A DNA stretch of 64,000 nucleotides. Origin: Alphaproteobacteria bacterium. Lineage in GTDB: Bacteria; Pseudomonadota; Alphaproteobacteria; JAAXGF01. This document shows positions 1 to 64,000 of the stretch, piece by piece (within the stretch, counting starts at the first letter, position 1; every line of letters begins with the position of its first letter). The stretch covers positions 3,456,001 through 3,520,000 of the forward strand of contig CAUVXB020000002.1 of the NCBI GenBank assembly GCA_963555825.3. Direction: 5' to 3'. A program made the translations under genes and the position numbers. Below the pieces are notes generated by a model. It saw only the letters and a list, made by a program, of their open reading frames with translations. It did not search any database and was not told where the DNA came from.

Positions 1-104
1 TCATTGGAGGTCGATACCGGAAACTGTGCCATCGTGTCGCTCCTTCTGATCGAGGTTGAAATAATCGAAGGAGCTTGAGGCTGCGTCCTTCAGCCTCATA
101 GCAT
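1..104 (-). mobile_element. Left end of an IS110 (IS1111-type) element, continuing out of the window
   Basis: Reverse complement matches 41095-41198 (ATGCTATGAGGCTGAAGGACGC... through the transposase start MAQFPVSTSN). Confidence 0.92.
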
Positions 105-592
105 CTTGTGGACGATCTCGCCGCGATAGATCCGGTTCTGCAACATTAGATAGAGCGCGCCACGAGCGAGCGGCATGCCGCCGGTCCGGCGGCCGTATTT
201 GTCGATGCGGATCTTGCTGACGAACCCGTCTCTGTCGAGCGCTTCCTTGAGTGTACGCACCGAGCCCAGTTCGGCATAGCGGCGGTAGATGTGCCGGACC
301 GTCTCGGCCTCGTGGCGGTTGACCACCAGCTTCCGGTCCGCCGCGTCGTAGCCGAGCGGCGGCAGGCCGCCCATCCACATGCCTTTCTTCTTCGAGGCGG
401 CGATCTTGTCGCGAATGCGCTCGCCGGTGACCTCGCGCTCGAACTGCGCAAAGGACAGCAGCATGTTGAGCGTGAGGCGCCCCATCGAGGTGGTCGTATT
501 GAACTGCTGGGTTACCGAGACGAACGACACACCGCGTGCGTCGAACACCTCGACGATCTTGGCGAAGTCGCCCAATGTCCGTGTCAAGCGGT
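105..592 (-). pseudogene. Large serine recombinase (resolvase + recombinase domain) internal fragment
   Basis: DRLTRTLGDFAKIVEVFD...SFVSVTQQFNTTTSMGRLTLNMLLSFAQFEREVTGERIRDKIAASKKKGMWMGG..PLGYD...NRIYRGEIVHK. The N-terminus is replaced by the rve element and the C-terminal side is interrupted by IS110. Confidence 0.9.
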
Positions 593-1905
593 CCTGTCCC
601 TCCTGAAAACCTCGTACCGCACAGAATCCTTGGTCTTTCCGCCGAACGCCGGATACCTTCTCTGGCATGCCAACGATCGCCTTTCTGCTCCTGGCCACTC
701 TCCGTGACGCTCTCCGCAGCCGCGTAGCGCTTCAGTTGGAAGTCCTTGCGCTACGCCAGCAACTCGCCACGATGAAGCGAATCTCGTCGCGGCCGTCGCT
801 CCGTTCGGCAGATCGTCTGTTCTGGGTGTTGCTCTCTCGGCTTTGGCCAGCTTGGCGGGCCACGCTGGTGATCGTGAAGCCCGAGACGGTCATCACTTGG
901 CACCGCAAGGGATTCCGCTTGTTCTGGACCTGGAAGTCGCGGCGGCGGAGAGGAGGGCGGGCACCGGTTCCGCGCGAGGTTCGCGACCTAATTCGACGGA
1001 TGAGCCGGGAGAACCCGCTCTGGGGCGCTCCCCGAATCCACGGCGAACTGGTGAAACTGGGGATCGAGGTGTCGGAGGCCTCGGTGTCCAAGTACATGGT
1101 GCGCCATCCGAAGCCACCCTCGCAAACCTGGCGGACTTTTCTCCGAAACCATGTGGGCTGTCTCGCATCGATCGACTTCTTCGTGGTGCCCACGGCGGCG
1201 TTCAGTCTCTTCTTCGCCTTCGTCGTGCTCCATCATGATCGCCGGCGGATCGTGCATTTCGCTGTGACGGCAAACCCGACCGCGGCGTGGGTGGCACAGC
1301 AGATCCGCGAAGCCTTCCCGTGGGACACGGCACCACGCCACGTGATCCGGGATCGCGACAGCGTGTACGGCGGCGTGTTTCGTGCTCGCATTTTAGCCAT
1401 GGGCATCGAGGAGGTCGTAACCGCCCCACGGTCGCCTTGGCAGAATCCGTTTGCCGAAAGGGTGATCGGGTCCATCAGGCGAGAGTGCTTGGACCACGTG
1501 ATCGTCCTCAACGAGCGGCACCTGCAGCGAATTCGCACGTCATACCTCGCCTCCTTCCATCGCTCTCGTACATACTTGTCGCTGGGAAAGGACGCACCCA
1601 ACGGGCGACCGGTCCAGCCTGCCGGTGCAAGGAAGATCGTCGCGTTCCCGCAGTTCGGCCGACTGAATCACGGTAACGTACGGCGGGCAGCCTGATCCGA
1701 ACCTACCCGGCTGCGGCGAATCAACATCCTTAGTGCGGATACGGTCAATCGTATGTAGGGACTTGAGCAAACCGGCCGCATTCGACGAAATGGCCTTTAC
1801 CCGTTAGGCGCACGCTCATCAACGTTCGATTTATCCCAGGCGGGCGCATCGAGCAGGCGACCCGGTCCGGGTTATGCGCTATATTGGATTTTCAGGAACG
1901 ACAGG
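593..1905 (+). mobile_element. IS3/IS481-superfamily element with rve integrase core
   Basis: Imperfect IRs CCTGTCCCTCCTGAAAA / TTTTCAGGAACGACAGG enclose the ORF. No TSD is seen. Confidence 0.75.
667..1695 (+). CDS. Integrase-core (rve) transposase, C-terminus appears degenerate
   Basis: WGAPRIHGEL, SIDFF, IRDRD and SPWQNPFAERVIGSIRRECLDH DDE motifs. Confidence 0.85.
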   Translation: MPTIAFLLLATLRDALRSRVALQLEVLALRQQLATMKRISSRPSLRSADRLFWVLLSRLWPAWRATLVIVKPETVITWHRKGFRLFWTWKSRRRRGGRAPVPREVRDLIRRMSRENPLWGAPRIHGELVKLGIEVSEASVSKYMVRHPKPPSQTWRTFLRNHVGCLASIDFFVVPTAAFSLFFAFVVLHHDRRRIVHFAVTANPTAAWVAQQIREAFPWDTAPRHVIRDRDSVYGGVFRARILAMGIEEVVTAPRSPWQNPFAERVIGSIRRECLDHVIVLNERHLQRIRTSYLASFHRSRTYLSLGKDAPNGRPVQPAGARKIVAFPQFGRLNHGNVRRAA

Positions 1906-2457
1906 TTCATGGTGAGCTGGATATTCCGGTTGCCATGTGATCTTGTTTCAGCATCAAAATCATACGGAATCTCAACAGTTTAATTTACGCTCACCGACCC
2001 TTTCACAGCGCGCCGTGAATAATCCGGGCTAGATCGGGCCGCTGGAGTTAGGCTATCCTTATGAGCCAGTCATTCGGAGCCAATAGACTTTCCGGCCGAT
2101 GCGTTAATCAGGGGAGGATTCGACAATGAGTGAAAACGCTCCGCCAAAATATCCCACGTCGAATGTGCCAATCGACTGGCAGCAGATTGAGCGCTGGGAC
2201 CGGCGCTATTACTTGCACAGCTGGGTGGCCGAGGACGAATATGTTTTCACCGGCGTCGAGAGAACGGACGGCAATTATCTTTATTTGGCAGATGGCACCC
2301 GGCTGCTCGATTTCCGCAGCCAGTTCGTCTCCGACAGCATGGGTCACAGGCACCCGCGTGTACACGAGGAAATAAGACGAGCCATGGAGCGCTACGGCCA
2401 TGTGATGATGGCCTTGGCCACCGATTATCGCGCGCGGGCCGCAAAACTTGTCATCGA

Positions 2458-2585
2458 TGTATCGCACCCGGTTCCTTGGACACAAGTTTGTCTCATGCGG
2501 CGGGCCTGAGTGACATCGCGGTGTATCGCACCCGGTTCCTTGGACACAAGTTTGTCTCATGCGGCGGGCCTGAGTGACATCGCGG
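2458..2585. repeat. 64-bp tandem duplication of the IS right end
   Basis: TGTATCGCACCCGG...GACATCGCGG occurs at 2458-2521 and again from 2522. Confidence 0.9.
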
Positions 2586-2944
2586 TGTGCCACGCCTGAC
2601 GAGCTTGAGCGGGGCTCAGGTAGCCGTTCTTCTCCACGATCCACTGGGCATTGTACTGTTCGACGAACCCGCGGACGGCGTTCCGCAGCTCCGCGATGTT
2701 GCGGTAGATGCGGCCATGGATGATCTGTTCCTTGAGCGTGCGATTGAACCTCTCGGCGACGCCGTTGGTCTGGGGCTGTTCGACGAAGGCGTAGGACGGC
2801 TGGATGCCCCAGAACTTGATCTGGTTTGAGAACGGCAGAGCAATAATCCCCCACTGAAGCGGCCGGTCGATCCGGCTGCGGCGGACCAAAATGGGACCGC
2901 GTATAGCCTTCTGTCAGGGTTGCTCTGACTGGAAGGCGGGGGGG

Positions 2945-4444
2945 ATGTATCGGGTGGAGTTGTACGCACGGGTTCGGCGGGCGTGTCATGTCGAGGGGAT
3001 GAGCACCCGCGAGGCCTCGCGGGTGTTTGGTGTAGACCGCAAGACGGTCCGTAAGATGCTGTCGTTCTCGGTGCCGCCAGGGTATCGCCGAAGCGCGCCG
3101 CCGAGGCGGCCAAAGCTGGGTCCGTTCACGGGAATCATCGATCGGATCTTGGAAGACGATCGGACCAGCCACCGCAAGCAACGGCACACTGCGAAGCGCA
3201 TCTTCGACCGCCTCCGGGACGAGTACGGTTTCACGGGCGGCTACACCATCGTGAAGGACTACGTTCGTGAGCAGGGGCTTCGGTCGCGTGAGGTGTTCGT
3301 GCCACTCTCCCATTCCCCCGGTCACGCCCAGGCGGACTTCGGCGAAGCGATGGCGGTGATCGGCGGCGCGTTACGGAAGATCCACTTCCTTGCCTTCGAC
3401 CTTCCCCACAGTGATGGTTGCTTTGTTGCGGCCTATCCGGCGGAGACGACCGAAGCATTCTGCGATGGCCACAACGCGGCGTTTGCCTTCTTCGGCGGCG
3501 TCCCCCGATCCATCCTGTACGACAACACCAAGCTGGCGGTTGCCCGGATCCTGGGCGATGGGAAGCGGCAGCGAACGCGCGTCTTCACGGAGCTTCAGTC
3601 CCACTATCTGTTCGAGGACAGGTTCGGCCGGCCGGGCAAGGGCAACGACAAGGGCAAGGTCGAGGGACTGGTCGGCTTCATCCGGCGGAACTTCCTGGTC
3701 CCCGTCCCGCGTGCCGAGAGCTTCGCGGCCCTCAACGATGCTCTCGCCGAACAGTGCCGCCGGCGCCAGGCGGCGCGGCTGCGGGGCCACAAGGAGACCA
3801 TCGGCGAGCGTCTCGAGCGGGATCGTCAAGTTCTCTTGCCATTGCCGCCTGCTCCCTATGATGCCTGCGATAAGCGCCCTGGACGGGCGAGTTCGCTGTC
3901 GCTGGTGCGTTACCGCAGCAACGACTATTCCGTGCCCGTGGCCTACGGCCACCGTGAGGTGCTCATCCGGGGCTACGTCGATGAGGTGGTGATCAGCTGC
4001 GGGGCCGAGGTGATCGCCCGGCACCGCCGGTCCTACGACAGCGAGGACCTGATCTTCGACCCGCTGCATTACCTGCCCTTGATCGAGCAGAAGATCGGCG
4101 CCCTCGACCAGGCCGCGCCATTGGCGGGCTGGGACCTGCCCGAGGCCTTCATCACTCTGCGGCGGCTCCTCGAAGCTCGTATGGGCAAGGCAGGCAAGCG
4201 CGAGTACGTCCAGGTGCTCCGTCTACTGGAGACCTTCCGGCTCGAGGAGGTCGAGGGTGCGGTCGGCGACGCCCTGCGGCTCGGCGCAATCGGCTTTGAT
4301 GCGGTGAAGCACCTGGTACTGTGCCGCATCGAGCGGCGGCCGCCCAGGCTCAACCTCGACGTCTATCCGTATCTGCCGCGCGCCCGGGTCGCGATGACGT
4401 CCGCCAAGTCGTACATGAGCCTGCTGTCGGGGCTCGGCGCATGA
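2945..4444 (+). CDS. istA: IS21 transposase IstA
   Basis: N-terminal HTH, AQADFG, YDNTK and GNDKGKVEGLV motifs. Confidence 0.95.
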   Translation: MYRVELYARVRRACHVEGMSTREASRVFGVDRKTVRKMLSFSVPPGYRRSAPPRRPKLGPFTGIIDRILEDDRTSHRKQRHTAKRIFDRLRDEYGFTGGYTIVKDYVREQGLRSREVFVPLSHSPGHAQADFGEAMAVIGGALRKIHFLAFDLPHSDGCFVAAYPAETTEAFCDGHNAAFAFFGGVPRSILYDNTKLAVARILGDGKRQRTRVFTELQSHYLFEDRFGRPGKGNDKGKVEGLVGFIRRNFLVPVPRAESFAALNDALAEQCRRRQAARLRGHKETIGERLERDRQVLLPLPPAPYDACDKRPGRASSLSLVRYRSNDYSVPVAYGHREVLIRGYVDEVVISCGAEVIARHRRSYDSEDLIFDPLHYLPLIEQKIGALDQAAPLAGWDLPEAFITLRRLLEARMGKAGKREYVQVLRLLETFRLEEVEGAVGDALRLGAIGFDAVKHLVLCRIERRPPRLNLDVYPYLPRARVAMTSAKSYMSLLSGLGA

Positions 4445-5205
4445 CCGACACACCGCAAGTGCTGCTCGCCCACCACCTCAAGACGCTGAAGCTGCCGACC
4501 TTCCTGCGCGAGTACGACAAGATCGCCCGGCAGTGCGCCTCGGAAGGCGTCGATCACGTCCGCTACCTGTTGAGACTCGCCGAGCTCGAGCTGATCGACC
4601 GCGAGCGCCGCATGGTCGAGCGGCGCATCAAGGCGGCGCGCTTCCCCGTGGTCAAGAGCCTCGACAGCTTCGACTTCAAGGTCATCCCCTCGCTCAACAA
4701 GGCGCTGGTCCTGGAGCTGGCCCGCTGCGAGTACATCGAGCGCCGCGAGAACCTCATCGCGCTCGGCAACAGTGGGACCGGCAAGACCCACATCGCCCTC
4801 GGTCTCGGCCTGGCGGCCTGCCAGAAGGGCCTCTCGGTCGGCTTCATCACCGCCGCCGCGCTGGTCCACGAACTCATCGAGGCCCGCGATGACAAGCAGC
4901 TGCTGAGGTTCCAGAAGAAGCTCGCCACCTACAAGCTTCTGATCGTCGACGAACTCGGCTTCGTGCCGCTGTCGAAGACCGGCGCCGAGCTGTTGTTCGA
5001 GGTGTTCAGCCAACGCTACGAGCGGGGCTCGACCCTGGTCACCACCAATCTGCCCTTCGACGAATGGACCGAGGTGTTCGGCTCCGAGCGCCTCACCGGC
5101 GCGCTCCTCGATCGCCTCACCCACCACGTCAACATCCTCGAGATGAACGGTGACAGCTACAGGCTCAACCAGAGCCGCAGGCGTCAAACCCCGACTGCTA
5201 ACTGA
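4441..5205 (+). CDS. istB: IS21 helper AAA+ ATPase IstB
   Basis: Walker A GNSGTGKT, Walker B LLIVDELG, LLDRLTHH. ATGA overlap with istA. Confidence 0.95.
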   Translation: MTDTPQVLLAHHLKTLKLPTFLREYDKIARQCASEGVDHVRYLLRLAELELIDRERRMVERRIKAARFPVVKSLDSFDFKVIPSLNKALVLELARCEYIERRENLIALGNSGTGKTHIALGLGLAACQKGLSVGFITAAALVHELIEARDDKQLLRFQKKLATYKLLIVDELGFVPLSKTGAELLFEVFSQRYERGSTLVTTNLPFDEWTEVFGSERLTGALLDRLTHHVNILEMNGDSYRLNQSRRRQTPTAN

Positions 5206-5358
5206 ACCGACCACCCAGCCCACGCTTGACCCCGTGGGCCCACAGGTCCCTCCCGCGCGCGCCGCCGCGTCAGCCTGTTGAGGGCACGCCGCGTCGCGCG
5301 CGGGGCCCTCCCGTGGACTACGGGGACAAGCCCGCAGCCGCCAAGCGGTCCCTTCTTA

Positions 5359-6533
5359 TATCAGTGAGCCTATGAAATCACCTTCATGATCCATGGATAG
5401 GCGCAGAGGGTTCGCATACGATCCGGTTCTGCGATGAGGTCGATCCATGCTTGGCAACAGGCGTCGATGATGGCCTCGGTGTCGTCGAGGACGCGGAGCG
5501 ATAGGAAGCGTTCGCGTAGGTAGAGCCAAACCCGCTCGACGGGGTTGAGTTCGGGACTGTAAGGCGGCAACAGCGCCAAGGTGACGTTGTCGGGGACGGT
5601 GAGGGCGCGCTCGTCGTGCCAACCGGCGCCGTCGCACATCATGACGGCGTGCGCATCCTGGTCCAGGGTATCGGCGAAGTGTGCGAGAAACAGGTCCATG
5701 ACCTTGGCGTTGACGCTCGGCATCACCAGGGTGACGTCGTCGCCGGTGTCCGGGCGCACGGCGGAGAAGATGTAGGCCCACTGGTAGCCGATTTGACGCG
5801 TCCCGGGGGCACGCTCGCCCCTGCGCCACCACCGGTGACACACCCGGCCCTTGTTGCCGACGCGCGCTTCATCCTGAAACCACAGCTGTAGGCGCTTGTC
5901 GGGATGCGCCGCGGCGGTCGCCTTCAGGATGTCGCGAAGCCCCCTTTTTTGAAGCGCTCCTGCGCTTCGGCGTCCCTTCGCGGGTGGCTCGGGCGCGCCT
6001 TCTGGCGGGAAAATCCCATCCGCCGTAGAACCCGGGTCATGCTCGAGGGGTGGTAGGTCTTGGCGAAGCGCTCCTCCAGCCAGCGGCACAGATCGGCCCG
6101 GGTCCAGGCGCAAACCCCGTCGCGCTCAGGCTCCGGCCCGGCGATGATGACCGCCGCCAGCGCCGCTTCCTCGTCTGCCGTCAGCCGCCGCGGCGAGTAG
6201 CCCTTTGGACGGTCGTGAAGCCCCTCCAATCCCTTTGCATTGTAACGAACAACCGCGTCGCGAAGCGTTTGGCGATCCATCCCCGCAAGCCGCGCGGCAT
6301 CAGCCCGGGGCATCTCCTCCAAAGCATTCGCGATCCCATAGGCCCGCGCCGCCGCTCGACCGTACGATTCCACGCGAGCCCAGCGCCGAAGCTCCAAAGG
6401 CGTCAAATCATCCCGTATCTTGAGTGCTGATCCCATGACATCCCCCACATCTGGTGGGAGACCATAGAATCACAATCCGCCATCATCCGCCATCAATGAA
6501 TATCCCGAGAGTCAATTCAGGCGCTCACTGGTA
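5359..6533 (-). mobile_element. IS630 family element; orfA 5924-6448 and orfB ending at 5370, probably joined by -1 frameshift
   Basis: TA-flanked IRs (TCAGTGAGCC.. / ..GCTCACTGG). Slippery AAAAAAGGGG on the minus strand at 5941-5950. FQDEAR, DGAGWH and LPPYSPELNPVE motifs. Confidence 0.9.
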
Positions 6534-7237
6534 TTACACCGCCGAGGTGGTCCCTTTTTGCTCCGCCATTGACACCGTAGGCCAAACCCGTGCCGGGAGA
6601 GGTGGCGGCACTCATCGCCGCGACCTCCGCCGCCCCAAAGGGCCGGACGTCTCCGTCTTGGCCTCCAGCAGTTCCACCTGCATGATCAACTCCCCGATCC
6701 GCTTCATGGCGATGTCCAGTTCCGCCTTCACCGGATCGCCCTTGCGTTCCTTGAGCGAGGCATCGATCCCGGCGATCGCCTTCTCACGCCACTGCTCGAG
6801 CCGGAAAATCTCCACGCCCAACTGCCGCGACAAAAGTTCCACCGGCTCGCCACGCAAAAGCCGCAGGGCAACCTCACGCTTGCGCGTCACCGTCCACCGC
6901 TGGCCAAGTCCCAGCGGGCCTGCCGGCGAAACCTGGCCCGGGGAAAACGTGGACGAGCCAAGCTCGCCCTCGTTTACCACAGGCCCATCAACAGCAACTT
7001 TGTTCTCAAAATTGTCGGTCATGTTCCGGTCCTCCTTGGACACTTCGATTAAGCCAATTCTGTGTCCAAGGAAATCGGGTCCGACTCAAAACTTGTCATC
7101 GACGACATCCTGGGCGGTGAAAAAGGTTGGGCCGGGCGCGTGCGGTTCCTTTGCTCGGGAACAGAGGGAGTCGGGTGCGCGATGGACATGGCGCGCTTGT
7201 ATACCCGGCGTCCTATCATCCTTATCCAGGTTCATTC

Positions 7238-8891
7238 GGGTGCGAGTCTCGCATGGCAGTGATGTCTGCGGCTTGGTTCGTTGAGTTCAGGCAGCGATTG
7301 CCATGGCTGCTGCACGTGGACTGATGTTGTCGTTGGCCGGTGTGTCGGTTGCGCTGATCAGGGCCTTCCATGCCCGCTCGAAGCGGCCGGATTTGATCAG
7401 GGCGCGGAAGGTCAGAACAGCCTGTCCGCCGACGATCCGCCAGCGCATGCCGGAGCGCTTCATGCGCTGTGTCACCAGGGTCTTGTTGGCAGCTTCGACC
7501 ACGCCTGAGCCGATGGCGATGCCCTCTTCCTTCAGGGCGTGGTAGCGCATGCGATGGCGATGCTTGCGGAAGAAGGCGAGTTCCCGCTCGGTCTCGGCCC
7601 GGTCCGGCGCAGCGGCGGCATCGCGAAGGTGGCGCAGCGCCCGGATCACCTTGGCGACGCCACGGGGATCGTGACGGAGGATCTCGCGGTACTTCTCGAA
7701 CCAGCCGGGCGCCACGGCATGGTCGGACGCGGTTTGCAGATGTTCGCAAGCATGCCAGAAGTCGATCACCTCGGTTTCGGGCGACAGGGTCTCCAGGAAG
7801 GTCCAGTTGTCGGCGGCGCCATCGGCGATAGCGACGATCCCGATCTCGGGGCGTGCTCGCCTGATGTGTGCGACTTCGCTTGCAAGCTGCGCCTTCAGCG
7901 TGAGCTTGCCGCTCTCCGGCATGCGGCCGAGATAGAGGGTCTTCAGGCGCTTGCCCTCGGCGTCGTGGAAGGAGACCGTGCCGCAGGCAGCCTCGCGCCA
8001 GGAGGCCTTGGCGCGACCGTCCTCGCCGGGTCTCAGCGGCACCATGACGCCGTCGAGGGAGACCGAGGCGGTGGTCGCGTCCTGCGGTATGCCCTCGGCC
8101 TCACGGATGCTGCCCAGCGTCTCCGGGCCGAGGCTCTCCCAGCATTCGTGCATGCTCAGGGTCAGGCGCTGCAGGGTGCTCACCGACGGCGTCATGGCGC
8201 CGGTCTTCGCAAAGAACGCCGCCGCTTCCCGGGCCGTGCAGTGACCCATCATCAGCAGACCGAGCTCGGCCGCCGGCCGCGTCAGGTAATCGTCGACGAG
8301 GCCCAGGCTCTCGTCGACCGGCACCGGCGATGCCCCGCTCGCGCCGCTGCGGTAACGCGCTCGCCGGTAGGTCACCGGACCGAGCGAGGTCATGATCGTC
8401 TTCGGCGTCACCGCGACCCGGAACCAGCTCTGCCCGTCCCGCTCGATCCGGGAAGCGCCATCGTCCCGGTTCTCGATGACGGCGCCCATGACATCGCGAG
8501 CGAACTCGTTCGTGGCCTCACGCACCCGCAACTCGACCTCCTCGGGCGCCTCGGGGCGCGGCTCGGAACGAAGCTCCTCGCGACACAGTGCGAGCACCCG
8601 GGCGGCCGCCTCGACGACCCGAGGAGGCAGGCCGGAAAGATCGATGGACGAAGGCGCCGGAGGCGGGGATACTGCCATGGGAATGCTCCCGATGTTGGGT
8701 TTCGAGACACGGCATCGTACCGCTTCTGGCGGTGCGGAGCGTTCCCACCTTCCCCTGCTCGACCCTGCCGTCGTAACAAAATCCTGCCTTGGAGCGGCCC
8801 ATTGTCACGAATAGCCGATTTCGGCCGTTCGTCTCGACACAAAAAACGCACTAAATCAATGACTTAGATTTTCCATACCAGACCCACACCC
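7238..8891 (-). mobile_element. ISLre2/ISKra4-like (Mutator/IS256 superfamily) element, copy 1; transposase 7287-8678
   Basis: IRs GGGTGCGAGTCT / AGACCCACACCC and 8-bp TSD GTTCATTC. Motifs SLDGVMV, ADGA, DFWHA and GSGVVEAANK..RMKRSGMRW. Confidence 0.9.
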
Positions 8892-9995
8892 GTTCATTCC
8901 TTTCACGGGATGACGGTTGGTGCGACCATGCTCAGAGGCTTCCGCACCAACGTCACTCCTGTGGACAGTCCCGACGAGATTCGCGACGTGCCGGGCTTTA
9001 CCAGCCAGGGCTTTATGCCGATCCCCGCGCCCGAGTTTCACGACTGGGAGGGTGACGGCGCGTTGCCCTCGCTTGCCGCCACGGAGCATTTAATTCAGGC
9101 AGTAGGGCCCCAGAACATTGCGGCCGTCATCACCGAAACGATGTTCGGGGCGGGTGCCTATCTACCGCACGACCGGTATCTGCCCGAGCTGCGCGAGCTC
9201 ACCAAGCGGTACGGAATCCTTTGGATCGACGATGAGGTCCTATGTGGCTTCGGCCGACTCGGAGAATGGTTCAGCTACCAGCTCTATGAAGGGATCGAGC
9301 CTAATCTTATGGTGGTCGGCAAGAGCCTGAACGGATGTGCGTTGCCGATCGGCGGTGTCGTTGCCAGCCGGCCCATTGCCGAGTTCTTCGAACGAGCGCG
9401 CTGGTGGAGCGGTAGCACGAACGAGGCGCATCCGCTCGTTTGCGCGTCGATCGTGGGCAATCTCGAGACCATGATCGAGGAGGAGGTGGTCCCGCGCGTG
9501 ACTCGGCTCGGACGCTACCTCGAGGGAAAGCTTCGGGAGATCCAGAAGCAGCACCCTTGTGTTGGGCGGTTCGGCGGCCGCGGCCTCTACTATGCCGTCG
9601 ACCTTGTTAACGCACAAGGCGAACCGATCGTTCCGGAAGACCGCTTTACAGGCTACCTCGGTGATCTCTCCAATTACCCAAGTTACATTATTTCCGGCGA
9701 ATGCGCCAAACGCGGGGTCTTTCTGGGCGGCGTCCCTCCCAACACCGTCCAGGTCGCGCCGCCCTTCACGATCACCGAGGACGAGATAGACCTCGCTATG
9801 AACGCTTTCGACGAAGCGCTGAACGTGCTCGATCGCCAGATTGGCGCCGTGTGATGCCGAAATCAACGTGGATGGGCGGACGGCTTGCCGTGGTGCGCAA
9901 GATCGCGGCCGTGCTTCGCCGACTCCGGTGCTGATCAGAGCGGCAGCGGGCCGGCGAGACCGTCGCGTTCGCCGAGGCGCATCAAAGGCTTGGTG

Positions 9996-10337
9996 ATGTC
10001 TGCTGAGGTTCGTGCCGAGGTCTCCCTCATCGACCATCACTGTCACGGGGTCGTGCCCATCAGCCTGTCGGCGGCGTCCTTCGAGGGCCTCATGAGCGAG
10101 AGCTTCGCGCGGGCACCCTCGGGGACGAGCCACTGGGACAAGCCCATCGCCCTGGCTATCCGACGCTGGTGCGCGCCGGTGCTCGATTTGTCGCCCTTCT
10201 GCTCACCCCAAGCCTACGTGGAACGGCGTGGCGACCTTGGCGCCGAGGAAGTGAACCGGCGGTTCCTGGGGGCGGCGGGCCTCGAGATGCTGCTGGTCGA
10301 CTCGGGCAACAAACCCTTAAACTGTTCTGATGATTAG
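9996..10337 (+). pseudogene. Amidohydrolase (FluG N-terminal-like) 5' fragment
   Basis: LIDHHCHG metal motif and AIRRWCAPVLDL. The ORF stops after about 110 aa. Confidence 0.7.
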
Positions 10338-10373
10338 ATCGCCATTCAGGGCGAATTGTTAAAAGGGGGCAAA

Positions 10374-10793
10374 ATGTCAGCATTTGAAACCGCGACCAAG
10401 TTCTTCCACGCCTGCGAATCGCTGGAGGGTTGGGAGGGATGCAGGGACTACGTCGCGGACGGGGCTCCGTTCACCGGGCAATGCGAACCGCTCGCGGACA
10501 TCGCTACCGTCGAGGCCTACTGCGAATGGATGAAGGGCCTCGGAGAAGGTCCCCTCAAGGGCTGCGTTTACGAGATCAACGGCTCGTCTTATGACGAGAC
10601 CAACAAGATGGCCATTTATTACGCCACCATCACGGGGACCCATGTGGGCGATGGTGGACCTGTTCCGCCGACCAACAAGCAAACCAAGACGGATTATGTT
10701 TACGCGCTGACCATGAACGACGAGGGCAAGGTCGCGAAAATGTACAAGGTCTGGAACGCGTCATGGACCCTGAAGGAGCTCGGCTGGATGTAG
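10374..10793 (+). CDS. SnoaL/NTF2-like protein (ester cyclase-like)
   Basis: 139 aa with TGTH.G..GPVPPT.K and YVY.L.MND.GKV..M.KVWN patterns. Confidence 0.7.
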   Translation: MSAFETATKFFHACESLEGWEGCRDYVADGAPFTGQCEPLADIATVEAYCEWMKGLGEGPLKGCVYEINGSSYDETNKMAIYYATITGTHVGDGGPVPPTNKQTKTDYVYALTMNDEGKVAKMYKVWNASWTLKELGWM

Positions 10794-10813
10794 CCAATTA
10801 GAGGGGGGTCATC

Positions 10814-11065
10814 ATGGGTGAACGAACGACGCCAGCGACCGGCGGCGGTCCGTGTGTCGCCGTGCGTTTCTAGGTAAGCGGGCAACCAAACAATACGGCT
10901 TGTTGCTACTGCAAAATGTGTCAGCAGTGGAGCCGTAGTGTTCTCACGTCTTGGGCAGGCTTCAAAATCAGCGACTTTCACTGTACCGAGGGCGAGATCA
11001 AATACTACAAGTCGTCCGAATTCGCCGAACGCGGCTTCTGCCCCGAATGTGGCTCATCGCCAATC
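10814..11065 (+). pseudogene. GFA (CENP-V/glutathione-dependent formaldehyde-activating) family remnant
   Basis: CYCKMCQQWS and YKSSEFAERGFCPECGS zinc motifs, with an in-frame TAG near 10871 and a truncated C-terminus. Confidence 0.75.
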
Positions 11066-11091
11066 ACCGATCCTCGGCCTCTTCAAAAGCG

Positions 11092-11170
11092 CACCAGAAG
11101 TCAGGGCCCTTTCCTCCGCCGGCATTACCCGGCCTCAACGGTACTATGGCCCTGTCCGACTCCCGCCCGG
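11092..11170 (-). ncRNA. Group II intron fragment (domain I end to domain III region)
   Basis: Minus strand reads GGGAGTCGGACAGGGCCATAGTACCGTTGAGGCCGGGTAATGCCGGCGGAGGAAAGGGCCCTGACTTC, the typical bacterial group II DII/DIII signature. No RT ORF is present. Confidence 0.7.
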
Positions 11171-11217
11171 CCCGCCGTGCTCACCACGGCGTCGGGGCGC
11201 ACTGTCTCCTTTTGGCT

Positions 11218-11377
11218 CAGGCTGTTGAAAAAGTCCCGAAACATCCATTTCGAGCCTGAATTGGCCAATTCTCCGAAATCGGTGTTTTCCTTAGTCTTTG
11301 ATTCCATTGAAATCGAATTCTCATTGGTTCCGGAAAACTGTCGAGTTTGGTTCCGCAACCGATTTTTCAACAGCCTC
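11218..11377. mobile_element. ~160-bp MITE with IS1182-like ends
   Basis: IRs AGGCTGTTGAAAAA / TTTTTCAACAGCCT. Alignable by eye (inverted) to the MITE at 36419-36579. Confidence 0.8.
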
Positions 11378-11522
11378 AGCCAGGAGAAGACCAACGGTGC
11401 CCTTTCGTACACGGCGATTGCCGGCGTCGTTATAGGCCCCTATTCCCGCACTAACTGGGCTTCGATAGTCATTACTATTATGGAAACGGGCACAACGGCG
11501 ATTAGAGGAGGGACCGGTCGAC

Positions 11523-12167
11523 ATGAAAATGGTCAGATTGAATGCACCTGCCGAATTGAACATGCCGATCGGCGAGGCGATGTTCAGCCAGCGCGCGATC
11601 CGGCGCCTGGACCGCGACCGGCCGATCGGCAACGCGCAATTGAAGATCGTGCTGGATGCGGCGTCCAAGGCGCCGAGCGGCGCGAACGCGCAGATGGCGC
11701 GCTACTTGGTGATTCGCGATCGGCAGCGCATCGCCGAATTCGGCGAACTCTATTACGAGGCGTGGTGGGCCAAGCGCAAGGACGACTACGGTTGGGAGCC
11801 CGGAAGTGACATCCCGGCCGAGTCGCCGTACCGAATGGCGGCGCTGCTGGCGCGCGAGATGCGCCACGCCCCGGTCGTCATCCTGGCGTACGCGATGGGC
11901 GCGGCGGCGGCGAGCTCGGTGCTGCCGGGCGTTCAGAACCTGTTGCTGGCGGCACGGGCGCTCGGCATCGGTTCGGTGCTGACGACGCTCCACCCGAGCG
12001 TGATGGACCGCGTCACCGAGATGTTAGGCGTGCCGGCCGACGCCGCCTTCCACTGCTGCATCCCGCTCGGCTATCCGCGCGGCAATTTCGGCCCGACGCG
12101 GCGCTACCAGACGGCCGATACGACCCACTGGGACCGATGGGGTGCGCGCCCGCCCTGGGCCGACTGA
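11523..12167 (+). CDS. Nitroreductase family protein
   Basis: QRAIRR, KAPSGANAQ, QNLLLAARALGIGSVLTT, IPLGYP. Confidence 0.9.
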   Translation: MKMVRLNAPAELNMPIGEAMFSQRAIRRLDRDRPIGNAQLKIVLDAASKAPSGANAQMARYLVIRDRQRIAEFGELYYEAWWAKRKDDYGWEPGSDIPAESPYRMAALLAREMRHAPVVILAYAMGAAAASSVLPGVQNLLLAARALGIGSVLTTLHPSVMDRVTEMLGVPADAAFHCCIPLGYPRGNFGPTRRYQTADTTHWDRWGARPPWAD

Positions 12168-12193
12168 CCGACGCAGGTCGCGCGGCGCGCGGT

Positions 12194-13138
12194 CTATCGG
12201 TCGAACGCGTCCAGCACGGCGGCGAAGGATTCGATGCTTTGGACCGTGTTGGGCGCCAAAGAGACTTGCAGATGGTCGATGCCTTGCGCGGCAAAAGCGC
12301 GCATGCCGTCTGCGATCTCCTCTGGTGAACCGCTCAAGGGGATCGCCGTGTTGGGCGCCATGCTAGTCGGTATGTCATGGGCGCCCGTCTGGTCGACCGT
12401 GATCGACACGCTTCGCCCGATTTCCGCCGGGTCGCGCCCGACCGCGCGGCATGCCTCGTCGACGACGTCGCGCCGCGCTGGCACCTCGTCGGCGCTGCTC
12501 GCGCCGGCGCAGAGCCAGGCGTTCCAACTGTCGATATGCGGCAGGGTGATCGACAGCATACGCGGGCCGCTGGAGCCGATCATCAGCGGCGGACCTTTGG
12601 GGCGCGGGCCGCGCGGGCAGATCTCGCAGTCGCGCGCCGAGTAGTAGGTGCCGTCGAAGTCGACCTTGCCGTCGCGAAGCAGGCAGCGAATGATGGTGAA
12701 CGCCTCTTCGAAACGCGAGACGCGACGGTCATAGGGCAGGCCGAAGGCGCGGTATTCGTCCTCGTGCCAGCCCGCGCCAAGGCCCAGGATGACCCGACCG
12801 CCCGAGATTTCCTCGACCGCATCGATCATCTTTGCGAACACGGCCGGATTTCGAAACGACGTCGGGGTGACCAACGAGCCGAGCTCGACGCGGCGGGTGA
12901 TGGCGGCCAGTCCGGTCAGCATCGTCCAACACTCCCAGACGCCCTGTTGTTCCGCCTCGGTCGCATCGCCCCGGTACAACAAGTGATCGACGAACCAGAG
13001 CGAATCGACCCCGATGTCCTCGGCGAGGCCGGCCATGGTGACGTAGTCCTGCCAACGCGCTGTCTTGCCGCCCATGTCGTTCTCGCTTTCGGGCAGAATG
13101 AGTCCGACCTTCAACGGCCGCGCCTGTATGTCCGTCAT
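12194..13138 (-). CDS. LLM-class (luciferase-like) oxidoreductase, probably F420-dependent
   Basis: DSLWFVDH, FRNPAVFAK and SGGRVILGLGAGW motifs. Paralog of the tandem trio at 15-19.6 kb. Confidence 0.9.
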   Translation of the reverse strand: MTDIQARPLKVGLILPESENDMGGKTARWQDYVTMAGLAEDIGVDSLWFVDHLLYRGDATEAEQQGVWECWTMLTGLAAITRRVELGSLVTPTSFRNPAVFAKMIDAVEEISGGRVILGLGAGWHEDEYRAFGLPYDRRVSRFEEAFTIIRCLLRDGKVDFDGTYYSARDCEICPRGPRPKGPPLMIGSSGPRMLSITLPHIDSWNAWLCAGASSADEVPARRDVVDEACRAVGRDPAEIGRSVSITVDQTGAHDIPTSMAPNTAIPLSGSPEEIADGMRAFAAQGIDHLQVSLAPNTVQSIESFAAVLDAFDR

Positions 13139-13227
13139 CTTGCTCGCCTCGCTACTGTTCGTTCCGAGAGCCGGGGTCCCTGGTCAGTCTAGGGAAGCGC
13201 GGCACGCGAGTCCACGCGCCGCAGGGT

Positions 13228-13255
13228 TTGACAGCGGCCTGAAGGGCTCTACTCT
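13228..13255 (+). promoter_or_regulatory. Putative sigma70 promoter
   Basis: TTGACA-16 bp-TACTCT upstream of 13311. Confidence 0.5.
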
Positions 13256-13310
13256 AGCCGACCGGTCAGGCGCGGCGACGCCGGCCGGTCAACCGTAGGG
13301 GGGACCGAGG

Positions 13311-14222
13311 ATGAGCCACGATCTGCGCTTTCAAGTCGCGATCATGCCGAGTGGCGATTTCGACACCGTGCTCAAGCGCTTCAAGCATGTCGAGGACCTG
13401 GGTATCGACATGGCGACGACGGGCGACCACTTCGTCGATTGGACCAATCCGCCGCGGCCCTGGCTCGAGTCATGGACCACGCTGGCGGCGATCGCCCGGG
13501 AAACGTCTCGCATGCGGCTCGCGACCTATGTCACGCAAATCCCGCTTCGCAACCCGGCGATGCTGGCGCGCCAGGCGTTGACGCTCGACCACATCTCCGG
13601 CGGCCGGTTCGAGGTCGGCCTCGGCGTCGGCCTGCCGATCGATCCGTCCTGCGGCATGATCGGCGTCGAGAACTGGGACGAGAAGGAACGGGTTCGCCGC
13701 TTTCCCGACTATGTCGAGATCGTCGATCGGCTGCTGTCGAACGAGGTCGCGAGCTACGAGGGCGAGTACTACAGCGTCAAGGACGCGGTTATGAACCCGC
13801 GGCCGGTGCAGTCGCCCAGGCCGCCGATCGTCATCGCGGCGCTGCGCCCGGTGATGATGCGGATCGCGGCGAAATACGCCGATAATTGGAACAGCCTGAG
13901 CTTCGCCGAGACATTCGCCGAACAGCTTGCCGAGACCCGCGAGCGGGTCGCCCGCATGAACGACAACCTGGCCGCCATCGACCGCGACCCGGCCGAGCTT
14001 CGCTATTCGTATCAGATGTTCGATCCGAGCTCGCGGGCGAGCGGCGGGGCGGTCAGCTACTACGAATCCACCAACCTCTTCGTCGACATGGCGGAGAGCC
14101 TGATCGAGGCTGGCATGTCCGAGCTCGGCCTCTACTACCCGACGCTGACCGAACAGTATCCGGCCTTCGAGACGATCATCGGTGAGGTGATCCCCGACCT
14201 CAAGAAGCGCCACGGCGGCTGA
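13311..14222 (+). CDS. LLM-class oxidoreductase
   Basis: GDHF, LRNPAMLARQALTLDHISGGRFEVGLG and PRPVQSPRPPI. Confidence 0.9.
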   Translation: MSHDLRFQVAIMPSGDFDTVLKRFKHVEDLGIDMATTGDHFVDWTNPPRPWLESWTTLAAIARETSRMRLATYVTQIPLRNPAMLARQALTLDHISGGRFEVGLGVGLPIDPSCGMIGVENWDEKERVRRFPDYVEIVDRLLSNEVASYEGEYYSVKDAVMNPRPVQSPRPPIVIAALRPVMMRIAAKYADNWNSLSFAETFAEQLAETRERVARMNDNLAAIDRDPAELRYSYQMFDPSSRASGGAVSYYESTNLFVDMAESLIEAGMSELGLYYPTLTEQYPAFETIIGEVIPDLKKRHGG

Positions 14223-14252
14223 CCGAGGCACACGGGCCCGCCGCCTTGCGCC

Positions 14253-14918
14253 TCAGACCGGGCGGCGCTGGCCCCAGCCGTTCCAGTGGGTCTGTTCCGC
14301 CGCCGGCAGCCGCTTGGCGGGCTTGAAGGTCTCGCCGGTGAAATAGGCGACGGGCAGGAGCACCGCCTGGGTGACGTCGTCGGGCACGCCGAGCAGCTCG
14401 GCGACCGCGCGTTCGAACCGGAGGTGAAGCGTCGTCCAGCACGAGCCGAGTCCACGCGCCCGTAGCGCTAGCATCAACGACCAGGCGGCGGGCAGGATGG
14501 AGCCGTACATGCCGCCGAGCGACGCCGCGTCCTCACCTTCGGGGCGCCCGTCGATGGCGAGGATGATCAGCGCCGGGTTGCGGTCGAGCTCATCGGCCTG
14601 CCGGCGGGCCAGGCCCAGGTTCTTGCGGACGAGGTCGGCCCGCGCCGGATCGTCGATCGTGTCGGCGAACGCGTCCCGCTCATCCAGATAGGGATAACAG
14701 GCCTTGCGATAGAGATCGGCCACCGCCGTCTTCTTCGCCTGGTCGGTGATGACGATGAAATGCCGCGGCGTGGCGGCGGAGCCGACTGGCGACTGCAAGG
14801 CGATCTCGATGCAGGCCTCGATCATTTTCGGGTCGACCGGCTTGTCGAAGTCGAGCCGCCGGCGCACGCCTCGCGTGGTGGTCAACAGCGCGTCGACGGC
14901 GGCGATGTCGATAGTCAT
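14253..14918 (-). CDS. Nitroreductase family protein (actinobacterial-like)
   Basis: LLTTTRGVRRRLD, SILPAAWSLMLALRARGLGSCWTTLHL, LLPVAYF. Confidence 0.9.
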   Translation of the reverse strand: MTIDIAAVDALLTTTRGVRRRLDFDKPVDPKMIEACIEIALQSPVGSAATPRHFIVITDQAKKTAVADLYRKACYPYLDERDAFADTIDDPARADLVRKNLGLARRQADELDRNPALIILAIDGRPEGEDAASLGGMYGSILPAAWSLMLALRARGLGSCWTTLHLRFERAVAELLGVPDDVTQAVLLPVAYFTGETFKPAKRLPAAEQTHWNGWGQRRPV

Positions 14919-15023
14919 TTGAACTCCTCTCGATCGCTGCGAACTGCCACGACGCGTTGAGTTTGCCAGCCGACTAAAGCAGCGGCGCCATCTGCTCGCG
15001 GACTCCTCGCCGTTGCGCGGGCC

Positions 15024-15968
15024 TTAAGCCCCCTTCCTGAGCAGCTCGAGCGCGGGCGCGAACCGTTCGATCGCCCCCGTCGATATGTTGTCGATGCTGA
15101 CCTGGACGTGGGCGATTCCCTCGGCCCGATACGCGCTCAGCCCCTCGGCGATCTCCGCGGGCTCGCCGACCAAGGGCTCGAGGGGCTTGTAGTCGTGACC
15201 GGTCGGCAAGGTGTTCCACCACGGATCGGCGTCTGGTTCGGCGACCAACACCGAGACCGTCCGCTGTAACGTCGCGGGGTCGCGCCCGACCTCGACGCAG
15301 GCCTCGTCGACAAGCTCGCGCAACGGCGGCACGCCGTCGGGGGTGTTGTTGGTCGACGTCCAATAAACGTTCCATATGTCGCAATACTTGGCCGTCAACC
15401 TGAGCATCTTGGGGCCCTTGGTGCCGACCATGATCGGCGGGCCCTCGGGCCGCGGCCCGCGCGGCTTGAGCACGCAGTCGCGCGCCTGGTAGTAGGTGCC
15501 GTCGAAATCGACCTCGCCGGTCTTCAGCAACGCCGAGACGATCTGGATCGCTTCGGCGAACCGGCTATAGCGGTGATCGTAGGGATAGCCGAAGGCGCGG
15601 TATTCGACTTCGTGATAGCCCGTGCCGACGCCCAGGATCAGCCGGCCGCCGCTGATCTCGTCGACGGTGTCGGCCATCTTGGCCAACAGCGCCGGGTTGC
15701 GAAAACCCATGCCCAACACCAGATTGCCAAGCTCGACGGTCTTGGTGCAGGCGGCGAGCGCGCTCAGCATCGACCAGGATTCCCAGTTGCCGTTCGGCTC
15801 GGCGGCGTCTCTCATGTGATAGAGGAGATGGTCGTCGAGCCAGATCGAATCGAAGCCGACGTCTTCCGCAAGCATGGCGATGTCGCGAAGCGCCGACCAG
15901 CCGAGGCCGGTCCTGTCGCTGGTCGGCAGGTCCAGCCCTACCTTGATGCGGTCTTCCGTGGCGCTCAT
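15024..15968 (-). CDS. LLM-class oxidoreductase, tandem paralog 3
   Basis: FRNPALLAKMADTVDEISGGRLILGVG. Start at MSATEDRIKVG. Confidence 0.9.
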   Translation of the reverse strand: MSATEDRIKVGLDLPTSDRTGLGWSALRDIAMLAEDVGFDSIWLDDHLLYHMRDAAEPNGNWESWSMLSALAACTKTVELGNLVLGMGFRNPALLAKMADTVDEISGGRLILGVGTGYHEVEYRAFGYPYDHRYSRFAEAIQIVSALLKTGEVDFDGTYYQARDCVLKPRGPRPEGPPIMVGTKGPKMLRLTAKYCDIWNVYWTSTNNTPDGVPPLRELVDEACVEVGRDPATLQRTVSVLVAEPDADPWWNTLPTGHDYKPLEPLVGEPAEIAEGLSAYRAEGIAHVQVSIDNISTGAIERFAPALELLRKGA

Positions 15969-15997
15969 GTTTTCGCTCCTCCCTGTTCGCGTCGGCG

Positions 15998-16951
15998 TCA
16001 CGCCGCCTTCTTGAGCAGATCCAGCGCGGGCGCGAACTTCTCGATCGCCTTCGTCGAAATCGCGTCCATGTTGATCTGCACATGCGCGACGCCCTCGCGG
16101 CGGTACGCCGTCAGCTCCTCGGCGATCTGGTCGGGCCCGCCGATCATGGGCGTGATCGCCATGTCCTCCTTGCCGAACGGCATGTCGTTCCACCAGGGAT
16201 CGGCATCGGCGTCGGCCGTCAATACCGTGACGGTGCGCTCCAGCGTCGCCGGGTCGCGGCCGGCCTCGTTGCAGGCCTCGTCGACGATCTCGCGCAAGCG
16301 GGCGGCGCCTTGCGGGCTGTTCGTCGCGTCGTCCCAGTACGAGTTCCAGACGTCGGCGTAGCGCGCCACCAGCTTGAGCATCTTTGGGCCGATGCTGCCG
16401 ATCATGATCGGCGGGCCCTCGGGCCGCGGCCCGCGTGGCTTGAGCACGCATTCCCTCGCCTCGTAGTACTTGCCAGCGAAGTCCACCGCGCCGGTCTTCA
16501 ACAGGCCATGGACGATCTGGATCGCCTCGGCGAAACGGCTGTAACGGTAGTTGTGGGGGTAGCCGAAGGCGCGATACTCGAGCTCGTGATAGCCCGCGCC
16601 AACGCCGAGAATGAGCCGACCGCCGCTGATCTCGTCGACGGTGTCGGCCATCTTGGCCAACAGCGCCGGGTTGCGGAACCCCATGCCGAGCACCAAGGTG
16701 CCCAACTCGACGGTCTCGGTGCAGGCGGCCAGGGCGGAAATCTGGGACCAGCATTCCCACAGCCCGATCGGCTCGCGCCCGTCAGCGAGCTGGTAGAGGA
16801 AGTGATCGACGACCCAGAGCGAATCGAAGCCGACGTCCTCGGCCAGCTTGGCCATGTCGAGGATTTCCGACCAGCGCATGGAATCGCCGCCGGTTTCATG
16901 GCCTATGGGAATCTGCAGCCCCACTTTGATGCGATCTTGCGTGTCGGGCAT
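15998..16951 (-). CDS. LLM-class oxidoreductase, tandem paralog 2
   Basis: Same core motifs, 317 aa. Confidence 0.9.
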   Translation of the reverse strand: MPDTQDRIKVGLQIPIGHETGGDSMRWSEILDMAKLAEDVGFDSLWVVDHFLYQLADGREPIGLWECWSQISALAACTETVELGTLVLGMGFRNPALLAKMADTVDEISGGRLILGVGAGYHELEYRAFGYPHNYRYSRFAEAIQIVHGLLKTGAVDFAGKYYEARECVLKPRGPRPEGPPIMIGSIGPKMLKLVARYADVWNSYWDDATNSPQGAARLREIVDEACNEAGRDPATLERTVTVLTADADADPWWNDMPFGKEDMAITPMIGGPDQIAEELTAYRREGVAHVQINMDAISTKAIEKFAPALDLLKKAA

Positions 16952-16980
16952 TGGTCAGCTCCTCCTGGTTCCTGTTCGGC

Positions 16981-19596
16981 TTAGGCGGCCTCGTCGAGCA
17001 GCGCCAGCACGGGCGCGTACTGCTCGATCGCGGCCGTCGTCATCTGATCCATGTTGATCTGCACATGCGTGATGCCCCGGGGCCGGTAGGCCAGCAGCGC
17101 CTCGGCGATCTCGGCGGGCTCGCCGCAAATTGGCCGTAGCGGCCGTTCCTGGTCGCCGGTCGGCATGTCGTTCCACCAGGGGCGGGCGTCGGGGTCGGCC
17201 GCGAGCACCGTGATCGTGCGTTCCAGGGTCGCCGGGTCGCGGCCGACGTCTTGGCAGGCCTCGTCGACCATCGCCAGGAAACGCTCGGCGCCCTCGGGCG
17301 TGTTGCCCGTGTCGTCCCAATAGGGTGCGAGTCTCGCATGGCAGTGATGTCTGCGGCTTGGTTCGTTGAGTTCAGGCAGCGATTGCCATGGCTGCTGCAC
17401 GTGGACTGATGTTGTCGTTGGCCGGTGTGTCGGTTGCGCTGATCAGGGCCTTCCATGCCCGCTCGAAGCGGCCGGATTTGATCAGGGCGCGGAAGGTCAG
17501 AACAGCCTGTCCGCCGACGATCCGCCAGCGCATGCCGGAGCGCTTCATGCGCTGTGTCACCAGGGTCTTGTTGGCAGCTTCGACCACGCCTGAGCCGATG
17601 GCGATGCCCTCTTCCTTCAGGGCGTGGTAGCGCATGCGATGGCGATGCTTGCGGAAGAAGGCGAGTTCCCGCTCGGTCTCGGCCCGGTCCGGCGCAGCGG
17701 CGGCATCGCGAAGGTGGCGCAGCGCCCGGATCACCTTGGCGACGCCACGGGGATCGTGACGGAGGATCTCGCGGTACTTCTCGAACCAGCCGGGCGCCAC
17801 GGCATGGTCGGACGCGGTTTGCAGATGTTCGCAAGCATGCCAGAAGTCGATCACCTCGGTTTCGGGCGACAGGGTCTCCAGGAAGGTCCAGTTGTCGGCG
17901 GCGCCATCGGCGATAGCGACGATCCCGATCTCGGGGCGTGCTCGCCTGATGTGTGCGACTTCGCTTGCAAGCTGCGCCTTCAGCGTGAGCTTGCCGCTCT
18001 CCGGCATGCGGCCGAGATAGAGGGTCTTCAGGCGCTTGCCCTCGGCGTCGTGGAAGGAGACCGTGCCGCAGGCAGCCTCGCGCCAGGAGGCCTTGGCGCG
18101 ACCGTCCTCGCCGGGTCTCAGCGGCACCATGACGCCGTCGAGGGAGACCGAGGCGGTGGTCGCGTCCTGCGGTATGCCCTCGGCCTCACGGATGCTGCCC
18201 AGCGTCTCCGGGCCGAGGCTCTCCCAGCATTCGTGCATGCTCAGGGTCAGGCGCTGCAGGGTGCTCACCGACGGCGTCATGGCGCCGGTCTTCGCAAAGA
18301 ACGCCGCCGCTTCCCGGGCCGTGCAGTGACCCATCATCAGCAGACCGAGCTCGGCCGCCGGCCGCGTCAGGTAATCGTCGACGAGGCCCAGGCTCTCGTC
18401 GACCGGCACCGGCGATGCCCCGCTCGCGCCGCTGCGGTAACGCGCTCGCCGGTAGGTCACCGGACCGAGCGAGGTCATGATCGTCTTCGGCGTCACCGCG
18501 ACCCGGAACCAGCTCTGCCCGTCCCGCTCGATCCGGGAAGCGCCATCGTCCCGGTTCTCGATGACGGCGCCCATGACATCGCGAGCGAACTCGTTCGTGG
18601 CCTCACGCACCCGCAACTCGACCTCCTCGGGCGCCTCGGGGCGCGGCTCGGAACGAAGCTCCTCGCGACACAGTGCGAGCACCCGGGCGGCCGCCTCGAC
18701 GACCCGAGGAGGCAGGCCGGAAAGATCGATGGACGAAGGCGCCGGAGGCGGGGATACTGCCATGGGAATGCTCCCGATGTTGGGTTTCGAGACACGGCAT
18801 CGTACCGCTTCTGGCGGTGCGGAGCGTTCCCACCTTCCCCTGCTCGACCCTGCCGTCGTGACAAAATCCTGCCTTGGAGCGGCCCATTGTCACGAATAGC
18901 CGATTTCGGCCGTTCGTCTCGACACAAAAAACGCACTAAATCAATGACTTAGATTTTCCATACCAGACCCACACCCTCCCAATAGGCGTTCCACATGTCG
19001 GCATAGCGGGCCGTCAGCCGGAGCATTTTGTGCCCCTTGGTGCCGATCAGGATGGGCGGGCCCTCGGGCCGGGGGCCGCGCGGCTTGAGTACACAGTCGC
19101 GCGCCTGGTGGTAGGTGCCGTCGAAGTCGATCTCGCCCGTCCTCAAGAGGCCGTGGACGATCTGGAGCGCCTCTTCGAAGCGGGCGAAGCGATGGTCGTA
19201 AGGAAAACCGAAGGCGCGGTACTCGAGTTCGTGGTACCCCGCGCCGACGCCGAGGATGAGCCGGCCGCCCGAGATTTCGTCGACGGTGTCGGCCATTTTC
19301 GCCAACAGCGCCGGGTTGCGGAATCCCATGGCGAGCACCAGCGTGCCCAGCTCGACCCTCTCGGTGCAGGCCGCGAGGGCGGCCAGCACGGACCAGGCTT
19401 CCCACAGCCCGTCGGGCTCGCTCGCGCCCTCGAGCTGGTACAGCAGGTGGTCGACCACCCAGAGCGAATCGAAGCCGACGTCCTCGGCCGCCATCGCGAG
19501 GTCGCGGATGTCCGACCAGCGCGCCGTCGGATCGAAGTCCTTCTCGCTCGTCGGCAGGCGCAACCCCACCTTCATGCGGCCTCGCGTGTCGTTCAT
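16981..19596 (-). pseudogene. LLM-class oxidoreductase, tandem paralog 1, split by IS
   Basis: 18985-19596 plus 16981-17322 rejoin in frame to 954 nt, the same length as paralog 2. Confidence 0.9.
17323..18976 (-). mobile_element. ISLre2/ISKra4-like element, copy 2; transposase 17372-18763
   Basis: Near-identical to copy 1 (identical protein). 8-bp TSD TCCCAATA. Confidence 0.9.
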
Positions 19597-19640
19597 ACTC
19601 CGCCTCTCAGCTGCCAGTCCCCGCTATCTGGTCCTTGGTG

Positions 19641-20081
19641 TTACTCGGCATCGTGGCCGAATACCTTCTCGGGCGTCACGACGAGCAACGCCGACGGTCC
19701 CCAATCGGGCTTGGTCTCGTCGTAGTGGCGCGCGTCGGCCTCGGTCTCGTGGTAGCGCAGGATGATGCGCCAGGTGACGTCGCCGCGCCACGCACTCTCC
19801 GTCTCGACCAGCTCGGCGGTGCCGTAGACCGTGACGGCCTGCCCGTCCGGATGGCCCTCGTCGATGCACAGGCTGACCCGCGGGTCACGCCTCACATTGC
19901 GGGCCTTCACACTATCGGCGCCGACGCTGATGTGGAAGCGGCCGTCCTCGTAGAGGTACCAGATCGGGCTGAGGTGAGGCGCACCGTTACGCCGGTTGGT
20001 GGCGAGGATCGCATTGACGGTCGCCTGCAGGATGGTGTCGATTTCGGCGTCTGTCATGATCTTCGCGTCCTCCTCAGCCAT
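19641..20081 (-). CDS. PPOX-class (FDOR-B) F420-dependent oxidoreductase
   Basis: AILAT.R.NGAPHLSPIWY and K.RNVRRDPRVSLCID. The start could alternatively be 20057. Confidence 0.85.
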   Translation of the reverse strand: MAEEDAKIMTDAEIDTILQATVNAILATNRRNGAPHLSPIWYLYEDGRFHISVGADSVKARNVRRDPRVSLCIDEGHPDGQAVTVYGTAELVETESAWRGDVTWRIILRYHETEADARHYDETKPDWGPSALLVVTPEKVFGHDAE

Positions 20082-21078
20082 AGCGTTCGCGCAGCCGTGG
20101 CAGCACCTGCTCGGCATAGAGGCGCAAGAAGCGTTCCTGATCGGGACCGGGGGCGTGGAACACCAGATGCGTGAAGCCGAGCTCGATATAGGGCGCGATC
20201 ATCTCGATATGCGCGTCGGGATCGGTCGAGACGATCCAACGGCTGGCGGCCCGTTCGACCGGCAAGGCGGCGGCCAGCGCCTCGATCTCGATGGGATCCT
20301 CGATCCCTGTCTTCTCCTCGGGCGAGAGCGCGAGCGCCGCCCAGTGGCGGGTGTCCTCGAGGGCGCGCTCGGGATCGCTGTCGAAGGAGACCTTCATCTC
20401 GATCATGCGCTCAATGCCGTCCGGTGACCGGCCGGCCTTCTCGAGGCCGGTTTCGACGTTCGGCAGCAGTGTCTCGCTGTACAGCTCGGGCGCCTTGCCG
20501 CTGGTGCAAATGAAGCCGTCGGCGACACGCCCGGCGAGCCGCGCCGCAGTCGGACCCGAGGCCGCGACGTAGATCGGCACGGGCGCGGCGGGACGATCGT
20601 AGATCGTCGCGTTGGCGGTACGATAGTACTCGCCCTCGAAGGTGACGCGCTCTTCGGCCCAGAGCCGCTTGATCAATTCGATCGACTCCCTCAGGCGCCC
20701 GAACCGCTCCTTGAACTTCGGCCACTCGATGCCGATCGCCGGCACCTCGTTGAGCGACTCGCCGGTGCCGACGCCCAGCACGACGCGGCCCGGATAGAGC
20801 ACGCCGAGGGTGGCGACCGACTGGGCGACGATCGACGGATGGTAGCGGAAGGTCGGCGTGACCACGCTGGTGCCGATGATGACGCGCGAGGTCCGCGCGC
20901 CGAGCGCGCCCAGCCAAGTAAAGGAATGGGGCGCATGGCCGTCGCTGTGCTTCCACGGTTGGAAGTGATCGCTGACCCATACCGAGTCGAAGCCGACCTC
21001 TTCGGCGATGACGCCGAAGTCGAGCAGTTCGCAGGGCCCGAATTGCTCCGCCGACGCCTTGTATCCCAGTGTCAACAC
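20074..21078 (-). CDS. fgd: F420-dependent glucose-6-phosphate dehydrogenase
   Basis: LGYKASAEQF, SDHFQPWKH..GHAP, GTSVVTPTFRYHP, GVGTGESLNE, FICTSGK, VFHAPG.DQ.RFL. Confidence 0.92.
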   Translation of the reverse strand: MLTLGYKASAEQFGPCELLDFGVIAEEVGFDSVWVSDHFQPWKHSDGHAPHSFTWLGALGARTSRVIIGTSVVTPTFRYHPSIVAQSVATLGVLYPGRVVLGVGTGESLNEVPAIGIEWPKFKERFGRLRESIELIKRLWAEERVTFEGEYYRTANATIYDRPAAPVPIYVAASGPTAARLAGRVADGFICTSGKAPELYSETLLPNVETGLEKAGRSPDGIERMIEMKVSFDSDPERALEDTRHWAALALSPEEKTGIEDPIEIEALAAALPVERAASRWIVSTDPDAHIEMIAPYIELGFTHLVFHAPGPDQERFLRLYAEQVLPRLRERYG

Positions 21079-21133
21079 CTCTCGAGACCCTCCAAGTCAT
21101 CGCGCAACGCGCGGATTTTCGATTCGACAGCAA

Positions 21134-21844
21134 TCATACAATCTTCGCCGCGGCAGCGTGATCGGCGAACACCGCCGCCTGCGCGGCGCGGACGCGACCC
21201 GCCGGAATCGCCGCGTCGCCATCATGCAGGCGCGCCAGCATGGCGGCCTTGTCCTCGCCGGTCACCAGCCAGACCACTTGCCGCGCGCGGTCGAGCGCCG
21301 GATAGGTCAGGGTCATGCGGCGTCGACCCTGGTATGGCCCGGTGATCGCGACATCGCGATCGCCGACGTCGAGCACCGGATCGCCGGGCACCAGCGACGC
21401 GGTATGGCCGTCGCCGCCGAGACCCAAGTGCACGAGATCGAGCACGGGCGGCGAGCCGGCCACCGCCGCCAGTGTCTCGGCATAGCGCCTTGCCGCCGCG
21501 TCGAGATCATCGCGCTCGACCGGCATCGGGTGGACCCGCGCCGGTACGGTCAAGCTCTCGCGCAAGACGGTGAGGTTGCGGTCCGCATCACCATACGGCG
21601 CGACGCGCTCGTCGACCTGCAGCAGGTCGACGCGATCCCAGGGGACGTCCTCGCGTGCCAGTGCCCGCAGCATACGAATCGGCGTGCTGCCGCCGCTTAG
21701 CGCCAGCGCGAAGCGGCCACGCTCGGCGACCGCGCGCCGGGCGCGGGCGGCGACCGCGCGCCGGGCGCGGGCGGCGATGAAACCCGCGGCCTCGACGGAA
21801 GCCGTATCGGCGTCGGCGAAAACGCGGAGATCCAGGTCGCTCAG
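21134..21844 (-). CDS. pgl: 6-phosphogluconolactonase (start uncertain, possibly CTG overlapping the gnd stop)
   Basis: [35 protein letters not shown]. Confidence 0.85.
21724..21771. repeat. 24-bp in-frame tandem duplication in pgl (AARARRAV x2)
   Basis: CGGCGACCGCGCGCCGGGCGCGGG occurs twice. Confidence 0.85.
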
Positions 21845-22857
21845 CTGTCCTTCTCCACATGCCCGCCGAACTGATAGCGCATGGCCGACAGGACCTTGTT
21901 GGCGAAATCGGCCTCGCCACGCGAACTGAAGCGTTCGTAGACCGCCGCGGAGAGGACATGCGCCGGCACGCCCTCGTCGATCGCCGCGTGCAGCGTCCAA
22001 CGTCCCTCGCCCGAATCCGAGACGCGGCCCGAAAAGTCCGACAGCTCGGCGTCCTCGAGCAGGGCCCGCGCCGTCAGGTCGAGGAGCCACGAGCCGACCA
22101 CGCTGCCGCGCCGCCACAGCTCGGTGATGTCGGCCAGGTTGAAGTCATAGCGGTACGCCTCGGCATTCTCGATCGGCGCGGTCTCGGCGTCGGCGGTCGC
22201 TGGTGCCCGCTTGCCGATGTCGGCGTTGTGCAGGATGTTCAGGCCTTCGGCATAGGCGGCCATGATGCCGTACTCGATGCCGTTGTGGATCATCTTGACG
22301 AAGTGGCCGGCACCGTGCGGCCCGCAATGCAGGTAGCCGTGCTCGGCCGTGCCGCCGATGGCCTCGCGTCCCGGCGTGCGCGGCGCCGTGTCGAGCGGCG
22401 GCGCCAACGACCGGAAGATCGGATCGAGGTGGCGCACCACGGTCTCGTCGCCGCCGATCATCTGACAATAGCCGCGCTCGAGTCCCCACACGCCCCCGCT
22501 GGTGCCGACGTCAAGATAATGGATACCCTCGGCGCCGAGCGCCTGGGCGCGGCGAATGTCGTCTCGGTAATGCGAGTTGCCGCCGTCGACGATGATGTCG
22601 CCGGGCGCCATCAGCGCCGCCAAGTCCCGCGCGGTCTCGTCGACGATAGCCGCCGGCAGCATGATCCAAACCGCGCGCGGCGGTTCCAGTTTGGCGACCA
22701 GATCTTCGAGCGACGCGGCGCCGGTCGCGCCGTCCGCCTCCAGCGGCTCAACGCTGGCGCGGCGTCGGCCGTAGATGACGCAGTCGTGCCCGTCGCGCAA
22801 CAGGCGGCGGACCATGTTGGCACCCATCCGCCCGAGACCGATCATTCCAAGCTGCAT
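21841..22857 (-). CDS. gnd: Short-type decarboxylating 6-phosphogluconate dehydrogenase
   Basis: [53 protein letters not shown]. Confidence 0.93.
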
Positions 22858-23003
22858 GCCGTAACCTTTTCACCGCGTCGATAGGTCCGTCCGTCGTGTC
22901 CGCGACTTGCCAGTCTCACACGAATGCGCAATTTTGCGAATTGAATTGAAACGGCGGTCGTCTTCGATGGCCGCGAAGAGGATTTCGGAGGATCGATCGA
23001 CCG

Positions 23004-23783
23004 ATGAGCCGCGCGACCGCCAAGATCGAGCTCACGCCACTGGCTGGCCTTCCTTTGGTCGAGCCGGGCGACGACCTCGCGACGCTGATCACCGACGGTC
23101 TCGCGGCCACGGGTGTCACGCTGAAGGACGGCGATGTTCTCGTCGTCGCCCAGAAAATCATTTCCAAGGCGGAAGACCGCTATGTCGACCTGCGATCGGT
23201 CACGCCGTCGGCGCGCGCGCGCGATCTGGCGTTGAAATGCGAGAAGGATGCGCGGCTGGTCGAGCTGATCCTTTCCGAATCGCGCGAGGTCTTGCGTTGG
23301 CGGCCGGGCGTGCTGGTGGTCGAGCATCGTCTCGGCGTAGTGCTCGCCAACGCCGGGATCGACCGGTCGAACGTCGCGCCCGACGGCGACGCCGAACGCG
23401 TGCTGCTGCTGCCTGAAAACCCCGACGCGACCTGTCGCGCCTTGCGCGAGGCGGTGCGCGCGCGGGCCGGCGTCGACGTCGCCATCATCATCAACGACAG
23501 CGTCGGCCGCGCCTGGCGCCGCGGCACGGCGGGCATCGCCTTGGGCGCCGCCGGGCTGCCGGTGCTCGACGATCAGCGTCGGCGGCCCGATCTCTTCGGC
23601 CGGCCGCTCGAGGTCAGCATCGAGGCGGTGGCCGACGAGTTGGCCGCCGCCGCCTCGCTGGTGCAGGGCCAGGCCGACGAGGGCACGCCGGTGGTGCTGA
23701 TCCGCGGCTTCGACCGCCGTGGCGCCGAGCAGTCCGCGGCATATCTCATTCGGCCCGAGGCCGAGGATCTATTCCGGTCCTGA
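23004..23783 (+). CDS. cofE: Coenzyme F420-0:gamma-glutamyl ligase (no FbiB nitroreductase domain)
   Basis: LPLVEPGDDL, AQKIISKAE, ANAGIDRSN, DSVGRAWRRG, ADELAAAA..V.GQ..EG.PVVLIRG, DLFR. Confidence 0.93.
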   Translation: MSRATAKIELTPLAGLPLVEPGDDLATLITDGLAATGVTLKDGDVLVVAQKIISKAEDRYVDLRSVTPSARARDLALKCEKDARLVELILSESREVLRWRPGVLVVEHRLGVVLANAGIDRSNVAPDGDAERVLLLPENPDATCRALREAVRARAGVDVAIIINDSVGRAWRRGTAGIALGAAGLPVLDDQRRRPDLFGRPLEVSIEAVADELAAAASLVQGQADEGTPVVLIRGFDRRGAEQSAAYLIRPEAEDLFRS

Positions 23784-23797
23784 ACGCGGGTCGCGAT

Positions 23798-24763
23798 CTA
23801 AAGCAGCGGCGCGACGTCCATGGCGAATTTTTCCATCTGCTTCATGCCGAAGGAAACCGGCTCGAGGCCGTGGAACTGGAACTCGATGACGAAATGGGAG
23901 ATGCCCGCCTGCATCAGCGCGTTCATTCGATCGGCGCAACGCGCCGGCGAGCCGCTGATCGTCACCGCCAGCGGATCGGTGCTCGGGTCCTGGAAGGCGA
24001 CACCGTTGCGGAGCTTGGGCAGATTGGCCTGGAAGTCGTTCTCGTCCTTGGCGACATAGGCGAAGGTGAAGGCGGCGAGTTTCGGGTCGCTGCCCCATTT
24101 CGCCCCCGCTTCGCACAGCTTGGGCAGCCAGAACGAGCTGGCCTCGTCCTCGGTCGGCCAGAACGGCACGATGTATTCGCCGTAGCGCGCGGTCCGCTCG
24201 ATCGACTTGACCCCGCCACCGATCCAGATCGGCGGATAGGGCTTCTGCACCGGTTTGGGCTCGAGCGTCATGTCGGCCAACTGGTAGTGCTCGCCCTCGA
24301 ACGTCGTCGTCGGCTCGGTCCACAGCCGGGTGATCGCCTCGAGCTGCTCGTCGAACATCTTGCCCCGCTTGCGCCGGTCGACGCCCATCGATGTGAAATC
24401 CTCCTCCCACCAGCCCATGGCGACGCCGGCAATGACCCGGCCGCCCGACATGACGTCGAGGGTCGCCAGGTACTTGGCCCATTGATAGGGCGGCAGTAGG
24501 GGCAGCAGGATCGAGTTGGTGCCCAGCTTGATCGTCGAGGTCGCCTGGGCGATGGCGGGCAGGACGACCAGAGCGTCGAGGACGTCGCGGTTCGGGAAGG
24601 TGGTGAAGAGCCAGCCCGGCGGCAGGGTCATATGGGTCGGCAGGGTGACCGAGTAGAAGCCAAGGTCCTCGGCCAGCCTGGCGGCTTCGACGATCTCGCC
24701 GACCGAAGGGTTCTGCGCGCCCCAGGGGAACAACATGATGCTGATGTCCGACATCTTCGCCAT
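23798..24763 (-). CDS. LLM-class F420-dependent oxidoreductase
   Basis: ATLDVMSGGRV.AGV.MGW and EPKPVQKPYPPIWIGG. Confidence 0.88.
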   Translation of the reverse strand: MAKMSDISIMLFPWGAQNPSVGEIVEAARLAEDLGFYSVTLPTHMTLPPGWLFTTFPNRDVLDALVVLPAIAQATSTIKLGTNSILLPLLPPYQWAKYLATLDVMSGGRVIAGVAMGWWEEDFTSMGVDRRKRGKMFDEQLEAITRLWTEPTTTFEGEHYQLADMTLEPKPVQKPYPPIWIGGGVKSIERTARYGEYIVPFWPTEDEASSFWLPKLCEAGAKWGSDPKLAAFTFAYVAKDENDFQANLPKLRNGVAFQDPSTDPLAVTISGSPARCADRMNALMQAGISHFVIEFQFHGLEPVSFGMKQMEKFAMDVAPLL

Positions 24764-24955
24764 CGCGATACCCCTTGTTGAGCCGAATTCGCTTGTGGCG
24801 GCTTACGCCACCCGACATCCTCGCAGGGCCTCGCGTCGAATGTCCACTCTCCCGGTCGGTCGAATGGTTGTTTCTGAAGTCGGGGAAGTTCGTGTCATGT
24901 GTCGGGACTCGCATCTGCGTGTCGGCGGCGGGCCTGATCCTGCCGTGACGGTGGG

Positions 24956-25960
24956 ATGACCGCCGCGAGGGGTTCCGGCGTCGAGTGCCTCGCGCTCTCG
25001 GGCGGTATCGGCGGCGCCAAGCTGGTCGTCGGGCTGGCGCGGATCCTCGATCCCGCGCGTCTCCTGGTGGTCGCCAACACCGGCGACGACTTCGAACATC
25101 TCGGCCTTCACGTCTCGCCCGACATCGACACGTTGGTCTACACGCTGTCCGGCCTGGCCAATCCGGAGACCGGCTGGGGCCGCGCTGGCGAGACCTGGAC
25201 GTTCATGGCGGCGCTCGAGGCGCTCGGCGGAGAGACTTGGTTCCGGCTCGGCGACGCCGATCTCGCGATGCACGTCGAGCGCAGCCGGCGCCTTCGCGCG
25301 GGCGAGAGCCTGAGCGCCATTACCGCCGATCTGAGCGCCCGGCTGGGCGTCGCCGTGCGCATCGTGCCGATGAGCGACGATCCGGTCCGCACCGTCGTCG
25401 AGACCGCCGACGGCGCCCTCGACTTCCAGCACTACTTCGTGCGCGAACGCTGCGCGCCGGCGGTGACGGGATTCCGTTTCTCTGGCAGCGAGGCGGCGCG
25501 GCCACAACCGCAGTTCCTCGACGCGCTCGCCGATCCGGGCCTCGGCGGCATACTGATTTGCCCGTCGAACCCATTCATCAGCATCGACCCAATCCTGGCG
25601 CTTCCCGAGGTGCGTGATCGGCTCGCGGCGTGCGCCGCGCCGGTTATCGCCGTGTCACCGATCGTTGGTGGGCGCGCGATCAAGGGGCCGACGGCGAAAA
25701 TGATGCGCGAACTCGGCGGACCGTCTACGACAACCGCGGTGGCGGCCCACTATGGCGAGCTGCTCGACGGTTTCGTCATCGACTGCGCGGACGCGGATGC
25801 CGCCGACGACTTACGCGCGGCCGGGATCGCCGTCCTCGTCACTCGTACCGTCATGGAGAGCCTAGGCGATCGCGAGAGCCTAGCGCGGGCCGTGCTTGGC
25901 TTCGCCAGCGAACTCCGCGAACACGGGAAGCCGGCAAGGGAATCTGGCCACGACGCGTAG
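24956..25960 (+). CDS. cofD: 2-phospho-L-lactate/PEP transferase CofD (FbiA)
   Basis: LSGGIGGAKL, ANTGDDF...GL.VSPDIDT, WFRLGD.D, FQHYFV, CPSNPFISIDPIL, SPIVGG.AIKGP. Confidence 0.95.
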   Translation: MTAARGSGVECLALSGGIGGAKLVVGLARILDPARLLVVANTGDDFEHLGLHVSPDIDTLVYTLSGLANPETGWGRAGETWTFMAALEALGGETWFRLGDADLAMHVERSRRLRAGESLSAITADLSARLGVAVRIVPMSDDPVRTVVETADGALDFQHYFVRERCAPAVTGFRFSGSEAARPQPQFLDALADPGLGGILICPSNPFISIDPILALPEVRDRLAACAAPVIAVSPIVGGRAIKGPTAKMMRELGGPSTTTAVAAHYGELLDGFVIDCADADAADDLRAAGIAVLVTRTVMESLGDRESLARAVLGFASELREHGKPARESGHDA

Positions 25961-26032
25961 GTTTCGATTCTCCTGTCGATGCTGGCGTGCAACACTATCC
26001 GCCACCAGGCGGAGATTGAGCAACGCGCGACC

Positions 26033-29000
26033 ATGTGGGCAGTCCTTCCAGTCAAGTCTCTCGACGACGCGAAGCAGCGGTTGGGCGGCGTGTTGAGTCC
26101 GCGCGAACGGCGCGCGCTGTTCCGTGCCATGGTCGAAGACGTCCTCGCCGCGCTGTCGGCGGTGCGCGGCCTCGACGGCGTCGCCGTGGTGTCGCGCGAC
26201 GCCGACATCGCCGCCCTGGCGCGGCGCTACGGCGCGCGGTTGATCGTTGAGGACGAGGACCGCGGCCAGACCGCGGCGGTGCGAGCGGCGGCCGAGGCGT
26301 TGGCGGCCGAGGGCGTCGCCGGCATGATCACGGTGCCGGGCGATGTCCCGCTTGTCACGCCGGCCGACATCGAAGCGGTCCTCGCTGCGCACGGCACGGC
26401 TCCCGCGATGACGATCGTTCCCGCCCGTGACGACCGGGGTTCCAACTGCATCGCCTGTTCGCCGCCCGATGTCATGGCGTTCGCCTTCGGCGACGACAGC
26501 TTCGCCAAACACCTCGACGCCGCGCGGAGATTGGGCATCGCGCCGCGTGTCGTCCACCTCGCGAGACTCGGCCTCGACGTCGACACGCCGACCGATCTCG
26601 AGCAGCTGCTGGCGCAGCCTGGCGACAAGTTGACGCACCGCTATCTCGGCCACAACGGCGGTGCGGTGCGGCTCGGTCGCCGCCGATCCGGCGACGACGC
26701 GGCCGCCGGACCGCTCGACCGCGCGGCGGCGGGCGATCGGATGACGCCCGACGATGCGCTGGCTTTGGCGGGCGAAACCGACATCGCGGCGCTGACGCGC
26801 GCCGCCGCCGAGCGCCGCGACGTCGGTCACGGCAACGTCGTCTCCTATTCGCGCAAGGTGTTCATTCCCCTGACCCAGCTTTGCCGCGACGTCTGCCATT
26901 ACTGCACCTTCGCGCAGCCGCCGAGGAAGGGCGAACGCGCCTTTATGACCCGTGACGAGGTGCTGGCCGTCGCCCGGGCCGGCGCCGCGGCGGGCTGCAA
27001 GGAGGCATTGTTCACTCTCGGCGACAAGCCCGAGCTGCGCTACCGCGCGGCGCGCGAAGAGCTGGCGCGGCTCGGTCATTCGACGACGATCGCCTATTTG
27101 ACCGAGGTCGCCGGGCTGGTGCTGCGCGAAACCGGCCTGCTGCCGCACGTCAATCCCGGCGTCATGGACGCCGATGACATTGCCGCCCTGCGGGCCGTCT
27201 CGGTGTCGCAGGGGCTGATGCTGGAAAGCGTCTCGGCGCGGCTTTGCGCCAAGGGCGGGCCCCACTACGGCTCGCCCGACAAGGCGCCGGAAAAGCGCCT
27301 CGAAACGATCCGGCTGGCCGGCGAGGCCCGGGTGCCGTTCACCTCCGGCATCCTGATCGGCATCGGCGAGACGAGGCGGGAGCGCATCGAATCAATACTC
27401 GCACTGCGCGGGTTGCACGAGCGCTATGGCCATATCCAGGAGATCATCGTCCAGAACTTCCGCGCCAAGCCCGGTACACGCATGGCCGGCGTGACCGAGC
27501 CGGACCTCGACGAGCTGTTGTGGAGCATCGCCGTCGCGCGCCTCATCTTCGGCCCGGAGACGACCATCCAGGCGCCGCCCAACCTGAGCCCCGGCGCGGC
27601 GGCCCGGTTGGTGGCCGCGGGTGTCGACGACTGGGGCGGGGTGTCGCCGGTCACGCCGGACTTCGTCAATCCCGAGGCGCCCTGGCCGGCGATCGAACGG
27701 CTGGCCGAGGAGACCGCGGCGGCCGGCAAGGCGCTGACCGAGCGGTTGGCAATCTACCCGGCCTACGCGCGCGACGGTAAGCGCTGGCTCGACGAGGCGC
27801 TGCGCCTTCCCGTGCTGCACGCCGTCGACAGCGAGGGCTTCGCGCGGACCGACCCCTGGCATCCCGGCGGCGGTCAGGCGCTCCCCATCGGGGCGGCGCC
27901 CACCGCGCGCAGCAGCCGCGATCTCGATGCGATCCTCGCCCGCGCCTCGGACGGCGGGGAGCTCGGCGAGGCCGACATCGTCCGGCTGTTCCGCGCCCGG
28001 GGCGGCGACGTCGACGCCGTCTGCGCCGCGGCCGACGAGTTGCGCGCGGCGGTCAACGGCGACGTCGTCAGCTATGTCGTCAACCGCAACATCAACTACA
28101 CGAACATCTGTCAATATCGCTGCGGCTTCTGCGCCTTCTCGAAGGGCAAGTTGAGCGAGAACCTGAGGGGCCGGCCCTACGACCTCGACCTCGACGAGAT
28201 CGCCAGGCGGGTGCGTGAAGCCTGGACGCGGGGCGCCACCGAGGTCTGCATGCAGGGCGGCATCCATCCCGCCTACACCGGCCAAACCTACCTCGACATC
28301 TGCCGCGCGGTGAAGGAGGCGGCGCCCGACATTCACGTCCACGCCTTTTCGCCGCTCGAGGTCTGGCACGGCGCCGAGACGCTCGGCCTGAGCCTTTCCG
28401 AGTTCTTCGCGCGACTGCGCGAGGCCGGGCTCAGCTCACTGCCCGGAACCGCGGCCGAAATCCTCGACGACGAGGTCCGCGCCGTGATCTGCCCCGACAA
28501 AGTGAACACGGCGCAGTGGCTCGAGGTCATGGCGGCGGCGCACGATTTGGGCCTGCGCAGCACCGCCACGATCATGTTCGGCCACGTCGACGCGGCCGAG
28601 AACTGGGCACGCCACCTGCTGCGTGTGCGAAACCTTCAGGCGCGGACTGGCGGTTTCACCGAGTTCGTGCCGCTGCCCTTCGTCTACATGGAGGCGCCGC
28701 TCTATCTCAGGGGCGGCGCGCGCAAGGGCCCGACGTTCCGCGAAAGCCTGCTGATGCACGCGGTGGCGCGACTCGCGCTCAACCCGCACATCACCAACAT
28801 CCAGGCCTCGTGGCCCAAGATGGGGCCCGATGGCGCGGCCGCCTGCCTGCGGGCCGGCGTCAACGACATGGGCGGCACGTTGATGAACGAATCGATCAGC
28901 CGCGCCGCCGGCGCCGCTCACGGCCAGGAACTTGCGCCCGGGTCCATGGTGGCTCTGATCCGAGGCGCCGGCCGCGAGCCGGTGCAGCGCACGACGCTCT

Positions 29001-29113
29001 ATGGCCGGCCACCCCGCACGCGCGTCGATGCCGCCGCCACCGCGCCATCGTTGATCCCCCTCGTCACGCCCCCCGTCACGCGGCGCCGCCGCGGCCAGCG
29101 CGCGGCCGAATAA
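26033..29113 (+). CDS. fbiC: CofC guanylyltransferase fused in frame to FO synthase FbiC (CofG + CofH radical SAM domains)
   Basis: N-terminal WAVLPVK....AKQRL, PGDVPL, GSN, FGDDSF..H and LDVDTPTDL (CofC). Then SYSRKVFIPLTQLCRDVCHYCTF (CofG) and RNINYTNICQYRCGFCAFSKG (CofH), with no intervening stop. Confidence 0.9.
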   Translation: MWAVLPVKSLDDAKQRLGGVLSPRERRALFRAMVEDVLAALSAVRGLDGVAVVSRDADIAALARRYGARLIVEDEDRGQTAAVRAAAEALAAEGVAGMITVPGDVPLVTPADIEAVLAAHGTAPAMTIVPARDDRGSNCIACSPPDVMAFAFGDDSFAKHLDAARRLGIAPRVVHLARLGLDVDTPTDLEQLLAQPGDKLTHRYLGHNGGAVRLGRRRSGDDAAAGPLDRAAAGDRMTPDDALALAGETDIAALTRAAAERRDVGHGNVVSYSRKVFIPLTQLCRDVCHYCTFAQPPRKGERAFMTRDEVLAVARAGAAAGCKEALFTLGDKPELRYRAAREELARLGHSTTIAYLTEVAGLVLRETGLLPHVNPGVMDADDIAALRAVSVSQGLMLESVSARLCAKGGPHYGSPDKAPEKRLETIRLAGEARVPFTSGILIGIGETRRERIESILALRGLHERYGHIQEIIVQNFRAKPGTRMAGVTEPDLDELLWSIAVARLIFGPETTIQAPPNLSPGAAARLVAAGVDDWGGVSPVTPDFVNPEAPWPAIERLAEETAAAGKALTERLAIYPAYARDGKRWLDEALRLPVLHAVDSEGFARTDPWHPGGGQALPIGAAPTARSSRDLDAILARASDGGELGEADIVRLFRARGGDVDAVCAAADELRAAVNGDVVSYVVNRNINYTNICQYRCGFCAFSKGKLSENLRGRPYDLDLDEIARRVREAWTRGATEVCMQGGIHPAYTGQTYLDICRAVKEAAPDIHVHAFSPLEVWHGAETLGLSLSEFFARLREAGLSSLPGTAAEILDDEVRAVICPDKVNTAQWLEVMAAAHDLGLRSTATIMFGHVDAAENWARHLLRVRNLQARTGGFTEFVPLPFVYMEAPLYLRGGARKGPTFRESLLMHAVARLALNPHITNIQASWPKMGPDGAAACLRAGVNDMGGTLMNESISRAAGAAHGQELAPGSMVALIRGAGREPVQRTTLYGRPPRTRVDAAATAPSLIPLVTPPVTRRRRGQRAAE

Positions 29114-29374
29114 TACCAAGGAGCAGTGATAAAGACCCATAGAGACGGCTTGCCGTGGTTCTCGGCTAGGCGCGCCCGTCGCGGTGATGCAGCGCATCAC
29201 AAGGCGGGCGGAACGACGTCCGAGGGCCTCGGCAAGCCGCCCTACGGGTCGCGGCCGCTTATCGCCGGAGGGCGTCAGGAAGCCTAGCCGATGCGCTGAA
29301 TCGCCTGCGGCTCCCTTCCTACCCGGCGAAAAGCGGACGCGATCTCTATGAGTCTTTATCACTGCTCCTTGGTA
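29114..29374. mobile_element. ~260-bp MITE, TA-flanked, directly after the fbiC stop codon
   Basis: IR of about 32 bp: TACCAAGGAGCAGTGATAAAGAC(C/T)CATAGAGA at both ends. Confidence 0.85.
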
Positions 29375-29462
29375 TAAGAGCGGGACGTCCCCGACTCGGA
29401 AGGCTGCGCGAGTTCGCTCATCCGGATGCCCGCCGCGGGCAATGACGACTAGGGGGAACGGG

Positions 29463-29570
29463 ATGATCGATATCCTCGTGCTCTTCCACAGCGTCTCGGA
29501 ACACGCCTGGCGGCTCGCCGAAGCGGTGGCCGAAGGCGCGCGTGTCTGGGCTAGGCGACCAGACAGCTAG
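29463..29570 (+). pseudogene. WrbA/flavodoxin-like N-terminal remnant
   Basis: MIDILVLFHSVSEHAWRLAEAVAEGAR then an early stop. Confidence 0.55.
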
Positions 29571-29574
29571 CCCG

Positions 29575-30519
29575 CTATTCGGCGAGGCGCCAGACTTCGT
29601 CCGCGAAGTACTGCATGTTGTCCAGGGACGCGTCCAGCGACTCGCGCTGGAAGCCGAGCACGAGGTCGCCGACGCCGAGCTCTTCGAGGGCTTGGATGTC
29701 TTCGGCGACGTCCCGGTCGGCGCCCGTCAGGAGTTTCCGCTGACCGTCGTCGGCGGTCGCCGGCTCGGCCGTCCAGTTGCCGCAATAGGCGATCCCGACG
29801 CTCGCGGGGTCGCGGTTGTTCTCTTCGGCGAGCCGGCGCAGTCGCTTGATGGCGTCGGCCATGCGCGCCAAGGTGTCGAGCGGATGGCGCGGGTTCGAGT
29901 AGATCGGATGCCAGGCGTCGCCGTGACGCACGGCGCGGCGCATGGCGGGCGTGCTCTCGCCGCCGACCCAGATCGGCGGATGAGGCTGCTGCACCGGCTT
30001 GGGTTCGAATATGACGTCGGCGACACGGACGTGCTCGCCCTCGAAACGCGGGTCGTCCTCGGTCCATAGCGCCTTGAACGCCTGCAGGTACTCGTCGGTG
30101 ACCCGGCCTCGGTCCTTGAACGGCGGAGCGCCGATGGCCTCGAACTCCTCGGCCAGCCAGCCGACGCCGATGCCCAGGATCATGCGCCCGCCCGACAGTA
30201 CGTCGATGGTCGAGACGACCTTGGCGGTGTGCACGGCGCCGCGCATGGGGATGACGGTCACCGAGGCGAGCAGGCGTAACGACGTGGTGATGGCGGCCAG
30301 GTAGGCCAGATAGGTGAATTGATCGACGCATTCGCCCCAGCCGCTGACGTCGCCGGTCTCGGAATAGGGATAGGCCGAGCCGATGGCGGTCGGTATCACG
30401 ATGTGGTCCGATACGTTAATATGCGAATAATCGAGCGCTTCGGCCCGCTCGATCCAGGCGTCGAGCGATGTCCGCGTGGCCTGCGGACCGGTTTCCGGAA
30501 TTCCCATGCCAATCTTCAT
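29575..30519 (-). CDS. LLM-class F420-dependent oxidoreductase (Rv2161c-like)
   Basis: VSDHIVIP...SAYPY, STIDVLSGGRMILGIGVGWLAEEF, PKPVQQPHPPIWVGGES. Confidence 0.9.
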   Translation of the reverse strand: MKIGMGIPETGPQATRTSLDAWIERAEALDYSHINVSDHIVIPTAIGSAYPYSETGDVSGWGECVDQFTYLAYLAAITTSLRLLASVTVIPMRGAVHTAKVVSTIDVLSGGRMILGIGVGWLAEEFEAIGAPPFKDRGRVTDEYLQAFKALWTEDDPRFEGEHVRVADVIFEPKPVQQPHPPIWVGGESTPAMRRAVRHGDAWHPIYSNPRHPLDTLARMADAIKRLRRLAEENNRDPASVGIAYCGNWTAEPATADDGQRKLLTGADRDVAEDIQALEELGVGDLVLGFQRESLDASLDNMQYFADEVWRLAE

Positions 30520-30565
30520 CGTGGCGGCTCCTATGGCCCGAGGTGATGACGGTGGTGTCGAACGC

Positions 30566-30994
30566 ATGTTAGCCGATGAGCGACGACGGTTTCTAGACGC
30601 GCAGCGGGTCGCCCGGCTGGCAACGGCGGATGCCGAAGGCCGGCCCCATGTCGTGCCGGTCTGCTATGCGCTGGCCGACGACAGCCTCTACTTCACCATC
30701 GACGCGAAACCCAAACGCAGCGGCGGGACGCGACTCAAGCGGCTCTCCAACATTCGGCAAAATCACCATGTCGCGCTCGTCGTGGACCGCTACGACGAGG
30801 ACTGGAGCCGGCTCGGCTGGGTCATGGTGCAGGGACGCGCGGACATCCTCGAGGCGGGCGACGAGCACGATCGCGCCCAGTCCCGGCTGCGCGCCCGCTA
30901 TCGCCAGCTCCGCGAGATGCGGATCGAACATCTCCCGGTCGTCGCCATTCGAATCGAGCGCATCATCGGCTGGGGAGATCTGAGTCCCGCGTAA
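30566..30994 (+). CDS. PPOX-class F420-dependent oxidoreductase (Rv0121-like)
   Basis: RVARLATADAEGRPHVVPVCY, IDAKPK, LKRLSNI, VDRYDEDWSRLGWV. Confidence 0.88.
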   Translation: MLADERRRFLDAQRVARLATADAEGRPHVVPVCYALADDSLYFTIDAKPKRSGGTRLKRLSNIRQNHHVALVVDRYDEDWSRLGWVMVQGRADILEAGDEHDRAQSRLRARYRQLREMRIEHLPVVAIRIERIIGWGDLSPA

Positions 30995-31055
30995 GGCCGC
31001 GCGGTCGTCGGGGCGACGTCGCCTCGAGCAACAATGGCCGCTACGGGTCCAGGCT

Positions 31056-32416
31056 GTTCTCTAACTCGGGGGTTGGTTGTCAAGCTCTCCGTGACGTACC
31101 TGCCGGGTTCACTGTTCTCTCCGCGGTAGGGGCTCGGCCCTCCGCATGATGGCGTTGGAGGACGTTGGCGGATCAATGTGTGAAGCGCGCTTGCCTCGGT
31201 GAGGCATCGCAAAGCCTGGATCGATCTCGCCGACGCCGCCGTCCCGACAGGGACATCGGTTCCGCTCTCGCGGAATGCTTGGACGTTGTTTCCCTATGCG
31301 GCCGCCTCCTTGGTTGACCAGATGAAGTCCGTTCCATCACGCCACATGCGATGGAGGATGACCGCCAGCTTCCGTGCCACGGCGATCTTGGCCTTCTTGA
31401 AGCCGATGCGTTTCCACAACCTGTGACCCCAGGCCTTGAGCGCGCACCATCGCGGCACCCGGGTGAGCAGCACGCCGGCCGCCTCGAAGAGGTAGGTCCT
31501 GAGCATTCGATCGCCGCATTTGGAGATCCGCCCCGTCCAATCGACCTCGCCGGAAGCATGGCGGCGCGGCGTCAGCCCGATGTACGCGCCGACACTCCGG
31601 GAACGTCGGAAGCGGCTCGGCTCGTCGATCGCCGAGTGGAAGGCCAAGGCGGTGATCGGCCCGATGCCTGGAACCGTCATGGAACGTCTGCTGTCCTCGT
31701 CGTTCCGCGCCAGGCCCAGCAGCTTGCGATAGAGCGCGGCGATCTCTCGGCCGACCTTCTCGCGGACTTCCAGAAGGGGCCGAACGGCCTCCGACAAAAG
31801 ACCCTGCCCGCCAAGCAGCTCTTCGACCCGGCGACGGAAGACATTGCCGCCCGCCTTGCCGATGACGAGGCCGAGGTTCTTGAGCAAGCCACGGATCTGG
31901 TTCTCGAGATCACGCTTGATCTTGACCAACTGGGCCCGGCTGTTCAGGACGGCCCGTATCTCGTGGCACGCCACGCTCGACTTGGACCTCCTTGTACCAA
32001 CCGCACTGCATGACCCGCGCGATCCCGGCGGCATCGTTCCGGTCGCTCTTGTTGATCTGCATCGACAGCGCCGCCTTGGCATGACGCGCATCGATGCAGA
32101 TCACCGGCAAGCCGAGCGCCCTGAGCTCATGCCACAGCCAGGTCGTCGTCGGACCGGTCTCCAGACCGATGCGCTTTGCGTGCGGCGCCGTTGTCCTGAT
32201 ATACGCCGCGATTGCCGCCGGCTCCGAGATCACCACGCCCTCGGACACGATCTCGCCGTTGTCATCGACCACGCAGATCGAGGTCTCCTTGAGCGATACA
32301 TCCATTCCAACATACAGTTCCATAGCTGCTCTCCTGCTCTTTCAGTGTGCTCGCCCGGCCCATGCCGGTCGTTGCTACATTAAGGAGAGCAGTGCCCGAT
32401 CCCCGAGTTACGCCAT
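31056..32416 (-). mobile_element. IS110 family (IS1111-type) element; transposase 31294-32323 frameshifted near 31975
   Basis: Subterminal IRs TAACTCGGGG / CCCCGAGTTA. Motifs YVGMDVS, GLETG, KSDRNDA, VPGIGP, GLTP...SG and ARKLAVILH. Confidence 0.9.
31084..31290 (-). ncRNA. Putative bridge/seek RNA of the IS110 at 31056-32416
   Basis: Noncoding region 3' of the transposase containing four segments that match the target flanks and the donor junction (see findings). Confidence 0.7.
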
Positions 32417-32768
32417 GTGTAAAAACCGCCCCCGAGCGCTATCGGCACGATTTTCTCTGAATTCTCGAATTTCTAAACTCAACAAAATCAATATCTTATC
32501 AGAGGACACCTTCGAAGAATTGACCGAACACTCTCCTGTTAGTGGGATTTGCCGGCGTTTTTACACAGCCTGAGCCACAAGCCGACATTCGAGTCTCGCC
32601 GTTAGACCCGGCAATGCGGCATGCCAATGCCGGCAAAACCGCGGCAATGGTCGTAGAGGCTCGGCTTCGCGATCACCAGCACGAAATCATCGAATTCGAT
32701 CATGTACGCCCCCGCTTCATCGTTGGCCCCACCATGCCACAAGCCCGCGCCGGCTTCGGCACGCCGGT

Positions 32769-33635
32769 TCAGGAGGCGCTTCTCACCAGGGGGAAGGTCT
32801 TGCAAGTGATCGGCCCGCCGTGGACCAGGTTCTCGCCGCGCTGCGAGGGGTCCGAGCTCTGGGGCATGTCGTTGTAGGTGACGTCGTCGCCCGCCCAGTT
32901 GGTCGAGAGCGCGGCGCGGCGGCGGTCGAGGCTGTTGCCCGGCGCGCTGTGAAAGGTGCGCGAGTTCCACACCAGGGTGTCGCCGGGCTCCATTGTGCAG
33001 CTCACGATTTCGGCGTCGGGTTCAGCGTCGAAATCGGGCGGCAGGGGCCGGTCTGTCATGGTGTTGGTGTATTCAAGGCCCGGGCCGAACGGGATGACGC
33101 GATAGACCGTGCCCTCGGCGTGCGAGCCTCTGACGAAGCGCAGGGCCGTCTCGGGCGGAATGGCGTCCAGCGCCGTCCAGCAGTTGATGATCTTGGTGCC
33201 GTTCAGCGGATAGTAGGAATGGTCCTGGTGCCAGGGCGTCGCCGCGCCGGCGCAATGGGCCGATTTCACCAGCAGGAAGTCGTAGTAGAAGTTCAGGCTC
33301 TTGGATTCGAGCAGCGGCCAGAAGAGGTCGGCGGCGTGGGACTCGAAGATGAAGCGCCGGAACGGCTCGACCTCCTTCCACATGACCGAGTCATAGTAGA
33401 AGAACCCCTCGCCCCCCTCGGGCGTTACCTTTCCCGCGCTCGAGCCGTGCAGCGCCATGGCCTGTTCGATGCCACTCTCGATCACGTCGAGCCAGTCGCG
33501 CCCGAAGGCGCCGCGCAAGCAGATCACGCCGTCACGCTTGTAGGCGGCGATAGCCTCGGGCGCCGGCCCGCCCGCGACAGGCAGCTCGAAGCTGGCGACC
33601 TCGCCGACGGCCCGATAGCTGCTCGATGCCGGCAT
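32769..33635 (-). CDS. Phytanoyl-CoA dioxygenase (PhyH) family Fe(II)/2OG oxygenase
   Basis: YKRDGVICLR, TPWHQD, WTALD, FVRGSH, MEPGD....RTFHSAPGN...RR. Confidence 0.9.
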   Translation of the reverse strand: MPASSSYRAVGEVASFELPVAGGPAPEAIAAYKRDGVICLRGAFGRDWLDVIESGIEQAMALHGSSAGKVTPEGGEGFFYYDSVMWKEVEPFRRFIFESHAADLFWPLLESKSLNFYYDFLLVKSAHCAGAATPWHQDHSYYPLNGTKIINCWTALDAIPPETALRFVRGSHAEGTVYRVIPFGPGLEYTNTMTDRPLPPDFDAEPDAEIVSCTMEPGDTLVWNSRTFHSAPGNSLDRRRAALSTNWAGDDVTYNDMPQSSDPSQRGENLVHGGPITCKTFPLVRSAS

Positions 33636-33860
33636 CGCATCCCCTCCGGACGCTGGCCCGGCCGTGAAGCTGGTACGGGCCGGATCAAGCGGGCTAATCG
33701 TGGCCTTCACGATAGTCATTCTCGACATGGCGAGGCAAATGAACCGACCCCAGGGGCCTCCCAAATATTGTGCCACTGTAGCAAGAACGGCACGTCCATG
33801 GAAGATCGGGCAACTTTGCCGGCTTCTGGCCGCGCTTCGTCGAGCCACGTCGCTTCCGGG

Positions 33861-34007
33861 GTCCGCTTTGTCGCGGGAACCAGACATCGAAGGTCGAGTC
33901 TCCGAACTCCTCGGCGCCAGGGTCCGCCTACGAGCGGGAACCGGACCTCCAAAGCTCAGAATTGAAACTTCACGGCCTCAATGTCAGCTAACCGGCGTGA
34001 ACCAGAC
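33861..34007. repeat. Cluster of three degenerate palindromic units, 61-bp period
   Basis: GTC(C/A)GC...AACC(A/G)GAC units start at 33861, 33922 and 33983. Confidence 0.7.
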
Positions 34008-34138
34008 CTCCCCGGAGAATCCGGTGACGGTGGAGCATGTCACACCTTCGACCCAAGCCCAAGCGGCCGCGGCCAGGGCGGGGAGCGGGGTAAGCACCCG
34101 AGGAGATGCGCGTCCTGTAACCATCGATCCGTTGCCAG

Positions 34139-34441
34139 CTATTCCCTCTCGACTTGATTCACAAGTCTTTCCAGACCCGTCATCGGACGCGCCTCGCCTC
34201 GATGGCGGCTGTCATAAAATTGAAGGAACCGCAGGAAATCCTCCATTATGCCCTCGGTGTCGAGTGGATCGTCGGTAGCGCGGAAGGCAAACGCCGTGAA
34301 GTTTGCCGCGGCATGACGCAAAGCCGACGCGACAACCATCGGATGAATTCCGGCCTCCAGCTTGTTGTTCGCGAATTCGACGAGTTCGTTCGCTATACCT
34401 CGGCTGACCTCCTCCTGGCCGCTTCTCTCTTCTTCGGCCAT
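34139..34441 (-). CDS. Small hypothetical protein (DUF3144-like)
   Basis: 100 aa with RBS GGAGG and IANELVEFAN...VASALRHAAANF.AF pattern. Confidence 0.65.
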   Translation of the reverse strand: MAEEERSGQEEVSRGIANELVEFANNKLEAGIHPMVVASALRHAAANFTAFAFRATDDPLDTEGIMEDFLRFLQFYDSRHRGEARPMTGLERLVNQVERE

Positions 34442-34576
34442 CGGCTCGACCTCCTATGCCTTGCTGATTGGCCTATCTCCCCCGTTGCTACTGATTGGCC
34501 TGCCAGACAAACTACAAACATTCTCAGGTACGGTAGCACATGGAGCCGCGCGTTTCGCGAATGTCCGCTCGGGGTC

Positions 34577-36260
34577 CAGACTGTGTAAGAACGTTTGCTG
34601 CGTGATCTGTACGGCGCGTCTTTGGCTTCGATGATCCGTCGCGGCGGGTATTCCGGGATTAAGGATTTTCGCCACTCGTGCGGACCTGTCGGCCGGCTGG
34701 CGCCGGTGTGAGCTGCGATTTGGCCGGATATGGGCGCAATTTGCGGCGCAGAGAGGCCTATGCGGTCCTCATCGCCGCGATCAGCGGGTCGATGCCCGTG
34801 ATGTTCATGACGCGCTTGAGATTGTAGGCCAGCACGTGCAGGGCCATCTCGGTCCTCACCCGTTTCAGCGTCTTCGTCTGGAAATGCGTCGCGCCCATCC
34901 AGGACTTGATGGTGCCGAAGGGATGCTCGGCCGTCTCGCGCCGCCGACGCATCGCCTCCGGGTGCTCGTCGAGCCGCCTCTCGACGGCCTCGAGAACATG
35001 CTCGTGCTGCCAGCGGGTGATGCGGCGCTGCTTGGCCGTGGTGCAGCGATGCTTGATGGCGCATCCCTGACAGGCGTTGGTCCAGTAGCGCCGCATGCTC
35101 AGCCCCCTCTCCTGGCTGGTGAAGCGGTAGACCAAACGCTCGCCGGCCGGGCAGCGATAGACATCGTCGGCGGCCAGATAGACGAAGTCCTGTTTGCCGA
35201 AGCGGCCCTTGGCCTTGGCTCCAGAGGTCAGCGGCTTAGGCAATGTGACGGTGATGCCGGCCTCATCGCAGGCCAGAATCTCCTTGCCGTTGTAGTAGCC
35301 GCGATCGGCAACGACATCCAACTCGTCGGTCTCCAGAGCCGCCTTGGTCCGCTTCGCCATGGCTGAGAGCTGGGCGCGGTCGGTGCCCTGATTGGTCACC
35401 TCGTGGGCGACGATCAGGTGGTGCTTGGTGTCGACGGCGGCCTGAACGTTGTAGCCGACCACGCCGGAACCCCGGCCGCTCGTCGCCATCGAGCGGGCAT
35501 CGGGATCGCTCAGAGAGATCTGCTGGTCCGGGCTCGCACGCCGCTCGACTTCAAGCGCCTTCAGGCGCCGCATCTCCTCCTTGAGGATCGCGATCTTGTC
35601 GGCCAGACGAGTCGTCTTGGTCGTGCGCGCCAGCGACGGCTCTTGCCGGTCGGCGCTGTCCAACTGGTCCAGATAGCGCGCAACGCTCTCCTCGATCTGC
35701 GCCACCCGCCGCGCCATCTTGGCCCGCGTGAAGTTCCTGTCCCGGCTGTTGACCGCCTTGAACTTCGAGCCATCGATCGCCACGCTCGCCTCGGCGAACA
35801 GCCCGAGTTGCCGGCACAGCGCGACGAACCGGGCGCAGACCTTGCGGATCGCACGGCCGTTGTCCTTGCGGAAGTCGGCGATCGTCTTGTGATCCGGCGC
35901 CAGCCGGCCGACCAGCCACATCACTTCCACATTGCGCCCGGCCTCCCTCTCGAGCCGACGGCTCGACTGAACCCGGTTGAGATAGCCGTAGATGTAGAGC
36001 TTCAACAAATCGCAAGGATGATAGGCCGGCCTGCCGGTCGCCAGCGGCTCGACCCGGTCGAACCCGAGGCCGCCAAGATCGAGCTCATCGACGAAGACGT
36101 CGATCGCCCGAACCGGGTTGTCGTCGCCGATCCAGTCTTCCAGGCGCTCCGGAAACAACGTGCCCTGGCTGCGATCGACACCCTCGACAAAACGCTTCAT
36201 CAGACCCTCCCGCCAAAGCACGAGAGAATCATAACACCATCGACGTTTTTACACAGTCTG
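34577..36260 (-). mobile_element. IS1182 family element, copy 1; transposase 34758-36200 intact
   Basis: IRs CAGACTGTGTAA / TTACACAGTCTG and 4-bp TSD GGTC. Motifs GRPAYHP, PDHKTIADFR, AIDGSK, GYNVQ, ADRGY, EHPFG. Confidence 0.93.
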
Positions 36261-36597
36261 GGTCAACAGCAGACGTCCAGCGAGCCCGTCTCCGGCGTCC
36301 GCTTTCGAGCGGTAACCAGACCTAAATCGCGCGACTTCCAGATTTCATGAAACTCGCGTCTGCTTTTGAGCGGAAACCGGACGTCGCAGCGTGGTTCGTC
36401 TAATGTCTGCAATTAGCCGAGGGTGTTGAAGAAGTCGGTTGAGGGTCCAATTTCGTGATTTCCCTGGAACCAACGAAATTTTGATTTCAATGAAATCAAC
36501 GGCTTAGGAAACTCCCGATTTCGAAAATTCGGCCGATTCAGGCTCAAAATCGAATATTCGCGACTTCTTCAACACCCTCAGCCATCAGCAGACCTAC
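36261..36597. repeat. Four-unit palindromic repeat cluster (first unit begins 34560; split by IS1182 and a MITE)
   Basis: Units at 36297, 36358 and 36405. Shares exact GAGCGGTAACCAGACCTAAA (36307-36326) with 42656-42675. Confidence 0.8.
36419..36579. mobile_element. 161-bp MITE, IS1182-like ends
   Basis: 19-bp perfect IR GAGGGTGTTGAAGAAGTCG and 4-bp TSD AGCC. Confidence 0.88.
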
Positions 36598-36721
36598 GAG
36601 TGGGAGCGAGAAGTCGATTAATCCTTGCCCAAGCCGAGCCCATCTGGCGCGGCATGGTCGAGAACTTCATCGGCTTCGAGCTGGCCGAGTACAGTCGCAT
36701 CCACGGCGGCTGACCGGCGCG

Positions 36722-37933
36722 TCAGGAACCCAGGCCAAAGGCGGGGCGCAGGCGCACGCCGATCCAGGTGCCGGCGAGCGCGCAGACGATCCACAGCCAG
36801 CCGTGCAAACTCGTCGAGGCGACGCCCGAGAAGAAGGCACCAATGTTGCAGCCGAAGGCGAGGTGCGCGCCGTAGCCCATCAACAACCCGCCGACAACCG
36901 CCGCGACGAGTGATCGCGGCGCGATGCGGAGCGTCGGCGCGAAGCGCCCGGCGAGCCCAGCGGCGGTCAGCGCGCCGAGGACGATGCCGAGGTTCATCAC
37001 CGAGGTGGTATCCTGGAATATACCGCGCGCCAGCGCCCGGGCGGGGAAGCCGCTGTTCCAGAAGGCACTGGCCGCCGGCTCCCAGCCGAGCGCCTGGGCG
37101 GTCTTGGCGCCCCACAGCGTGAACGCCCAGGTGATCGTCCACGGATGGCCAGCGATGAGCAGTGTCACCCAGTTGAGCAGCGCCAGCAGCCCGGCGCTGA
37201 GCAGCAGCGGCCACGGCCCGTGGAGCAAGCACCGCCAGTCGAGCCCGTCACCCCACAGCGGCCGCTGCGCGGCGCCGCCGGCCCAGCGCCTGAGACCCAG
37301 CCAGAGCGCCGCCAGCACGCTAAACTGGAGCGCCAGCGCGAGCGGCCAGCCGAATTCCTGCGCCAGCGACACGCTGCGCCAGCGCGGCGCGGCGGCCCAC
37401 AGGTCCATGTCGAGGCTGCCCCACAACCCGCCGAAGCAGAAGGCCACCAAGGTGACCACCATGCGCGTGCTGCCGCCGCCGACCGTGTAGAGCGTGCCCG
37501 AGCCACAGCCGCCGCCGAGCTGCATGCCGAGCCCGAACAGCAAGCTGCCGACGGCGACCTGGACGCCGACCGGCGCGACCGCGCCGACCACCCCGTGACC
37601 CAGGACCTGGCCCTGGGCGAGCACCGGCGCGAACAGCAGCATCGCGGCGCCGAGCATCACCACCTGGGCGGCGACGCCCGAAATGTCGCGGTGCGTGATG
37701 GCGTTGCGATAGGCCGCGGTGAAACCGAAGGCGGCGTGATAGAGGCTCATTCCGAGCAGCCCGCCGACGACCAACAGCGCGCCGAGCCTCGGGCTGTCGA
37801 GCCCGAGCGCCAGCGCGCCGCCAAAGAGGACAAAAACGCCGAGCGCAGCGACGCCCCATTGTGATGGTGGTCGCGTCGGATCGGCCGCGGCGCTGGGCAC
37901 ACTTACGCGCCCGCCCCCCGGCTCCCTAACCAA
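36722..37933 (-). CDS. YeeE/YedE family sulfur-compound transporter
   Basis: Multi-TM protein with GMQLGGGCGSGTLY and GYGAHLAFGCNIGAFFSG..S.SLHGW. Confidence 0.9.
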   Translation of the reverse strand: MVREPGGGRVSVPSAAADPTRPPSQWGVAALGVFVLFGGALALGLDSPRLGALLVVGGLLGMSLYHAAFGFTAAYRNAITHRDISGVAAQVVMLGAAMLLFAPVLAQGQVLGHGVVGAVAPVGVQVAVGSLLFGLGMQLGGGCGSGTLYTVGGGSTRMVVTLVAFCFGGLWGSLDMDLWAAAPRWRSVSLAQEFGWPLALALQFSVLAALWLGLRRWAGGAAQRPLWGDGLDWRCLLHGPWPLLLSAGLLALLNWVTLLIAGHPWTITWAFTLWGAKTAQALGWEPAASAFWNSGFPARALARGIFQDTTSVMNLGIVLGALTAAGLAGRFAPTLRIAPRSLVAAVVGGLLMGYGAHLAFGCNIGAFFSGVASTSLHGWLWIVCALAGTWIGVRLRPAFGLGS

Positions 37934-37954
37934 TTGCTGATCAATCGGCGGCCA

Positions 37955-38419
37955 TTAATCGAGATTGCTCGCCTTGATCAACAGCGGAATGGGAAACGCC
38001 TTGCCGTGGTGAGGCTCGAATTCATTCGCTGCCAAGAAGTACCACTGGTTCGATTTCATGCTGCCCAGTTGACCTGGGAACCTAGGCAGATCCCCGACAT
38101 TGATACCCGCCTCAACCAGCGGCTTGGCATTCACAAAGTCGATCACGTCTTCCGTGGTGCCGGAAGGGTCGATCGCGTAATGGGTCATGTGTCCGCCCTT
38201 GCCGAGACCAGCGTTGAAGCAGTACTCGCCGCTGACGCTCGAAAAGTCGATTGCCGTCTTCGGTCGAGTCTGGAGATGCTTCGCAATGGTGCTCAGTTCC
38301 GCACCGACGACGGCGGCCTGTCTCAGAGCCGCCGCAGCCTTTTCGGCCTCAGTCGCGGCAAATCCTAGATTGGGCAGCCCAATGATGACGACCACTGCCC
38401 CGATAAGAAGCATTTTCAT
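37955..38419 (-). CDS. Secreted hypothetical protein
   Basis: Signal-peptide-like MKMLLIGAVVVIIGLPNLGFA and RBS GGAGG. Directly upstream of the YeeE gene. Confidence 0.7.
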   Translation of the reverse strand: MKMLLIGAVVVIIGLPNLGFAATEAEKAAAALRQAAVVGAELSTIAKHLQTRPKTAIDFSSVSGEYCFNAGLGKGGHMTHYAIDPSGTTEDVIDFVNAKPLVEAGINVGDLPRFPGQLGSMKSNQWYFLAANEFEPHHGKAFPIPLLIKASNLD

Positions 38420-38695
38420 CGTTCTCCCTCCCAATGTTTTAATCAGCCCCAGGGCCTGGCCATGTATTTTGGATACGACACGGCCGGGCCAAGCCGACAA
38501 AAAATCCGCCGCAGCTAAGCTGGGCGGTTATCCGATCGCTTTAGCTGCATTTATAACGCGCCCGCAATCTGATTAGGTCAAATCGGCGCGTAATCGCAAG
38601 CTAGGGCGAGTCCTTACGAGCGTCAAGGGAGCCCGGCGCTGCAAACGCTTCCGACAGCCTTTGGTCTTCATCGCATTCAACACGATGATGCTGTC

Positions 38696-39037
38696 GTGAA
38701 CGACTGCCAGGTTTGGCTCGCCGAGCATTACGCCGTTCTGGACCCGGTCTCGGCGATGATCGAGCGTTCGGGGCTGCCGCCGACGACGTTCGCCCGCCGG
38801 TTCAAGCGCGCGACCGGGTATCGCCCCATGGACTATGTCCACACCTTACGGGTCGAGGAAGCCAAGGAAATGCTCGAGATGAGCGACTGCACCATCGATC
38901 ATGTTGGGCACGAGGTAGGTTACGAGGACCCGTCGTCGTTCCGGCGGCTGTTCAAGCGCAAGGCAGGTTTGACACCCAGCGACTATCGGCGCCGCTTTGG
39001 CAGTCGCCGGTTCGACCAATATGAACTGGTGCATTGA
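38696..39037 (+). pseudogene. GlxA/AraC regulator, C-terminal HTH only
   Basis: RRFKRATG..P..Y...LRVEEAK.MLE and VGYED.SSFRRLFKR..GLTPSDYR. The DJ-1 sensor domain is missing. Confidence 0.75.
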
Positions 39038-39227
39038 GCTGCCAATTAAAGTTTACCCGTGTTTGCAACAGACTCACGATCTCGGTCGGGATGATCGGGT
39101 CGGGCGGGTATGTGACGTCGAAACCGATTGGACCGACGGGATTCTCGCGGCTGATCAGCGCCGCACTTTCCGAATCGCCCCGCGTGACGCTGAATGTGAA
39201 CTCAAGCGGGTCGGCCGCCGTCGCGGG

Positions 39228-39284
39228 CGCGTGACAGCCCCGCACAAGCAACCGCCCGTCACGGGCATCGTCTTCTCTCCCATC
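39228..39284 (-). pseudogene. GFA family N-terminal remnant
   Basis: MGEKTMPVTGGCLCGAV behind RBS AGGAAGG, after which homology is lost. Confidence 0.55.
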
Positions 39285-39400
39285 ACGTCCTTCCTGGTTT
39301 TCTTGTTATCGATTTTCGAACGTCATGGTCGCGCTATCAGGTCGGCAAGTCGAGTCCACGGTCGGCCTTTTGCTCCGTGCCCCAATGACCGCTTTGGGTC

Positions 39401-41085
39401 CAGCCTGTGTGAGAACGTTTGCTGCTATTTCTGTGTGGCGCGTCTTTGGGTTTGGATGATCAGTCGGGACGTGTTTTCCGGGATTATGGATTTTCGCCGC
39501 TCGTGCGGGCTTTTCGGCCGGCTGGCGCCGTTGTGAGCCGCGATGTGGCCGGGTATGGGCGTAATTGTCGGCGCAGGGGCGCTATGCCGTCCTGATCGCC
39601 GCGATCAGCGGGTCGATGCCCATGATGTTCATGACGCGCTTGAGATTGTAGGCCAGCACGTGCAAGGCCATCTCGGTCCTCACCCGCTTCAGCGTCTTCA
39701 TCTGGAAGTGCGTCGCGCCCATCCAGGCCTTGAGGGTGCCGAAGGGATGCTCGGCCGTCTCGCGCCGCCGACGCATCGCCTCCGGGTGCTCGTCGAGCCG
39801 CCTCTCGACGGCCTCGAGAATGTGTTCGTGCTGCCAACGGGTGATGCGGTGCTGCTTGGCCGTGGTGCAGCGATGCTTGATGGCGCATCCCTGACAGGCG
39901 TTGGTCCAGTAGCGCCGCATGCTCAGCCCCCTCTCCTGGCTGGTGAAGCGGTAGACCAAACGCTCGCCGGCCGGGCAGCGATAGACATCGTCGGCGGCCA
40001 GATAGACGAAGTCCTGTTTGCCGAAGCGGCCCCTGGCCTTGGCTCCAGAGGTCAGCGGCTTAGGCAACGTGACGGTGATGCCGGCCTGATCGCAGGCCAG
40101 AATCTCCTTGCCGTTGTAGTAGCCGCGATCGGCAACGACATCCAGCTCGTCGGTCTCCAGAGCCGCCTTGGTCTGCTTGGCCATGGCTGAGAGTTGCGCG
40201 CGGTCAGTGCCCTGATTGGTCACCTCGTGGGCGACGATCAGGTGATGCTTGGTGTCGACGGCGGCCTGAACGTTGTAGCCCACCACGCCGGAACCCCGGC
40301 CGCTCGTCGCCATCGAGCGGGCATCGGGATCGCTCAGAGAGACCTGCTGGTCCGGGCTCGCACGCCTCTCGACTTCAAGCGCCTTCAGGCGCCGCATCTC
40401 CTCCTTGAGGATCGCAATCTTGTCGGCCAGACGAGTCGTCTTGGTCGTGCGCGCCAGCGACGGCTCTTGCCGGTCGGCGCTGTCGAGTTGCTGCAGATAG
40501 CGCGCAACGCTCTCCTCGATCTGCGCCACCCGCCGCGCCATCTTGGCCCGCGTGAAGTTCCTGTCCCGGCTGTTGACCGCCTTGAACTTGGCGCCATCGA
40601 TCGCCACGCTCGCCTCGGCAAACAGCCCCAGTTGGCGGCACAGGGCGATGAACTGGGCACAGACCTGGCGGATCGCAGAACCATTGTCCTTGGCCGAAGT
40701 CGGCGATCGTCTTGTGATCCGGCGCCAGCCGGCCGACCAGCCACATCACTTCCACATTGCGCCCGGCCTCCCTCTCGAGCCGACGGCTCGACTGAACCCG
40801 GTTGAGATAGCCGTAGATGTAGAGCTTCAACAAATCGCAAGGATGATAGGCCGGCCGGCCGGTCGCCAGCGGCGCGACCCGGTCGAACCCCAGACCACCA
40901 AGATCGAGCTCATCGACGAAGACGTCGATCGCCCGAACCGGGTTGTCCTCGCCGATCCAGTCTTCCAGGCGCTCGGGAAACAACGTGCCCTGGCTGCGAT
41001 CGACACCCTCCACAAAACGCTTCATCAGACCCTCCCGCCAAAGCACAAGAGAATCATAACACCATCGACGTTTTCACACAGGCTG
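39401..41085 (-). mobile_element. IS1182 family element, copy 2; transposase 39582-41025 frameshifted near 40693
   Basis: IRs CAGCCTGTGTGA / TCACACAGGCTG and TSD GGTC. Two overlapping partial ORFs. Confidence 0.92.
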
Positions 41086-41166
41086 GGTCACAAGATGCTA
41101 TGAGGCTGAAGGACGCAGCCTCAAGCTCCTTCGATTATTTCAACCTCGATCAGAAGGAGCGACACG

Positions 41167-42300
41167 ATGGCACAGTTTCCGGTATCGACCTCCAATGAAC
41201 ACGCTATTTATGCGGCACTGGAGTTGAGCAAGAACAGCTGGCTTTTGGCGATCCAGGCTCCGGGGCGGGGCAATCCGAGCTTGCATCCGATCAAGGGCGG
41301 CGACGCTGAAGGACTGATGGCCAAGCTGGACGCGGCGCGGGACCGGGTGGTCAAGGTGACGGGTCGAACGCCGACGATAACGCTGTGCTACGAGGCCGGC
41401 TACGACGGCTTCTGGTTGGCGCGGTTCCTCGAGCAGCGCGGCATCGAGTGTCTGGTCATGGAGCCGGCCAGCTTGCGGGTCAACCGCCGGGCGCGGCGGG
41501 TGAAGACCGACCGCATCGATGTCGAGAATATTCTTCATACGCTGATCGCCTGGTGCCGCGGCGAGCGTCATGTCTGCTCCATGGTGGTGATTCCGAGCGT
41601 CGCGGAGGAGGACCTTCGCCGCTCTCATCGGGAACGTGACCGATTGGTCCGCGAGCGAACCGCCCACATCAACCGGATCAAGGGTCTGCTATTCGGTCAG
41701 GGCATTCGCGGCATCAATGTCAAGGCGCGCTACAAGACCTTGACACCGGCGGCGCTGGTCACCGGAGACGGCCGACCCCTGCCGGACCGTCTCGGCCGCG
41801 AGATCGCGCGGGAGATCGCGAGACTGGCCCAGGTCCAAGCGCAGATCGTCGAGGTCGAGCGTGAGCGTGATCAAGCGCCGACACCGTGTGTGGCCACGGA
41901 AAGCAAGCGTCACCAGCTGCTGCGCTTAAAGGGCCTCGGCCCGGCCTTATCCACGACGCTCGCACGGGAAGTCTATTATCGCCAGTTCGCCAATCGCCGA
42001 CAGGTGGCAAGCTATATCGGGATCACGCCCAGTGCCTATGACAGCGGCGACGGGCGCCGCAGCCAAGGCATCTCCAAGGCGGGCAATCGGCTGGCACGGG
42101 TTGCCATGATCGAAGCCGCATGGCTTTGGGTCCGCCATCAACCCGATAGCGCTCTGACCCAGTGGTTCCATGACCGCACCCAAGGTCAGAAGGGGCGCAT
42201 CAGGCGCGTCATGATCGTCGCCCTGGCCCGCAAACTGGCGATCGCGCTTTGGCGGTATCTGGAAACCGGGCTGATCCCGGTGGGTGCTGTCGTCAAATAG
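41167..42300 (+). CDS. IS110 recombinase/transposase
   Basis: ALELSK, CYEAG, KTDRID, GITP..YDSG, GISKAGN, ALARKLAIALWR. Confidence 0.93.
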   Translation: MAQFPVSTSNEHAIYAALELSKNSWLLAIQAPGRGNPSLHPIKGGDAEGLMAKLDAARDRVVKVTGRTPTITLCYEAGYDGFWLARFLEQRGIECLVMEPASLRVNRRARRVKTDRIDVENILHTLIAWCRGERHVCSMVVIPSVAEEDLRRSHRERDRLVRERTAHINRIKGLLFGQGIRGINVKARYKTLTPAALVTGDGRPLPDRLGREIAREIARLAQVQAQIVEVERERDQAPTPCVATESKRHQLLRLKGLGPALSTTLAREVYYRQFANRRQVASYIGITPSAYDSGDGRRSQGISKAGNRLARVAMIEAAWLWVRHQPDSALTQWFHDRTQGQKGRIRRVMIVALARKLAIALWRYLETGLIPVGAVVK

Positions 42301-42309
42301 GACTGCGGA

Positions 42310-42590
42310 TCAGCTCAGCGTTCTAACGGGCTTCATTCCCCGATGGGAACGCTTGTTGGCAGGTTGGATGTGTGACTGCATGTCTCCTTGGCGAAGGTGC
42401 CGTCCACAAGATTAGTCCCATCCCCGTCCTGTGATGGTCCATGTATACAGCATTGTGGCAAGCCGGATCGGAGCTGCCGGATATAAGGTGATGCGATCAC
42501 TCGCACGAAACATGGAACTCATCGCAAGACCCGCCCTGGATACAAAGCCATAACCAATGGAAGAGACGATCATGTGGCGTAGATTAAATC
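42310..42590 (+). ncRNA. Putative bridge/seek RNA of the IS110 at 41095-42618
   Basis: Contains ATGTCTCCTTG (42380-42390) and CGTCCACAAG (42401-42410), which match target flanks, and ATATAAG (42481-42487), which matches the donor end. Confidence 0.75.
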
Positions 42591-42618
42591 CACCTTGACA
42601 GCAAACGCCTCATATAAG

Positions 42619-42780
42619 GAGACATTGGCGGAGGCGGCGTGCGATGTCCGCTTCGGAGCGGTAACCAGACCTAAAAGCCCCATTGCCAAATTTCACGATA
42701 CTCGCGTCTGCTTTCGAACAGAGAGCGGTCCTCGCAGCGTCACTCGCCCAAGGTCAGCCTGTCGCCGGGACCCGACATTC
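42619..42780. repeat. Four-unit palindromic repeat cluster (first unit begins 39384; split by IS1182 and IS110)
   Basis: Units at 42646, 42706 and 42753, colinear with 36261-36420. Confidence 0.8.
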
Positions 42781-42905
42781 GAGAGTCCGCAAAAATGTTA
42801 CCCGTGTACGTCCATCGATGGCGCGACGACCCTATTATCACGCCCATCCTCCCGGTCAACCTGGCGGGTCGCAGCTTCAAGGCGACCGAATGCGGCGTGA
42901 CCCGA

Positions 42906-42969
42906 GCCGGGTTTTCGCATGGCCGGGTTTTCGCATGGCCGGGTTTTCGCATGGCCGAGTTTTCGCATG
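42906..42969. repeat. 16-bp tandem repeat x4
   Basis: GCCGGGTTTTCGCATG three times plus GCCGAGTTTTCGCATG. Confidence 0.95.
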
Positions 42970-43108
42970 GATGGTCACAAAATGGTCACGACTCAGTCAA
43001 TACGGGTCGATATGGATCATGACGGGACGGGCGTGAGAACCCATAATAATGGCGGATTCCCGGACGATGCAGCACGGTCCGAGACGGACCAATACGGCTT
43101 GAATGGAA

Positions 43109-43139
43109 TTTCGAGACCGCCCCGTTCGACCACGCCGGC
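43109..43139 (-). other. tRNA-Ser(CGA) 5'-half fragment; probable att-site remnant
   Basis: Minus strand GCCGGCGTGGTCGAACGGGGCGGTCTCGAAA (D-arm to anticodon loop). No 3' half is present. Confidence 0.55.
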
Positions 43140-43698
43140 GGCCCGCCGCCGAGAGCGGCGGTCGCGTTTCCGCCGCGCGTCTCGAGTGTGTCGGTCGAGC
43201 CCGTCGAGGGCGGTGCCGTCGCCGATGGTCCTAGATGTTAATCGCCCCGTCGATAAAGGCTCTGGCGCACTGAGGGTACGGGTTTGGTAAAGCGTTAATG
43301 CGCTAGTAAGATGCATTGCGAATCAATCTTGCGCTCTGACGATCTTCGCAAACGTTTCCACGCAACCAAAACCCAAGCCGGCCCATAGGTATGGCTATTG
43401 CCAAACGGCAATCATCGGCCAGGTGCGGTCGGTCGAGTCTGCTACCCTCAGGGCCGGTTTAGGATCAGAAAGCGGTCGATTAAGGTTCACCGCGCAGACG
43501 GTGAAAGTTGACCCGAAGCCGAATTTTCTGGGTTGGCGGCAGGTATGAGGAATTGTGGCTTGCGTGAGCTAGCGATCGATCACTGCGCCGTCCCAGGGCG
43601 CCAAGTTATGATCAAGGAGCCGCTTCCATCGTTCTAGACAGCAAGAATTCTCACAGGTAGCCAATCCGTCCGAAGGCGTTTGCAGATTGCAGCTTGAC

Positions 43699-44601
43699 CT
43701 ACTGAGCGCTATTCCTGGAGCGCTTGTCACATTCAGCCACGAGCCAGTCGAAAAAGCGACGGACGGCAGTGTCTTCGTACGCCTTAGTGGATGCAACAAC
43801 ACAATAATACTTCTTTCGCGATGGGGCCTTTTTACTGTGCGCGGCAATGAGGCGCCCCGAAGAAAGGTCAGCATCGATGAGAGGATGATAGCCAATTGCA
43901 ATACCCAGCCCCGCAGCAGCCGCTTCGACAGTGACGTTGGGCTCGTCGAAAACCGGCCCATTGTTGGCCAAGCCCGTCGGTAGGCCTGCGGCGGCCAACC
44001 AATCACGCCAGTCATCACGATCCCTGACATGCAAAAGCGGATACTTGGCGAACCAATCCGCATTGGCTTGAGCCGCTGATCCTATTAAGCTCGGCGCAGA
44101 TATCGGTTGCATATCGAGCGACATAAGCTCTCGCACGATGGGTGCGTGCCATCCCCCTGTACCCCAGCGGATAGACAAATCGATTTCATGGCCCGGGGTC
44201 TCGCTAGTAAGAGAGTGACGAAGCTCAACAAGGACATCTGGGTTTGCTTCGCCGAACCGGTTGAGCTGCGGGGTGAGCCAGCGAGCGGAGAAAAATGGGC
44301 CGACTTGCACCTTGATCGAAGTCTTGACCCTGGAGTCGTCGATATCGCGAACCGCCTCGGACAACTCCATAATGGCGCGAGTCGCTGCGAGCCCGAGCCT
44401 GACGCCGCTTTCCGTCAACACGACCTCTCTCGACCGCCTCTCAAACAGCTTACGGCCCAGAAAATCCTCCAGCGATTTTACGTGCTGGCTGACTGCGCCG
44501 GGTGTGACGTTTAGCTCGCCCGCCGCCGCCTTGAAGCTCCTATGTCGCGCGGCGGCCTCGAAATAGCGAAACCACTGGAGAGGTGGAAGTCTCACACTCA
44601 T
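43699..44601 (-). CDS. LysR family regulator (GcvA-like)
   Basis: LPPLQWFRYFEAAARH.SF..AA.ELNVT.GAVSQ.VK.LE..LG..LF.R. Confidence 0.93.
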   Translation of the reverse strand: MSVRLPPLQWFRYFEAAARHRSFKAAAGELNVTPGAVSQHVKSLEDFLGRKLFERRSREVVLTESGVRLGLAATRAIMELSEAVRDIDDSRVKTSIKVQVGPFFSARWLTPQLNRFGEANPDVLVELRHSLTSETPGHEIDLSIRWGTGGWHAPIVRELMSLDMQPISAPSLIGSAAQANADWFAKYPLLHVRDRDDWRDWLAAAGLPTGLANNGPVFDEPNVTVEAAAAGLGIAIGYHPLIDADLSSGRLIAAHSKKAPSRKKYYCVVASTKAYEDTAVRRFFDWLVAECDKRSRNSAQ

Positions 44602-44799
44602 TGTTAACCTCAAGGGAACAGTCCGCTGGCCGATGTCGAAGCGACCGTGTGGAGAAATATTATGCGGCTCAGTTTAGCTCAGCTAATACACTAAGCCGAA
44701 AATCTCGCTTGCCGTCAACCGCAATGCAGGTCCACTCTAACGCGGAGAATAGCGGGTCGGGCGGTGCGACGGAGCCGTCCTCCGGAATCGTGGAAGGAC

Positions 44800-46197
44800 A
44801 TGGGGACAGTCAGTCAAACCCAGCGCACGCTCAACGAGGCATGGACGGCGCTCGGCGGCGACCACGACCGACTAGGGAGCGTAGCCTTCTCACACGACGG
44901 AGAGTTGCGATCCGTCTATCCGGTCGACGATCTCGCCTCAGCCATGGTGGGGTGCGCTGGCATGGCCATAGCCGAGCTGATCGAGCACCACGCCGGCGAA
45001 CGGCCGAACGTAATCGTTGACCGAAGGCTGACGTCTTTGTGGTTCGACTCAACCGTTCGCCCAATTGGCTGGACACTGCCTCCGCAGTGGGACGCCATCT
45101 CCGGCAACTATCGAGCCAAAGATGGCTGGATCAGAGTACATGCATATCTTCCCAAGCACTCTGCGGCGGTGCGACATGTCCTTGGGACGAACAGTAATCC
45201 GAAAGAAGTCGCTGCGGTAGTCACGACACGGGATTCGATCACGATAGAGACAGACATTGTCGAGAGTGGCGGTTCGGCGGCCGCAATGCGGAAGCTCTCC
45301 GATTGGGAGCGGCATCCCCAAGCTGTGGCCAACTCCGCGGAGGCGGTGGTCCACGTCGAGCCTGGCATGAGATCTCCCGTGCCAGGGCTCGCGTTCGTTC
45401 GAGATCGGCCTCTTACGGGCGTCAGGGTGCTCGACCTGACGCGCATCGTTGCAGGCCCGGTCGCCACCCGATTGCTCGCGGGCTTCGGCGCTGAGGTCCT
45501 GCATCTCGCTGCTCCGGGATGGCGCGAGCTTGCCTTGGAGCCCGATCTATCAGTTGGAAAAAAATGTGCCTTTCTCGACCTGAGTGATGCCTGTGGCAAA
45601 CAGGAATTCGAGCGTCTCCTAAGCCAGGCTGATGTCTTTGTTCATGGCCTGCGCGCGGACGTTTTGCCGAAGCTGGGCTACGATGCGACGTCTCGCCAAA
45701 GGATTCGACCCGGACTGATCGACGTCTCGCTGAACGCCTACGGTTGGAACGGGCCATGGACGAACCGCCGCGGCTTTGACACCGTCGTCCAGATGAGTAC
45801 GGGCGTCGCGGCGACGGGCATGGAAGCAACGGGCGCCGATAAGCCGGTAATGCTGCCGGTATCGGCTCTGGACCATTCAGTTGGCTATCTTCTGGCGGCG
45901 GCGACGATTCGCGGACTGGTGAACCGCCTCTCCACGGGCAGCGGTGTTATTGTCCGAAGTTCTCTCGCGCAGATGGCGGCGCTGCTGACGGGTTGCGGAG
46001 CGTGCAGCGCGGATGATCAGTCTCGGCCTGCGTACAAAGACGAGGAGCCGTCGTATGCCGAGGGCACATTCTGGGGGCCGGCGAAACGGCTTCGAGCTCC
46101 ACTGAGCGTCGCCGACACAGCGTTCCATTGGGACCGTGCGGCGGGCCCATACGGCGCATCCACTGCAAAGTGGGAGGCGAGCCGCCGATGCCCATAG
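44800..46197 (+). CDS. CoA-transferase family III (CaiB/BaiF)
   Basis: PLTGVRVLDLTRIVAGPVATRLLAGFGAEV and GPW..RRGFDTVVQ. Confidence 0.88.
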   Translation: MGTVSQTQRTLNEAWTALGGDHDRLGSVAFSHDGELRSVYPVDDLASAMVGCAGMAIAELIEHHAGERPNVIVDRRLTSLWFDSTVRPIGWTLPPQWDAISGNYRAKDGWIRVHAYLPKHSAAVRHVLGTNSNPKEVAAVVTTRDSITIETDIVESGGSAAAMRKLSDWERHPQAVANSAEAVVHVEPGMRSPVPGLAFVRDRPLTGVRVLDLTRIVAGPVATRLLAGFGAEVLHLAAPGWRELALEPDLSVGKKCAFLDLSDACGKQEFERLLSQADVFVHGLRADVLPKLGYDATSRQRIRPGLIDVSLNAYGWNGPWTNRRGFDTVVQMSTGVAATGMEATGADKPVMLPVSALDHSVGYLLAAATIRGLVNRLSTGSGVIVRSSLAQMAALLTGCGACSADDQSRPAYKDEEPSYAEGTFWGPAKRLRAPLSVADTAFHWDRAAGPYGASTAKWEASRRCP

Positions 46198-46257
46198 CTC
46201 AGACCGGCGTTGGACCCGGTACACTCAGCCTATTCCGTCCTACAACTGGAGAAAGCA

Positions 46258-47586
46258 ATGGAGCCTTGCGATCTAAGCGCGACCGATGCGATTGCGCTCA
46301 TCTCTTCTGAGAAGCTCAGCGCGGAGGAGCTGGTCCGCTCCTGCCTGGCCCGAATTGAGGCGCGTGAGCACATCGTGAAGGCTTGGGCGTGGATCGATCC
46401 GCAAAAAGCCGTGCGCGACGCAAGAGAGCTCGATAATAAGAGACTCGCGGGCGGGCCGGTCGGTGTCCTCAACGGAATTCCCTTCGGCGTGAAAGATGTC
46501 ATCGATACTGCCGACATGCCGACGAGCGGCAACTCGGCTCACCGCATCGGATATCAGCCGAGCGAAGATGCGAGCTGTGTCGCCATCGCCAGATCGTGCG
46601 GGGCGCTGCTCCTGGGAAAGACAGAAACGGTCGAGCTCGCATGGGGCGGTCGGATCCCTCGAACCCGGAATCCACTGGACCCACGATTCACGCCAGGAGG
46701 CTCGTCCTCCGGCTCCGCCGCGGCGGTTGCCGACAACCACGTGCCACTCAGCATCGGCACGCAGACCTATGGCTCTCATATCAGACCTGCATCATTCAAT
46801 GCGATCTATGGTTATAAGCCGACACATGGCTTGATCCCGTGGACCGGAGCCTGGCAGAACTGCCCCAGCCTCGATACGATTGGCTGGTACAGTCGAGACC
46901 CGCGGGACTTCTCGTTGCTTGCACGGGCCTTTCAGTTCGCCGGCGCCGAAGAGCGCGTCGACGTCAGAGCCCACGCGCTCCGGCTCGGGATCGCTCGGAC
47001 GCACAACTGGGACATGACAAGCCCCGACTGTCGGAATGTGGTCCAATCCGCCATCGCAGCCCTGAAGTGCGAGAAGATCTCCGTGGTCGAGGTCGAGTCG
47101 CCGGCTGAGTTCAGATGCCTGAACCATTCGCATGAAGTCATCGCGCGCCATGAAGCGAGAATTCATCTCCTACCTGAATACCTTCGTACTGGTGGAAGGA
47201 TGGAAGCGGACTTCCAGGAAATTATGGCGGACGAAGCAAGAATCTCGCCCGAAGACTACCTGAAGTGCATTGACCATGCCGCCCGCAGCCGAACCATGTT
47301 CGACTCGATGTTTGGCGCTGATTTGGACTGCATCATTACGCCCGCTGCGATCGGCGAACCTCCGAAAGGATATGACACAGGCGACTGGGTTATGTGCTCA
47401 ATTTGGACGCTCTTGCACGCTCCATGTGTTGCCGTCCCGGTAGGCAAGGGTCAAAACGGACTGCCCATAGGCGTCCAGATTGTCGGACCGCGCCTGGGAG
47501 ATATTCGGCTTCTTGAGATTGTCGAGCAGCTAGCTCCTATCCTACAAGGCGGCAATGACGGCGTCAGCGACTTCGCTGGAGCTTGA
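46258..47586 (+). CDS. Amidase-signature family amidase
   Basis: GIPFGVKD, GKT.T.E, PGGSSSGSAAAVA, IGTQTYGSHIRPA. Confidence 0.92.
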   Translation: MEPCDLSATDAIALISSEKLSAEELVRSCLARIEAREHIVKAWAWIDPQKAVRDARELDNKRLAGGPVGVLNGIPFGVKDVIDTADMPTSGNSAHRIGYQPSEDASCVAIARSCGALLLGKTETVELAWGGRIPRTRNPLDPRFTPGGSSSGSAAAVADNHVPLSIGTQTYGSHIRPASFNAIYGYKPTHGLIPWTGAWQNCPSLDTIGWYSRDPRDFSLLARAFQFAGAEERVDVRAHALRLGIARTHNWDMTSPDCRNVVQSAIAALKCEKISVVEVESPAEFRCLNHSHEVIARHEARIHLLPEYLRTGGRMEADFQEIMADEARISPEDYLKCIDHAARSRTMFDSMFGADLDCIITPAAIGEPPKGYDTGDWVMCSIWTLLHAPCVAVPVGKGQNGLPIGVQIVGPRLGDIRLLEIVEQLAPILQGGNDGVSDFAGA

Positions 47587-48624
47587 GCTCCCTCTCATGT
47601 CCGGCGTCTTTAAACCGTTGTCCAGGGCCGCGGATACGGCCAGCTCGATTTCCTTCGCGAGATCAGAGCGGTCAAGAGAGTATTCGAGCAGCATGGCCGC
47701 GCTCAAGATTGCGCCGAGCGGATTGGCGAGGCCCTGTCCGGCGATATCATTCGCGCTTCCATGAACCGGTTCGTACAGACCGAACTGTCCGCCATCGCAG
47801 GGACGCGCGCCGAGCGAGGCTGATGGCAGCATTCCGAGTGAGCCGGTGATCATCGCGGCTCCGTCCGATAGAATATCGCCAAAAAGGTTCTCCGTGACGA
47901 TTACATCATACTGCCTCGGATTCCGGACGAGTTGCATGGCTGCATTGTCTACATACTGGTGCTCAAGGTCTATGTCGGGATAGCGAGCTTCATTCAGGTC
48001 CGAGAATATCTGTCGCCAGAGCACGCTCGACTCCAGCACATTCGCCTTGTCGACGGACACCAGCTTGCTGTTGCGCCGCTGTGCGAGAGAGAATGCGACA
48101 TGGGCGATCCGCTCGATCTCCCACTCGGCATAGGTCAGGGTATCCGTCGCAATCCTATGGCCGTCGTCCTGACGCGATATTCCGCGGGGCGCGCCAAAAT
48201 AGATTCCACCGCAGAGCTCTCGCAAGATGATGAAGTCGACATCAGCGATAGCTTCTGGCTTGAGTGTGGAAGCGTCGATCGCCGACTTCATCGGCCTGAT
48301 CGGCCTCACATTAGCGAATAGATTGAGCTTCCTGCGCAACCGCGCCAGGCCGCTTCTTGCCTCGGGCGGACCATCGAGCTCCAAGCCATCCCATTTGGGA
48401 CCGCCTTCTGATCCGAACAAGACGGCGTCAGCTTCGCGGGCTTCTTCTAGCGTCTCGTCCGTCAGAAAGCACCCCGTTCGGTCGTAGCAAGCGCCACCCA
48501 CCATTCCATATGTGAATGCAAGTTCAAAGCCTTCTCGATTTGCCAAGTGCTCCAAGACCCGAATCGCGCAGGCAACGACTTCCGGCCCGACCCCGTCGCC
48601 GGGCAGCACTAGGATGTTCGACAT
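47542..48624 (-). CDS. leuB: 3-isopropylmalate dehydrogenase-like beta-decarboxylating dehydrogenase
   Basis: LPGDGVGPE, RELCGGIYFG, VDKANVL, ENLFGDILSD, YEPVHGSA.DIAG. Confidence 0.85.
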   Translation of the reverse strand: MSNILVLPGDGVGPEVVACAIRVLEHLANREGFELAFTYGMVGGACYDRTGCFLTDETLEEAREADAVLFGSEGGPKWDGLELDGPPEARSGLARLRRKLNLFANVRPIRPMKSAIDASTLKPEAIADVDFIILRELCGGIYFGAPRGISRQDDGHRIATDTLTYAEWEIERIAHVAFSLAQRRNSKLVSVDKANVLESSVLWRQIFSDLNEARYPDIDLEHQYVDNAAMQLVRNPRQYDVIVTENLFGDILSDGAAMITGSLGMLPSASLGARPCDGGQFGLYEPVHGSANDIAGQGLANPLGAILSAAMLLEYSLDRSDLAKEIELAVSAALDNGLKTPDMRGSSSSSEVADAVIAAL

Positions 48625-48670
48625 GCCTTCATCTCCTTGTCACGCTGATTGAACGCAGGATCTCTACGCA

Positions 48671-49177
48671 TCAGCGCCTCCGCAGCTCCGACTTCAGCAA
48701 AGGCACAATGCCACCGACCTCCAATATCCTGAGGACGTCCTCGGGGAACGCTGGAAAAGTGAATTTGGCGCCGGTTGACTGGTTTGCAATCGCACCTGCC
48801 TGGAGGTCGATCGAGCAGAGCTCGCCGTCCCGGAAGCGCTCGCGCGCATCCGTCACCTCAATCACCGGCAAGCCTCCGCTGATAGCATTTCGCATGAAGA
48901 TTCCGGCGCAGGACTCTACAACCACGCAAGAGACCCCAACCGCCTGGAGGAGGCGGGATCCGAGCCTGCTCGAACCGCACCCGAAGTTTTCACCTGCGAC
49001 GACTATGTCGCCTCTGACCACGTTTTCTGAGAATTCGGGCCTTATCGCGCGCATGCAGTGACGTTTTGCTTCCTCTTCACTCATCTTCGAGAGCATCACG
49101 TGCCCTGGCATCATGTACTCGGTGCTGATATTGTCGCCGAATGCCCAGACGCGTCCCGCTGGCTTCATTGTGCCCAT
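48671..49177 (-). CDS. LeuD/HacB/DmdB-type hydratase small subunit
   Basis: GRVWAFGDNIST, GDIVVAGENFGCGSSR, IFMRNAI..GLP. Confidence 0.88.
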   Translation of the reverse strand: MGTMKPAGRVWAFGDNISTEYMMPGHVMLSKMSEEEAKRHCMRAIRPEFSENVVRGDIVVAGENFGCGSSRLGSRLLQAVGVSCVVVESCAGIFMRNAISGGLPVIEVTDARERFRDGELCSIDLQAGAIANQSTGAKFTFPAFPEDVLRILEVGGIVPLLKSELRRR

Positions 49178-49185
49178 GTCGCCAC

Positions 49186-50439
49186 CTAAATCGCCGCCGG
49201 GTCGGTGATAGCGCCCACGACGGCGCTGGCCGCAACCGTCGCCGGCGACGCTATATAGACTTCGGCGCTCGGGCTGCCCATCCGGCCTTTGAAGTTCCGG
49301 CTGCTTGACGCGATGCAGACCTCTCCATCTCCGAGCACACCCATGCTCAGCCCCATGCAAGCGCCGCACGTAGAGTTTGTAACGATCGCCCCGGCATCTA
49401 CAAAGATTTGCATCAAGCCAGAACTCGCCATTTCACGGAAAACTGCCTGCGACGCCGGGGTAACTATCATCCGGACATGATTGGCGATCTTGCGGCCACG
49501 CAGGATGCTGGCGGCGACTTCCATATCTTCCATACGTCCATTCGTGCAACTTCCCAGAAATGACTGATCAATACGAACACCAGAGAGATCTCGCGCCGGA
49601 GTTACCTTGAACAGATTGTGAGGGCCCGCGACGAGGCTCTGAATCTCACCCAATTCCAGATAGATGGAGCGTTCCACGGCGGCACCTGGATCCGACCTAA
49701 CTGGCTTGAAGGGTTGGCGTGCTCGTCCATTCAGGAATCTCCTGGCGATGTCGTCGAACTCGAATAGGGCGAACTCTGCACCCAGATCGACAGCCATGTT
49801 CGAAAGTACCATCCTACTTTCGATCGAGAGGTCCTTCAGTGCGCTTCCCCTGTACTCGATGGCGCGGTTCAGGAAGGGGCGGAAGCCAAACCTGTGACAT
49901 AAGTATAGAATGACATCCTTTGATGATATCCATCGTGCCAACTTGCCGTTCAGGGATACTGAAACGGTCGCGGGCACCTTGAACCAGAGCTCCCCTTTGG
50001 CGAGTACGTAGATGATTTCTTGGAGCACGCCGCGACTCGCCATGTTCAACGCGCCGTAAGTGGTCGAATGCGAGTCGTTTCCGATCGCCAGCTGACCAGG
50101 CAATGCGAAGCCTTGCTCGACAAAGAACTGGTGGCAGATGCCGTGACGGCCCATATCGAAAAAGTTGGCAATGCCGAACCTGGAGATCATCTTTCTTGAG
50201 TTTGCATACATTGTCGCAACCGCGGATGACGAAGGAGGCACCTCATGATCGTGAATGACCACAACCCGCTGCGGATCGAACACTTTGGACAGGCCGATCT
50301 CGTGGATTGCTTCGATAAGATGGCCATCGAAGCTGTCGAGCATTAGCCAGTCCACTTTGCAGGTTATGATCTCTCCAGGCGAAACTCGCTCGAGGCCGGA
50401 CTTTTCTGCTAAGATTTTTTCAACTATGGTCGACGTCAT
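49186..50439 (-). CDS. LeuC/HacA/DmdA-type hydratase large subunit (4Fe-4S)
   Basis: TIVEKIL, GICHQ, DSHSTTYGA, GSCTNGR, CGACMG, SRNFKGRMG. Confidence 0.9.
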   Translation of the reverse strand: MTSTIVEKILAEKSGLERVSPGEIITCKVDWLMLDSFDGHLIEAIHEIGLSKVFDPQRVVVIHDHEVPPSSSAVATMYANSRKMISRFGIANFFDMGRHGICHQFFVEQGFALPGQLAIGNDSHSTTYGALNMASRGVLQEIIYVLAKGELWFKVPATVSVSLNGKLARWISSKDVILYLCHRFGFRPFLNRAIEYRGSALKDLSIESRMVLSNMAVDLGAEFALFEFDDIARRFLNGRARQPFKPVRSDPGAAVERSIYLELGEIQSLVAGPHNLFKVTPARDLSGVRIDQSFLGSCTNGRMEDMEVAASILRGRKIANHVRMIVTPASQAVFREMASSGLMQIFVDAGAIVTNSTCGACMGLSMGVLGDGEVCIASSSRNFKGRMGSPSAEVYIASPATVAASAVVGAITDPAAI

Positions 50440-50864
50440 TTGTCAGCCGATCTCCAGGTGGCTTTGCATCAGTAAACCTACAGCCGCAGCCTCATCACAA
50501 CAAACCATGACTCCAAGCGTGAAGATTAGTTGAGCTAAACTATCTCGGGGGAGCCAGTTTTCTGCTTTGTTGAGGGATCGTGATTCGATGGAAACCGATT
50601 TCGGGTGATGATTCGCCTCGGGCGGGCCTATATGAACATGTCCTCGTATGGCTACTTTCGCCCTAACCGATGGCCGGTGGCAGATGACCGGTCTGGGATC
50701 CAAAAGCCGACGTTCTGTTCGCCGATCAAGAAAGACCGAGTTGGGTCGACTCCGGCCTTTGGCCGGGCCGAGCCCGTCGAGGGCGGCGCGAAAGGGCGCC
50801 GAACAGCGGCCCCCGGGCAAGCGCGGACGCGCCGCCTGAGCGCCTGTTTTCGGCGCAAAAGCCG

Positions 50865-50892
50865 TTGACAGGCGCAAAGCCGTGGGTATAGT
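50865..50892 (+). promoter_or_regulatory. sigma70 promoter of rplU-rpmA
   Basis: TTGACA-16 bp-TATAGT. Confidence 0.7.
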
Positions 50893-50953
50893 CGCGGCTC
50901 TCCACCCAAGGACGGTTGGCGTTGACTTTATCCGGCTCAGGCGGGCAGGTTCG

Positions 50954-51520
50954 ATGTATGCAGTGATCAGCACTGGCGGCAAGCAATACAAGGTCGCCGC
51001 GAACGACGTGATCAGCGTCGAAAAGCTCCCCGGCGAGACCGGCGAGACGATCGGTTTCGACGACGTGCTGATGGTCGGCGAGGGCGCCGAGACGACCATC
51101 GGTACGCCGCTCGTCGACGGCGCGCGCGTCGAGGCAACGATCCTCGAGCAAGGGCGCGGCCCCAAGATCATCGTCTTCAAGAAGCTGCGGCGCAAAAATC
51201 ATCGCCGCAAGAAGGGCCACCGCCAGGACCTGACGGTGCTGCGCATCACCGACATCCAAGCCATCGGCGCAAAGGCGGCCAAGAAGCAGGCGGCGCCGGA
51301 GGCCGCGGCGGCACCCGTCGAGGCGGCCGCAACGGAAGAGCCGGCCGCAGCCGAGGCGAAGCCCAAGGCGAAGAAGGCCGCGACCAAGAAGGCACCCGCC
51401 ACGGACGCGGGCGAGACCAAGACGGCGAAGAAGGCGGCGCCCAAGAAGGCCGCGGCCAAGAAGCCGGCGACCAAGAAGGCGGCCAAGCCAGCGGCCACCG
51501 ACGGCGAGGAGACTTCGTAA
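50954..51520 (+). CDS. rplU: 50S ribosomal protein L21 with Lys/Ala-rich C-terminal tail
   Basis: [14 protein letters not shown]...[20 protein letters not shown]. Confidence 0.97.
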
Positions 51521-51777
51521 TGGCTCACAAGAAATCAGGCGGCAGCTCGCGCAACGGGCGCGACACCGCGGGGCGCCGGCTGGGCGTCAAGAAGTACGGC
51601 GGCGAGGCGGTCATCGCCGGCAACATCATCATCCGCCAACGCGGCACCAAGTATCATCCGGGCACTGGCGTCGGCATCGGCCGCGACCACACGATCTTCG
51701 CGCTGATCGACGGCCATGTCGCGTTCCGCCGGCGCGCCGGCGACCGTCCGGTCGTCTCGGTGGTCCCGCCGAGCTAA
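51520..51777 (+). CDS. rpmA: 50S ribosomal protein L27
   Basis: [29 protein letters not shown]. Confidence 0.98.
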
Positions 51778-52048
51778 GCCCGGAGTTCTCACTATGGACA
51801 GGCGCGTCATCGCGTCGGGCGGTCGCCGATCCGCCAGGAGAAGGCCGCCGCGCGTGGCCTGGGCCACGGTCAAGGCCTTCGACGCCGCGGGCGGCCCGCC
51901 CGGCGCGACCCGCAGGGCGGCGGATCTCGGACGACAGGCCGCGTCAAAGCGCTTGCCCGATGCGACAGCATCGCGCCGCGCGCTTTTCCTAGCCTGTCGT
52001 GCGATATCCGCCGTGCCGCACCTGTCCATAGTGAGAATTCCGGGCTAG
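51775..52048. mobile_element. ~270-bp MITE at the rpmA stop codon
   Basis: IRs AGCCCGGAGTTCTCACTATGGACAGG / CCTGTCCATAGTGAGAATTCCGGGCT. Confidence 0.85.
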
Positions 52049-52125
52049 ACACCCGATAGTCATGTGATTGTCGGGGGAATGGTTGTTCATTCCCCCTTTT
52101 TCTTTTTCGCCATGACGAGGCGTCG

Positions 52126-53156
<1,031 letters not shown>

Positions 53157-53160
<4 letters not shown>

Positions 53161-54275
53161 GCGAGCGCCTGTCCGGCGCGCGGCGCGTCGTCGTCAAGAT
53201 CGGTTCGGCGCTGCTGGTCGAGCCCGCGACTGGCGCGCTGCGCCGCGACTGGCTCGACGCGCTGGCCGACGACATCGCGGCGATGCGCAAGCGCGGCCAG
53301 GAGGTCGTAATCGTCTCGTCGGGCGCCATCGCGCTCGGCCGCCGCCGCCTCGGCCTGACCAGCCAGCGCAGCCTGCGCCTCGAGGAGAGCCAGGCCGCCG
53401 CGGCCTGCGGCCAGATCCACCTGGCGCACGCCTACGAGGCGACCCTGGCACGCCATGACGCCGCCGCCGCCCTGGTGCTGGTGACGCTCGGCGACACCGA
53501 GGAGCGGCGCCGTTACCTCAACTTCCGCTCGACCATCGACCAGCTGCTGCGTGTCGCCGCGGTGCCCGTGATCAACGAAAACGACACCGTGGCGACGGCG
53601 CAGATCCGCTACGGCGACAACGACCGCCTGGCGGCCAAGATCGCCCAGATGGTCAGCGCCGACGCGTTGGTGCTGTTGTCCGACGTCGACGGGCTCTATA
53701 CCGCCGATCCACGCCTCGACGCGGCCGCCGCGTGGGTCCCAGAGATCGCCGAACTGACGCCCGCGATCGAGGCCATGGCGGGCCGCCCCAACCCCGACGT
53801 CGGTTCGGGCGGCATGGTCACCAAGCTGGCCGCCGCGCGCATCGCCATGGCGGCCGGCTGCCACATGGTCGTCGCCGACGGCAAGCCCTTGAACCCGCTG
53901 GCCGCCATCGAGGCCGGCGCGCGCTGCAGCTGGTTCATCGCCCACGCCAACCCGCGCGCGCTGCGAAAGCAGTGGATCGCGGCCAGCCTGAAGCCGGCCG
54001 GCAACCTGGTCATCGACGCCGGCGCGGTGGCCGCGCTGGGCCGAGGCAAGAGCCTGCTGCCGGCCGGCGTCGTCGCGGTCGAGGGCGAGTTCGGCCGAGG
54101 CGACGCGCTCAGCGTCGTCGGCCCCGACGGCGCCGAGCTGGCGCGCGGCCTGAGCGCCTATTCGGCGGCCGACGCGCGCCGCATCGCGGGCCACAAAAGC
54201 AGTGAATTCACCGCCCTGCTGGGCTACCGTGGGCGCGAGGAAGCGATCCACCGCGACGATTTGGCGCTTCTTTAG
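53157..54275 (+). CDS. proB: Glutamate 5-kinase
   Basis: [36 protein letters not shown] and a PUA domain. Confidence 0.96.
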
Positions 54276-54288
54276 AGGAACCGGGATC

Positions 54289-55572
54289 ATGACAGCGCTG
54301 CAATCGGTCGAGAGCGACGACCTGCGTGCCGAGATGGCCGCCATCGGCGCCGCCGCGCGCGACGCCGCGGCAGTGCTGGCGACCACGCCGCGCGATGCCA
54401 AGGACGCCGCGCTCGGCGCCGCCTCGGCCGAGATTCGCGCATCCGCCGACAACCTGCTCGCGGCCAACGCCAAGGACATGGCCGCGGCGCGCGACAAAGG
54501 GCTGAGCGGCGCCTTGCTCGACCGCCTCGCCCTCACACCCGAACGCATCGAAGCGATGGCCACCGGCCTCGAAGACATCGCCCAACTCGACGACCCGGTC
54601 GGCGTCGTCATCGACAGCTGGACGCGGCCCAACGGGCTGGCCATCGAGCGCGTGCGCACGCCCTTGGGCGTCATCGGCGTGATCTACGAATCGCGACCCA
54701 ACGTCACCGCCGACGCTGGCGCGCTGTGCCTGAAAGCGGGCAACGCGGTGATCCTGCGCGGCGGCTCGGAGAGCTTCCATTCGTCGGGCGCGATTGGCCA
54801 ATGCCTCGCGAACGGCCTCGCCGCCGCCGGATTGCCTCTCGGCGCCATCCAGGTGGTGCCGACACGCGACCGCGCCGCGGTCGGCGAGATGCTGCGCATG
54901 GCCGACGTCATCGACGTCATCGTGCCGCGCGGCGGCCGCGGCCTGATCGAGCGGGTGCGCGCCGAAAGCCGCATCCCGGTGTTCAGCCATCTCGATGGGC
55001 TGTGTCACACGTATGTCCACGAGGCCGCCGACGCGCAGATGGCGCGAAATATCGTCGTCAACGCCAAGATGCGGCGCACCGGCATCTGCGGCGCGACCGA
55101 GACGCTGCTGATCGACCGGGCGGTCGCCGTCGAGCAATTGCCGGGAATTCTGGACGCGCTGATCGAGGCCGGCTGCGAGGTGCGCGGCGACGCCGAGACC
55201 CAAGCGATCGATGCCCGCGTCGCGCCGGCGAGCGCGGCGGATTGGGATACCGAGTATCTCGACGCCATCCTGTCGATCAAGGTGACCGACGATATCGACG
55301 ACGCGATCGACCACATCGCGCGCCACGGCTCGCACCACACCGAGGCGATCGTGACCGAGGATGCGGCCGCCGCCGAGCGCTTTATCGCGCGGCTCGACAG
55401 CGGCATCATCCTGCACAACGCCTCGACCCAATACGCCGACGGCGGCGAGTTCGGCATGGGCGCCGAGATCGGCATCTCGACGGGCAAGCTGCACGCCCGC
55501 GGACCCGTAGGCGTCGAGCAGCTGACGAGCTACAAATACATCGTCCGCGGCGCCGGCCAAGTCCGCCCCTGA
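54289..55572 (+). CDS. proA: Gamma-glutamyl phosphate reductase
   Basis: [45 protein letters not shown]. Confidence 0.97.
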
Positions 55573-55673
55573 GTGGACGTCAACCCTTTCGTGCTCTCGC
55601 GTGCCATTTGACAATCGGACTCCGGCGCGATTCCATGTCCCCGAAGTTTCCGTCGCAACAAACGTGACTCCCA

Positions 55674-58600
55674 GTGGCTACCCTGCTTGAAGCCTATCTC
55701 GGCAAGATTAAGCAGATTCGCTCGCTCGGCGCGGCGACCGAAGAGCTGACCTACTACGAGGCGCTCCAAGAGACGCTCAATACCCTCGGCAGCAAATGCA
55801 AACCAAAAGTGTTCTGCATCGGCCAGCTCAAGGACATGGGAGCGGGACACCCCGATTTCGGCCTCTACACGGCCAATCAGCTCCGCAAGGCGACGTTACG
55901 CGACCCGGTACCGGATCAACTGCCCGAGCGGGGCGTCATCGAAGTCAAGGGTGTGAATGAATCGGTCGGGCTCGTCGGCGAGACCGCGCAAATCGGCAAG
56001 TACTGGGAACGTTACGGCCTGGTGCTGATCACCAACTATCGCTCGTTCCGCCTGATCGGCCGCGACGCGCGGGGTCAGCGCGTCGAACTGGAATACTTCC
56101 GCCTAGCAGAGTCGCCGGATGCGTTCTGGGAGATGGTGGCGACCCCGCGCAAGACCGCCGCGAGCGTCGCGCTGCAATTCGAGGAATTCCTCAAACGTAT
56201 CTTGTTGCACAATGCGCGCTTGAGCCAGCCGCGGGACGTCGCGTGGTTTCTCGCGTCCTACGCCCGCGACGCGCTGGCGCGTCTCGACGACGCCGGCGAC
56301 ATGGAGGCCCTCGATCTCTTGCGCTCATCCTTGGAAGAAGCGCTCGGCATGACCTTCGAGGCCGACAAGGGCCGCCACTTCTTCCTCTCGACCCTCGTGC
56401 AGACTCTGTTCTATGGCCTGTTCTCGGCCTGGGTGCTGTGGTGCAAGCAGCACGCCGGCGATCCCGAGAAGCGCAAGGGCTTCGACTATCGCAGCGCCCA
56501 CTGGCACATGCGCCTGCCGGTCCTGCGCGCACTCTTCGAACAGGTCAACTCGCCCGCCAAGCTCGGCCCCCTGAAGCTCGACCAGATCATGGAGTGGGCG
56601 GTGATCACACTCCACCGCGTCGATGAAGCCGCCTTCTTCTCGCATTTTCGCGAGGAAGAGGCCGTCTTGTACTTTTACGAACCCTTCCTGGAAGCCTTCG
56701 ATCCGACGCTGCGCAAGCAGCTCGGCGTCTGGTACACGCCGCCCGAGGTCGTCGAGTACATGGTCGAGCGCGTCGACACGGTGTTGCGCACCGAACTCGA
56801 CATCGCCGACGGCCTCGCCGACCCGAGCGTCTACGTGCTCGATCCCTGCTGCGGCACCGGCTCGTACCTGGTCGCCGTGCTCAAGCGCATCGAGCGGACG
56901 CTGCGCGCCAAGGGCGAGGATGCGCTGATCGGCGCCGACATCAAGGCCGCGGCGCTCGACCGGGTCTTCGGCTTCGAGTTGCTGCCTGCGCCCCTCGTCG
57001 TCGCGCATCTGCAACTCAACCTGCTGCTCGAAGGGCTGGGCGTCGAGCTCGGTAAGCGCTTCGCACGCGGCACCGAAGAGGTCGAACGCGCCGCCGTGTA
57101 CCTGACCAACGCGCTGACCGGCTGGCAGTCTCCCGAAGAGCGCGACCATCATCTGCCGCTCCCCGAACTCGAGAACGAGATGGACCGGGCGGGAGAGGTC
57201 AAGGAGCAGAAGCCGGTCCCCGTGGTGCTCGGCAACCCGCCGTATTACGGATACGCGGGCATGGCCGTCGCCGAGGAACGCGATCTGAGCACCGCCTATC
57301 GCACCGTCAAGCGTGTCCGGCCCCCCGAGGGACAAGGCCTCAACGACCTCTACGTCCGCTTCTTCCGCATGGCCGAGCGGCGCATCGTCGAACGCACCGG
57401 CCGCGGAGTCGTCTGCTTCATCTCGAACTATTCATGGCTCGACGGACTGTCGTTCACGGGTATGCGCGAGCGCTACCTCGAAGCCTTCGACCGAATCTGG
57501 ATCGACTGTCTCAACGGCGACAAGTACAAGACCGGCAAGCTGACGCCCGACGGCGCATCCGACCCCAGCATCTTCTCGACTGAACGCAACCCCGCAGGTA
57601 TCCAAGTCGGCACCGCGATCGCATTGATGGTCCGAAAGGAAGACCACGCGCCGAGCGACAGCGTCCACTTCCGCCACCTGTGGGGCAAGGAAAAGCGTGC
57701 CGAACTGCGCGCCACCGCAGAGCAGAAAGACCACACGCTCTACGAGACAGTGACGCCGCCGATCGAGTTGGGCCTCCCGGTCATGCCGACACGCGTCGCG
57801 CCCGACTACCTCGACTGGCCCCTCCTGCCCCAGTTGTTCCCGGTCTCGTTTCCCGGCGTCAAGACCAGCCGCGACCAGGCCCTCGTCGACATTGACCGCG
57901 CCCGGCTCGAACAACGCATGTCGCTCTACTTCGATCCCAACATGACCGACGAGCAGGTTGCTAAGTTTGAGTCGGACCCGATTTCCTTGGACACAGAATT
58001 GGCTTAATCGAAGTGTCCAAGGAGGACCGGAACATGACCGACAATTTTGAGAACAAAGTTGCTGTTGATGGGCCTGTGGTAAACGAGGGCGAGCTTGGCT
58101 CGTCCACGTTTTCCCCGGGCCAGGTTTCGCCGGCAGGCCCGCTGGGACTTGGCCAGCGGTGGACGGTGACGCGCAAGCGTGAGGTTGCCCTGCGGCTTTT
58201 GCGTGGCGAGCCGGTGGAACTTTTGTCGCGGCAGTTGGGCGTGGAGATTTTCCGGCTCGAGCAGTGGCGTGAGAAGGCGATCGCCGGGATCGATGCCTCG
58301 CTCAAGGAACGCAAGGGCGATCCGGTGAAGGCGGAACTGGACATCGCCATGAAGCGGATCGGGGAGTTGATCATGCAGGTGGAACTGCTGGAGGCCAAGA
58401 CGGAGACGTCCGGCCCTTTGGGGCGGCGGAGGTCGCGGCGATGAGTGCCGCCACCTCTCCCGGCACGGGTTTGGCCTACGGCCTCCAGCGGGTCTGTGCG
58501 GCCTGGGGTTTTGCCCGTTCCTCGTTCTACGCCATGAAATCCCGGCAGCAGGCCACCGCTGAGCGCCCACCAGCAAAGCGCCGGGGACCGAAGCCCTCGA

Positions 58601-60533
58601 TCTCGGACGAGGCTCTGCTGGTGGCCATCGAGGCCGACCTGGAGGCATCCCCCTGGGAGGGCGAGGGACACCGCAAGGTCTGGGCTCGGCTTCGGGTCTG
58701 TCGTGGCATCCGTGTTTCCCGCAAGCGGGGGCTCCGGGTGATGCGCGAGAACAACCTGCTCTCGCCCCATCGCTGCCGCCGCCGTGGCGGAAATCCCCAT
58801 GTCGGTGAGATCATCACCCATGCCCCCAACCTCATGTGGGGCACGGACGGCGTTCGGGTGTTCACGGTGGACGACGGCTGGGGCTGGATATTCACCGCCA
58901 TCGAGCATTGGAACGCCGAGTGCGTCGGCTGGCATGTGTGCAAGCGAGGCGACCGCTTCGCCGCCCTTCAGCCGATCTCCATGGGGCTTGCGAGGCTGTA
59001 TGCCTCGACCTCCGCCGGTGCGGCGCGGGGGCTGGCCTTGCGGATGGATCACGGCTCCCAGTATCTGTCGGACCACTTCACCAACCAGATCAAGTTCTGG
59101 GGCATCCAGCCGTCCTACGCCTTCGTCGAACAGCCCCAGACCAACGGCGTCGCCGAGAGGTTCAATCGCACGCTCAAGGAACAGATCATCCATGGCCGCA
59201 TCTACCGCAACATCGCGGAGCTGCGGAACGCCGTCCGCGGGTTCGTCGAACAGTACAATGCCCAGTGGATCGTGGAGAAGAACGGCTACCTGAGCCCCGC
59301 TCAAGCTCGTCAGGCGTGGCACACCGCGATGTCACTCAGGCCCGCCGCATGAGACAAACTTGTGTCCAAGGAACCGGGTGCGATACACAGGTTGCTAAGT
59401 TCGACCCGGCGCTGATGACCGATACGGCGCGATTTGATGCAAAAAAGACTCGAGAATTTCTAATTCGTCGCGGCTTTCGCCCTGACGGCATTGTCCGATA
59501 TTGCTATCGGCCCTTCGATCAAAGATGGCTTTACTGGGAACCGGAGACAAGATTGCTGGACAGGAACCGGGCGAATTACATCCCTCACGTCGACCAAAAG
59601 CACCCTTGGATCGAGGCTCGGGGAAGGCAGATAAAGGGAAACTTCGACAGAGGTTATCTGGTTCGTGTGCTAGCAGATAATTTCGGAAATGGGTTATCGA
59701 GCTATTTTCCTCTTTACCTGAAGCGAAATGCGGGAAGCGGACTTTTACTGCAGAGCGACGAGCTCGAACCGAACCTCTCACCAAATGCCACGGACTATTT
59801 GGAAACGGCCGACGCGAATGAACAAGACCTCTTCTATCATGCGCTCGCCACGCTAAACACTCCAGCCTATCGAACTGACAATGCGGGTGCATTACGTCAG
59901 GATTGGCCCAGGGTGACGTTACCGGCGTCGACGGATGCGCTTCTGCAATCGGCCGAGTTGGGGCGCGAGCTGGCGGATTTACTCGACCCGGGCGCGGCCG
60001 CGGACGGCGTGTCCTCGGGAGCGATCCGCGCGGAGATCAAGGCGATCGGCGCGGCGGCCCGCGTCGGCGGCGGCCAGCTTTCCGAGAAGGACCTGAAGCT
60101 CGCCGCGCGCTGGGGATACGCGGGCCAGAACGACGTCACCATGCCGGGGCCTGGCGATGCACGCGAGCGCGACTACGATGACGAGGAGCGCAAGGCGATC
60201 GCCCGAGGCGCCACAGCGCTCGGCATGGCGCCGGACGAGGCGTTGGCGCTGCTCGGCGAGACGACCTACGACGTTCATCTCAACGACACGGCGTATTGGG
60301 GCAACGTGCCGGCGCGCGTGTGGCGCTACACCCTCGGCGGTTATCAAGTCATCAAGAAGTGGCTGTCCTACCGCGAGTTCGACCTGTTGGGCCGGCCGCT
60401 GCGCACCGAGGAAGTGCGCGAAGTGACCGGCATCGCCCGCCGCATCGCCGCGATCCTGCTCATGGCGCCGGCGCTCGACGCCAGCTATCGCGCGGTTTGC
60501 CAGGATACCTACGCGTGGCCGCGCGACAATTAA
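55674..60533 (+). pseudogene. Single-polypeptide restriction-modification enzyme (Type IIG/IIL-like: nuclease + N6-adenine MTase + Type ISP-like specificity C-terminus), split by IS
   Basis: PD...IEVK nuclease motif, GVWYTP, VLDPCCGTGS, GNPPY, VRYCYRPFD and YTLGGYQVIKKWL. 55674-57967 plus 59402-60533 rejoin in frame (1141 aa). Confidence 0.88.
57968..59387 (+). mobile_element. IS3-like two-ORF element (intact copy 2): orfA 58013-58444, orfB 58441-59352; 14-bp TSD
   Basis: Ends TGAGTCGGACCCGATTTCCTTGGACAC / GTGTCCAAGGAACCGGGTGCGATACA and TSD CAGGTTGCTAAGTT. Motifs WGTD, DHGSQY, NGVAERFNRTLKE. Confidence 0.92.
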
Positions 60534-61153
60534 AGCCGCCCGTCGCGCCCAGGCGCCGCCGCCGCGTCGGTCTGCTCGGCGGGTCGTTCAATCCGGCGCA
60601 TGACGGGCACCGCTACGTCTCTCTCTTGGCGCTCAAGCGCCTCGCGCTCGACGAGGTGTGGTGGCTGGTGTCGCCGCAAAACCCGCTCAAACCGAGCGCC
60701 GGCATGGCCGAGCTGGCGAGCCGGCTCGACGGCGCGCGCGCCGTCGCCCGGCACCGGCGCATCCGCGTCACCGACATCGAGCGCCGGCTCGGCACCCGCT
60801 ATACCGCCGATACGCTCGCCGCGTTGGGCCACCGCTTTCCGCGCCACGCCTTCGTCTGGCTGATGGGCGCCGACAACCTGGCGCAGATCGAACAGTGGAA
60901 AGACTGGCCGAAAATCTTTACCAGCGCACCCATTGCCGTCATCGACCGGTCGACCTATTCTTATAGTGCGTTGGCGGGAAAGGCGGCGCGCCGCTTCCGG
61001 CGGGCCCGCCTCGATGCACGACGGGCGACATCGCTCGCCGTCACCGAGCCGCCGGCGTGGGTATTTATTCGCGGCAAGCCGCACCCCGCCTCGGCGACGG
61101 GCATACGCGATGCGCGCGCAGGGCAAAGGAACGGCGCCGACGGCGCAAACTGA
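60515..61153 (+). CDS. nadD: Nicotinate-nucleotide adenylyltransferase (start uncertain, GTG)
   Basis: GLLGGSFNPAHDGH, VWWLVSPQNPLK, WLMGADNL. Confidence 0.93.
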   Translation: MAARQLKPPVAPRRRRRVGLLGGSFNPAHDGHRYVSLLALKRLALDEVWWLVSPQNPLKPSAGMAELASRLDGARAVARHRRIRVTDIERRLGTRYTADTLAALGHRFPRHAFVWLMGADNLAQIEQWKDWPKIFTSAPIAVIDRSTYSYSALAGKAARRFRRARLDARRATSLAVTEPPAWVFIRGKPHPASATGIRDARAGQRNGADGAN

Positions 61154-61164
61154 GGGAGACGAGC

Positions 61165-61566
61165 ATAGCCAAGTCACGCAAAACAGCCGCCAAGAGCGAC
61201 GCGGCGATCCCATCGGCGACCCTGCTGGATCTGATCAATACGACGCTCGACGACGGCAAGGCCGAAGACATCATCGTCATGGACGTCGCCGACAAGACGA
61301 CCATTTCGGATTTCATGGTCATCGCCAGCGGCCGTTCCCAGCGCCAGGTCGCATCGCTCGCCGAAAACCTCATCGTCAACCTCAAGCACGCCGGCTTCGG
61401 CACGCCGGGCGTCGAAGGCCGCGCGCGCGCCGACTGGGTGCTGATCGATGCGGGCGACGTCATCGTGCACCTGTTCCGCCCCGAGATCCGCACCTTCTAC
61501 AACCTCGAGAAAATGTGGGCGGTGGCGCCGGACGAGGCCGAGCACAGCGCGGCCGCCAGCGTCTGA
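61165..61566 (+). CDS. rsfS: Ribosome silencing factor (start uncertain)
   Basis: LDDGKAEDI, MVIASGRS.RQV, DWVLIDAGDVIVHLFRPE.R.FYNLEKMW. Confidence 0.93.
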   Translation: MAKSRKTAAKSDAAIPSATLLDLINTTLDDGKAEDIIVMDVADKTTISDFMVIASGRSQRQVASLAENLIVNLKHAGFGTPGVEGRARADWVLIDAGDVIVHLFRPEIRTFYNLEKMWAVAPDEAEHSAAASV

Positions 61567-61641
61567 CGACGCCTTGCGCGCCCGACGACAGCCCTTCGGG
61601 GCGCTATCCGCCGCTCCCCGTTGCTGTTATATAACCGCCGC

Positions 61642-63210
61642 ATGAACGAACGCTTCCGCCCGGTCGTGCTGTGCATCCTCGACGGTTGGGGCCACAGCGA
61701 CACGCACGACGACAATGCCATCGCCCAGGCACGGACGCCGGTCTGGGATGGATTGGTGGCGCGTTGCCCACACGGCCTGCTCGACGCCTCGAACAGCGAT
61801 GTCGGTCTGCCCGACGGCCAGATGGGCAATTCCGAGGTCGGCCATATGAATATCGGCGCCGGCCGCGTCGTCACGCAGATCCTCGCGCGCATCGACCGCG
61901 CAGCCGCCGACGGCACGCTCGACAGCAACCCAGCGCTCGCCAATTTCGTCGCCAAGCTGCGCGCGACCGGCGGCACCTGCCATCTGATCGGCCTGATCTC
62001 GCCGGGCGGCGTGCACAGCCACCAGGACCAGATCGCCGTGCTCGCCCGCGCCGTCGCCACGGCCGGCGTGCCGGTCGCCGTGCACGCGCTGCTCGACGGC
62101 CGCGATACGCCGCCGCGCAGCGCGCGCGGCTACCTCGCCGATTTCGCCGCCGCGACCGCCGGCGTGCCCGGCGTGGCGATCGCGACGGTCGGCGGGCGCT
62201 ACCACGCGATGGACCGCGACAAGCGCTGGGAACGCGTCGCCCACGCGTACGACACACTGGTGCTGGGCGCGGGCGAGAAGGCGGCCGACGCGGATGCCGC
62301 GATCGCCGGGGCTTACGCGCGCGGCGAAAGCGACGAGTTCGTCGCGCCGACCGTGATCGGCGACTACGCCGGCATGGTCGACGGCGACGGCTTGGTGGTC
62401 GGCAACTTCCGTGCCGATCGCGTGCGCCAGATACTCGCCGCGCTGGTCGACCCGGCGTTCGACGGTTTCGCGCGGCCCCGGACGGTGCGTTTCGCCGCGG
62501 CCTGCGGCATGACCGGGTATTCCGCGGCGCTGAACGCATACCTCACCGCGCTGTTTCCGCAGCGCGAACTCAGCGGCATTCTGGGCCAGATCGTGGCCGA
62601 CGCCGGGCTGACCCAGCTGCGCATCGCCGAGACCGAAAAATACGCCCATGTCACGTACTTCCTGAACGGCGGGAAGGAGACGCCGTTCACCGGCGAGGAA
62701 CGCATCCTGGTTCCCTCGCCCAAGGTCGCGACCTACGATGAGCAGCCCGAGATGTCGGCCCACGAGGTAACCGATAAGCTGATCGCCGCGATCGAGAGCG
62801 GCCGTTTCGACCTCGTCGTCGTCAACTATGCCAACACCGACATGGTCGGGCACACCGGCAACATGGACGCCGCGATGCGCGCCGTCGAGACGGTCGACGC
62901 CTGTCTCGGGCGGCTGGCCGCGGCGGTCGAGGCGGCGGGCGGCGCGCTGGCCATCACCGCCGACCACGGCAACGCCGAGATGATGCGCGACGCGTCGACC
63001 GCGCAGGCGCACACCGCACATACCTCGAACCCGGTGCCCTTCGTTGTCGTCGGCCCGGCGGCCGGCGAAATCGCGACGCGCGACGGTCGGCTCGCCGACG
63101 TCGCGCCGACGCTGCTCGCGCTCATGGGTCTCGCGCAATCAAGCGAGATGACCGGAGTATCGCTGCTCGTGCCGGCGCCGAGCGCGGCGGCGGCGGGGCA
63201 AGGCGGCTGA
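61642..63210 (+). CDS. gpmI: 2,3-bisphosphoglycerate-independent phosphoglycerate mutase
   Basis: LCILDGWG, GQMGNSEVGH, DGRDT, AETEKYAHVT, DMVGHTG, TADHGN. Confidence 0.97.
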   Translation: MNERFRPVVLCILDGWGHSDTHDDNAIAQARTPVWDGLVARCPHGLLDASNSDVGLPDGQMGNSEVGHMNIGAGRVVTQILARIDRAAADGTLDSNPALANFVAKLRATGGTCHLIGLISPGGVHSHQDQIAVLARAVATAGVPVAVHALLDGRDTPPRSARGYLADFAAATAGVPGVAIATVGGRYHAMDRDKRWERVAHAYDTLVLGAGEKAADADAAIAGAYARGESDEFVAPTVIGDYAGMVDGDGLVVGNFRADRVRQILAALVDPAFDGFARPRTVRFAAACGMTGYSAALNAYLTALFPQRELSGILGQIVADAGLTQLRIAETEKYAHVTYFLNGGKETPFTGEERILVPSPKVATYDEQPEMSAHEVTDKLIAAIESGRFDLVVVNYANTDMVGHTGNMDAAMRAVETVDACLGRLAAAVEAAGGALAITADHGNAEMMRDASTAQAHTAHTSNPVPFVVVGPAAGEIATRDGRLADVAPTLLALMGLAQSSEMTGVSLLVPAPSAAAAGQGG

Positions 63211-64000
63211 TGTCGATGCGACGCGCCATGACGATGGCTTTCGCGCTCGCCACGGGGCTCGCCGCGTTTGCGGCGGAAGCGGCCGACGGCGTTGACGACA
63301 AACTTGGCACGGTCGAACGCGCGCTCGAGGCGGGCCGCGACAAGGAACGCGCGCTGGAAGCCAAAACCGAGACCATCGAGCAGCAGATCATCGCCCTGCG
63401 CGCCGAACTGGTGACCGCCGCGCGCGCCGTACAGAACAGCGAGGAAGCGCTCACCACGCTCGAGGTGCGCCTCGCCGCGCTGACCCGCGAGGAGAGTGCG
63501 GCGGCGGCGACGCTCGGTCGGCGCCGCGTTGAGTTGATCGCGACGCTCGGCGCGTTCGAGCGGCTCGCCTTGCTGCCACCCGAGGCGGTCATCGCGACGC
63601 CGGTGGCGCTGGCCGACACGGTGCGCACCAGCCGGCTGCTGCGCGCCGCGGTGCTGGCGTTGGAGGGCCGCGCCGATCTGTTGGCCGCCGAGTTGATCGC
63701 GCTCGCCGGCCTGCGCGCCAAGATCGGCGCCGAGCGCGACCGCGTGGCCCTGACGCGTGGCGCGCTGGCGGCCGAGCAGAAGCGAGTCGACGCGCTGCTC
63801 ACCCGGAAATCCGCGTTGCGCGGCCGCACGCTCGAGGCGCAGCACGCACAAGAGGCCCGCGTCGCGGGGCTCGCCGCCGAGGCCACCGACTTGCGCGAAC
63901 TGATGGCCAAGCTGGCCGCCGCGGCCGCCACCGCGCCGCCGCCCCCGCAGTCGAAACCCGCCGTCGAGGCGCCGCCCCCGGCGCCCGAGACGGCGATGGC
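63210..64000 (+). CDS. envC: Murein hydrolase activator EnvC-like coiled-coil protein (5' part, runs off window)
   Basis: Signal peptide MRRAMTMAFALATGLAAFAAEA followed by a long coiled coil. Canonical position after gpmI. Confidence 0.75.
   Translation, partial: MSMRRAMTMAFALATGLAAFAAEAADGVDDKLGTVERALEAGRDKERALEAKTETIEQQIIALRAELVTAARAVQNSEEALTTLEVRLAALTREESAAAATLGRRRVELIATLGAFERLALLPPEAVIATPVALADTVRTSRLLRAAVLALEGRADLLAAELIALAGLRAKIGAERDRVALTRGALAAEQKRVDALLTRKSALRGRTLEAQHAQEARVAGLAAEATDLRELMAKLAAAAATAPPPPQSKPAVEAPPPAPETAM

What the first reader, a model, noticed from the sequence alone, without database searches (positions are those of the whole stretch)
31033..50715. Integron-like array: unrelated cargo genes bounded by clusters of a non-attC palindromic unit
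Seen: once IS and MITE insertions are removed, a degenerate ~25-bp hairpin unit (AATGTCCGCT..GGGTCA..AGC.GACATT, internal variant GTCCGCTT..GAGCGG.AACC.GAC) recurs. It is at 31033/32573, 33861-34007 (3 units), 34560/36261-36597 (4 units), 39384/42619-42780 (4 units), and more degenerately at 43452-43525, 50684-50715 and about 11200/11380. Within clusters the spacing is fixed at about 46-47 or 60-61 bp. Between clusters lie short unrelated gene blocks: PhyH dioxygenase; DUF3144-like; YeeE + secreted protein + AraC/GFA remnants; and the 7-kb LysR-leuCDB block. Most are on the minus strand with a unit about 100-250 bp upstream of the start. The units lack the RYYYAAC/GTTRRRY attC boxes and no integron integrase is in the window. 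Established: attC hairpins attract IS1111 elements and group IIC introns. Inference: these units are recombination sites of an uncharacterised cassette-capture system, parasitised in the same way (IS1182, IS1111, possibly a group II intron).
Basis: partly seen in the sequence, partly recalled or inferred. Interest (0 to 1): 0.8.

Follow-up and report, generated by a model that had tools for sequence, protein, structure and literature searches.

The report
Dispersed palindromic repeats used as IS targets
The repeated hairpin-like units are real, but they are ordinary genome-wide intergenic repeats that several insertion sequences home in on, not the recombination sites of a new integron-like gene-capture system.

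Summary
An HMM finds 7 significant B-type units in the window. Four A-type palindromes are split by mobile elements. The three "degenerate" sites are not supported.

The units are not local. The genome holds 78 B-type units in 55 intergenic clusters on both contigs. They form roughly 200-bp mosaics (A, then B units about 61 bp apart, then A').

An IS1182-family element (30 copies, 22 at 99.5% identity or more) sits in the loop of diverged A units. It always has one orientation and a 4-bp duplication (19 of 24). A related MITE sits in A' units (8 of 9 by eye).

Perfect A and A' palindromes occur in six other families of the class, including genomes where this IS was not found.

No integron integrase was found, no attC features, and no compensatory changes in the stem. 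The YeeE block carries its own SAM-II riboswitch.

The one cargo block shown to vary between strains, the 7.57-kb LysR block, is bounded by a unique 18-bp direct repeat, not by units.

Verdict: a REP/BIME/RIME-like repeat family used as IS landing sites. Neighbouring mosaics are clustered and co-oriented (19 of 22), and this is not fully explained.

The parts
31033..31049 (+). Left half of an A-type palindromic unit (AATGGCCGCTACGGGTC).
   Evidence: Sequence. A-model hit 31032-31049, E 0.26 within the window. Same form as the left flanks of the IS1182-like copies.
31050..32572 (.). IS1182-type MITE (terminal repeats CAGGCTGT... and ...ACACAGCCTG). An IS110-family element at about 31058-32415 interrupts it. 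That element's transposase is on the minus strand and split into two ORFs (31294-32091, 31910-32323).
   Evidence: Sequence. Pfam Transposase_20 and DEDD_Tnp_IS110. All 5 copies of this IS110 element lie between CTGT and GTAAAAAC-type termini.
32573..32589 (+). Right half of the same A-type unit (AGCCACAAGCCGACATT).
   Evidence: Sequence. A-model hit 32571-32592, E 0.83. Repeat family D6.
33852..34010 (+). Mosaic 1: three B-type units 61 bp apart (cores at 33861, 33922, 33983). The A-to-B linker lies at 33838-33860.
   Evidence: nhmmer E 3.5e-9, 5.8e-7 and 1.2e-3. Repeat families D4 and D8.
34560..34576 (+). Left half of the A unit of mosaic 2. It ends in the duplicated GGTC.
34577..36260 (-). 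IS1182-family insertion sequence, 1,684 bp. Transposase of 487 aa at 34758-36221. Terminal inverted repeats CAGACTGTGTAAGAAC and GTTTTTACACAGTCTG.
   Evidence: Pfam DUF772 + DDE_Tnp_1 + DDE_Tnp_1_6. 30 copies of at least 1,400 bp in the genome. Best plasmid relatives are annotated as IS1182 family, up to 72% amino-acid identity.
36261..36417 (+). Rest of mosaic 2: A right half (GGTCAACAGCAGAC), B units at 36297 and 36358, and the A' left half (36401-36417).
   Evidence: nhmmer E 2.1e-11 and 1.8e-9 (B model) and 1e-3 (A model)..
36418..36579 (.). MITE with IS1182-like termini, inserted in the A' unit. AGCC is duplicated on both sides.
   Evidence: Inverted repeat I1. 9 near-full copies in the genome, 8 of them (by eye) flanked by A' half-sites.
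36580..36595 (+). Right half of the A' unit of mosaic 2.
38520..38599 (-). SAM-II (SAM_alpha) riboswitch upstream of the 181-aa ORF and the YeeE-like gene. This cargo block therefore has its own leader.
   Evidence: Rfam RF00521, 42.6 bits (gathering score 36).
39384..39400 (+). Left half of the A unit of mosaic 3.
   Evidence: A-model hit E 0.024..
39401..41085 (-). Second IS1182-family copy, 94.6% identical to the first. The reading frame is broken, and GGTC is duplicated at both ends.
   Evidence: ORFs 39582-40607 and 40375-41046.
41095..42619 (+). IS110-family element (transposase 41167-42300) inserted after ...GGTCACAAG, in the right part of the A unit. Boundaries are good to a few bases.
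   Evidence: Pfam. 12 copies, each preceded by a ..CA(C/T)AAG site. 8 of the 12 lie inside another repeat.
42620..42737 (+). Rest of mosaic 3: the end of the A right arm (AGACATT), then B units at 42646 and 42707.
   Evidence: nhmmer E 1.3e-9 and 1.2e-6. Repeat families D4, D7 and D8.
43196..43213 (+). Left copy of the 18-bp direct repeat (CGAGCCCGTCGAGGGCGG) that bounds the 7.57-kb islet.
   Evidence: The exact 18-mer occurs only twice in the genome. Alignment.
43214..50768 (.). Lower-GC islet: LysR, CoA-transferase III, amidase, Iso_dh-family, Aconitase_C and Aconitase genes. It is missing from a related population.
   Evidence: Pfam. GC 0.52-0.63. A contig of run X6 joins 43213 to 50811, and X6 depth is 0-0.86 in the bins from 43673 to 50342.
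50769..50786 (+). Right copy of the 18-bp direct repeat, about 170 bp upstream of rplU.
   Evidence: A similar hairpin motif lies at a similar distance from rplU in 1 of 5 relatives examined.

Best explanation
The units belong to a dispersed family of intergenic palindromic units. They share the arms GTCYGC...GCRGAC and have three loop types. A has a GGGTCA loop, A' has a TAGCCA-type loop, and B has the loop TTTCGAGCGGNAA. The units are assembled into mosaics of about 200 bp: A, then one to four B units about 61 bp apart, then A'. In kind this is a REP/BIME- or RIME-like repeat of the host genome, older than the insertion sequences now inside it.

Its visible role here is as a landing site.
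- An IS1182-family transposase recognises the A palindrome. It cuts with a 4-bp stagger in the loop (GGTC) and inserts in one orientation.
- A non-autonomous MITE with related ends uses A' units in the same way (AGCC).
- One IS110-family element then targets the terminal repeat of these IS1182-type elements.
- Another IS110-family element targets a CACAAG-containing site that happens to occur in some A units.

The "array" in the window is three such mosaics in successive intergenic gaps of an IS-ridden, lower-GC accessory stretch upstream of rplU.

Shown: the distribution, the target specificity, the duplications, the orientation, and the age difference between IS copies and their flanks.
Inferred: that the transposase itself reads the palindrome, and that the mosaics have no dedicated recombinase. 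How the mosaics originally spread is unknown.
For: 1. Genome-wide family. nhmmer finds 78 B units in 55 clusters, with 21 units on C1 and 57 on C2. The pattern count is 44 against 0 for the reversed control. 54 of 55 clusters overlap no gene in my own gene calls.
2. Mosaic architecture. 21 of 23 neighbouring B hits are 57-66 bp apart. 37 of 55 clusters have an A right half upstream. 27 of 55 have an A-type left half downstream.
3. IS targeting.
- There are 30 IS copies of at least 1,400 bp: 22 are at least 99.5% identical to the window copy and 8 are 94-97% identical.
- Of the 24 copies with an intact left end, 19 have a perfect 4-bp duplication. 20 have the left arm, 17 the right arm and 14 both.
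- At 50,000 random positions the rates are 8.2%, 8.2% and 0.66%.
- The flanks differ from copy to copy while the IS bodies are near-identical.
- B units lie within 150 nt of the same IS end in 19 of 30 copies, always on the same strand (19 of 19).
- 8 of 9 MITE copies (by eye) sit in A' units.
- Intact GGGTCA-loop units are almost gone: 0 exact matches, and 12 matches allowing two substitutions against 6 in the reversed-genome control.
4. The units are independent of the IS. Perfect A and A' palindromes occur in 6 of 150 other families sampled in the class. Two of those genomes (99% and 93% complete) gave no match to this transposase.
5. Precedent. REPs are specific targets of IS elements of the IS3, IS110, IS4, IS256 and IS5 families (PMC1525189, passages read). 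IS1182-family IS1272/TnSha1 targets hairpins, and that paper cites a review saying some family members target palindromes (PMC4923244, passages read).
6. 45 of 55 clusters have a multicopy gene as nearest neighbour, against 46% of 3,342 intergenic gaps.
Against: - Neighbouring clusters are closer than chance. 22 of 53 gaps are under 14 kb, against a simulated mean of 6.7 and a maximum of 16.
- Close neighbours are co-oriented in 19 of 22 cases (p = 0.0009). Distant neighbours are random, 16 of 31.
- Only 6 of the 22 close gaps hold no unique gene, so IS insertion alone does not explain the clustering. Neighbouring mosaics are also not clearly more alike than others (p = 0.09). A plain REP model does not predict this pattern.
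- Copy number (78 B units) is lower than for classical REPs. The units are direct, not alternating as in BIMEs.
- No cognate RAYT was found, so the way the family spread is unexplained.
- The right breakpoint of the PhyH block in a near relative falls exactly at the first B unit.
- No transposition assay exists, so target recognition by the transposase is inferred from insertion sites only.
- Gene calls come from my own crude caller.
Confidence: 0.78

Rival explanations
1. Integron-like cassette system. The units are recombination sites of a dedicated but unidentified site-specific recombinase, which captures and shuffles the gene blocks between them.
For: - Three co-oriented mosaics separate small unrelated gene blocks in the window.
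- Genome-wide, close neighbours are co-oriented in 19 of 22 cases and often enclose one to five unique genes.
- In a relative that is 96% identical, homology around PhyH ends exactly where the first B unit begins.
Against: - The units lie at 55 loci on both contigs and also in other families of the class.
- No integron integrase was found: best 79 bits against a cut-off of 265.
- No R/L boxes are present (sequence).
- The units are conserved in sequence with no compensatory pairs. Column pair 9-27 gives p = 0.37, and column pair 11-25 is anticorrelated. attC sites show the opposite pattern (recalled knowledge).
- The blocks carry their own riboswitch or regulator and lie on both strands.
- The relative keeps the A-to-B linker of the same mosaic, so the PhyH breakpoint is inside the mosaic, next to IS fragments. 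The other breakpoint (32721) is not at a unit. No units were detected in that contig.
- The 7.57-kb block's breakpoints lie in an unrelated 18-bp repeat.
Confidence: 0.04
2. Recombinase-independent capture. The roughly 200-bp mosaics act as portable homology. A circle carrying one mosaic integrates by homologous recombination at another mosaic, leaving cargo between co-oriented mosaics.
For: - It predicts both the local clustering and the co-orientation of complete mosaics around unique genes.
- It needs no dedicated enzyme.
- The window's three mosaics are each complete, not halves of one split mosaic.
Against: - By eye and from repeat families in the window, mosaics are only about 65-83% identical to one another. 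That is poor substrate for RecA (inference).
- No cargo block of the window has a second copy elsewhere in the genome apart from diverged paralogues. The YeeE paralogue is 79% identical.
- No strain difference bounded by mosaics was seen in the four runs laid. Contigs break at repeats, so this is a weak test.
Confidence: 0.08
3. The units are not host repeats. They are part of the IS1182-like element, or are carried along with it as transduced flanks.
For: - B units lie next to the same IS end in 19 of 30 copies, always in the same orientation.
- Almost all GGGTCA-loop units are occupied.
- Two IS copies share 149 bp of left flank at 96% identity.
Against: - Flanks vary strongly among IS copies that are 99.8-100% identical.
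- By the IR-end motif, only 24 of 55 B clusters have an IS1182-type end upstream. So most clusters lack this IS.
- The palindromes occur in genomes where the transposase was not found.
- Perfect 4-bp duplications mark simple insertion.
Confidence: 0.03
4. The mosaics are mainly functional cis elements, such as terminators, mRNA stabilisers or protein-binding sites. IS targeting is incidental.
For: - They are strictly intergenic.
- The loop sequences of A and A' are conserved across families of the class. This suggests recognition by some conserved factor.
- IS1272 targets were shown to be terminators in staphylococci (PMC4923244, passages read).
Against: - There is no fixed orientation towards flanking unique genes, judged by eye on about nine loci.
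- Orientation does not track the local majority gene strand (p = 1.0).
- The window's B units fold weakly, and no compensatory changes are seen.
- No Rfam family matches.
- No expression data were examined.
Confidence: 0.05

Closest known systems
E. coli REP/PU sequences in BIMEs, with IS1397 and ISKpn1 inserting into the palindromic units
   Same: - Short GC-rich imperfect palindromes.
- Extragenic.
- Several sequence types combined into regularly spaced mosaics.
- Serve as the specific target of an IS.
[quoted passage not shown]
   Different: - Here the units are direct rather than alternating.
- Copy number is lower (78 B units).
- There is no GTAG head and no cognate RAYT.
- The targeting IS is of the IS1182 family, not IS3.
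The details of BIME architecture are partly from the abstract of PMC2817692 (listing) and partly recalled.
Sinorhizobium meliloti REP/RIME elements targeted by ISRm22 and ISRm19
   Same: An alphaproteobacterium in which every copy of a DDE element sits inside intergenic palindromic repeats: ISRm22, 10 of 10, Pfam Transposase_11. An IS110-family element does the same: ISRm19, 4 of 4 (PMC1525189, Table 2).
   Different: I did not compare sequences with RIME or ISRm22, so homology is untested. That paper files ISRm22 under IS4. The supplementary alignments of the paper were not seen.
IS1272 / TnSha1 (IS1182 family) in staphylococci
   Same: Same IS family. Insertion into hairpin-forming inverted repeats (PMC4923244, passages read).
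   Different: IS1272 shows no primary-sequence preference, cuts in the stem, deletes part of the target and makes no duplication. Here the cut is in the loop, a 4-bp duplication is made, the orientation is fixed and the target sequence is conserved.
Integron attC arrays
   Same: Repeated imperfect palindromes between unrelated genes, co-oriented locally.
   Different: No IntI, no attI/Pc, no R/L boxes. The units are conserved in sequence rather than structure. They lie at 55 dispersed loci rather than one array. The cargo has its own regulation and mixed strands.
REPIN-RAYT systems
   Same: Dispersed palindromic repeats. The genome does encode Y1 transposases (3 Pfam Y1_Tnp matches).
   Different: The one Y1 gene with flanking repeats has a different GTAG-headed palindrome. 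No B units lie within about 1.5 kb of any of the three. The units here are not arranged as inverted pairs.

Membership tests
Integron (attC cassette array) | IntI-type tyrosine recombinase next to the array | tested here: not met
   TIGR02249 searched in the whole genome. The best match is 79 bits against a cut-off of 265, with 0 matches over the cut-off. The model gives sub-threshold matches in all 14 control genomes. None of the listed matches lies inside the window.
Integron (attC cassette array) | attC sites: conserved R''/L''-L'/R' boxes (RYYYAAC / GTTRRRY), with structure conserved while sequence varies | tested here: not met
   The boxes are absent from the unit sequences. The units are conserved in sequence, and the variable stem positions show no compensatory change. 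IntegronFinder itself was not available.
Integron (attC cassette array) | One local array of mostly promoterless, co-oriented single-gene cassettes | tested here: not met
   There are 55 clusters on two contigs. The YeeE block has a SAM-II riboswitch. The LysR block has genes on both strands and its own regulator.
REP / BIME-like dispersed palindromic units | Short imperfect palindromes, extragenic, many copies per genome | tested here: met
   78 B units plus A and A' units. 54 of 55 clusters are free of called genes. The count is at the low end for REPs.
REP / BIME-like dispersed palindromic units | Combination of unit types into regularly spaced mosaics | tested here: met
   A-B(n)-A' architecture with B units about 61 bp apart. 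The units are direct, not alternating.
REP / BIME-like dispersed palindromic units | Cognate RAYT flanked by the same REP; GTAG head | tested here: not met
   Three Y1_Tnp genes. None has B units in its flanks. One is flanked by a different GTAG-headed palindrome.
IS1182 family (the 1,684-bp element) | DDE transposase with the DUF772 + DDE_Tnp_1_6 architecture and terminal inverted repeats | tested here: met
   Pfam. Inverted repeat I3. The nearest plasmid-borne relatives are annotated as IS1182 family, 63-72% amino-acid identity.
IS1182 family (the 1,684-bp element) | Preference of some members for palindromic or hairpin targets | tested here: met
   14 of 24 insertions have both arms, against 0.66% of random positions. 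Literature: PMC4923244.
MITE (window 36418-36579) | Short, non-coding, with terminal inverted repeats, target duplication and multiple copies | tested here: met
   Inverted repeat I1. 9 near-full copies at about 78-80% identity, with AGCC/GGCC-type 4-bp repeats at the junctions. Mobilisation by the IS1182-type transposase is inferred from similar termini only.

The most novel reading that the evidence does not exclude
The mosaics are more than passive repeats. They serve as portable landing pads at which foreign gene blocks accrete. This would happen either through an unrecognised recombinase or through homology-driven integration of mosaic-bearing circles. The genome would then hold many small, co-oriented, mosaic-bounded "cassette" neighbourhoods: a dispersed, integrase-less analogue of an integron.

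The unexplained local clustering (22 close gaps against 6.7 expected) and co-orientation (19 of 22) are what keep this reading open.
Probability: 0.08. Interest if true: 0.7.

Novelty: new member of a known kind. Interest (0 to 1): 0.3.

Why it matters
- It removes a tempting false lead. Co-oriented hairpin-like repeats between unrelated genes need not be a gene-capture system.
- It gives a clean natural example of an IS1182-family element with sequence- and orientation-specific insertion into the loop of a palindromic unit.
- The A and A' palindromes keep the same loops in several distant families of the class. This suggests a widespread repeat family. My four literature searches did not target or turn up a description of it, so whether it is in print remains open.
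- The local co-orientation of mosaics is a small open question about how such repeats spread.

Tried and rejected
- Replication-strand bias as the cause of co-orientation. GC skew is scrambled. Unit orientation against local skew gives p = 0.06, and distant neighbours are random. Not supported.
- Transcription-linked orientation. No relation to the local majority gene strand (p = 1.0).
- Recent local duplication of mosaics. Neighbours are not clearly more similar than others (p = 0.09), and the neighbour is the best partner in only 1 of 22 cases.
- Synteny test of the island. Upstream of rplU in four relatives of other genera, no window gene apart from rplU and rpmA was found. The island's borders could not be set this way. 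The order holds only 13 genomes and none is of the same genus.
- A-unit HMM iteration collapsed from 24 hits to 1. A broad palindrome regex gave 491 mostly irrelevant hits. Stricter patterns with a reversed-genome control replaced both.
- Read laying. Runs X15, X1 and X2 carry the same arrangement as the window. Many "joints" between mosaics or IS copies carry other letters and are most simply paralogous copies elsewhere, so they were not used. X6 lacks cover over 43.7-50.3 kb. I use this only together with the contig that joins across.
- The IS1182-like flank in a Bradyrhizobium plasmid (L026) showed no recognisable terminal repeat with my motif. One Methylorubrum copy has flanks with a 4-bp duplication and a partial palindrome. 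That is a single case and is not used.
- The supplementary alignments of PMC1525189 were not seen.

Full report
**1. What is in the window**

The window is G000:C2:3456001-3520000, in a 6.04-Mb genome of two contigs at about 65% GC. Reading 30.9-43.8 kb shows two kinds of unit.

- B-type units have the consensus GTCYGCT-N4-RGCGG-N-AASC-N-GAC.
- A-type units are palindromes of the form AATGTCYGCT..GGGTCA..AGCRGACATT.

An HMM built from the window's units and iterated on the genome finds seven significant B units in the window. They lie at 33852-33892, 33915-33949, 33976-34010, 36287-36326, 36353-36389, 42641-42677 and 42697-42737.

The A units are all interrupted.

- At 31049/32573 by a small IS1182-type MITE, which itself carries an IS110-family element.
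- At 34576/36261 by a 1,684-bp IS1182-family element.
- At 36417/36580 by a 162-bp MITE.
- At 39400/41086 by a second IS1182-family copy, followed by a further IS110-family element at about 41095-42619.

The site near 11.2 kb is a related MITE.

No group II intron RNA is detected in the window.

The so-called leuCDB block also holds a CoA-transferase and an amidase.

**2. The units are a genome-wide family**

- The iterated search gives 78 B units in 55 clusters, with 21 units on C1 and 57 on C2.
- A degenerate pattern with one mismatch hits the genome 44 times. The reversed control hits 0 times.
- With my own crude gene caller (5,191 genes), 54 of 55 clusters overlap no gene.
- 21 of 23 neighbouring B hits lie 57-66 bp apart.
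- 37 of 55 clusters have an A right half just upstream, and 27 of 55 have an A-type left half just downstream.

The recurrent element is therefore a mosaic of A, B(1-4) and A', about 200 bp long, with partly conserved linkers.

The 16 unique flanking proteins submitted, from 9 of the 10 clusters with unique genes on both sides, are a mixed set. They include HemY, DUF1178, GFA, GST, a sulfotransferase, methyltransferases, DctP, TPR proteins and a luciferase-like oxygenase.

**3. Distribution beyond this genome**

The GTDB order holding this genome has only 13 genomes, and none is of the same genus. Three of the 12 relatives have 1-3 pattern matches. Most are fragmented assemblies, so absence is not shown.

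In a sample of one genome per family of the class (151 genomes), perfect palindromes with the same arms and the same A and A' loops occur in six other families. The loops are TTTGGGTCA.. and T.TAGCCA...

Two of those genomes, 99% and 93% complete, gave no match to the IS1182-like transposase. The palindromes are therefore host repeats, not by-products of this IS.

**4. The IS elements use the units as targets**

The IS1182-like element has 30 copies of at least 1,400 bp. 22 are at least 99.5% identical to the window copy, and 8 are 94-97% identical.

| Feature (24 copies with an intact left end) | Observed | At 50,000 random positions |
|---|---|---|
| Perfect 4-bp duplication, mostly GGTC | 19 | not applicable |
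| Left arm at the expected distance | 20 | 8.2% |
| Right arm at the expected distance | 17 | 8.2% |
| Both arms | 14 | 0.66% |

- The arms and loop flanks differ from copy to copy although the IS bodies are nearly identical. The flanks are therefore older targets, not part of the element.
- The orientation is fixed. By eye, GGGTC always lies to the left and GGTCA to the right. B units lie within 150 nt of the same IS end in 19 of 30 copies, always on the same strand.
- Intact GGGTCA-loop units are nearly exhausted. There are 0 exact matches, and 12 loose matches against 6 in a reversed-genome control.
- The MITE has 9 near-full copies, 8 of them (by eye) in A' units with AGCC-type duplications. 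Its termini resemble those of the IS.
- The IS110-family element at 31.06-32.4 kb has 5 copies, all inside the terminal repeat of IS1182-type elements.
- The IS110-family element at 41.1-42.6 kb has 12 copies, each next to a ..CA(C/T)AAG site. 8 of the 12 lie inside another repeat, and only two or three lie in A units.

This genome is extremely rich in IS elements. 1,245 of 5,191 called genes have three or more copies, covering about 1.1 Mb. Even so, 45 of 55 unit clusters have a multicopy gene as nearest neighbour, against 46% of all intergenic gaps.

Published precedent fits this picture.

- REPs are specific targets of IS elements of five families. In S. meliloti, ISRm22 sits in them in 10 of 10 copies and ISRm19 in 4 of 4 (PMC1525189, passages and Table 2 read).
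- IS1182-family IS1272/TnSha1 inserts into hairpins (PMC4923244, passages read).
- The transposase's nearest plasmid-borne relatives are annotated as IS1182 family, with up to 72% amino-acid identity.

**5. Tests of the cassette idea**

- *Recombinase.* No integron integrase was found. The best match is 79 bits against a cut-off of 265. There are three Y1 transposase genes. None has B units within about 1.5 kb. One is flanked by a different, GTAG-headed palindrome.
- *Structure.* In 68 aligned B units, the variable stem positions show no compensatory change. Column pair 9-27 gives Fisher p = 0.37. Column pair 11-25 is anticorrelated, with 19 C-C, 11 G-G and 0 G-C. The window's six B units fold weakly as DNA. 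This is sequence conservation without structural compensation.
- *Cargo autonomy.* A SAM-II riboswitch lies upstream of the ORF-YeeE pair. The 7.57-kb block has a LysR gene. It also has a 17-nt inverted-repeat pair upstream of both divergent operons, which I read as LysR boxes by inference.
- *A near relative.* A metagenome contig (L044) encodes a PhyH that is 97% identical. It matches the window only over 32721-33858, at 96.3% nucleotide identity.
  - Its right breakpoint coincides with the start of the first B unit.
  - However, the contig retains the A-to-B linker of the same mosaic and then continues into fragments of IS elements. The break therefore lies inside the mosaic, next to IS debris.
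  - The left breakpoint is not at a unit. In the window it abuts a 116-nt fragment of another gene.
  - No units were detected elsewhere in the contig.
- *Public runs.* Three runs carry the window's arrangement. In a sediment metagenome run, one contig (depth 8.9) joins 43213 to 50811. The 23 letters between resemble 50788-50810. Cover is absent over 43.7-50.3 kb.
  - The missing 7.57-kb block is flanked by a perfect 18-bp direct repeat at 43196-43213 and 50769-50786.
  - This repeat occurs nowhere else in the genome. The block has no terminal inverted repeats.
  - A related hairpin motif lies at a similar distance upstream of rplU in one of five relatives.
  - So the one cargo block shown to be variable has its breakpoints in a different repeat.
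- *Paralogues.* The cargo blocks are single-copy apart from diverged paralogues.

**6. What remains unexplained**

- Clusters are aggregated. 22 of 53 gaps are under 14 kb, against a simulated mean of 6.7 and a maximum of 16.
- Close neighbours are co-oriented in 19 of 22 cases (p = 0.0009). Distant neighbours are not, at 16 of 31.
- Multicopy genes cover 48% of the intervening DNA. 6 of the 22 close gaps hold no unique gene, but 16 hold one to five.
- Replication strand, transcription direction and recent local duplication do not account for the pattern.

Possible causes are ancient local spread, mosaics arriving with imported islands, or recombination at mosaics.

**7. Verdict**

The interpretation as an integron-like system is not supported. 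The element is a REP/BIME/RIME-like mosaic repeat family whose A and A' units are the specific insertion sites of an IS1182-family element and its MITE. Two IS110-family elements ride on these or on a short sequence motif.

- **Novelty:** a new member of a known kind.
- **Interest:** 0.3.

Noticed in passing
window 43196-50786: A 7.57-kb lower-GC islet sits about 170 bp upstream of rplU. It holds LysR, CoA-transferase III, amidase, Iso_dh-family and aconitase-family genes. It is flanked by a perfect 18-bp direct repeat found nowhere else in the genome. One contig of a sediment metagenome run joins across it. It has no integrase and no terminal inverted repeats, so the way it inserted is unknown.
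   Followed up: partly
window 38520-38599 (-): A SAM-II (SAM_alpha) riboswitch lies upstream of a 181-aa ORF with no Pfam family and a YeeE-like sulphur-transport gene. Diverged copies of the leader lie at C2:1527455 and C1:855668.
   Followed up: partly
window 51777-52050: A repeat of about 272 bp lies between rpmA and the next gene. The listed matches show about 27 further copies at 89-96% identity in this genome, with more copies in relative G004. It is probably another MITE.
   Followed up: no
whole genome G000: Extreme IS load: 1,245 of 5,191 called genes have three or more copies, covering about 1.1 Mb. Several IS types are present at 60-85 copies each. GC skew is scrambled.
   Followed up: partly
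window 42906-42969: A 16-nt tandem repeat (GCCGGGTTTTCGCATG) is present four times. One public run has a contig with one 16-nt copy fewer.
   Followed up: no
window 39252-39400 and G000:C2:2814340-2814488: Two IS1182-like copies of the older (about 95% identity) subgroup share 149 bp of left flank at 96% identity. This suggests a segmental duplication or a transduced flank.
   Followed up: no
window 32605-32720: A 116-nt fragment matches sequences in two other genera of the family at 79-81% identity. It ends exactly where homology to the PhyH contig of the near relative begins. It is probably a truncated gene left by a rearrangement.
   Followed up: partly
G000:C2:2727489-2728080: A Y1 (RAYT-like) gene is flanked on both sides by a GTAG-headed palindrome built around GGGCGGGTTTCAAACCCGCCC. 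This looks like a separate REP-RAYT pair unrelated to the units studied here.
   Followed up: partly
window 44671-44687 and 50525-50541: A 17-nt inverted pair (94% complementary) lies upstream of the two divergent operons of the islet. These may be LysR boxes.
   Followed up: no
window 31294-32323: The IS110-family transposase of this copy is split into two overlapping ORFs. Contigs of three runs, probably from other copies, carry two extra letters behind 31978.
   Followed up: no

Follow-up and report, generated by a model that had tools for sequence, protein, structure and literature searches.

The insertion sequence at 31056–32416 (minus strand) of the window, the whole stretch of 64,000 nucleotides of alphaproteobacterial DNA analysed here, is a bridge RNA/seekRNA-guided element specialised on the ends of IS1182-family elements. 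We put the probability at about 0.9 that this is an IS1111-group copy whose recombinase is aimed by an RNA from the 3′ non-coding region of the element itself. The evidence comes from the anatomy of the element, its specificity for one site and one orientation, the covariation of guide and target in homologues, the IS1182 context of these homologues and a conserved fold around the target loop. It confirms the observation behind the original prediction, which was made from the window sequence, and supports the interpretation given there.

Anatomy of the element

The original prediction had placed the element at 31050–32425. The element is there, but these bounds include 6 and 9 bases of the repeat that it interrupts, and its true extent is 31056–32416. 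It is a defective copy of 1361 bp, the intact form being 1363 bp, and belongs to a set of six full copies in the genome with identical ends: ATGGCGT on the left (32416–32410) and AGAGAAC on the right (31062–31056). The N-terminal part of its transposase, with the DEDD/RuvC-like domain (31910–32323, minus strand; PF01548, E = 6.7e-10), is truncated by a frameshift, and the C-terminal part lies in the shifted frame (31294–32091, minus strand; PF02371, E = 9.9e-23). The intact 343-residue transposase scores 252.3 bits against the model NF033542, “IS110 family RNA-guided transposase” (cut-off 140), and contains the motif GLTPRRHASG, which fits the 330–350 residues and the motif GL-P----S(t)G given for IS1111 transposases by Siddiquee et al. 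(2024; PMC11187229).

Further IS1111 traits are found in the non-coding parts. The DNA downstream of tnp (238 nt) is long relative to the 93 nt upstream, and subterminal inverted repeats, AACTCGGGG on the left (32401–32409, minus strand) and CCCCGAGTT on the right (31063–31071, minus strand), each start 7 bases inside their end. Compared as TAACTCGGGG and CCCCGAGTTA these repeats are exact over 10 bp, the usual IS1111 repeats being longer at 11–13 bp (PMC11187229). The terminal extensions measure 7 and 7 bases; the common AC(A) also permits 9/5 or 6/8 but never the usual 7 bp on the left and 3 bp on the right (PMC11187229), a trait that is descriptive of the group rather than defining. Judged by these sequence features, the element is a member of the IS1111 group of the IS110 family, and the databases and annotation consulted offered no name for it beyond “IS110 family transposase”. 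A conserved TTGACA at 31083–31078 was considered as part of a junction promoter, and no convincing −10 element was seen by eye.

The frameshift noted in the original prediction is real: the window copy and one other are missing two bases, AA at element position 438 (window ~31978/31979), which are present in the remaining four full copies, and a contig of RNA-library run X2 has two extra bases at 31978. With this 2-bp deletion the window copy cannot make a transposase. It keeps intact ends and an intact guide, and the three intact 1363-bp copies elsewhere in the genome, one of them at C2:1372882–1374244, probably mobilised it in trans. Since these three copies exist, the repair of the frameshift that had been proposed for an insertion assay is needless.

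Insertion into the terminal repeat of an IS1182-type MITE

All six full copies occupy the same site, GTTTT(T/C)ACAC^AG(C/T)CT, which lies 6 bp inward from the outer tip of the terminal repeat in a 162-bp MITE whose ends are of IS1182 type; the location inside such a repeat is as predicted. In the window, the outer 6 bases of the interrupted repeat (CAGGCT) are found at 31050–31055 and the remaining 156 bp of the MITE at 32417–32572, among them GTGTAAAAAC from the inward side of the interrupted repeat at 32417–32426 and the intact opposite repeat, which carries the uninterrupted site GTTTTTACACAGCCTG, at 32557–32572. On the element strand the window copy is flanked by ...GTTTTTACAC on the left and AGCCTGGACCC... 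on the right. The left flank reads GTTTT(T/C)ACAC in all six copies, and the right flank reads AGCCTGGA in four, AGTCTGGA in one and AGCCTAGT in one. A search of the window for the site returned 5 matches against 0.04 expected from shuffles. Comparison with empty sites shows no target duplication save a shared AC, so that one target, one orientation and no duplication, as in the IS1111 group, are found in 6/6 copies.

Intact MITE copies of 161–162 bp exist at other places in this genome. The interrupted MITE shares the terminal end CAGNCTGTGTRAAAAC with full IS1182 copies, its interior is unrelated to IS1182, and a 4-bp direct repeat accompanies 16 of 20 paired elements, with both kinds represented. 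A transposase encoded in the window at 34758–36221 (minus strand) scores 452.9 bits against NF033551 (IS1182; cut-off 270). All six insertions in this genome are in MITEs and none is in its 15 full-length IS1182 copies. The element prefers ends with a perfect guide match: AGCCTGGA is present at 4 of 6 occupied ends versus 3 of 61 unoccupied ends (Fisher p = 6e-4).

A shared site might also be a matter of descent, if the element had entered a single MITE once and the IS1182 transposase had then spread the MITE with its passenger. The host MITEs of the window copy and of the copies at C1:1664825 and C1:935107 are indeed nearly identical (158–160 of 162 bases). However, the element is found in either MITE repeat (four copies in one, two in the other) and its host MITEs differ: the window copy and C2:2016856 show 100% identity, frameshift included, yet sit in host MITEs with 19 differences over 162 positions. 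The insertion also severs the repeat that the IS1182 transposase would need, and dozens of other genomes carry homologues whose guides match and whose place within diverged IS1182-family repeats is the same. Spread as a passenger is thus very unlikely, and guided insertion by the element itself remains our preferred reading.

Guide and donor segments in the 3′ non-coding region

The 3′ non-coding region (31056–31293, minus strand; 238 nt) is the candidate gene for the bridge RNA or seekRNA. Four segments had been predicted on its minus strand, and all four are found at the predicted positions. Guide segment 1, TCCAGGCT (31213–31220), is complementary to the top strand of the right flank AGCCTGGA and covaries with the right flank in homologues. 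Guide segment 2, TTCACAC (31178–31184), corresponds to the left flank together with the AC core; as predicted it matches the flank of the window copy at 6/7 positions and is exact for the IS1182 end at 41073–41079 (within GTTTTCACACAGGCTG, 41070–41085), and the match is 7/7 at C2:1372882. Donor segment 3, ACGCCAT (31149–31155), is complementary to the left end ATGGCGT, and donor segment 4, AGAGAAC (31114–31120), is identical to the right end, so that both match the donor junction AGAGAAC|ATGGCGT exactly, again as predicted.

When the 231-nt non-coding region was shuffled 20,000 times, occurrences were counted for each word: 75 for the reverse complement of the right flank, 2078 for the left flank if up to one mismatch was allowed, 402 for the complement of the left end and 367 for the right-end word. 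At least three segments together were obtained 0 times, which excludes a chance origin of the four. Both guide words lie in one loop and address the two halves of the target on opposite strands, and their sequence changes along with that of the target, which is the arrangement expected of a bridge RNA or seekRNA.

The whole 3′ non-coding region has a fold z-score of −2.82. The predicted target-binding loop (31161–31240, minus strand), with an outer stem, an internal loop and an apical hairpin, folds at −34.6 kcal/mol (z = −3.09); folded by itself, the donor region does not surpass its shuffles (z = 0.01). The structure conserved among 57 distinct homologues has 40 pairs with 98.4% of cells paired, and its outer stem joins alignment columns 89–103 with 155–168 and its inner stem columns 114–117 with 141–144. 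Tested on the same alignment from which the structure was derived, 7 pairs are compensatory, with changes on both sides, versus a shuffled mean of 3.6, and 0 of 500 shuffles reach 7. A scan of 28000–45000 against Rfam 15, at E up to 1, placed no family on the element. The sole match of that scan was a SAM-alpha riboswitch at 38520–38599. Contigs from four RNA-library runs span the 3′ region and part of tnp, though such contigs show neither transcription nor ends nor level; none of them contains an end-to-end joint of the element (circle junction), which contigs cannot exclude.

Covariation of guides and targets among homologues

More than 7800 relatives score at E = 1e-40 or better. Of 80 loci, 66 had definable ends, mostly in Alphaproteobacteria, and together with the window copy these make up the 67 loci counted below. 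The 14 loci dropped before counting had short flanks (L033, L102), no subterminal repeat of at least 9 bp (L038, L058, L067, L092, L105, L107), a repeat other than the subterminal one (L079, L091), no left flank (L100), a non-coding region of 385 nt (L075), an uncertain left end (L078) or the right end AGAGTAA (L051). A search of 13 genomes of close relatives in the same family yielded only copies that are ~50% identical or less and have other ends, and L014–L017, L019 and L021 were kept out of the covariation set because they are of this kind.

The original prediction called for covariation of guide and target, and this is borne out. The final 7 bases of the left flank are reproduced in full by segment 2 (7/7) in 59/67 loci, and segment 1 matches the right flank at no fewer than 7 of 9 positions in 47/67, with a mean match of 6.73/9 versus 4.99 in shuffled pairings; for both segments, shuffled pairings of guides and flanks reach the observed mean in 0 of 2000 trials. 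Among the homologues TTGCAAC, TTTCAAC, TTTCGAC, TTTACAC and CTTCAAC each equal their own left flank, and segment 1 pairs, for example, GTCTTGGCT with AGCCAAGAC and ACCCTGGCT with AGCCAGGGT. The guide pair TTGCAAC and CAGATTTT corresponds to another class of IS1182. The contrary pattern that had been named beforehand, the same guides at unrelated sites, is seen for the right flank only, in the 5/67 loci where this flank is unrelated to segment 1 (at most 3/9).

In 67/67 loci the AC core stands at the end of the left flank and again at the end of the element, giving donor and target a shared core. Segment 4 is invariant in 67/67 loci and segment 3 almost so, most homologues having the left end ATGGGGT and still the segment ACGCCAT, with one mismatch; as the donor segments are nearly invariant, covariation cannot test them.

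These data also bear on the idea that the transposase reads the IS1182 repeat directly, with the words in the 3′ region being incidental or remnants of old targets. Invariant donor words would suit such a protein, and the RNA itself was not observed. However, 28 distinct guide pairs show target words that change together with the flanks, even though the accompanying transposases remain 69–90% identical, and the sister elements L036 and L037 (support 99 in a quick tree) use different IS1182 repeat classes. Related IS1111 elements, moreover, require RNA for transposition (PMC11187229). We rate recognition by protein alone as even less probable than spread as a passenger.

IS1182 context of the homologues

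The insertion sites of the homologues are enriched for IS1182 ends, as the original prediction had anticipated: the left flank holds a partner, either a repeat or an IS1182-family transposase, within 2.4 kb in 42/66 loci, versus 5/66 on the right (partner repeat 5/66, transposase 0/66). At 28 loci the left partner repeat is an inverted copy of the rebuilt target, 18 at the distance of a MITE and 10 at that of a full insertion sequence, and at 24 loci the left flank encodes a relative of the IS1182-family transposase of the window. Neither was found in the left flank of 24/66 loci, 3 of which have short flanks. The IS1182 transposases at these loci are as little as 23–26% identical to one another, and three of three distant ones still score as IS1182 family (NF033551 of NCBIfam, >400 bits). 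A plasmid relative in Bradyrhizobium sp. CB82, 69% identical, has hypothetical proteins as neighbours and no annotated IS1182 transposase among them.

Least likely of all is that a palindromic repeat unit is the true target and draws IS1182 as well, the two elements merely meeting at a hot spot. In its favour, the surroundings of the IS1182/MITE copies are palindromic in a degenerate form, and segment 1 extends 2 bases past the IS1182 tip. Against it, 15 of the 17 guide-covered target bases lie within the IS1182/MITE repeat, which contains the whole of the left half (GTTTTTACAC), and 0/6 copies occupy a unit without an IS1182-type repeat. The three-tier parasitism proposed originally (repeat unit, then IS1182/MITE, then IS1111) stands for its IS1182/MITE and IS1111 tiers, and for the lowest tier only partly, through the degenerate palindromes and the 4-bp duplication that accompany IS1182/MITE copies.

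Proposed mechanism

In the RNA-guided model, production and binding of the RNA, formation of a circle and the location of the crossover are taken by analogy from published relatives. One internal loop would bear both short target guides, the 5′ guide UCCAGGCU pairing with the top strand in the right half of the target and the 3′ guide UUCACAC with the bottom strand in the left half. A second region, ACGCCAU plus AGAGAAC, would match the joined ends of the excised circle (AGAGAAC|ATGGCGT), and strands would be exchanged at the core AC common to target and donor. The core of IS621 is CT. The target, GTTTT(T/C)ACAC^AGCCTGGA, is the outer part of the terminal inverted repeat of the IS1182 family and its MITEs, 6 bp from the tip with 2 flank bases added; insertion is in a fixed orientation and cuts the tip off from the remainder of the repeat.

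The element may also be its own target, because the DNA encoding the left guide copies the left half of the target. Five tandem right-end junctions are found inside the element in this genome, each right after an AC, and one of them falls exactly at the left-guide DNA.

Comparison with known systems

IS4321/IS5075 are IS1111-type elements that reportedly insert at one position and in one orientation in the terminal repeat of another transposable element, a finding attributed to Partridge and Hall (2003). Their victims are Tn3-family transposons rather than IS1182 insertion sequences and MITEs, and guide, target and ends differ in sequence from those described here.

The seekRNA elements ISEc11, ISPa11, ISKpn4 and ISPst6 (Siddiquee et al., 2024; PMC11187229) share with our element a DEDD transposase of 330–350 residues, subterminal repeats and a long downstream non-coding region. 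IS1111-type seekRNAs place the match to the top strand 5′ of that to the bottom strand, with an overlap of the two at the crossover, and the arrangement here agrees. Their RNAs were purified and reprogrammed, whereas ours is predicted from sequence; they insert at a linear site, REP sequences or attC sites, and their terminal extensions are 7 and 3 in place of 7 and 7. The bridge RNA of IS621 (Durrant et al., 2024; PMC11208160) likewise has two parts, a target- and a donor-binding region, each of which addresses both strands, and uses a core shared by donor and target. IS621 belongs to the IS110 group, with the RNA in the left end and the guides in the reverse order, while in IS1111 elements the bridge RNA sits in the right end (PMC11208160). 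ISPpu9 resembles the present element in having extra small-RNA modules, placed either downstream of the transposase gene or at a distance from it (Pares-Guillen et al., 2025; PMC12288879); the extra copies here are tandem 3′ pieces starting at AC sites inside the element. Titles and abstracts yielded no report on this target, either of IS1111 with IS1182 or of the IS1111 family with a MITE; the supplementary target logos of PMC11187229 may list a member of the lineage.

Significance

The mechanism is already known from Siddiquee et al. (2024) and Durrant et al. (2024), and the locus reveals no new one; it is a well-documented natural addition to the few RNA-guided insertion sequences that target another mobile element. 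Its 28 natural guide pairs and their targets, carried by closely related recombinases, are useful data for pairing rules, tolerance of mismatches and requirements of the core. For genome annotation, the finding explains why IS110-family genes frequently abut IS1182 ends and MITEs, and why stray right-end fragments build up beside such genes at these sites.

More tentatively, and with slightly less than an even chance in our estimate, the element may represent a large and widespread IS1111-type lineage that lives only on IS1182-family elements, targets itself as well and has had its guide repeatedly re-aimed as their repeats diverged. By severing 6 bp of the tip, an insertion may disable a repeat end, and the lineage would then act as a natural brake on IS1182 elements and their MITEs.

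Insertion of the IS1111-type element into IS1182 ends

The element, a defective member of the IS1111 group of the IS110 family, runs on the minus strand from ATGGCGT (window position 32416) to AGAGAAC (31056), and its two reading frames bear PF01548 and PF02371. Six full-length copies occur in the genome. Three of them, 1363 bp long, have an intact 343-aa gene; two, the one in the window and C2:2016856 (C1 and C2 are contigs of this genome), lack AA at position 438 and measure 1361 bp; and another has a 34-bp insertion at position 139. The intact transposase reaches 252 bits against the NF033542 model (“IS110 family RNA-guided transposase”) and possesses the GLTPRRHASG motif. Subterminal repeats, TAACTCGGGG and CCCCGAGTTA, lie 6–7 bases from each end, and 238 nt of non-coding DNA follow the gene against 93 nt upstream. 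Such transposase, motif, subterminal-repeat and non-coding-region features define the IS1111 family in PMC11187229, the single exception being the right terminal extension (7 bases here, 3 there).

On the element strand, the window copy is flanked by ...GGCGGTTTTTACAC and AGCCTGGACCC.... An intact site, GTTTTTACACAGCCTG, lies 140 bp off at 32557–32572, where it forms the opposite terminal repeat of the small element that is interrupted here; with related ends at 34577–34592, 36245–36260, 39401–39416 and 41070–41085, the window contains five site matches versus 0.04 expected. All six copies share the left flank GTTTT(T/C)ACAC, and the right flank beyond any tandem pieces is AGCCTGGA in four, AGTCTGGA in one and AGCCTAGT in one. 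Each is hosted by a 162-bp MITE whose ends, CAGNCTGTGTRAAAAC, are also those of the genome's 1684-bp elements, which encode an IS1182-family transposase (NF033551, 452.9 bits). The window has one such element at 34577–36260 with an intact 487-aa transposase and another at 39401–41085 with the gene split in two frames (39582–40607 and 40375–41046, minus strand). Among the 20 paired elements, comprising 15 full copies and 5 MITEs, 16 are flanked by an identical 4-bp direct repeat, which fixes the IS1182 tip at CAG/CTG, so that the IS1111-type element inserts 6 bp inside the tip; guide segment 1 of its non-coding region spans six tip bases and two flank bases. Genome-wide, these direct repeats read GACC, GGTC, AGCC, GAAC or GTCC; the window MITE is an exception, with GGTC versus AGCC in its flanks (31046–31049 and 32573–32576).

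Either MITE repeat can be occupied (four copies in one, two in the other). AGCCTGGA stands at 4/6 occupied ends versus only 3/61 uninterrupted ends (Fisher p = 6e-4), an excess that fits insertion of all six copies into MITEs and none into full IS1182 copies, which have AGTCTG or AGGCTG at their ends. C2:2016856 matches the window copy exactly, frameshift included, but the two host MITEs differ at 19 of 162 positions; these sequences suggest that the defective variant was most likely mobilised in trans, and gene conversion may instead have produced the identical copies. The MITE hosting C1:1664825 has its other repeat occupied too, by a truncated element (C1:1664415–1664674) with 74% identity across the first 221 bases.

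In the IS1182 repeat 41070–41090, the outer tip is also the start of a second IS110-family element, different from the first (about 41083–42631, plus strand; 377-aa transposase at 41167–42300, NF033542 204 bits), which has at least 12 near-identical copies in the genome. The window also contains a SAM-alpha riboswitch at 38520–38599 on the minus strand (RF00521, 42.6 bits, gathering score 36).

Guide–target covariation among homologues

The original prediction read four words in the 3' non-coding region, two matching the target (segment 1, 31220–31213; segment 2, TTCACAC, 31184–31178) and two the donor (segment 3, ACGCCAT, 31155–31149; segment 4, AGAGAAC, 31120–31114). All four were recovered in the minus-strand reading at these coordinates, and three or more of them occurred in 0 of 20,000 shuffles of this region. 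Relatives were collected from one genome per species; of 229 found, the best 80 (69–90% identical) were fetched, and element ends could be set via the subterminal repeat in 66, the other 14 being dropped. The right end AGAGAAC is invariant among these loci; at the left end, ATGGGGT is commoner than ATGGCGT. Three related flank classes have left flanks ending in TTTTCACAC, TTTTGCAAC or TTTTTCAAC and right flanks beginning AGCC, AAAATC or AG(T/C)ATCGG, respectively; two further classes pair TTCTTCAAC with A(G/C)CCTCGG and TTTTTCGAC with AGCATCGAC.

In the aligned non-coding regions of 67 loci (window copy included), the segment-2 word equals the last seven left-flank bases in 59, and in 47 at least 7 of the 9 bases of the segment-1 word agree with the reverse-complemented right flank. 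Mean matches were 6.87/7 for segment 2 and 6.73/9 for segment 1, versus 5.34 and 4.99 in shuffled pairings (0/2000 shuffles reached the observed mean in either case), for loci that are related and hence not independent trials, with 28 distinct guide pairs. Both target words track their flanks, as the proposed guide role anticipated. In five loci (L031, L037, L062, L087 and L104) the right flank is unrelated to segment 1, apparently because that end was rearranged later; in the last four the left flank is a perfect match.

A related IS1111-type element has left decayed right ends at C2:2842355–2842537, C2:840560–840645 and C1:346345–346465; in two of these, 45 bp are inserted into the conserved GTCCCTGYCGGGAC hairpin. 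The guide words of this element (CCGAGG..., CTTCAA) agree with a second class of IS1182-type repeat, TTCAAC followed by AGCCTCGGC, which this genome also contains, for example, on the minus strand at offset 181742 of C2 (...GCCGAGGCTGTTGAAAAAG...).

The expected enrichment of insertion sites for IS1182 ends was borne out. A partner repeat, defined as the reconstructed 18-base target in inverted orientation with at most four mismatches (chance expectation about 0.01 per flank by our arithmetic), lies in the left flank of 28/66 loci, 18 at a MITE-like 120–260 bp and 10 at a full-IS-like 1400–1800 bp. In 24 loci the left flank contains a relative of the IS1182 transposase in the window, giving 42/66 with one or the other; the right flank has the repeat in five and the transposase in none. 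Three distant left-flank transposases, 23–26% identical to the window's, each score above 400 bits on the IS1182 model. The neighbouring transposase points the opposite way in 15 loci and the same way in nine, so insertion is possible at both ends of IS1182. A quick tree was built from 64 transposases, leaving out three rows that contained stops. On it, target classes require at least 13 changes where the minimum is 4, and the CACAC class is split by well-supported branches into at least three separate places, so re-aiming from one IS1182 end type to another has recurred.

Predicted structure of the candidate guide RNA

Folding 57 distinct non-coding regions together gives a consensus of 40 pairs, with 98.4% of cells paired. 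Seven pairs change on both sides, versus a shuffled mean of 3.6 (0/500 reach 7) and a range of 0–6 with slid partners, in a test that favours the structure because it was derived from the same alignment. In the predicted fold, segments 1 and 2 are placed on opposite sides, 5' and 3' respectively, of one internal loop, with an outer stem of 12 pairs below it and, above it, an inner stem of 4 pairs that ends in a variable hairpin; folded alone, this part reaches −34.6 kcal/mol (z −3.09). A conserved hairpin lies between segments 3 and 4; on its own, this donor part does not exceed shuffles in stability (z 0.01). PMC11208160 places donor-binding bases in a multi-loop in many IS1111 RNAs. The order here, a top-strand complement 5' of a bottom-strand match with overlap at the crossover, agrees with that described for IS1111-type seekRNAs in PMC11187229.

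TTGACA at 31083–31078 (minus strand), within GAGCTTGAC, is almost invariant among the 57 homologues and could, from its sequence, serve as the −35 element of a promoter, directed outward or formed at the junction; no convincing −10 partner for it was seen.

Proposed mechanism and tiers of parasitism

The best reading is a recombinase that would be guided by a bridge/seekRNA and cross over at the AC common to donor and target. AC terminates both left flank and element in 67/67 loci and directly precedes all five tandem right-end junctions that follow four of the six copies. These tandem pieces of the element's own right end, all outside the window, measure 203 bp twice (C2:1372476–1372882), 23 bp (C1:1666188–1666210), 630 bp (C1:345595–346224) and 122 bp (C1:936504–936625), and begin at intact-element positions 734, 1161 (twice), 1242 and 1341. 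The junction at 1242 comes directly after TTCACAC, within the DNA encoding guide segment 2, so this guide-coding stretch has itself been used as a look-alike target. The 203-bp piece contains the whole candidate guide RNA.

Three tiers had been proposed: a repeat unit, then IS1182/MITE, then the IS1111-type element. The upper two are supported; a palindromic repeat unit as the lowest is suggestive, not established. Flanks of the 20 paired IS1182/MITE copies form a degenerate palindrome, roughly ATGTCYGC-N4-[4-bp duplication]-N4-GCRGACAT, with both arms present in only 6/20 under a strict test; strict empty units number 43 versus 16 on the reversed sequence.

Targeting of transposon ends is known from IS4321/IS5075. 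Full-text searches of papers turned up no description of an IS1111-type element that targets IS1182 ends. Mechanism and class are already known (PMC11187229, PMC11208160), and the main value of this locus is its rich natural set of guide–target pairs.

What the first reader, a model, noticed from the sequence alone, without database searches (positions are those of the whole stretch)
42370..42495. Bridge/seek RNA guides of the IS110 can be read directly and explain both insertion sites in the window
Seen: the noncoding region after the transposase has ATGTCTCCTTG (42380-42390), a small GGC..GCC hairpin, then CGTCCACAAG (42401-42410). The first is the exact reverse complement of CAAG|GAGACAT, the reconstructed empty site at 41091-41094/42619-42625. 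The second matches 10/10 the flank of the other copy at 105-114 (minus strand CGTCCACAAG) and 6 nt (CACAAG) of this copy's left flank. AGCAT (42449) and ATATAAG (42481) match the donor junction CATATAAG|ATGCT. Established: IS110/IS1111 recombinases use such target- and donor-binding loops. Inference: the programmed target is about GTCCACAAGGAGACAT with an AAG/AG core, which overlaps one arm of the palindromic unit. The transposase looks intact, so this is a candidate programmable recombinase.
Basis: partly seen in the sequence, partly recalled or inferred. Interest (0 to 1): 0.75.

Follow-up and report, generated by a model that had tools for sequence, protein, structure and literature searches.

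The report
Guide RNA of an IS110-family element
The non-coding tail of this insertion sequence carries short guide segments that match its own insertion sites and its own ends, as in the known RNA-guided IS1111/IS110 elements, so it is a correct reading of an ordinary new member of a known kind.

Summary
The element is window 41095-42618 (1524 bp; 377-aa IS110-family transposase). The genome holds 11 identical full copies.

In the 318-nt region after the gene, 42380-42389 (ATGTCTCCTT) is complementary to the top strand of core plus right flank. 42402-42410 (GTCCACAAG) repeats left flank plus core. A small hairpin separates them, and a covarying stem encloses both.

Five distinct full-copy sites give the target YCACA-AG-GAGAC(A). 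Uninterrupted CACAAGGAGAC sites exist. The far flank of the second window copy is GAGACGA, so 5 of the 7 predicted bases match.

In relatives at 49-89% protein identity both segments change together with the flanks (permutation test, 0 of 20000). AGCAT and ATATAAG change together with the element's own ends.

The order (top-strand match 5' of bottom-strand match), the 3' location and the 8-bp subterminal inverted repeats fit the published IS1111-type seekRNA/bridge RNA. The RNA itself, its binding to the protein and its programmability were not shown here.

Refinements: the core is AG, and G42390 and C42401 belong to the hairpin. Subgroup membership is open: the protein is 377 aa, and Glu replaces the first Asp of the DEDD tetrad.

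Verdict: new member of a known kind, modest interest.

The parts
41095..42618 (+). Whole insertion sequence, 1524 bp (ATGCT...CATATAAG). The terminal AG/AAG is the core shared with the left flank.
   Evidence: 11 full copies at 100% identity in the genome. Boundaries come from the flanks of all copies and from uninterrupted sites.
41086..41094 (+). Left half of the target at this copy (GGTCACAAG); core AG at 41093-41094.
41099..41106 (+). Left subterminal inverted repeat, TATGAGGC.
   Evidence: pair I14. Conserved in relatives.
41167..42300 (+). Transposase/recombinase gene, 377 aa. Acidic tetrad E19, E76, D115, D118; S293-G294 motif.
   Evidence: Pfam PF01548 and PF02371. Residues invariant in 20 of 20 aligned relatives. 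Fold matches ISCro4 and IS621 recombinases. hhalign to an IS4321 transposase, probability 98.5%.
42358..42535 (+). Predicted seekRNA/bridge RNA, closed by stem P1 (42358-42364 with 42529-42535).
   Evidence: Alignment A1 of 26 relatives. 86.0% of cells paired against 32.9-44.5% when the partners are slid.
42367..42422 (+). Target-binding arm. Stem P2 (42367-42377 with 42414-42422) encloses both target guides.
   Evidence: 6 of 8 pairs show changes on both sides; 97.1% of cells paired.
42380..42389 (+). Guide T (ATGTCTCCTT): complementary to the top strand of AAG plus GAGACAT, that is core plus right target.
   Evidence: pair I11. Covaries with the right flank in relatives.
42390..42401 (+). 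Hairpin P3 (GGCG-AAGG-UGCC) between the two target guides.
   Evidence: helix 3, 86.5% of cells paired; one pair with a compensatory change
42402..42410 (+). Guide B (GTCCACAAG): same sense as left target plus core, so complementary to the bottom strand.
   Evidence: Covaries with the left flank in relatives.
42431..42525 (+). Donor-binding arm. Stem P4 (42431-42443 with 42511-42525) closes a three-way junction with hairpins P5 (42456-42479) and P6 (42492-42505).
   Evidence: helices 4-6. P5 is nearly invariant, so it neither supports nor contradicts the structure.
42449..42453 (+). Right-donor guide AGCAT, complementary to the first five bases of the element (ATGCT).
   Evidence: Covaries with the left end in relatives: ATGCT/AGCAT, ATCCT/AGGAT, ATTCC/GGAAT.
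42481..42487 (+). Left-donor guide ATATAAG, same sense as the last seven bases of the element.
   Evidence: Relatives whose right end is ...ATATGAG carry ATATGAG here.
42595..42600 (+). TTGACA, an outward-facing -35-like hexamer near the right end.
   Evidence: Conserved in close relatives. On the computed circle junction it lies 17 nt before GATGCT, 9 of 12 matches. Inference only.
42607..42614 (+). Right subterminal inverted repeat, GCCTCATA.
   Evidence: pair I14
42619..42625 (+). Right half of the target at this copy (GAGACAT).
1..104 (-). Left end of a second, identical copy that runs off the window.
   Evidence: (L002)
105..114 (-). Left flank of the second copy (CGTCCACAAG on the minus strand).
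3787..3799 (+). Unoccupied target CCACAAG-GAGACC inside the first gene of an IS21-like element.

Best explanation
Window 41095-42618 is an active IS110-family insertion sequence with the IS1111-type layout: a short left end, the transposase gene, and a long 3' non-coding region that encodes a seekRNA/bridge RNA of about 180 nt (42358-42535).

In the first arm of the RNA, an internal loop carries two guides. [quoted passage not shown] The two pairings overlap on the AG core.

The second arm is a three-way junction. It carries AGCAT and ATATAAG, which recognise the joined ends of the excised circle (...CATATAAG|ATGCT...) in the same top-then-bottom order.

The recombinase bound to this RNA would bring the circle junction and the target together and exchange strands at the core. 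That gives simple insertion without target duplication.

Shown here: the sequence complementarity, the insertion sites, the uninterrupted sites, the conserved secondary structure, and the joint change of guides with flanks and with ends among relatives.

Inferred from the family: that the region acts as RNA bound to the recombinase, the circular intermediate, the strand-exchange chemistry, and programmability.
For: Copies and sites
- 11 full copies are 100% identical.
- There are five distinct full-copy sites and one partial site. All have a left flank ending (C/T)(A/T)(C/T)AAG and a right flank starting GAGAC.
- Uninterrupted sites read CACAAGGAGAC, with the core present once: 77 occurrences in the genome. 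69 of them sit in one IS21-like repeat, and one is a paralogue of an occupied site.

Guide matches
- The two guide segments are the longest matches between any target and the element.
- Close relatives show compensating changes. L022 has ATGTCCGCTT with AAG|CGGACAT; L027 has AACGTCCGCTT with CGGACGTT. For the left flank, L024 has GGTAGAG, L027 GGTAAAG, L034 CCCTGAG and L035 CCGCGAG.
- Of 50 relative loci with both ends assigned, 28 have an exact match of 7 nt or more to the right flank at offset 40-105 of the non-coding region. 23 have one to the left flank at offset 60-120. 10 have both, and in 9 of those 10 the top-strand match comes first.
- For 21 non-redundant targets, own-flank matches sum to 254. 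Permuted pairings give 188.9 +/- 6.3 with a maximum of 220, and 0 of 20000 permutations reach 254.
- The donor guides follow the ends: ATGCT/AGCAT, ATCCT/AGGAT, ATTCC/GGAAT, and TATAAG versus TATGAG.

Structure of the RNA
- 45 pairs; 86.0% of cells paired against 32.9-44.5% when slid. The covariation score is 0.244 against 0.040-0.071, and 0 of 500 shuffles reach it. The stem enclosing the target loop has 6 of 8 pairs with changes on both sides.

Protein
- Pfam PF01548 and PF02371.
- AlphaFold model with mean pLDDT 81.6. The top 10 Foldseek hits are ISCro4 and IS621 recombinase-RNA-DNA complexes, E 2.7e-11 to 7e-10.
- S293-G294 and the acidic tetrad are invariant in 20 of 20 aligned relatives.

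Literature
- In IS1111-type seekRNAs the top-strand match lies 5' of the bottom-strand match, and the two overlap in the target (PMC11187229, sections 9 and 12).
- The bridge RNA sits in the right end in IS1111 elements, and their donor nucleotides are often in a multi-loop (PMC11208160, passages).
Against: - No direct evidence of the RNA. Single-sequence folding is no better than shuffles (z -0.05 and 0.11).
- No Rfam family matches at E up to 1.
- No sigma-70-like promoter or terminator lies inside the element.
- The RNA-library contigs that cover the region cannot show a small RNA or its ends, and no circle junction was seen in them.
- 9 of 50 relative loci show neither guide match at 7 nt or more. 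Some of these may reflect my automatic end assignment: L029's left end was misassigned.
- L034 has no clean top-strand match. L043, L046 and L052 carry AGGAT although their left end reads ATGCT.
- The window copy's own left flank matches only 6 nt.
- 7 of the 11 full copies share one context, the IS21-like repeat. They count as one independent site and could have spread with that repeat.
- The first catalytic residue is Glu, not Asp.
Confidence: 0.9

Rival explanations
1. The mechanism is the same, but the element is not a member of the IS1111 clade proper. It would belong to a separate IS110-family lineage that also carries its RNA downstream, as Siddiquee et al. describe for some IS110-type elements.
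For: - The transposase is 377 aa. That is outside the 330-350 aa given for IS1111 transposases and inside the 345-385 aa given for the ISEc21 cluster (PMC11187229, section 6).
- Its motif is GITPSAYDSG, with I where the IS1111 logo has L.
- It is only 24% identical to an IS4321 transposase.
- The same paper says some IS110-type elements have a 3' non-coding region.
Against: - It has an 8-bp subterminal inverted repeat 4 nt from each end.
- It has the 3' RNA and the IS1111 order of guides.
- hhalign to IS4321 covers residues 8-366.
- No tree was built, so neither placement has been tested.
Confidence: 0.35
2. The protein recognises the target directly, or recognises DNA secondary structure at palindromic sites. 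The matching segments in the non-coding region would be fossil copies of the target, for example picked up by past recombination, with no guiding role.
For: - Targets of several relatives are palindromes. In L025 the left arm of the palindrome equals the T segment.
- The RNA was not observed.
Against: - Fossil copies would not stay matched to both strands, in one fixed place inside a covarying stem, across relatives at 49-89% identity with different targets.
- Four of the five distinct sites in this genome are not palindromes.
- The family's RNA dependence has been shown experimentally (PMC11187229, sections 8-12).
Confidence: 0.05
3. The matches are chance.
For: Short matches are common: 8-nt inverted repeats occur 35 times inside the element. 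The 10-mer with one mismatch is not enriched in the window.
Against: - The two matches are the longest of all, are adjacent, and flank a hairpin.
- For the 11-mer, 0 of 100 shuffles reach the observed count.
- Own flanks against other flanks gives 0 of 20000 permutations.
Confidence: 0.01

Closest known systems
IS1111-type seekRNA elements ISEc11, ISPa11 and ISKpn4 (Siddiquee et al. 2024, PMC11187229; sections 6, 8, 9, 10, 12, 13 read)
   Same: - The long non-coding region lies downstream of the transposase gene, and the element has subterminal inverted repeats.
[quoted passage not shown] The top-strand match is 5' and the two overlap at the insertion point.
- Close relatives are naturally redirected by changes in the guides: ISEc11/ISXne4 there, the window element/L022 here.
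- There is no target duplication.
   Different: - The transposase is 377 aa, against 330-350 aa.
- Glu stands at the first catalytic position.
- No RNA or transposition data exist for this element.
- I could not see the paper's supplementary trees, which may already include this clade.
IS621 bridge RNA and recombinase (Durrant et al. 2024, PMC11208160, passages read; structures 8wt6 and 8wt9)
   Same: - The recombinase fold is the same.
- There are two RNA arms, one for the target and one for the donor. Each reads both strands, and the pairings overlap on a dinucleotide core.
- The guide lengths are similar.
   Different: [quoted passage not shown] Here the RNA is in the right end and the order is reversed.
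- The core is AG here rather than CT.
- The donor nucleotides sit in a three-way junction, which Durrant et al. note for many IS1111 orthologues.
- Sequence identity is about 20%.
ISEc21 (IS110 type), which inserts in a conserved stretch of IS3-family transposase genes (PMC11187229, section 12)
   Same: Its preferred target lies inside another insertion sequence. Here that is the first gene of an IS21-like repeat, with 69 identical-context empty sites and 10 occupied or partly occupied ones.
   Different: ISEc21 has its RNA upstream and the opposite guide order.
IS4321/IS5075 (IS1111 family)
   Same: The transposases are homologous (hhalign probability 98.5%). [quoted passage not shown] The window copy lies in the terminal inverted repeat of an IS1182-like element.
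   Different: 24% identity, and a different target and host range.

Membership tests
IS110-family RNA-guided (bridge/seek) recombinase elements | Transposase with the DEDD_Tnp_IS110 (PF01548) and Transposase_20 (PF02371) domains | tested here: met
   PF02371 at E 1.6e-16 and PF01548 at E 1.1e-09, both above their cut-offs.
IS110-family RNA-guided (bridge/seek) recombinase elements | Fold like the solved bridge recombinases | tested here: met
   AlphaFold model with pLDDT 81.6. The top Foldseek hits are ISCro4 (9t56) and IS621 (8wt6, 8wt9), E 2.7e-11 to 7e-10, TM 0.47-0.63.
IS110-family RNA-guided (bridge/seek) recombinase elements | DEDD catalytic tetrad | tested here: inconclusive
   E19, E76, D115 and D118 are invariant in 20 of 20 relatives. 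E19 aligns with the Asp of GIDLGK in an IS4321 transposase. All four positions are acidic, but the first is Glu.
IS110-family RNA-guided (bridge/seek) recombinase elements | Conserved Ser-Gly in a G--P----SG motif of the C-terminal domain | tested here: met
   GITPSAYDSG, with S293 and G294 invariant. It aligns with the TG of IS4321.
IS110-family RNA-guided (bridge/seek) recombinase elements | Site-specific insertion without target duplication; a core shared by target and donor | tested here: met
   Occupied sites read CACAAG|IS...TATAAG|GAGAC. Empty sites read CACAAGGAGAC.
IS110-family RNA-guided (bridge/seek) recombinase elements | Non-coding region with segments complementary to both strands of the target and of the donor, covarying with them | tested here: met
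   structure.
IS110-family RNA-guided (bridge/seek) recombinase elements | The region is made as RNA, binds the recombinase and is needed for transposition | not testable with these tools
   Contigs from RNA libraries cover the region but cannot show a transcript.
IS1111 group | The longer non-coding region lies downstream of the transposase gene | tested here: met
   The left end is 72 nt and the right end 318 nt.
IS1111 group | Subterminal inverted repeats of 7-17 bp | tested here: met
   TATGAGGC and GCCTCATA, 8 bp, 4 nt from each end. Conserved in relatives. The range is from PMC11208160.
IS1111 group | The top-strand match lies 5' of the bottom-strand match in the RNA | tested here: met
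   42380-42389 comes before 42402-42410. The same order holds in 9 of 10 relatives that have both matches.
IS1111 group | Transposase of 330-350 aa that clusters with IS1111 | tested here: not met
   The protein is 377 aa. Clustering was not tested because no tree was built. It is 24% identical to IS4321.
Rfam RNA families | Match to a curated covariance model | tested here: not met
   0 matches at E up to 1 in 40500-43500.

The most novel reading that the evidence does not exclude
This alphaproteobacterial clade is a separate lineage of bridge/seek recombinases. Its features are a 377-aa recombinase, Glu in place of the first catalytic Asp, a 3' RNA with the IS1111 guide order, and donor guides in a three-way junction. 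On this reading its natural guides are tuned to other mobile elements: the first gene of a 70-copy IS21-like repeat and the terminal repeats of IS1182-like elements. It would then act as a parasite of other insertion sequences and disable them.
Probability: 0.2. Interest if true: 0.45.

Novelty: new member of a known kind. Interest (0 to 1): 0.3.

Why it matters
The finding shows that the target and donor guides of an uncharacterised IS110-family element can be read from sequence alone, and checked against the element's own copies and relatives.

It also gives a well-defined candidate for bench work. The recombinase is intact, 11 identical copies point to recent activity, the target is about 16 bp (GTCCACA-AG-GAGACAT), and the RNA structure is mapped with natural redirected variants at 76-89% protein identity.

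The mechanism itself has been known since 2024, so the value is as an additional orthologue, not a new principle.

Tried and rejected
- Single-sequence folding of 42301-42618 and 42340-42520 gave z-scores of -0.05 and 0.11, which is uninformative. The structure came from the alignment of relatives instead.
- The Rfam scan found nothing.
- The promoter and terminator scan of 41000-42720 found nothing. The circle-junction promoter (TTGACA, 17 nt, GATGCT) has only 3 of 6 in its second hexamer, so it would fail that tool's own criterion. I keep it as an inference.
- Sequencing runs: four metatranscriptome runs from one study hold contigs of the element, including the non-coding region. They are contigs, DNA may be present in them, no transcript ends or levels can be read, and no circle junction was listed. 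I draw no conclusion on expression from them.
- An inverted-repeat search of the right flank, 42600-42720, found none with a seed of 6.
- A protein search of plasmids gave only generic 'IS110 family transposase' names for relatives at 57% identity or less. The large protein search gave at least 7995 homologues, again with generic names. No named ISfinder element was identified. ISfinder is not among the tools.
- No tree was built to place the clade in IS1111 or IS110.
- Supplementary figures and tables of PMC11187229 and PMC11208160 (trees, lists of predicted bridge RNAs) were closed. They may already include this element or clade.

Full report
**What is in the sequence**

ATGTCTCCTTG is at 42380-42390, ggcgaaggtgcc at 42390-42401, CGTCCACAAG at 42401-42410, AGCAT at 42449-42453 and ATATAAG at 42481-42487. 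The flank bases caag lie at 41091-41094 and gagacat at 42619-42625.

Window 1-104 is the left end of a second copy on the minus strand. Its flank at 105-114 reads CGTCCACAAG on that strand.

The gene at 41167-42300 encodes a 377-aa protein with Pfam PF01548 and PF02371.

**The element and its sites**

A search of the window's own genome with 41095-42618 found 11 full-length copies at 100% identity, plus truncated ones. The flanks fix the boundaries as ATGCT...CATATAAG, 1524 bp.

Seven full copies and three partial ones share identical flanks of at least 40 nt (ggggccacaag| and |gagaccatcgg). The other four full copies have different flanks:
- ggtcacaag|gagacat (window copy)
- cgtccacaag|gagacga (copy at the window edge)
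- catcacaag|gagacat
- gccataag|gagacat

A truncated copy has ggctacaag on its left. That makes five distinct full-copy sites and one partial site, with consensus (C)CACA-AG-GAGAC(A).

It reads GAGACGA, so 5 of 7 bases match.

CACAAGGAGAC occurs 77 times in the genome without the element:
- 69 lie in one identical context.
- 4 lie in one variant context of the same repeat, and 1 in another.
- 1 is a paralogue of one of the occupied sites.
- 2 are unrelated.

The core therefore occurs once in empty sites and at both junctions in occupied ones. This is insertion without target duplication.

The 69-copy context is a repeat of about 2.6 kb. Its two genes carry Mu-transposase C-terminal/rve and IstB_IS21 domains. 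One empty copy is in the window, at 3787-3799.

**More than chance**

Five reconstructed targets were compared with the whole element on both strands. The matches at 42380-42390 (11 nt) and 42401-42410 (10 nt) are the longest, and everything else is 7-9 nt.

In the window the exact strings occur only at the guide and at the flanks. The one-mismatch count of the 11-mer exceeds all 100 shuffles. That of the 10-mer does not: 20 of 100 shuffles reach it.

**Relatives**

A scan of one genome per species returned 80 loci whose transposases are 49-89% identical to this one. Alignments of the region after the gene and of the left end show two things. The ends (ATGCTATGAGG and CTCATATAAG) and most of the 3' region are conserved. 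The two guide segments differ, and they differ in step with the flanks.

Top-strand guide against right flank:

| Locus | Guide | Right flank | Note |
|---|---|---|---|
| L022 | GAATGTCCGCTT | AAG\|CGGACATTC | |
| L025, L030 | ATGTCCGCTT | CGGACAT | |
| L027 | AACGTCCGCTT | CGGACGTT | |
| L029 | GAAGGTCCGCTT | CAGACCTTC | one mismatch |
| L028 | ACGGTAGCTT | CTGCCGT | one G-U |
| L031, L033 | CGAAACCC | GGGTTTCG | |
| L035 | AAACCGC | GCGGTTT | |

Bottom-strand guide and left flank share these exact strings: L024 GGTAGAG, L025 CCAAAAG, L027 GGTAAAG, L034 CCCTGAG, L035 CCGCGAG. L031 has TTGTGTAG against TTGTGAAG.

I assigned both ends automatically in 50 loci:
- 28 have an exact match of 7 nt or more to the right flank at offset 40-105 of the non-coding region.
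- 23 have one to the left flank at offset 60-120.
- 10 have both. In 9 of those 10 the top-strand match comes first. The exception, L082, matches a conserved stem strand.
- 9 have neither.

I then reduced the set to 21 targets that differ from each other at more than 4 of 16 positions. Own-flank matches sum to 254. Random re-pairing gives 188.9 +/- 6.3 with a maximum of 220, and 0 of 20000 permutations reach 254.

Caveats: the relatives share ancestry, some ends are misassigned (L029's left end), and L034 has no clean top-strand match.

**Donor guides**

AGCAT is the complement of the element's first five bases. ATATAAG equals its last seven. A conserved hairpin lies between them. In relatives the pairs move together:
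- Left end ATGCT goes with AGCAT.
- ATCCT goes with AGGAT (L039, L040, L042, L045, L047).
- ATTCC goes with GGAAT (L089, L092, L097).
- Right end ...ATATGAG goes with ATATGAG (L058, L089 group).

Of 38 non-identical loci, 11 have both strings exact with 15-45 nt between them. With one mismatch allowed in each string, the search returned a hit in 21 more and none in 6. Some of the one-mismatch hits are not at the homologous place.

Exceptions: L043, L046 and L052 have AGGAT with a left end that I read as ATGCT. L031 and L033 have AGCAG, and L034 has AGAAT.

**Secondary structure**

RNAalifold on 26 relatives and a hand-completed structure give these elements:
- P1: 42358-42364 with 42529-42535
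- P2: 42367-42377 with 42414-42422
- P3 hairpin: 42390-42401
- P4: 42431-43 with 42511-25
- P5 hairpin: 42456-42479
- P6 hairpin: 42492-42505

Across 45 pairs, 86.0% of cells pair, against 32.9-44.5% when partners are slid by 1-3 columns. The covariation score is 0.244 against 0.040-0.071, and 0 of 500 shuffles reach the observed value.

P2 encloses both target guides. Six of its 8 pairs change on both sides and 97.1% of cells pair. P5 is almost invariant and so says nothing either way. P1 and P4 pair in 74.2% of cells.

G42390 pairs with C42401 in P3, and G42402 is nearly invariant.

Left flanks in relatives end in AAG, GAG, TAG or CAG, so the conserved core is AG.

**Comparison with the literature**

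Siddiquee et al. report that in IS1111-type elements:
- The seekRNA comes from the downstream non-coding region and co-purifies with the transposase.
- It holds a top-strand match 5' of a bottom-strand match, and the two overlap in the target.
- The order is reversed in the IS110-type ISEc21.
- They also describe natural redirection between close relatives, and a promoter formed only at the circle junction.

These points are from PMC11187229, sections 6, 8, 9, 10, 12 and 13.

Durrant et al. report three relevant points (PMC11208160, passages):
- IS1111 elements have long right ends that hold the bridge RNA, and subterminal inverted repeats of 7-17 bp.
- The donor nucleotides of IS1111 elements often lie in a multi-loop.

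The window element has all of these IS1111 features. They include an 8-bp subterminal repeat 4 nt from each end and donor guides in a three-way junction.

**The protein**

An AlphaFold model built from 20 relatives has mean pLDDT 81.6. Its best structural matches are the ISCro4 and IS621 recombinases in their RNA-DNA complexes. Sequence search of solved structures finds the same two proteins.

A profile comparison with an annotated IS4321 transposase (L102) has probability 98.5% and 24% identity over residues 8-366. In that alignment:
- E19 aligns with the Asp of GIDLGK.
- E76 aligns with Glu.
- D115 and D118 align with the two Asp.
- S293-G294 align with the TG motif.

All five positions are invariant in the 20 aligned relatives. 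The clade thus has Glu at the first catalytic position.

At 377 aa the protein is longer than the 330-350 aa quoted for IS1111 transposases. I did not build a tree, so subgroup membership stays open.

**What was not shown**

No RNA was observed. Rfam has no matching family. Single-sequence folding is uninformative. No promoter or terminator consensus lies inside the element.

On the computed circle junction, TTGACA (42595-42600) lies 17 nt before GATGCT, 9 of 12 matches. This is weak and remains an inference.

Four metatranscriptome runs from one study contain contigs covering the element and its non-coding region. Contigs cannot show transcripts, and no circle junction appeared.

**Verdict**

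The element is an ordinary but well-documented new member of the RNA-guided IS110/IS1111 kind. The family is very large: at least 7995 homologues at E of 1e-20 or better. Interest is modest. Its main use is as a defined candidate orthologue with natural guide variants.

Noticed in passing
window about 2730-5380 (genes 2891-4444 and 4321-5205, + strand); target at 3787-3799: An IS21-like element (IstB_IS21 at 238.6 bits; Mu-transposase C-terminal domain and a weak rve hit) is present about 70 times in the genome. Its first gene contains the element's target CCACAAGGAGACC. 69 identical-context copies are empty. 7 full and 3 partial copies of the IS110-family element sit at this site.
   Followed up: partly
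window 39400-41094 and 42619-42630: The window copy lies in the outer part of the terminal inverted repeat of an IS1182-like element. That element has DUF772 and DDE_Tnp_1_6 domains, with its frame split over two ORFs, and inverted repeats at 39400-39418 and 41068-41086. Three other places in the genome carry homologous ends running ...CTGG.C...AAG..GACATTGG(C/A)G, and one of them holds AAGGAGACAT unoccupied. Right flanks of relatives L025 and L030 (CGGACATTGGCG) look like the same kind of end.
   Followed up: partly
transposase residue 19 (window 41221-41223): Glu stands where IS110-family transposases have the first Asp of the DEDD tetrad. It is invariant in 20 of 20 relatives at 49-89% identity and aligns with the Asp of an IS4321 transposase.
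   Followed up: partly
window 105-600 (- strand) and the genome beyond the window's left edge: The second copy interrupts an open reading frame that continues across the reconstructed site. The 165-aa part inside the window has no Pfam match.
   Followed up: partly
L025 and L030 left and right flanks; L026 left flank: In several relatives the target is a short palindrome, for example ATGTCCGCTTT-ACCCCCA-AAAG|CGGACAT. Its left arm is identical to the element's own top-strand guide, so the guide would compete with the hairpin's own arm.
   Followed up: no
window 32260-32320 (- strand): The stretch around CAAGGAGACCT reads by eye like the N-terminus of another IS110-family transposase (GMDVSLKETSICVVDD). 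Not tested with any tool.
   Followed up: no
genome C1:1251402-1251634 (L015) and C2:3337150-3337743 (L014, L021): There is an orphan right-end fragment, 88% identical, that starts inside the top-strand guide and lies at the IS21-like site. There are also degenerate pieces of a related element at 81% identity.
   Followed up: no
window 42410-42413: The bottom-strand guide is followed by AT in most close relatives. AT equals the first two bases of the element, so the segment also matches the occupied left junction (CACAAG|AT). The top-strand guide's CTT likewise matches the AAG that ends the element. This could serve recognition of the integrated element for excision. The pattern does not hold in all relatives (L024 TT, L038 CT, L037 AC).
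   Followed up: no
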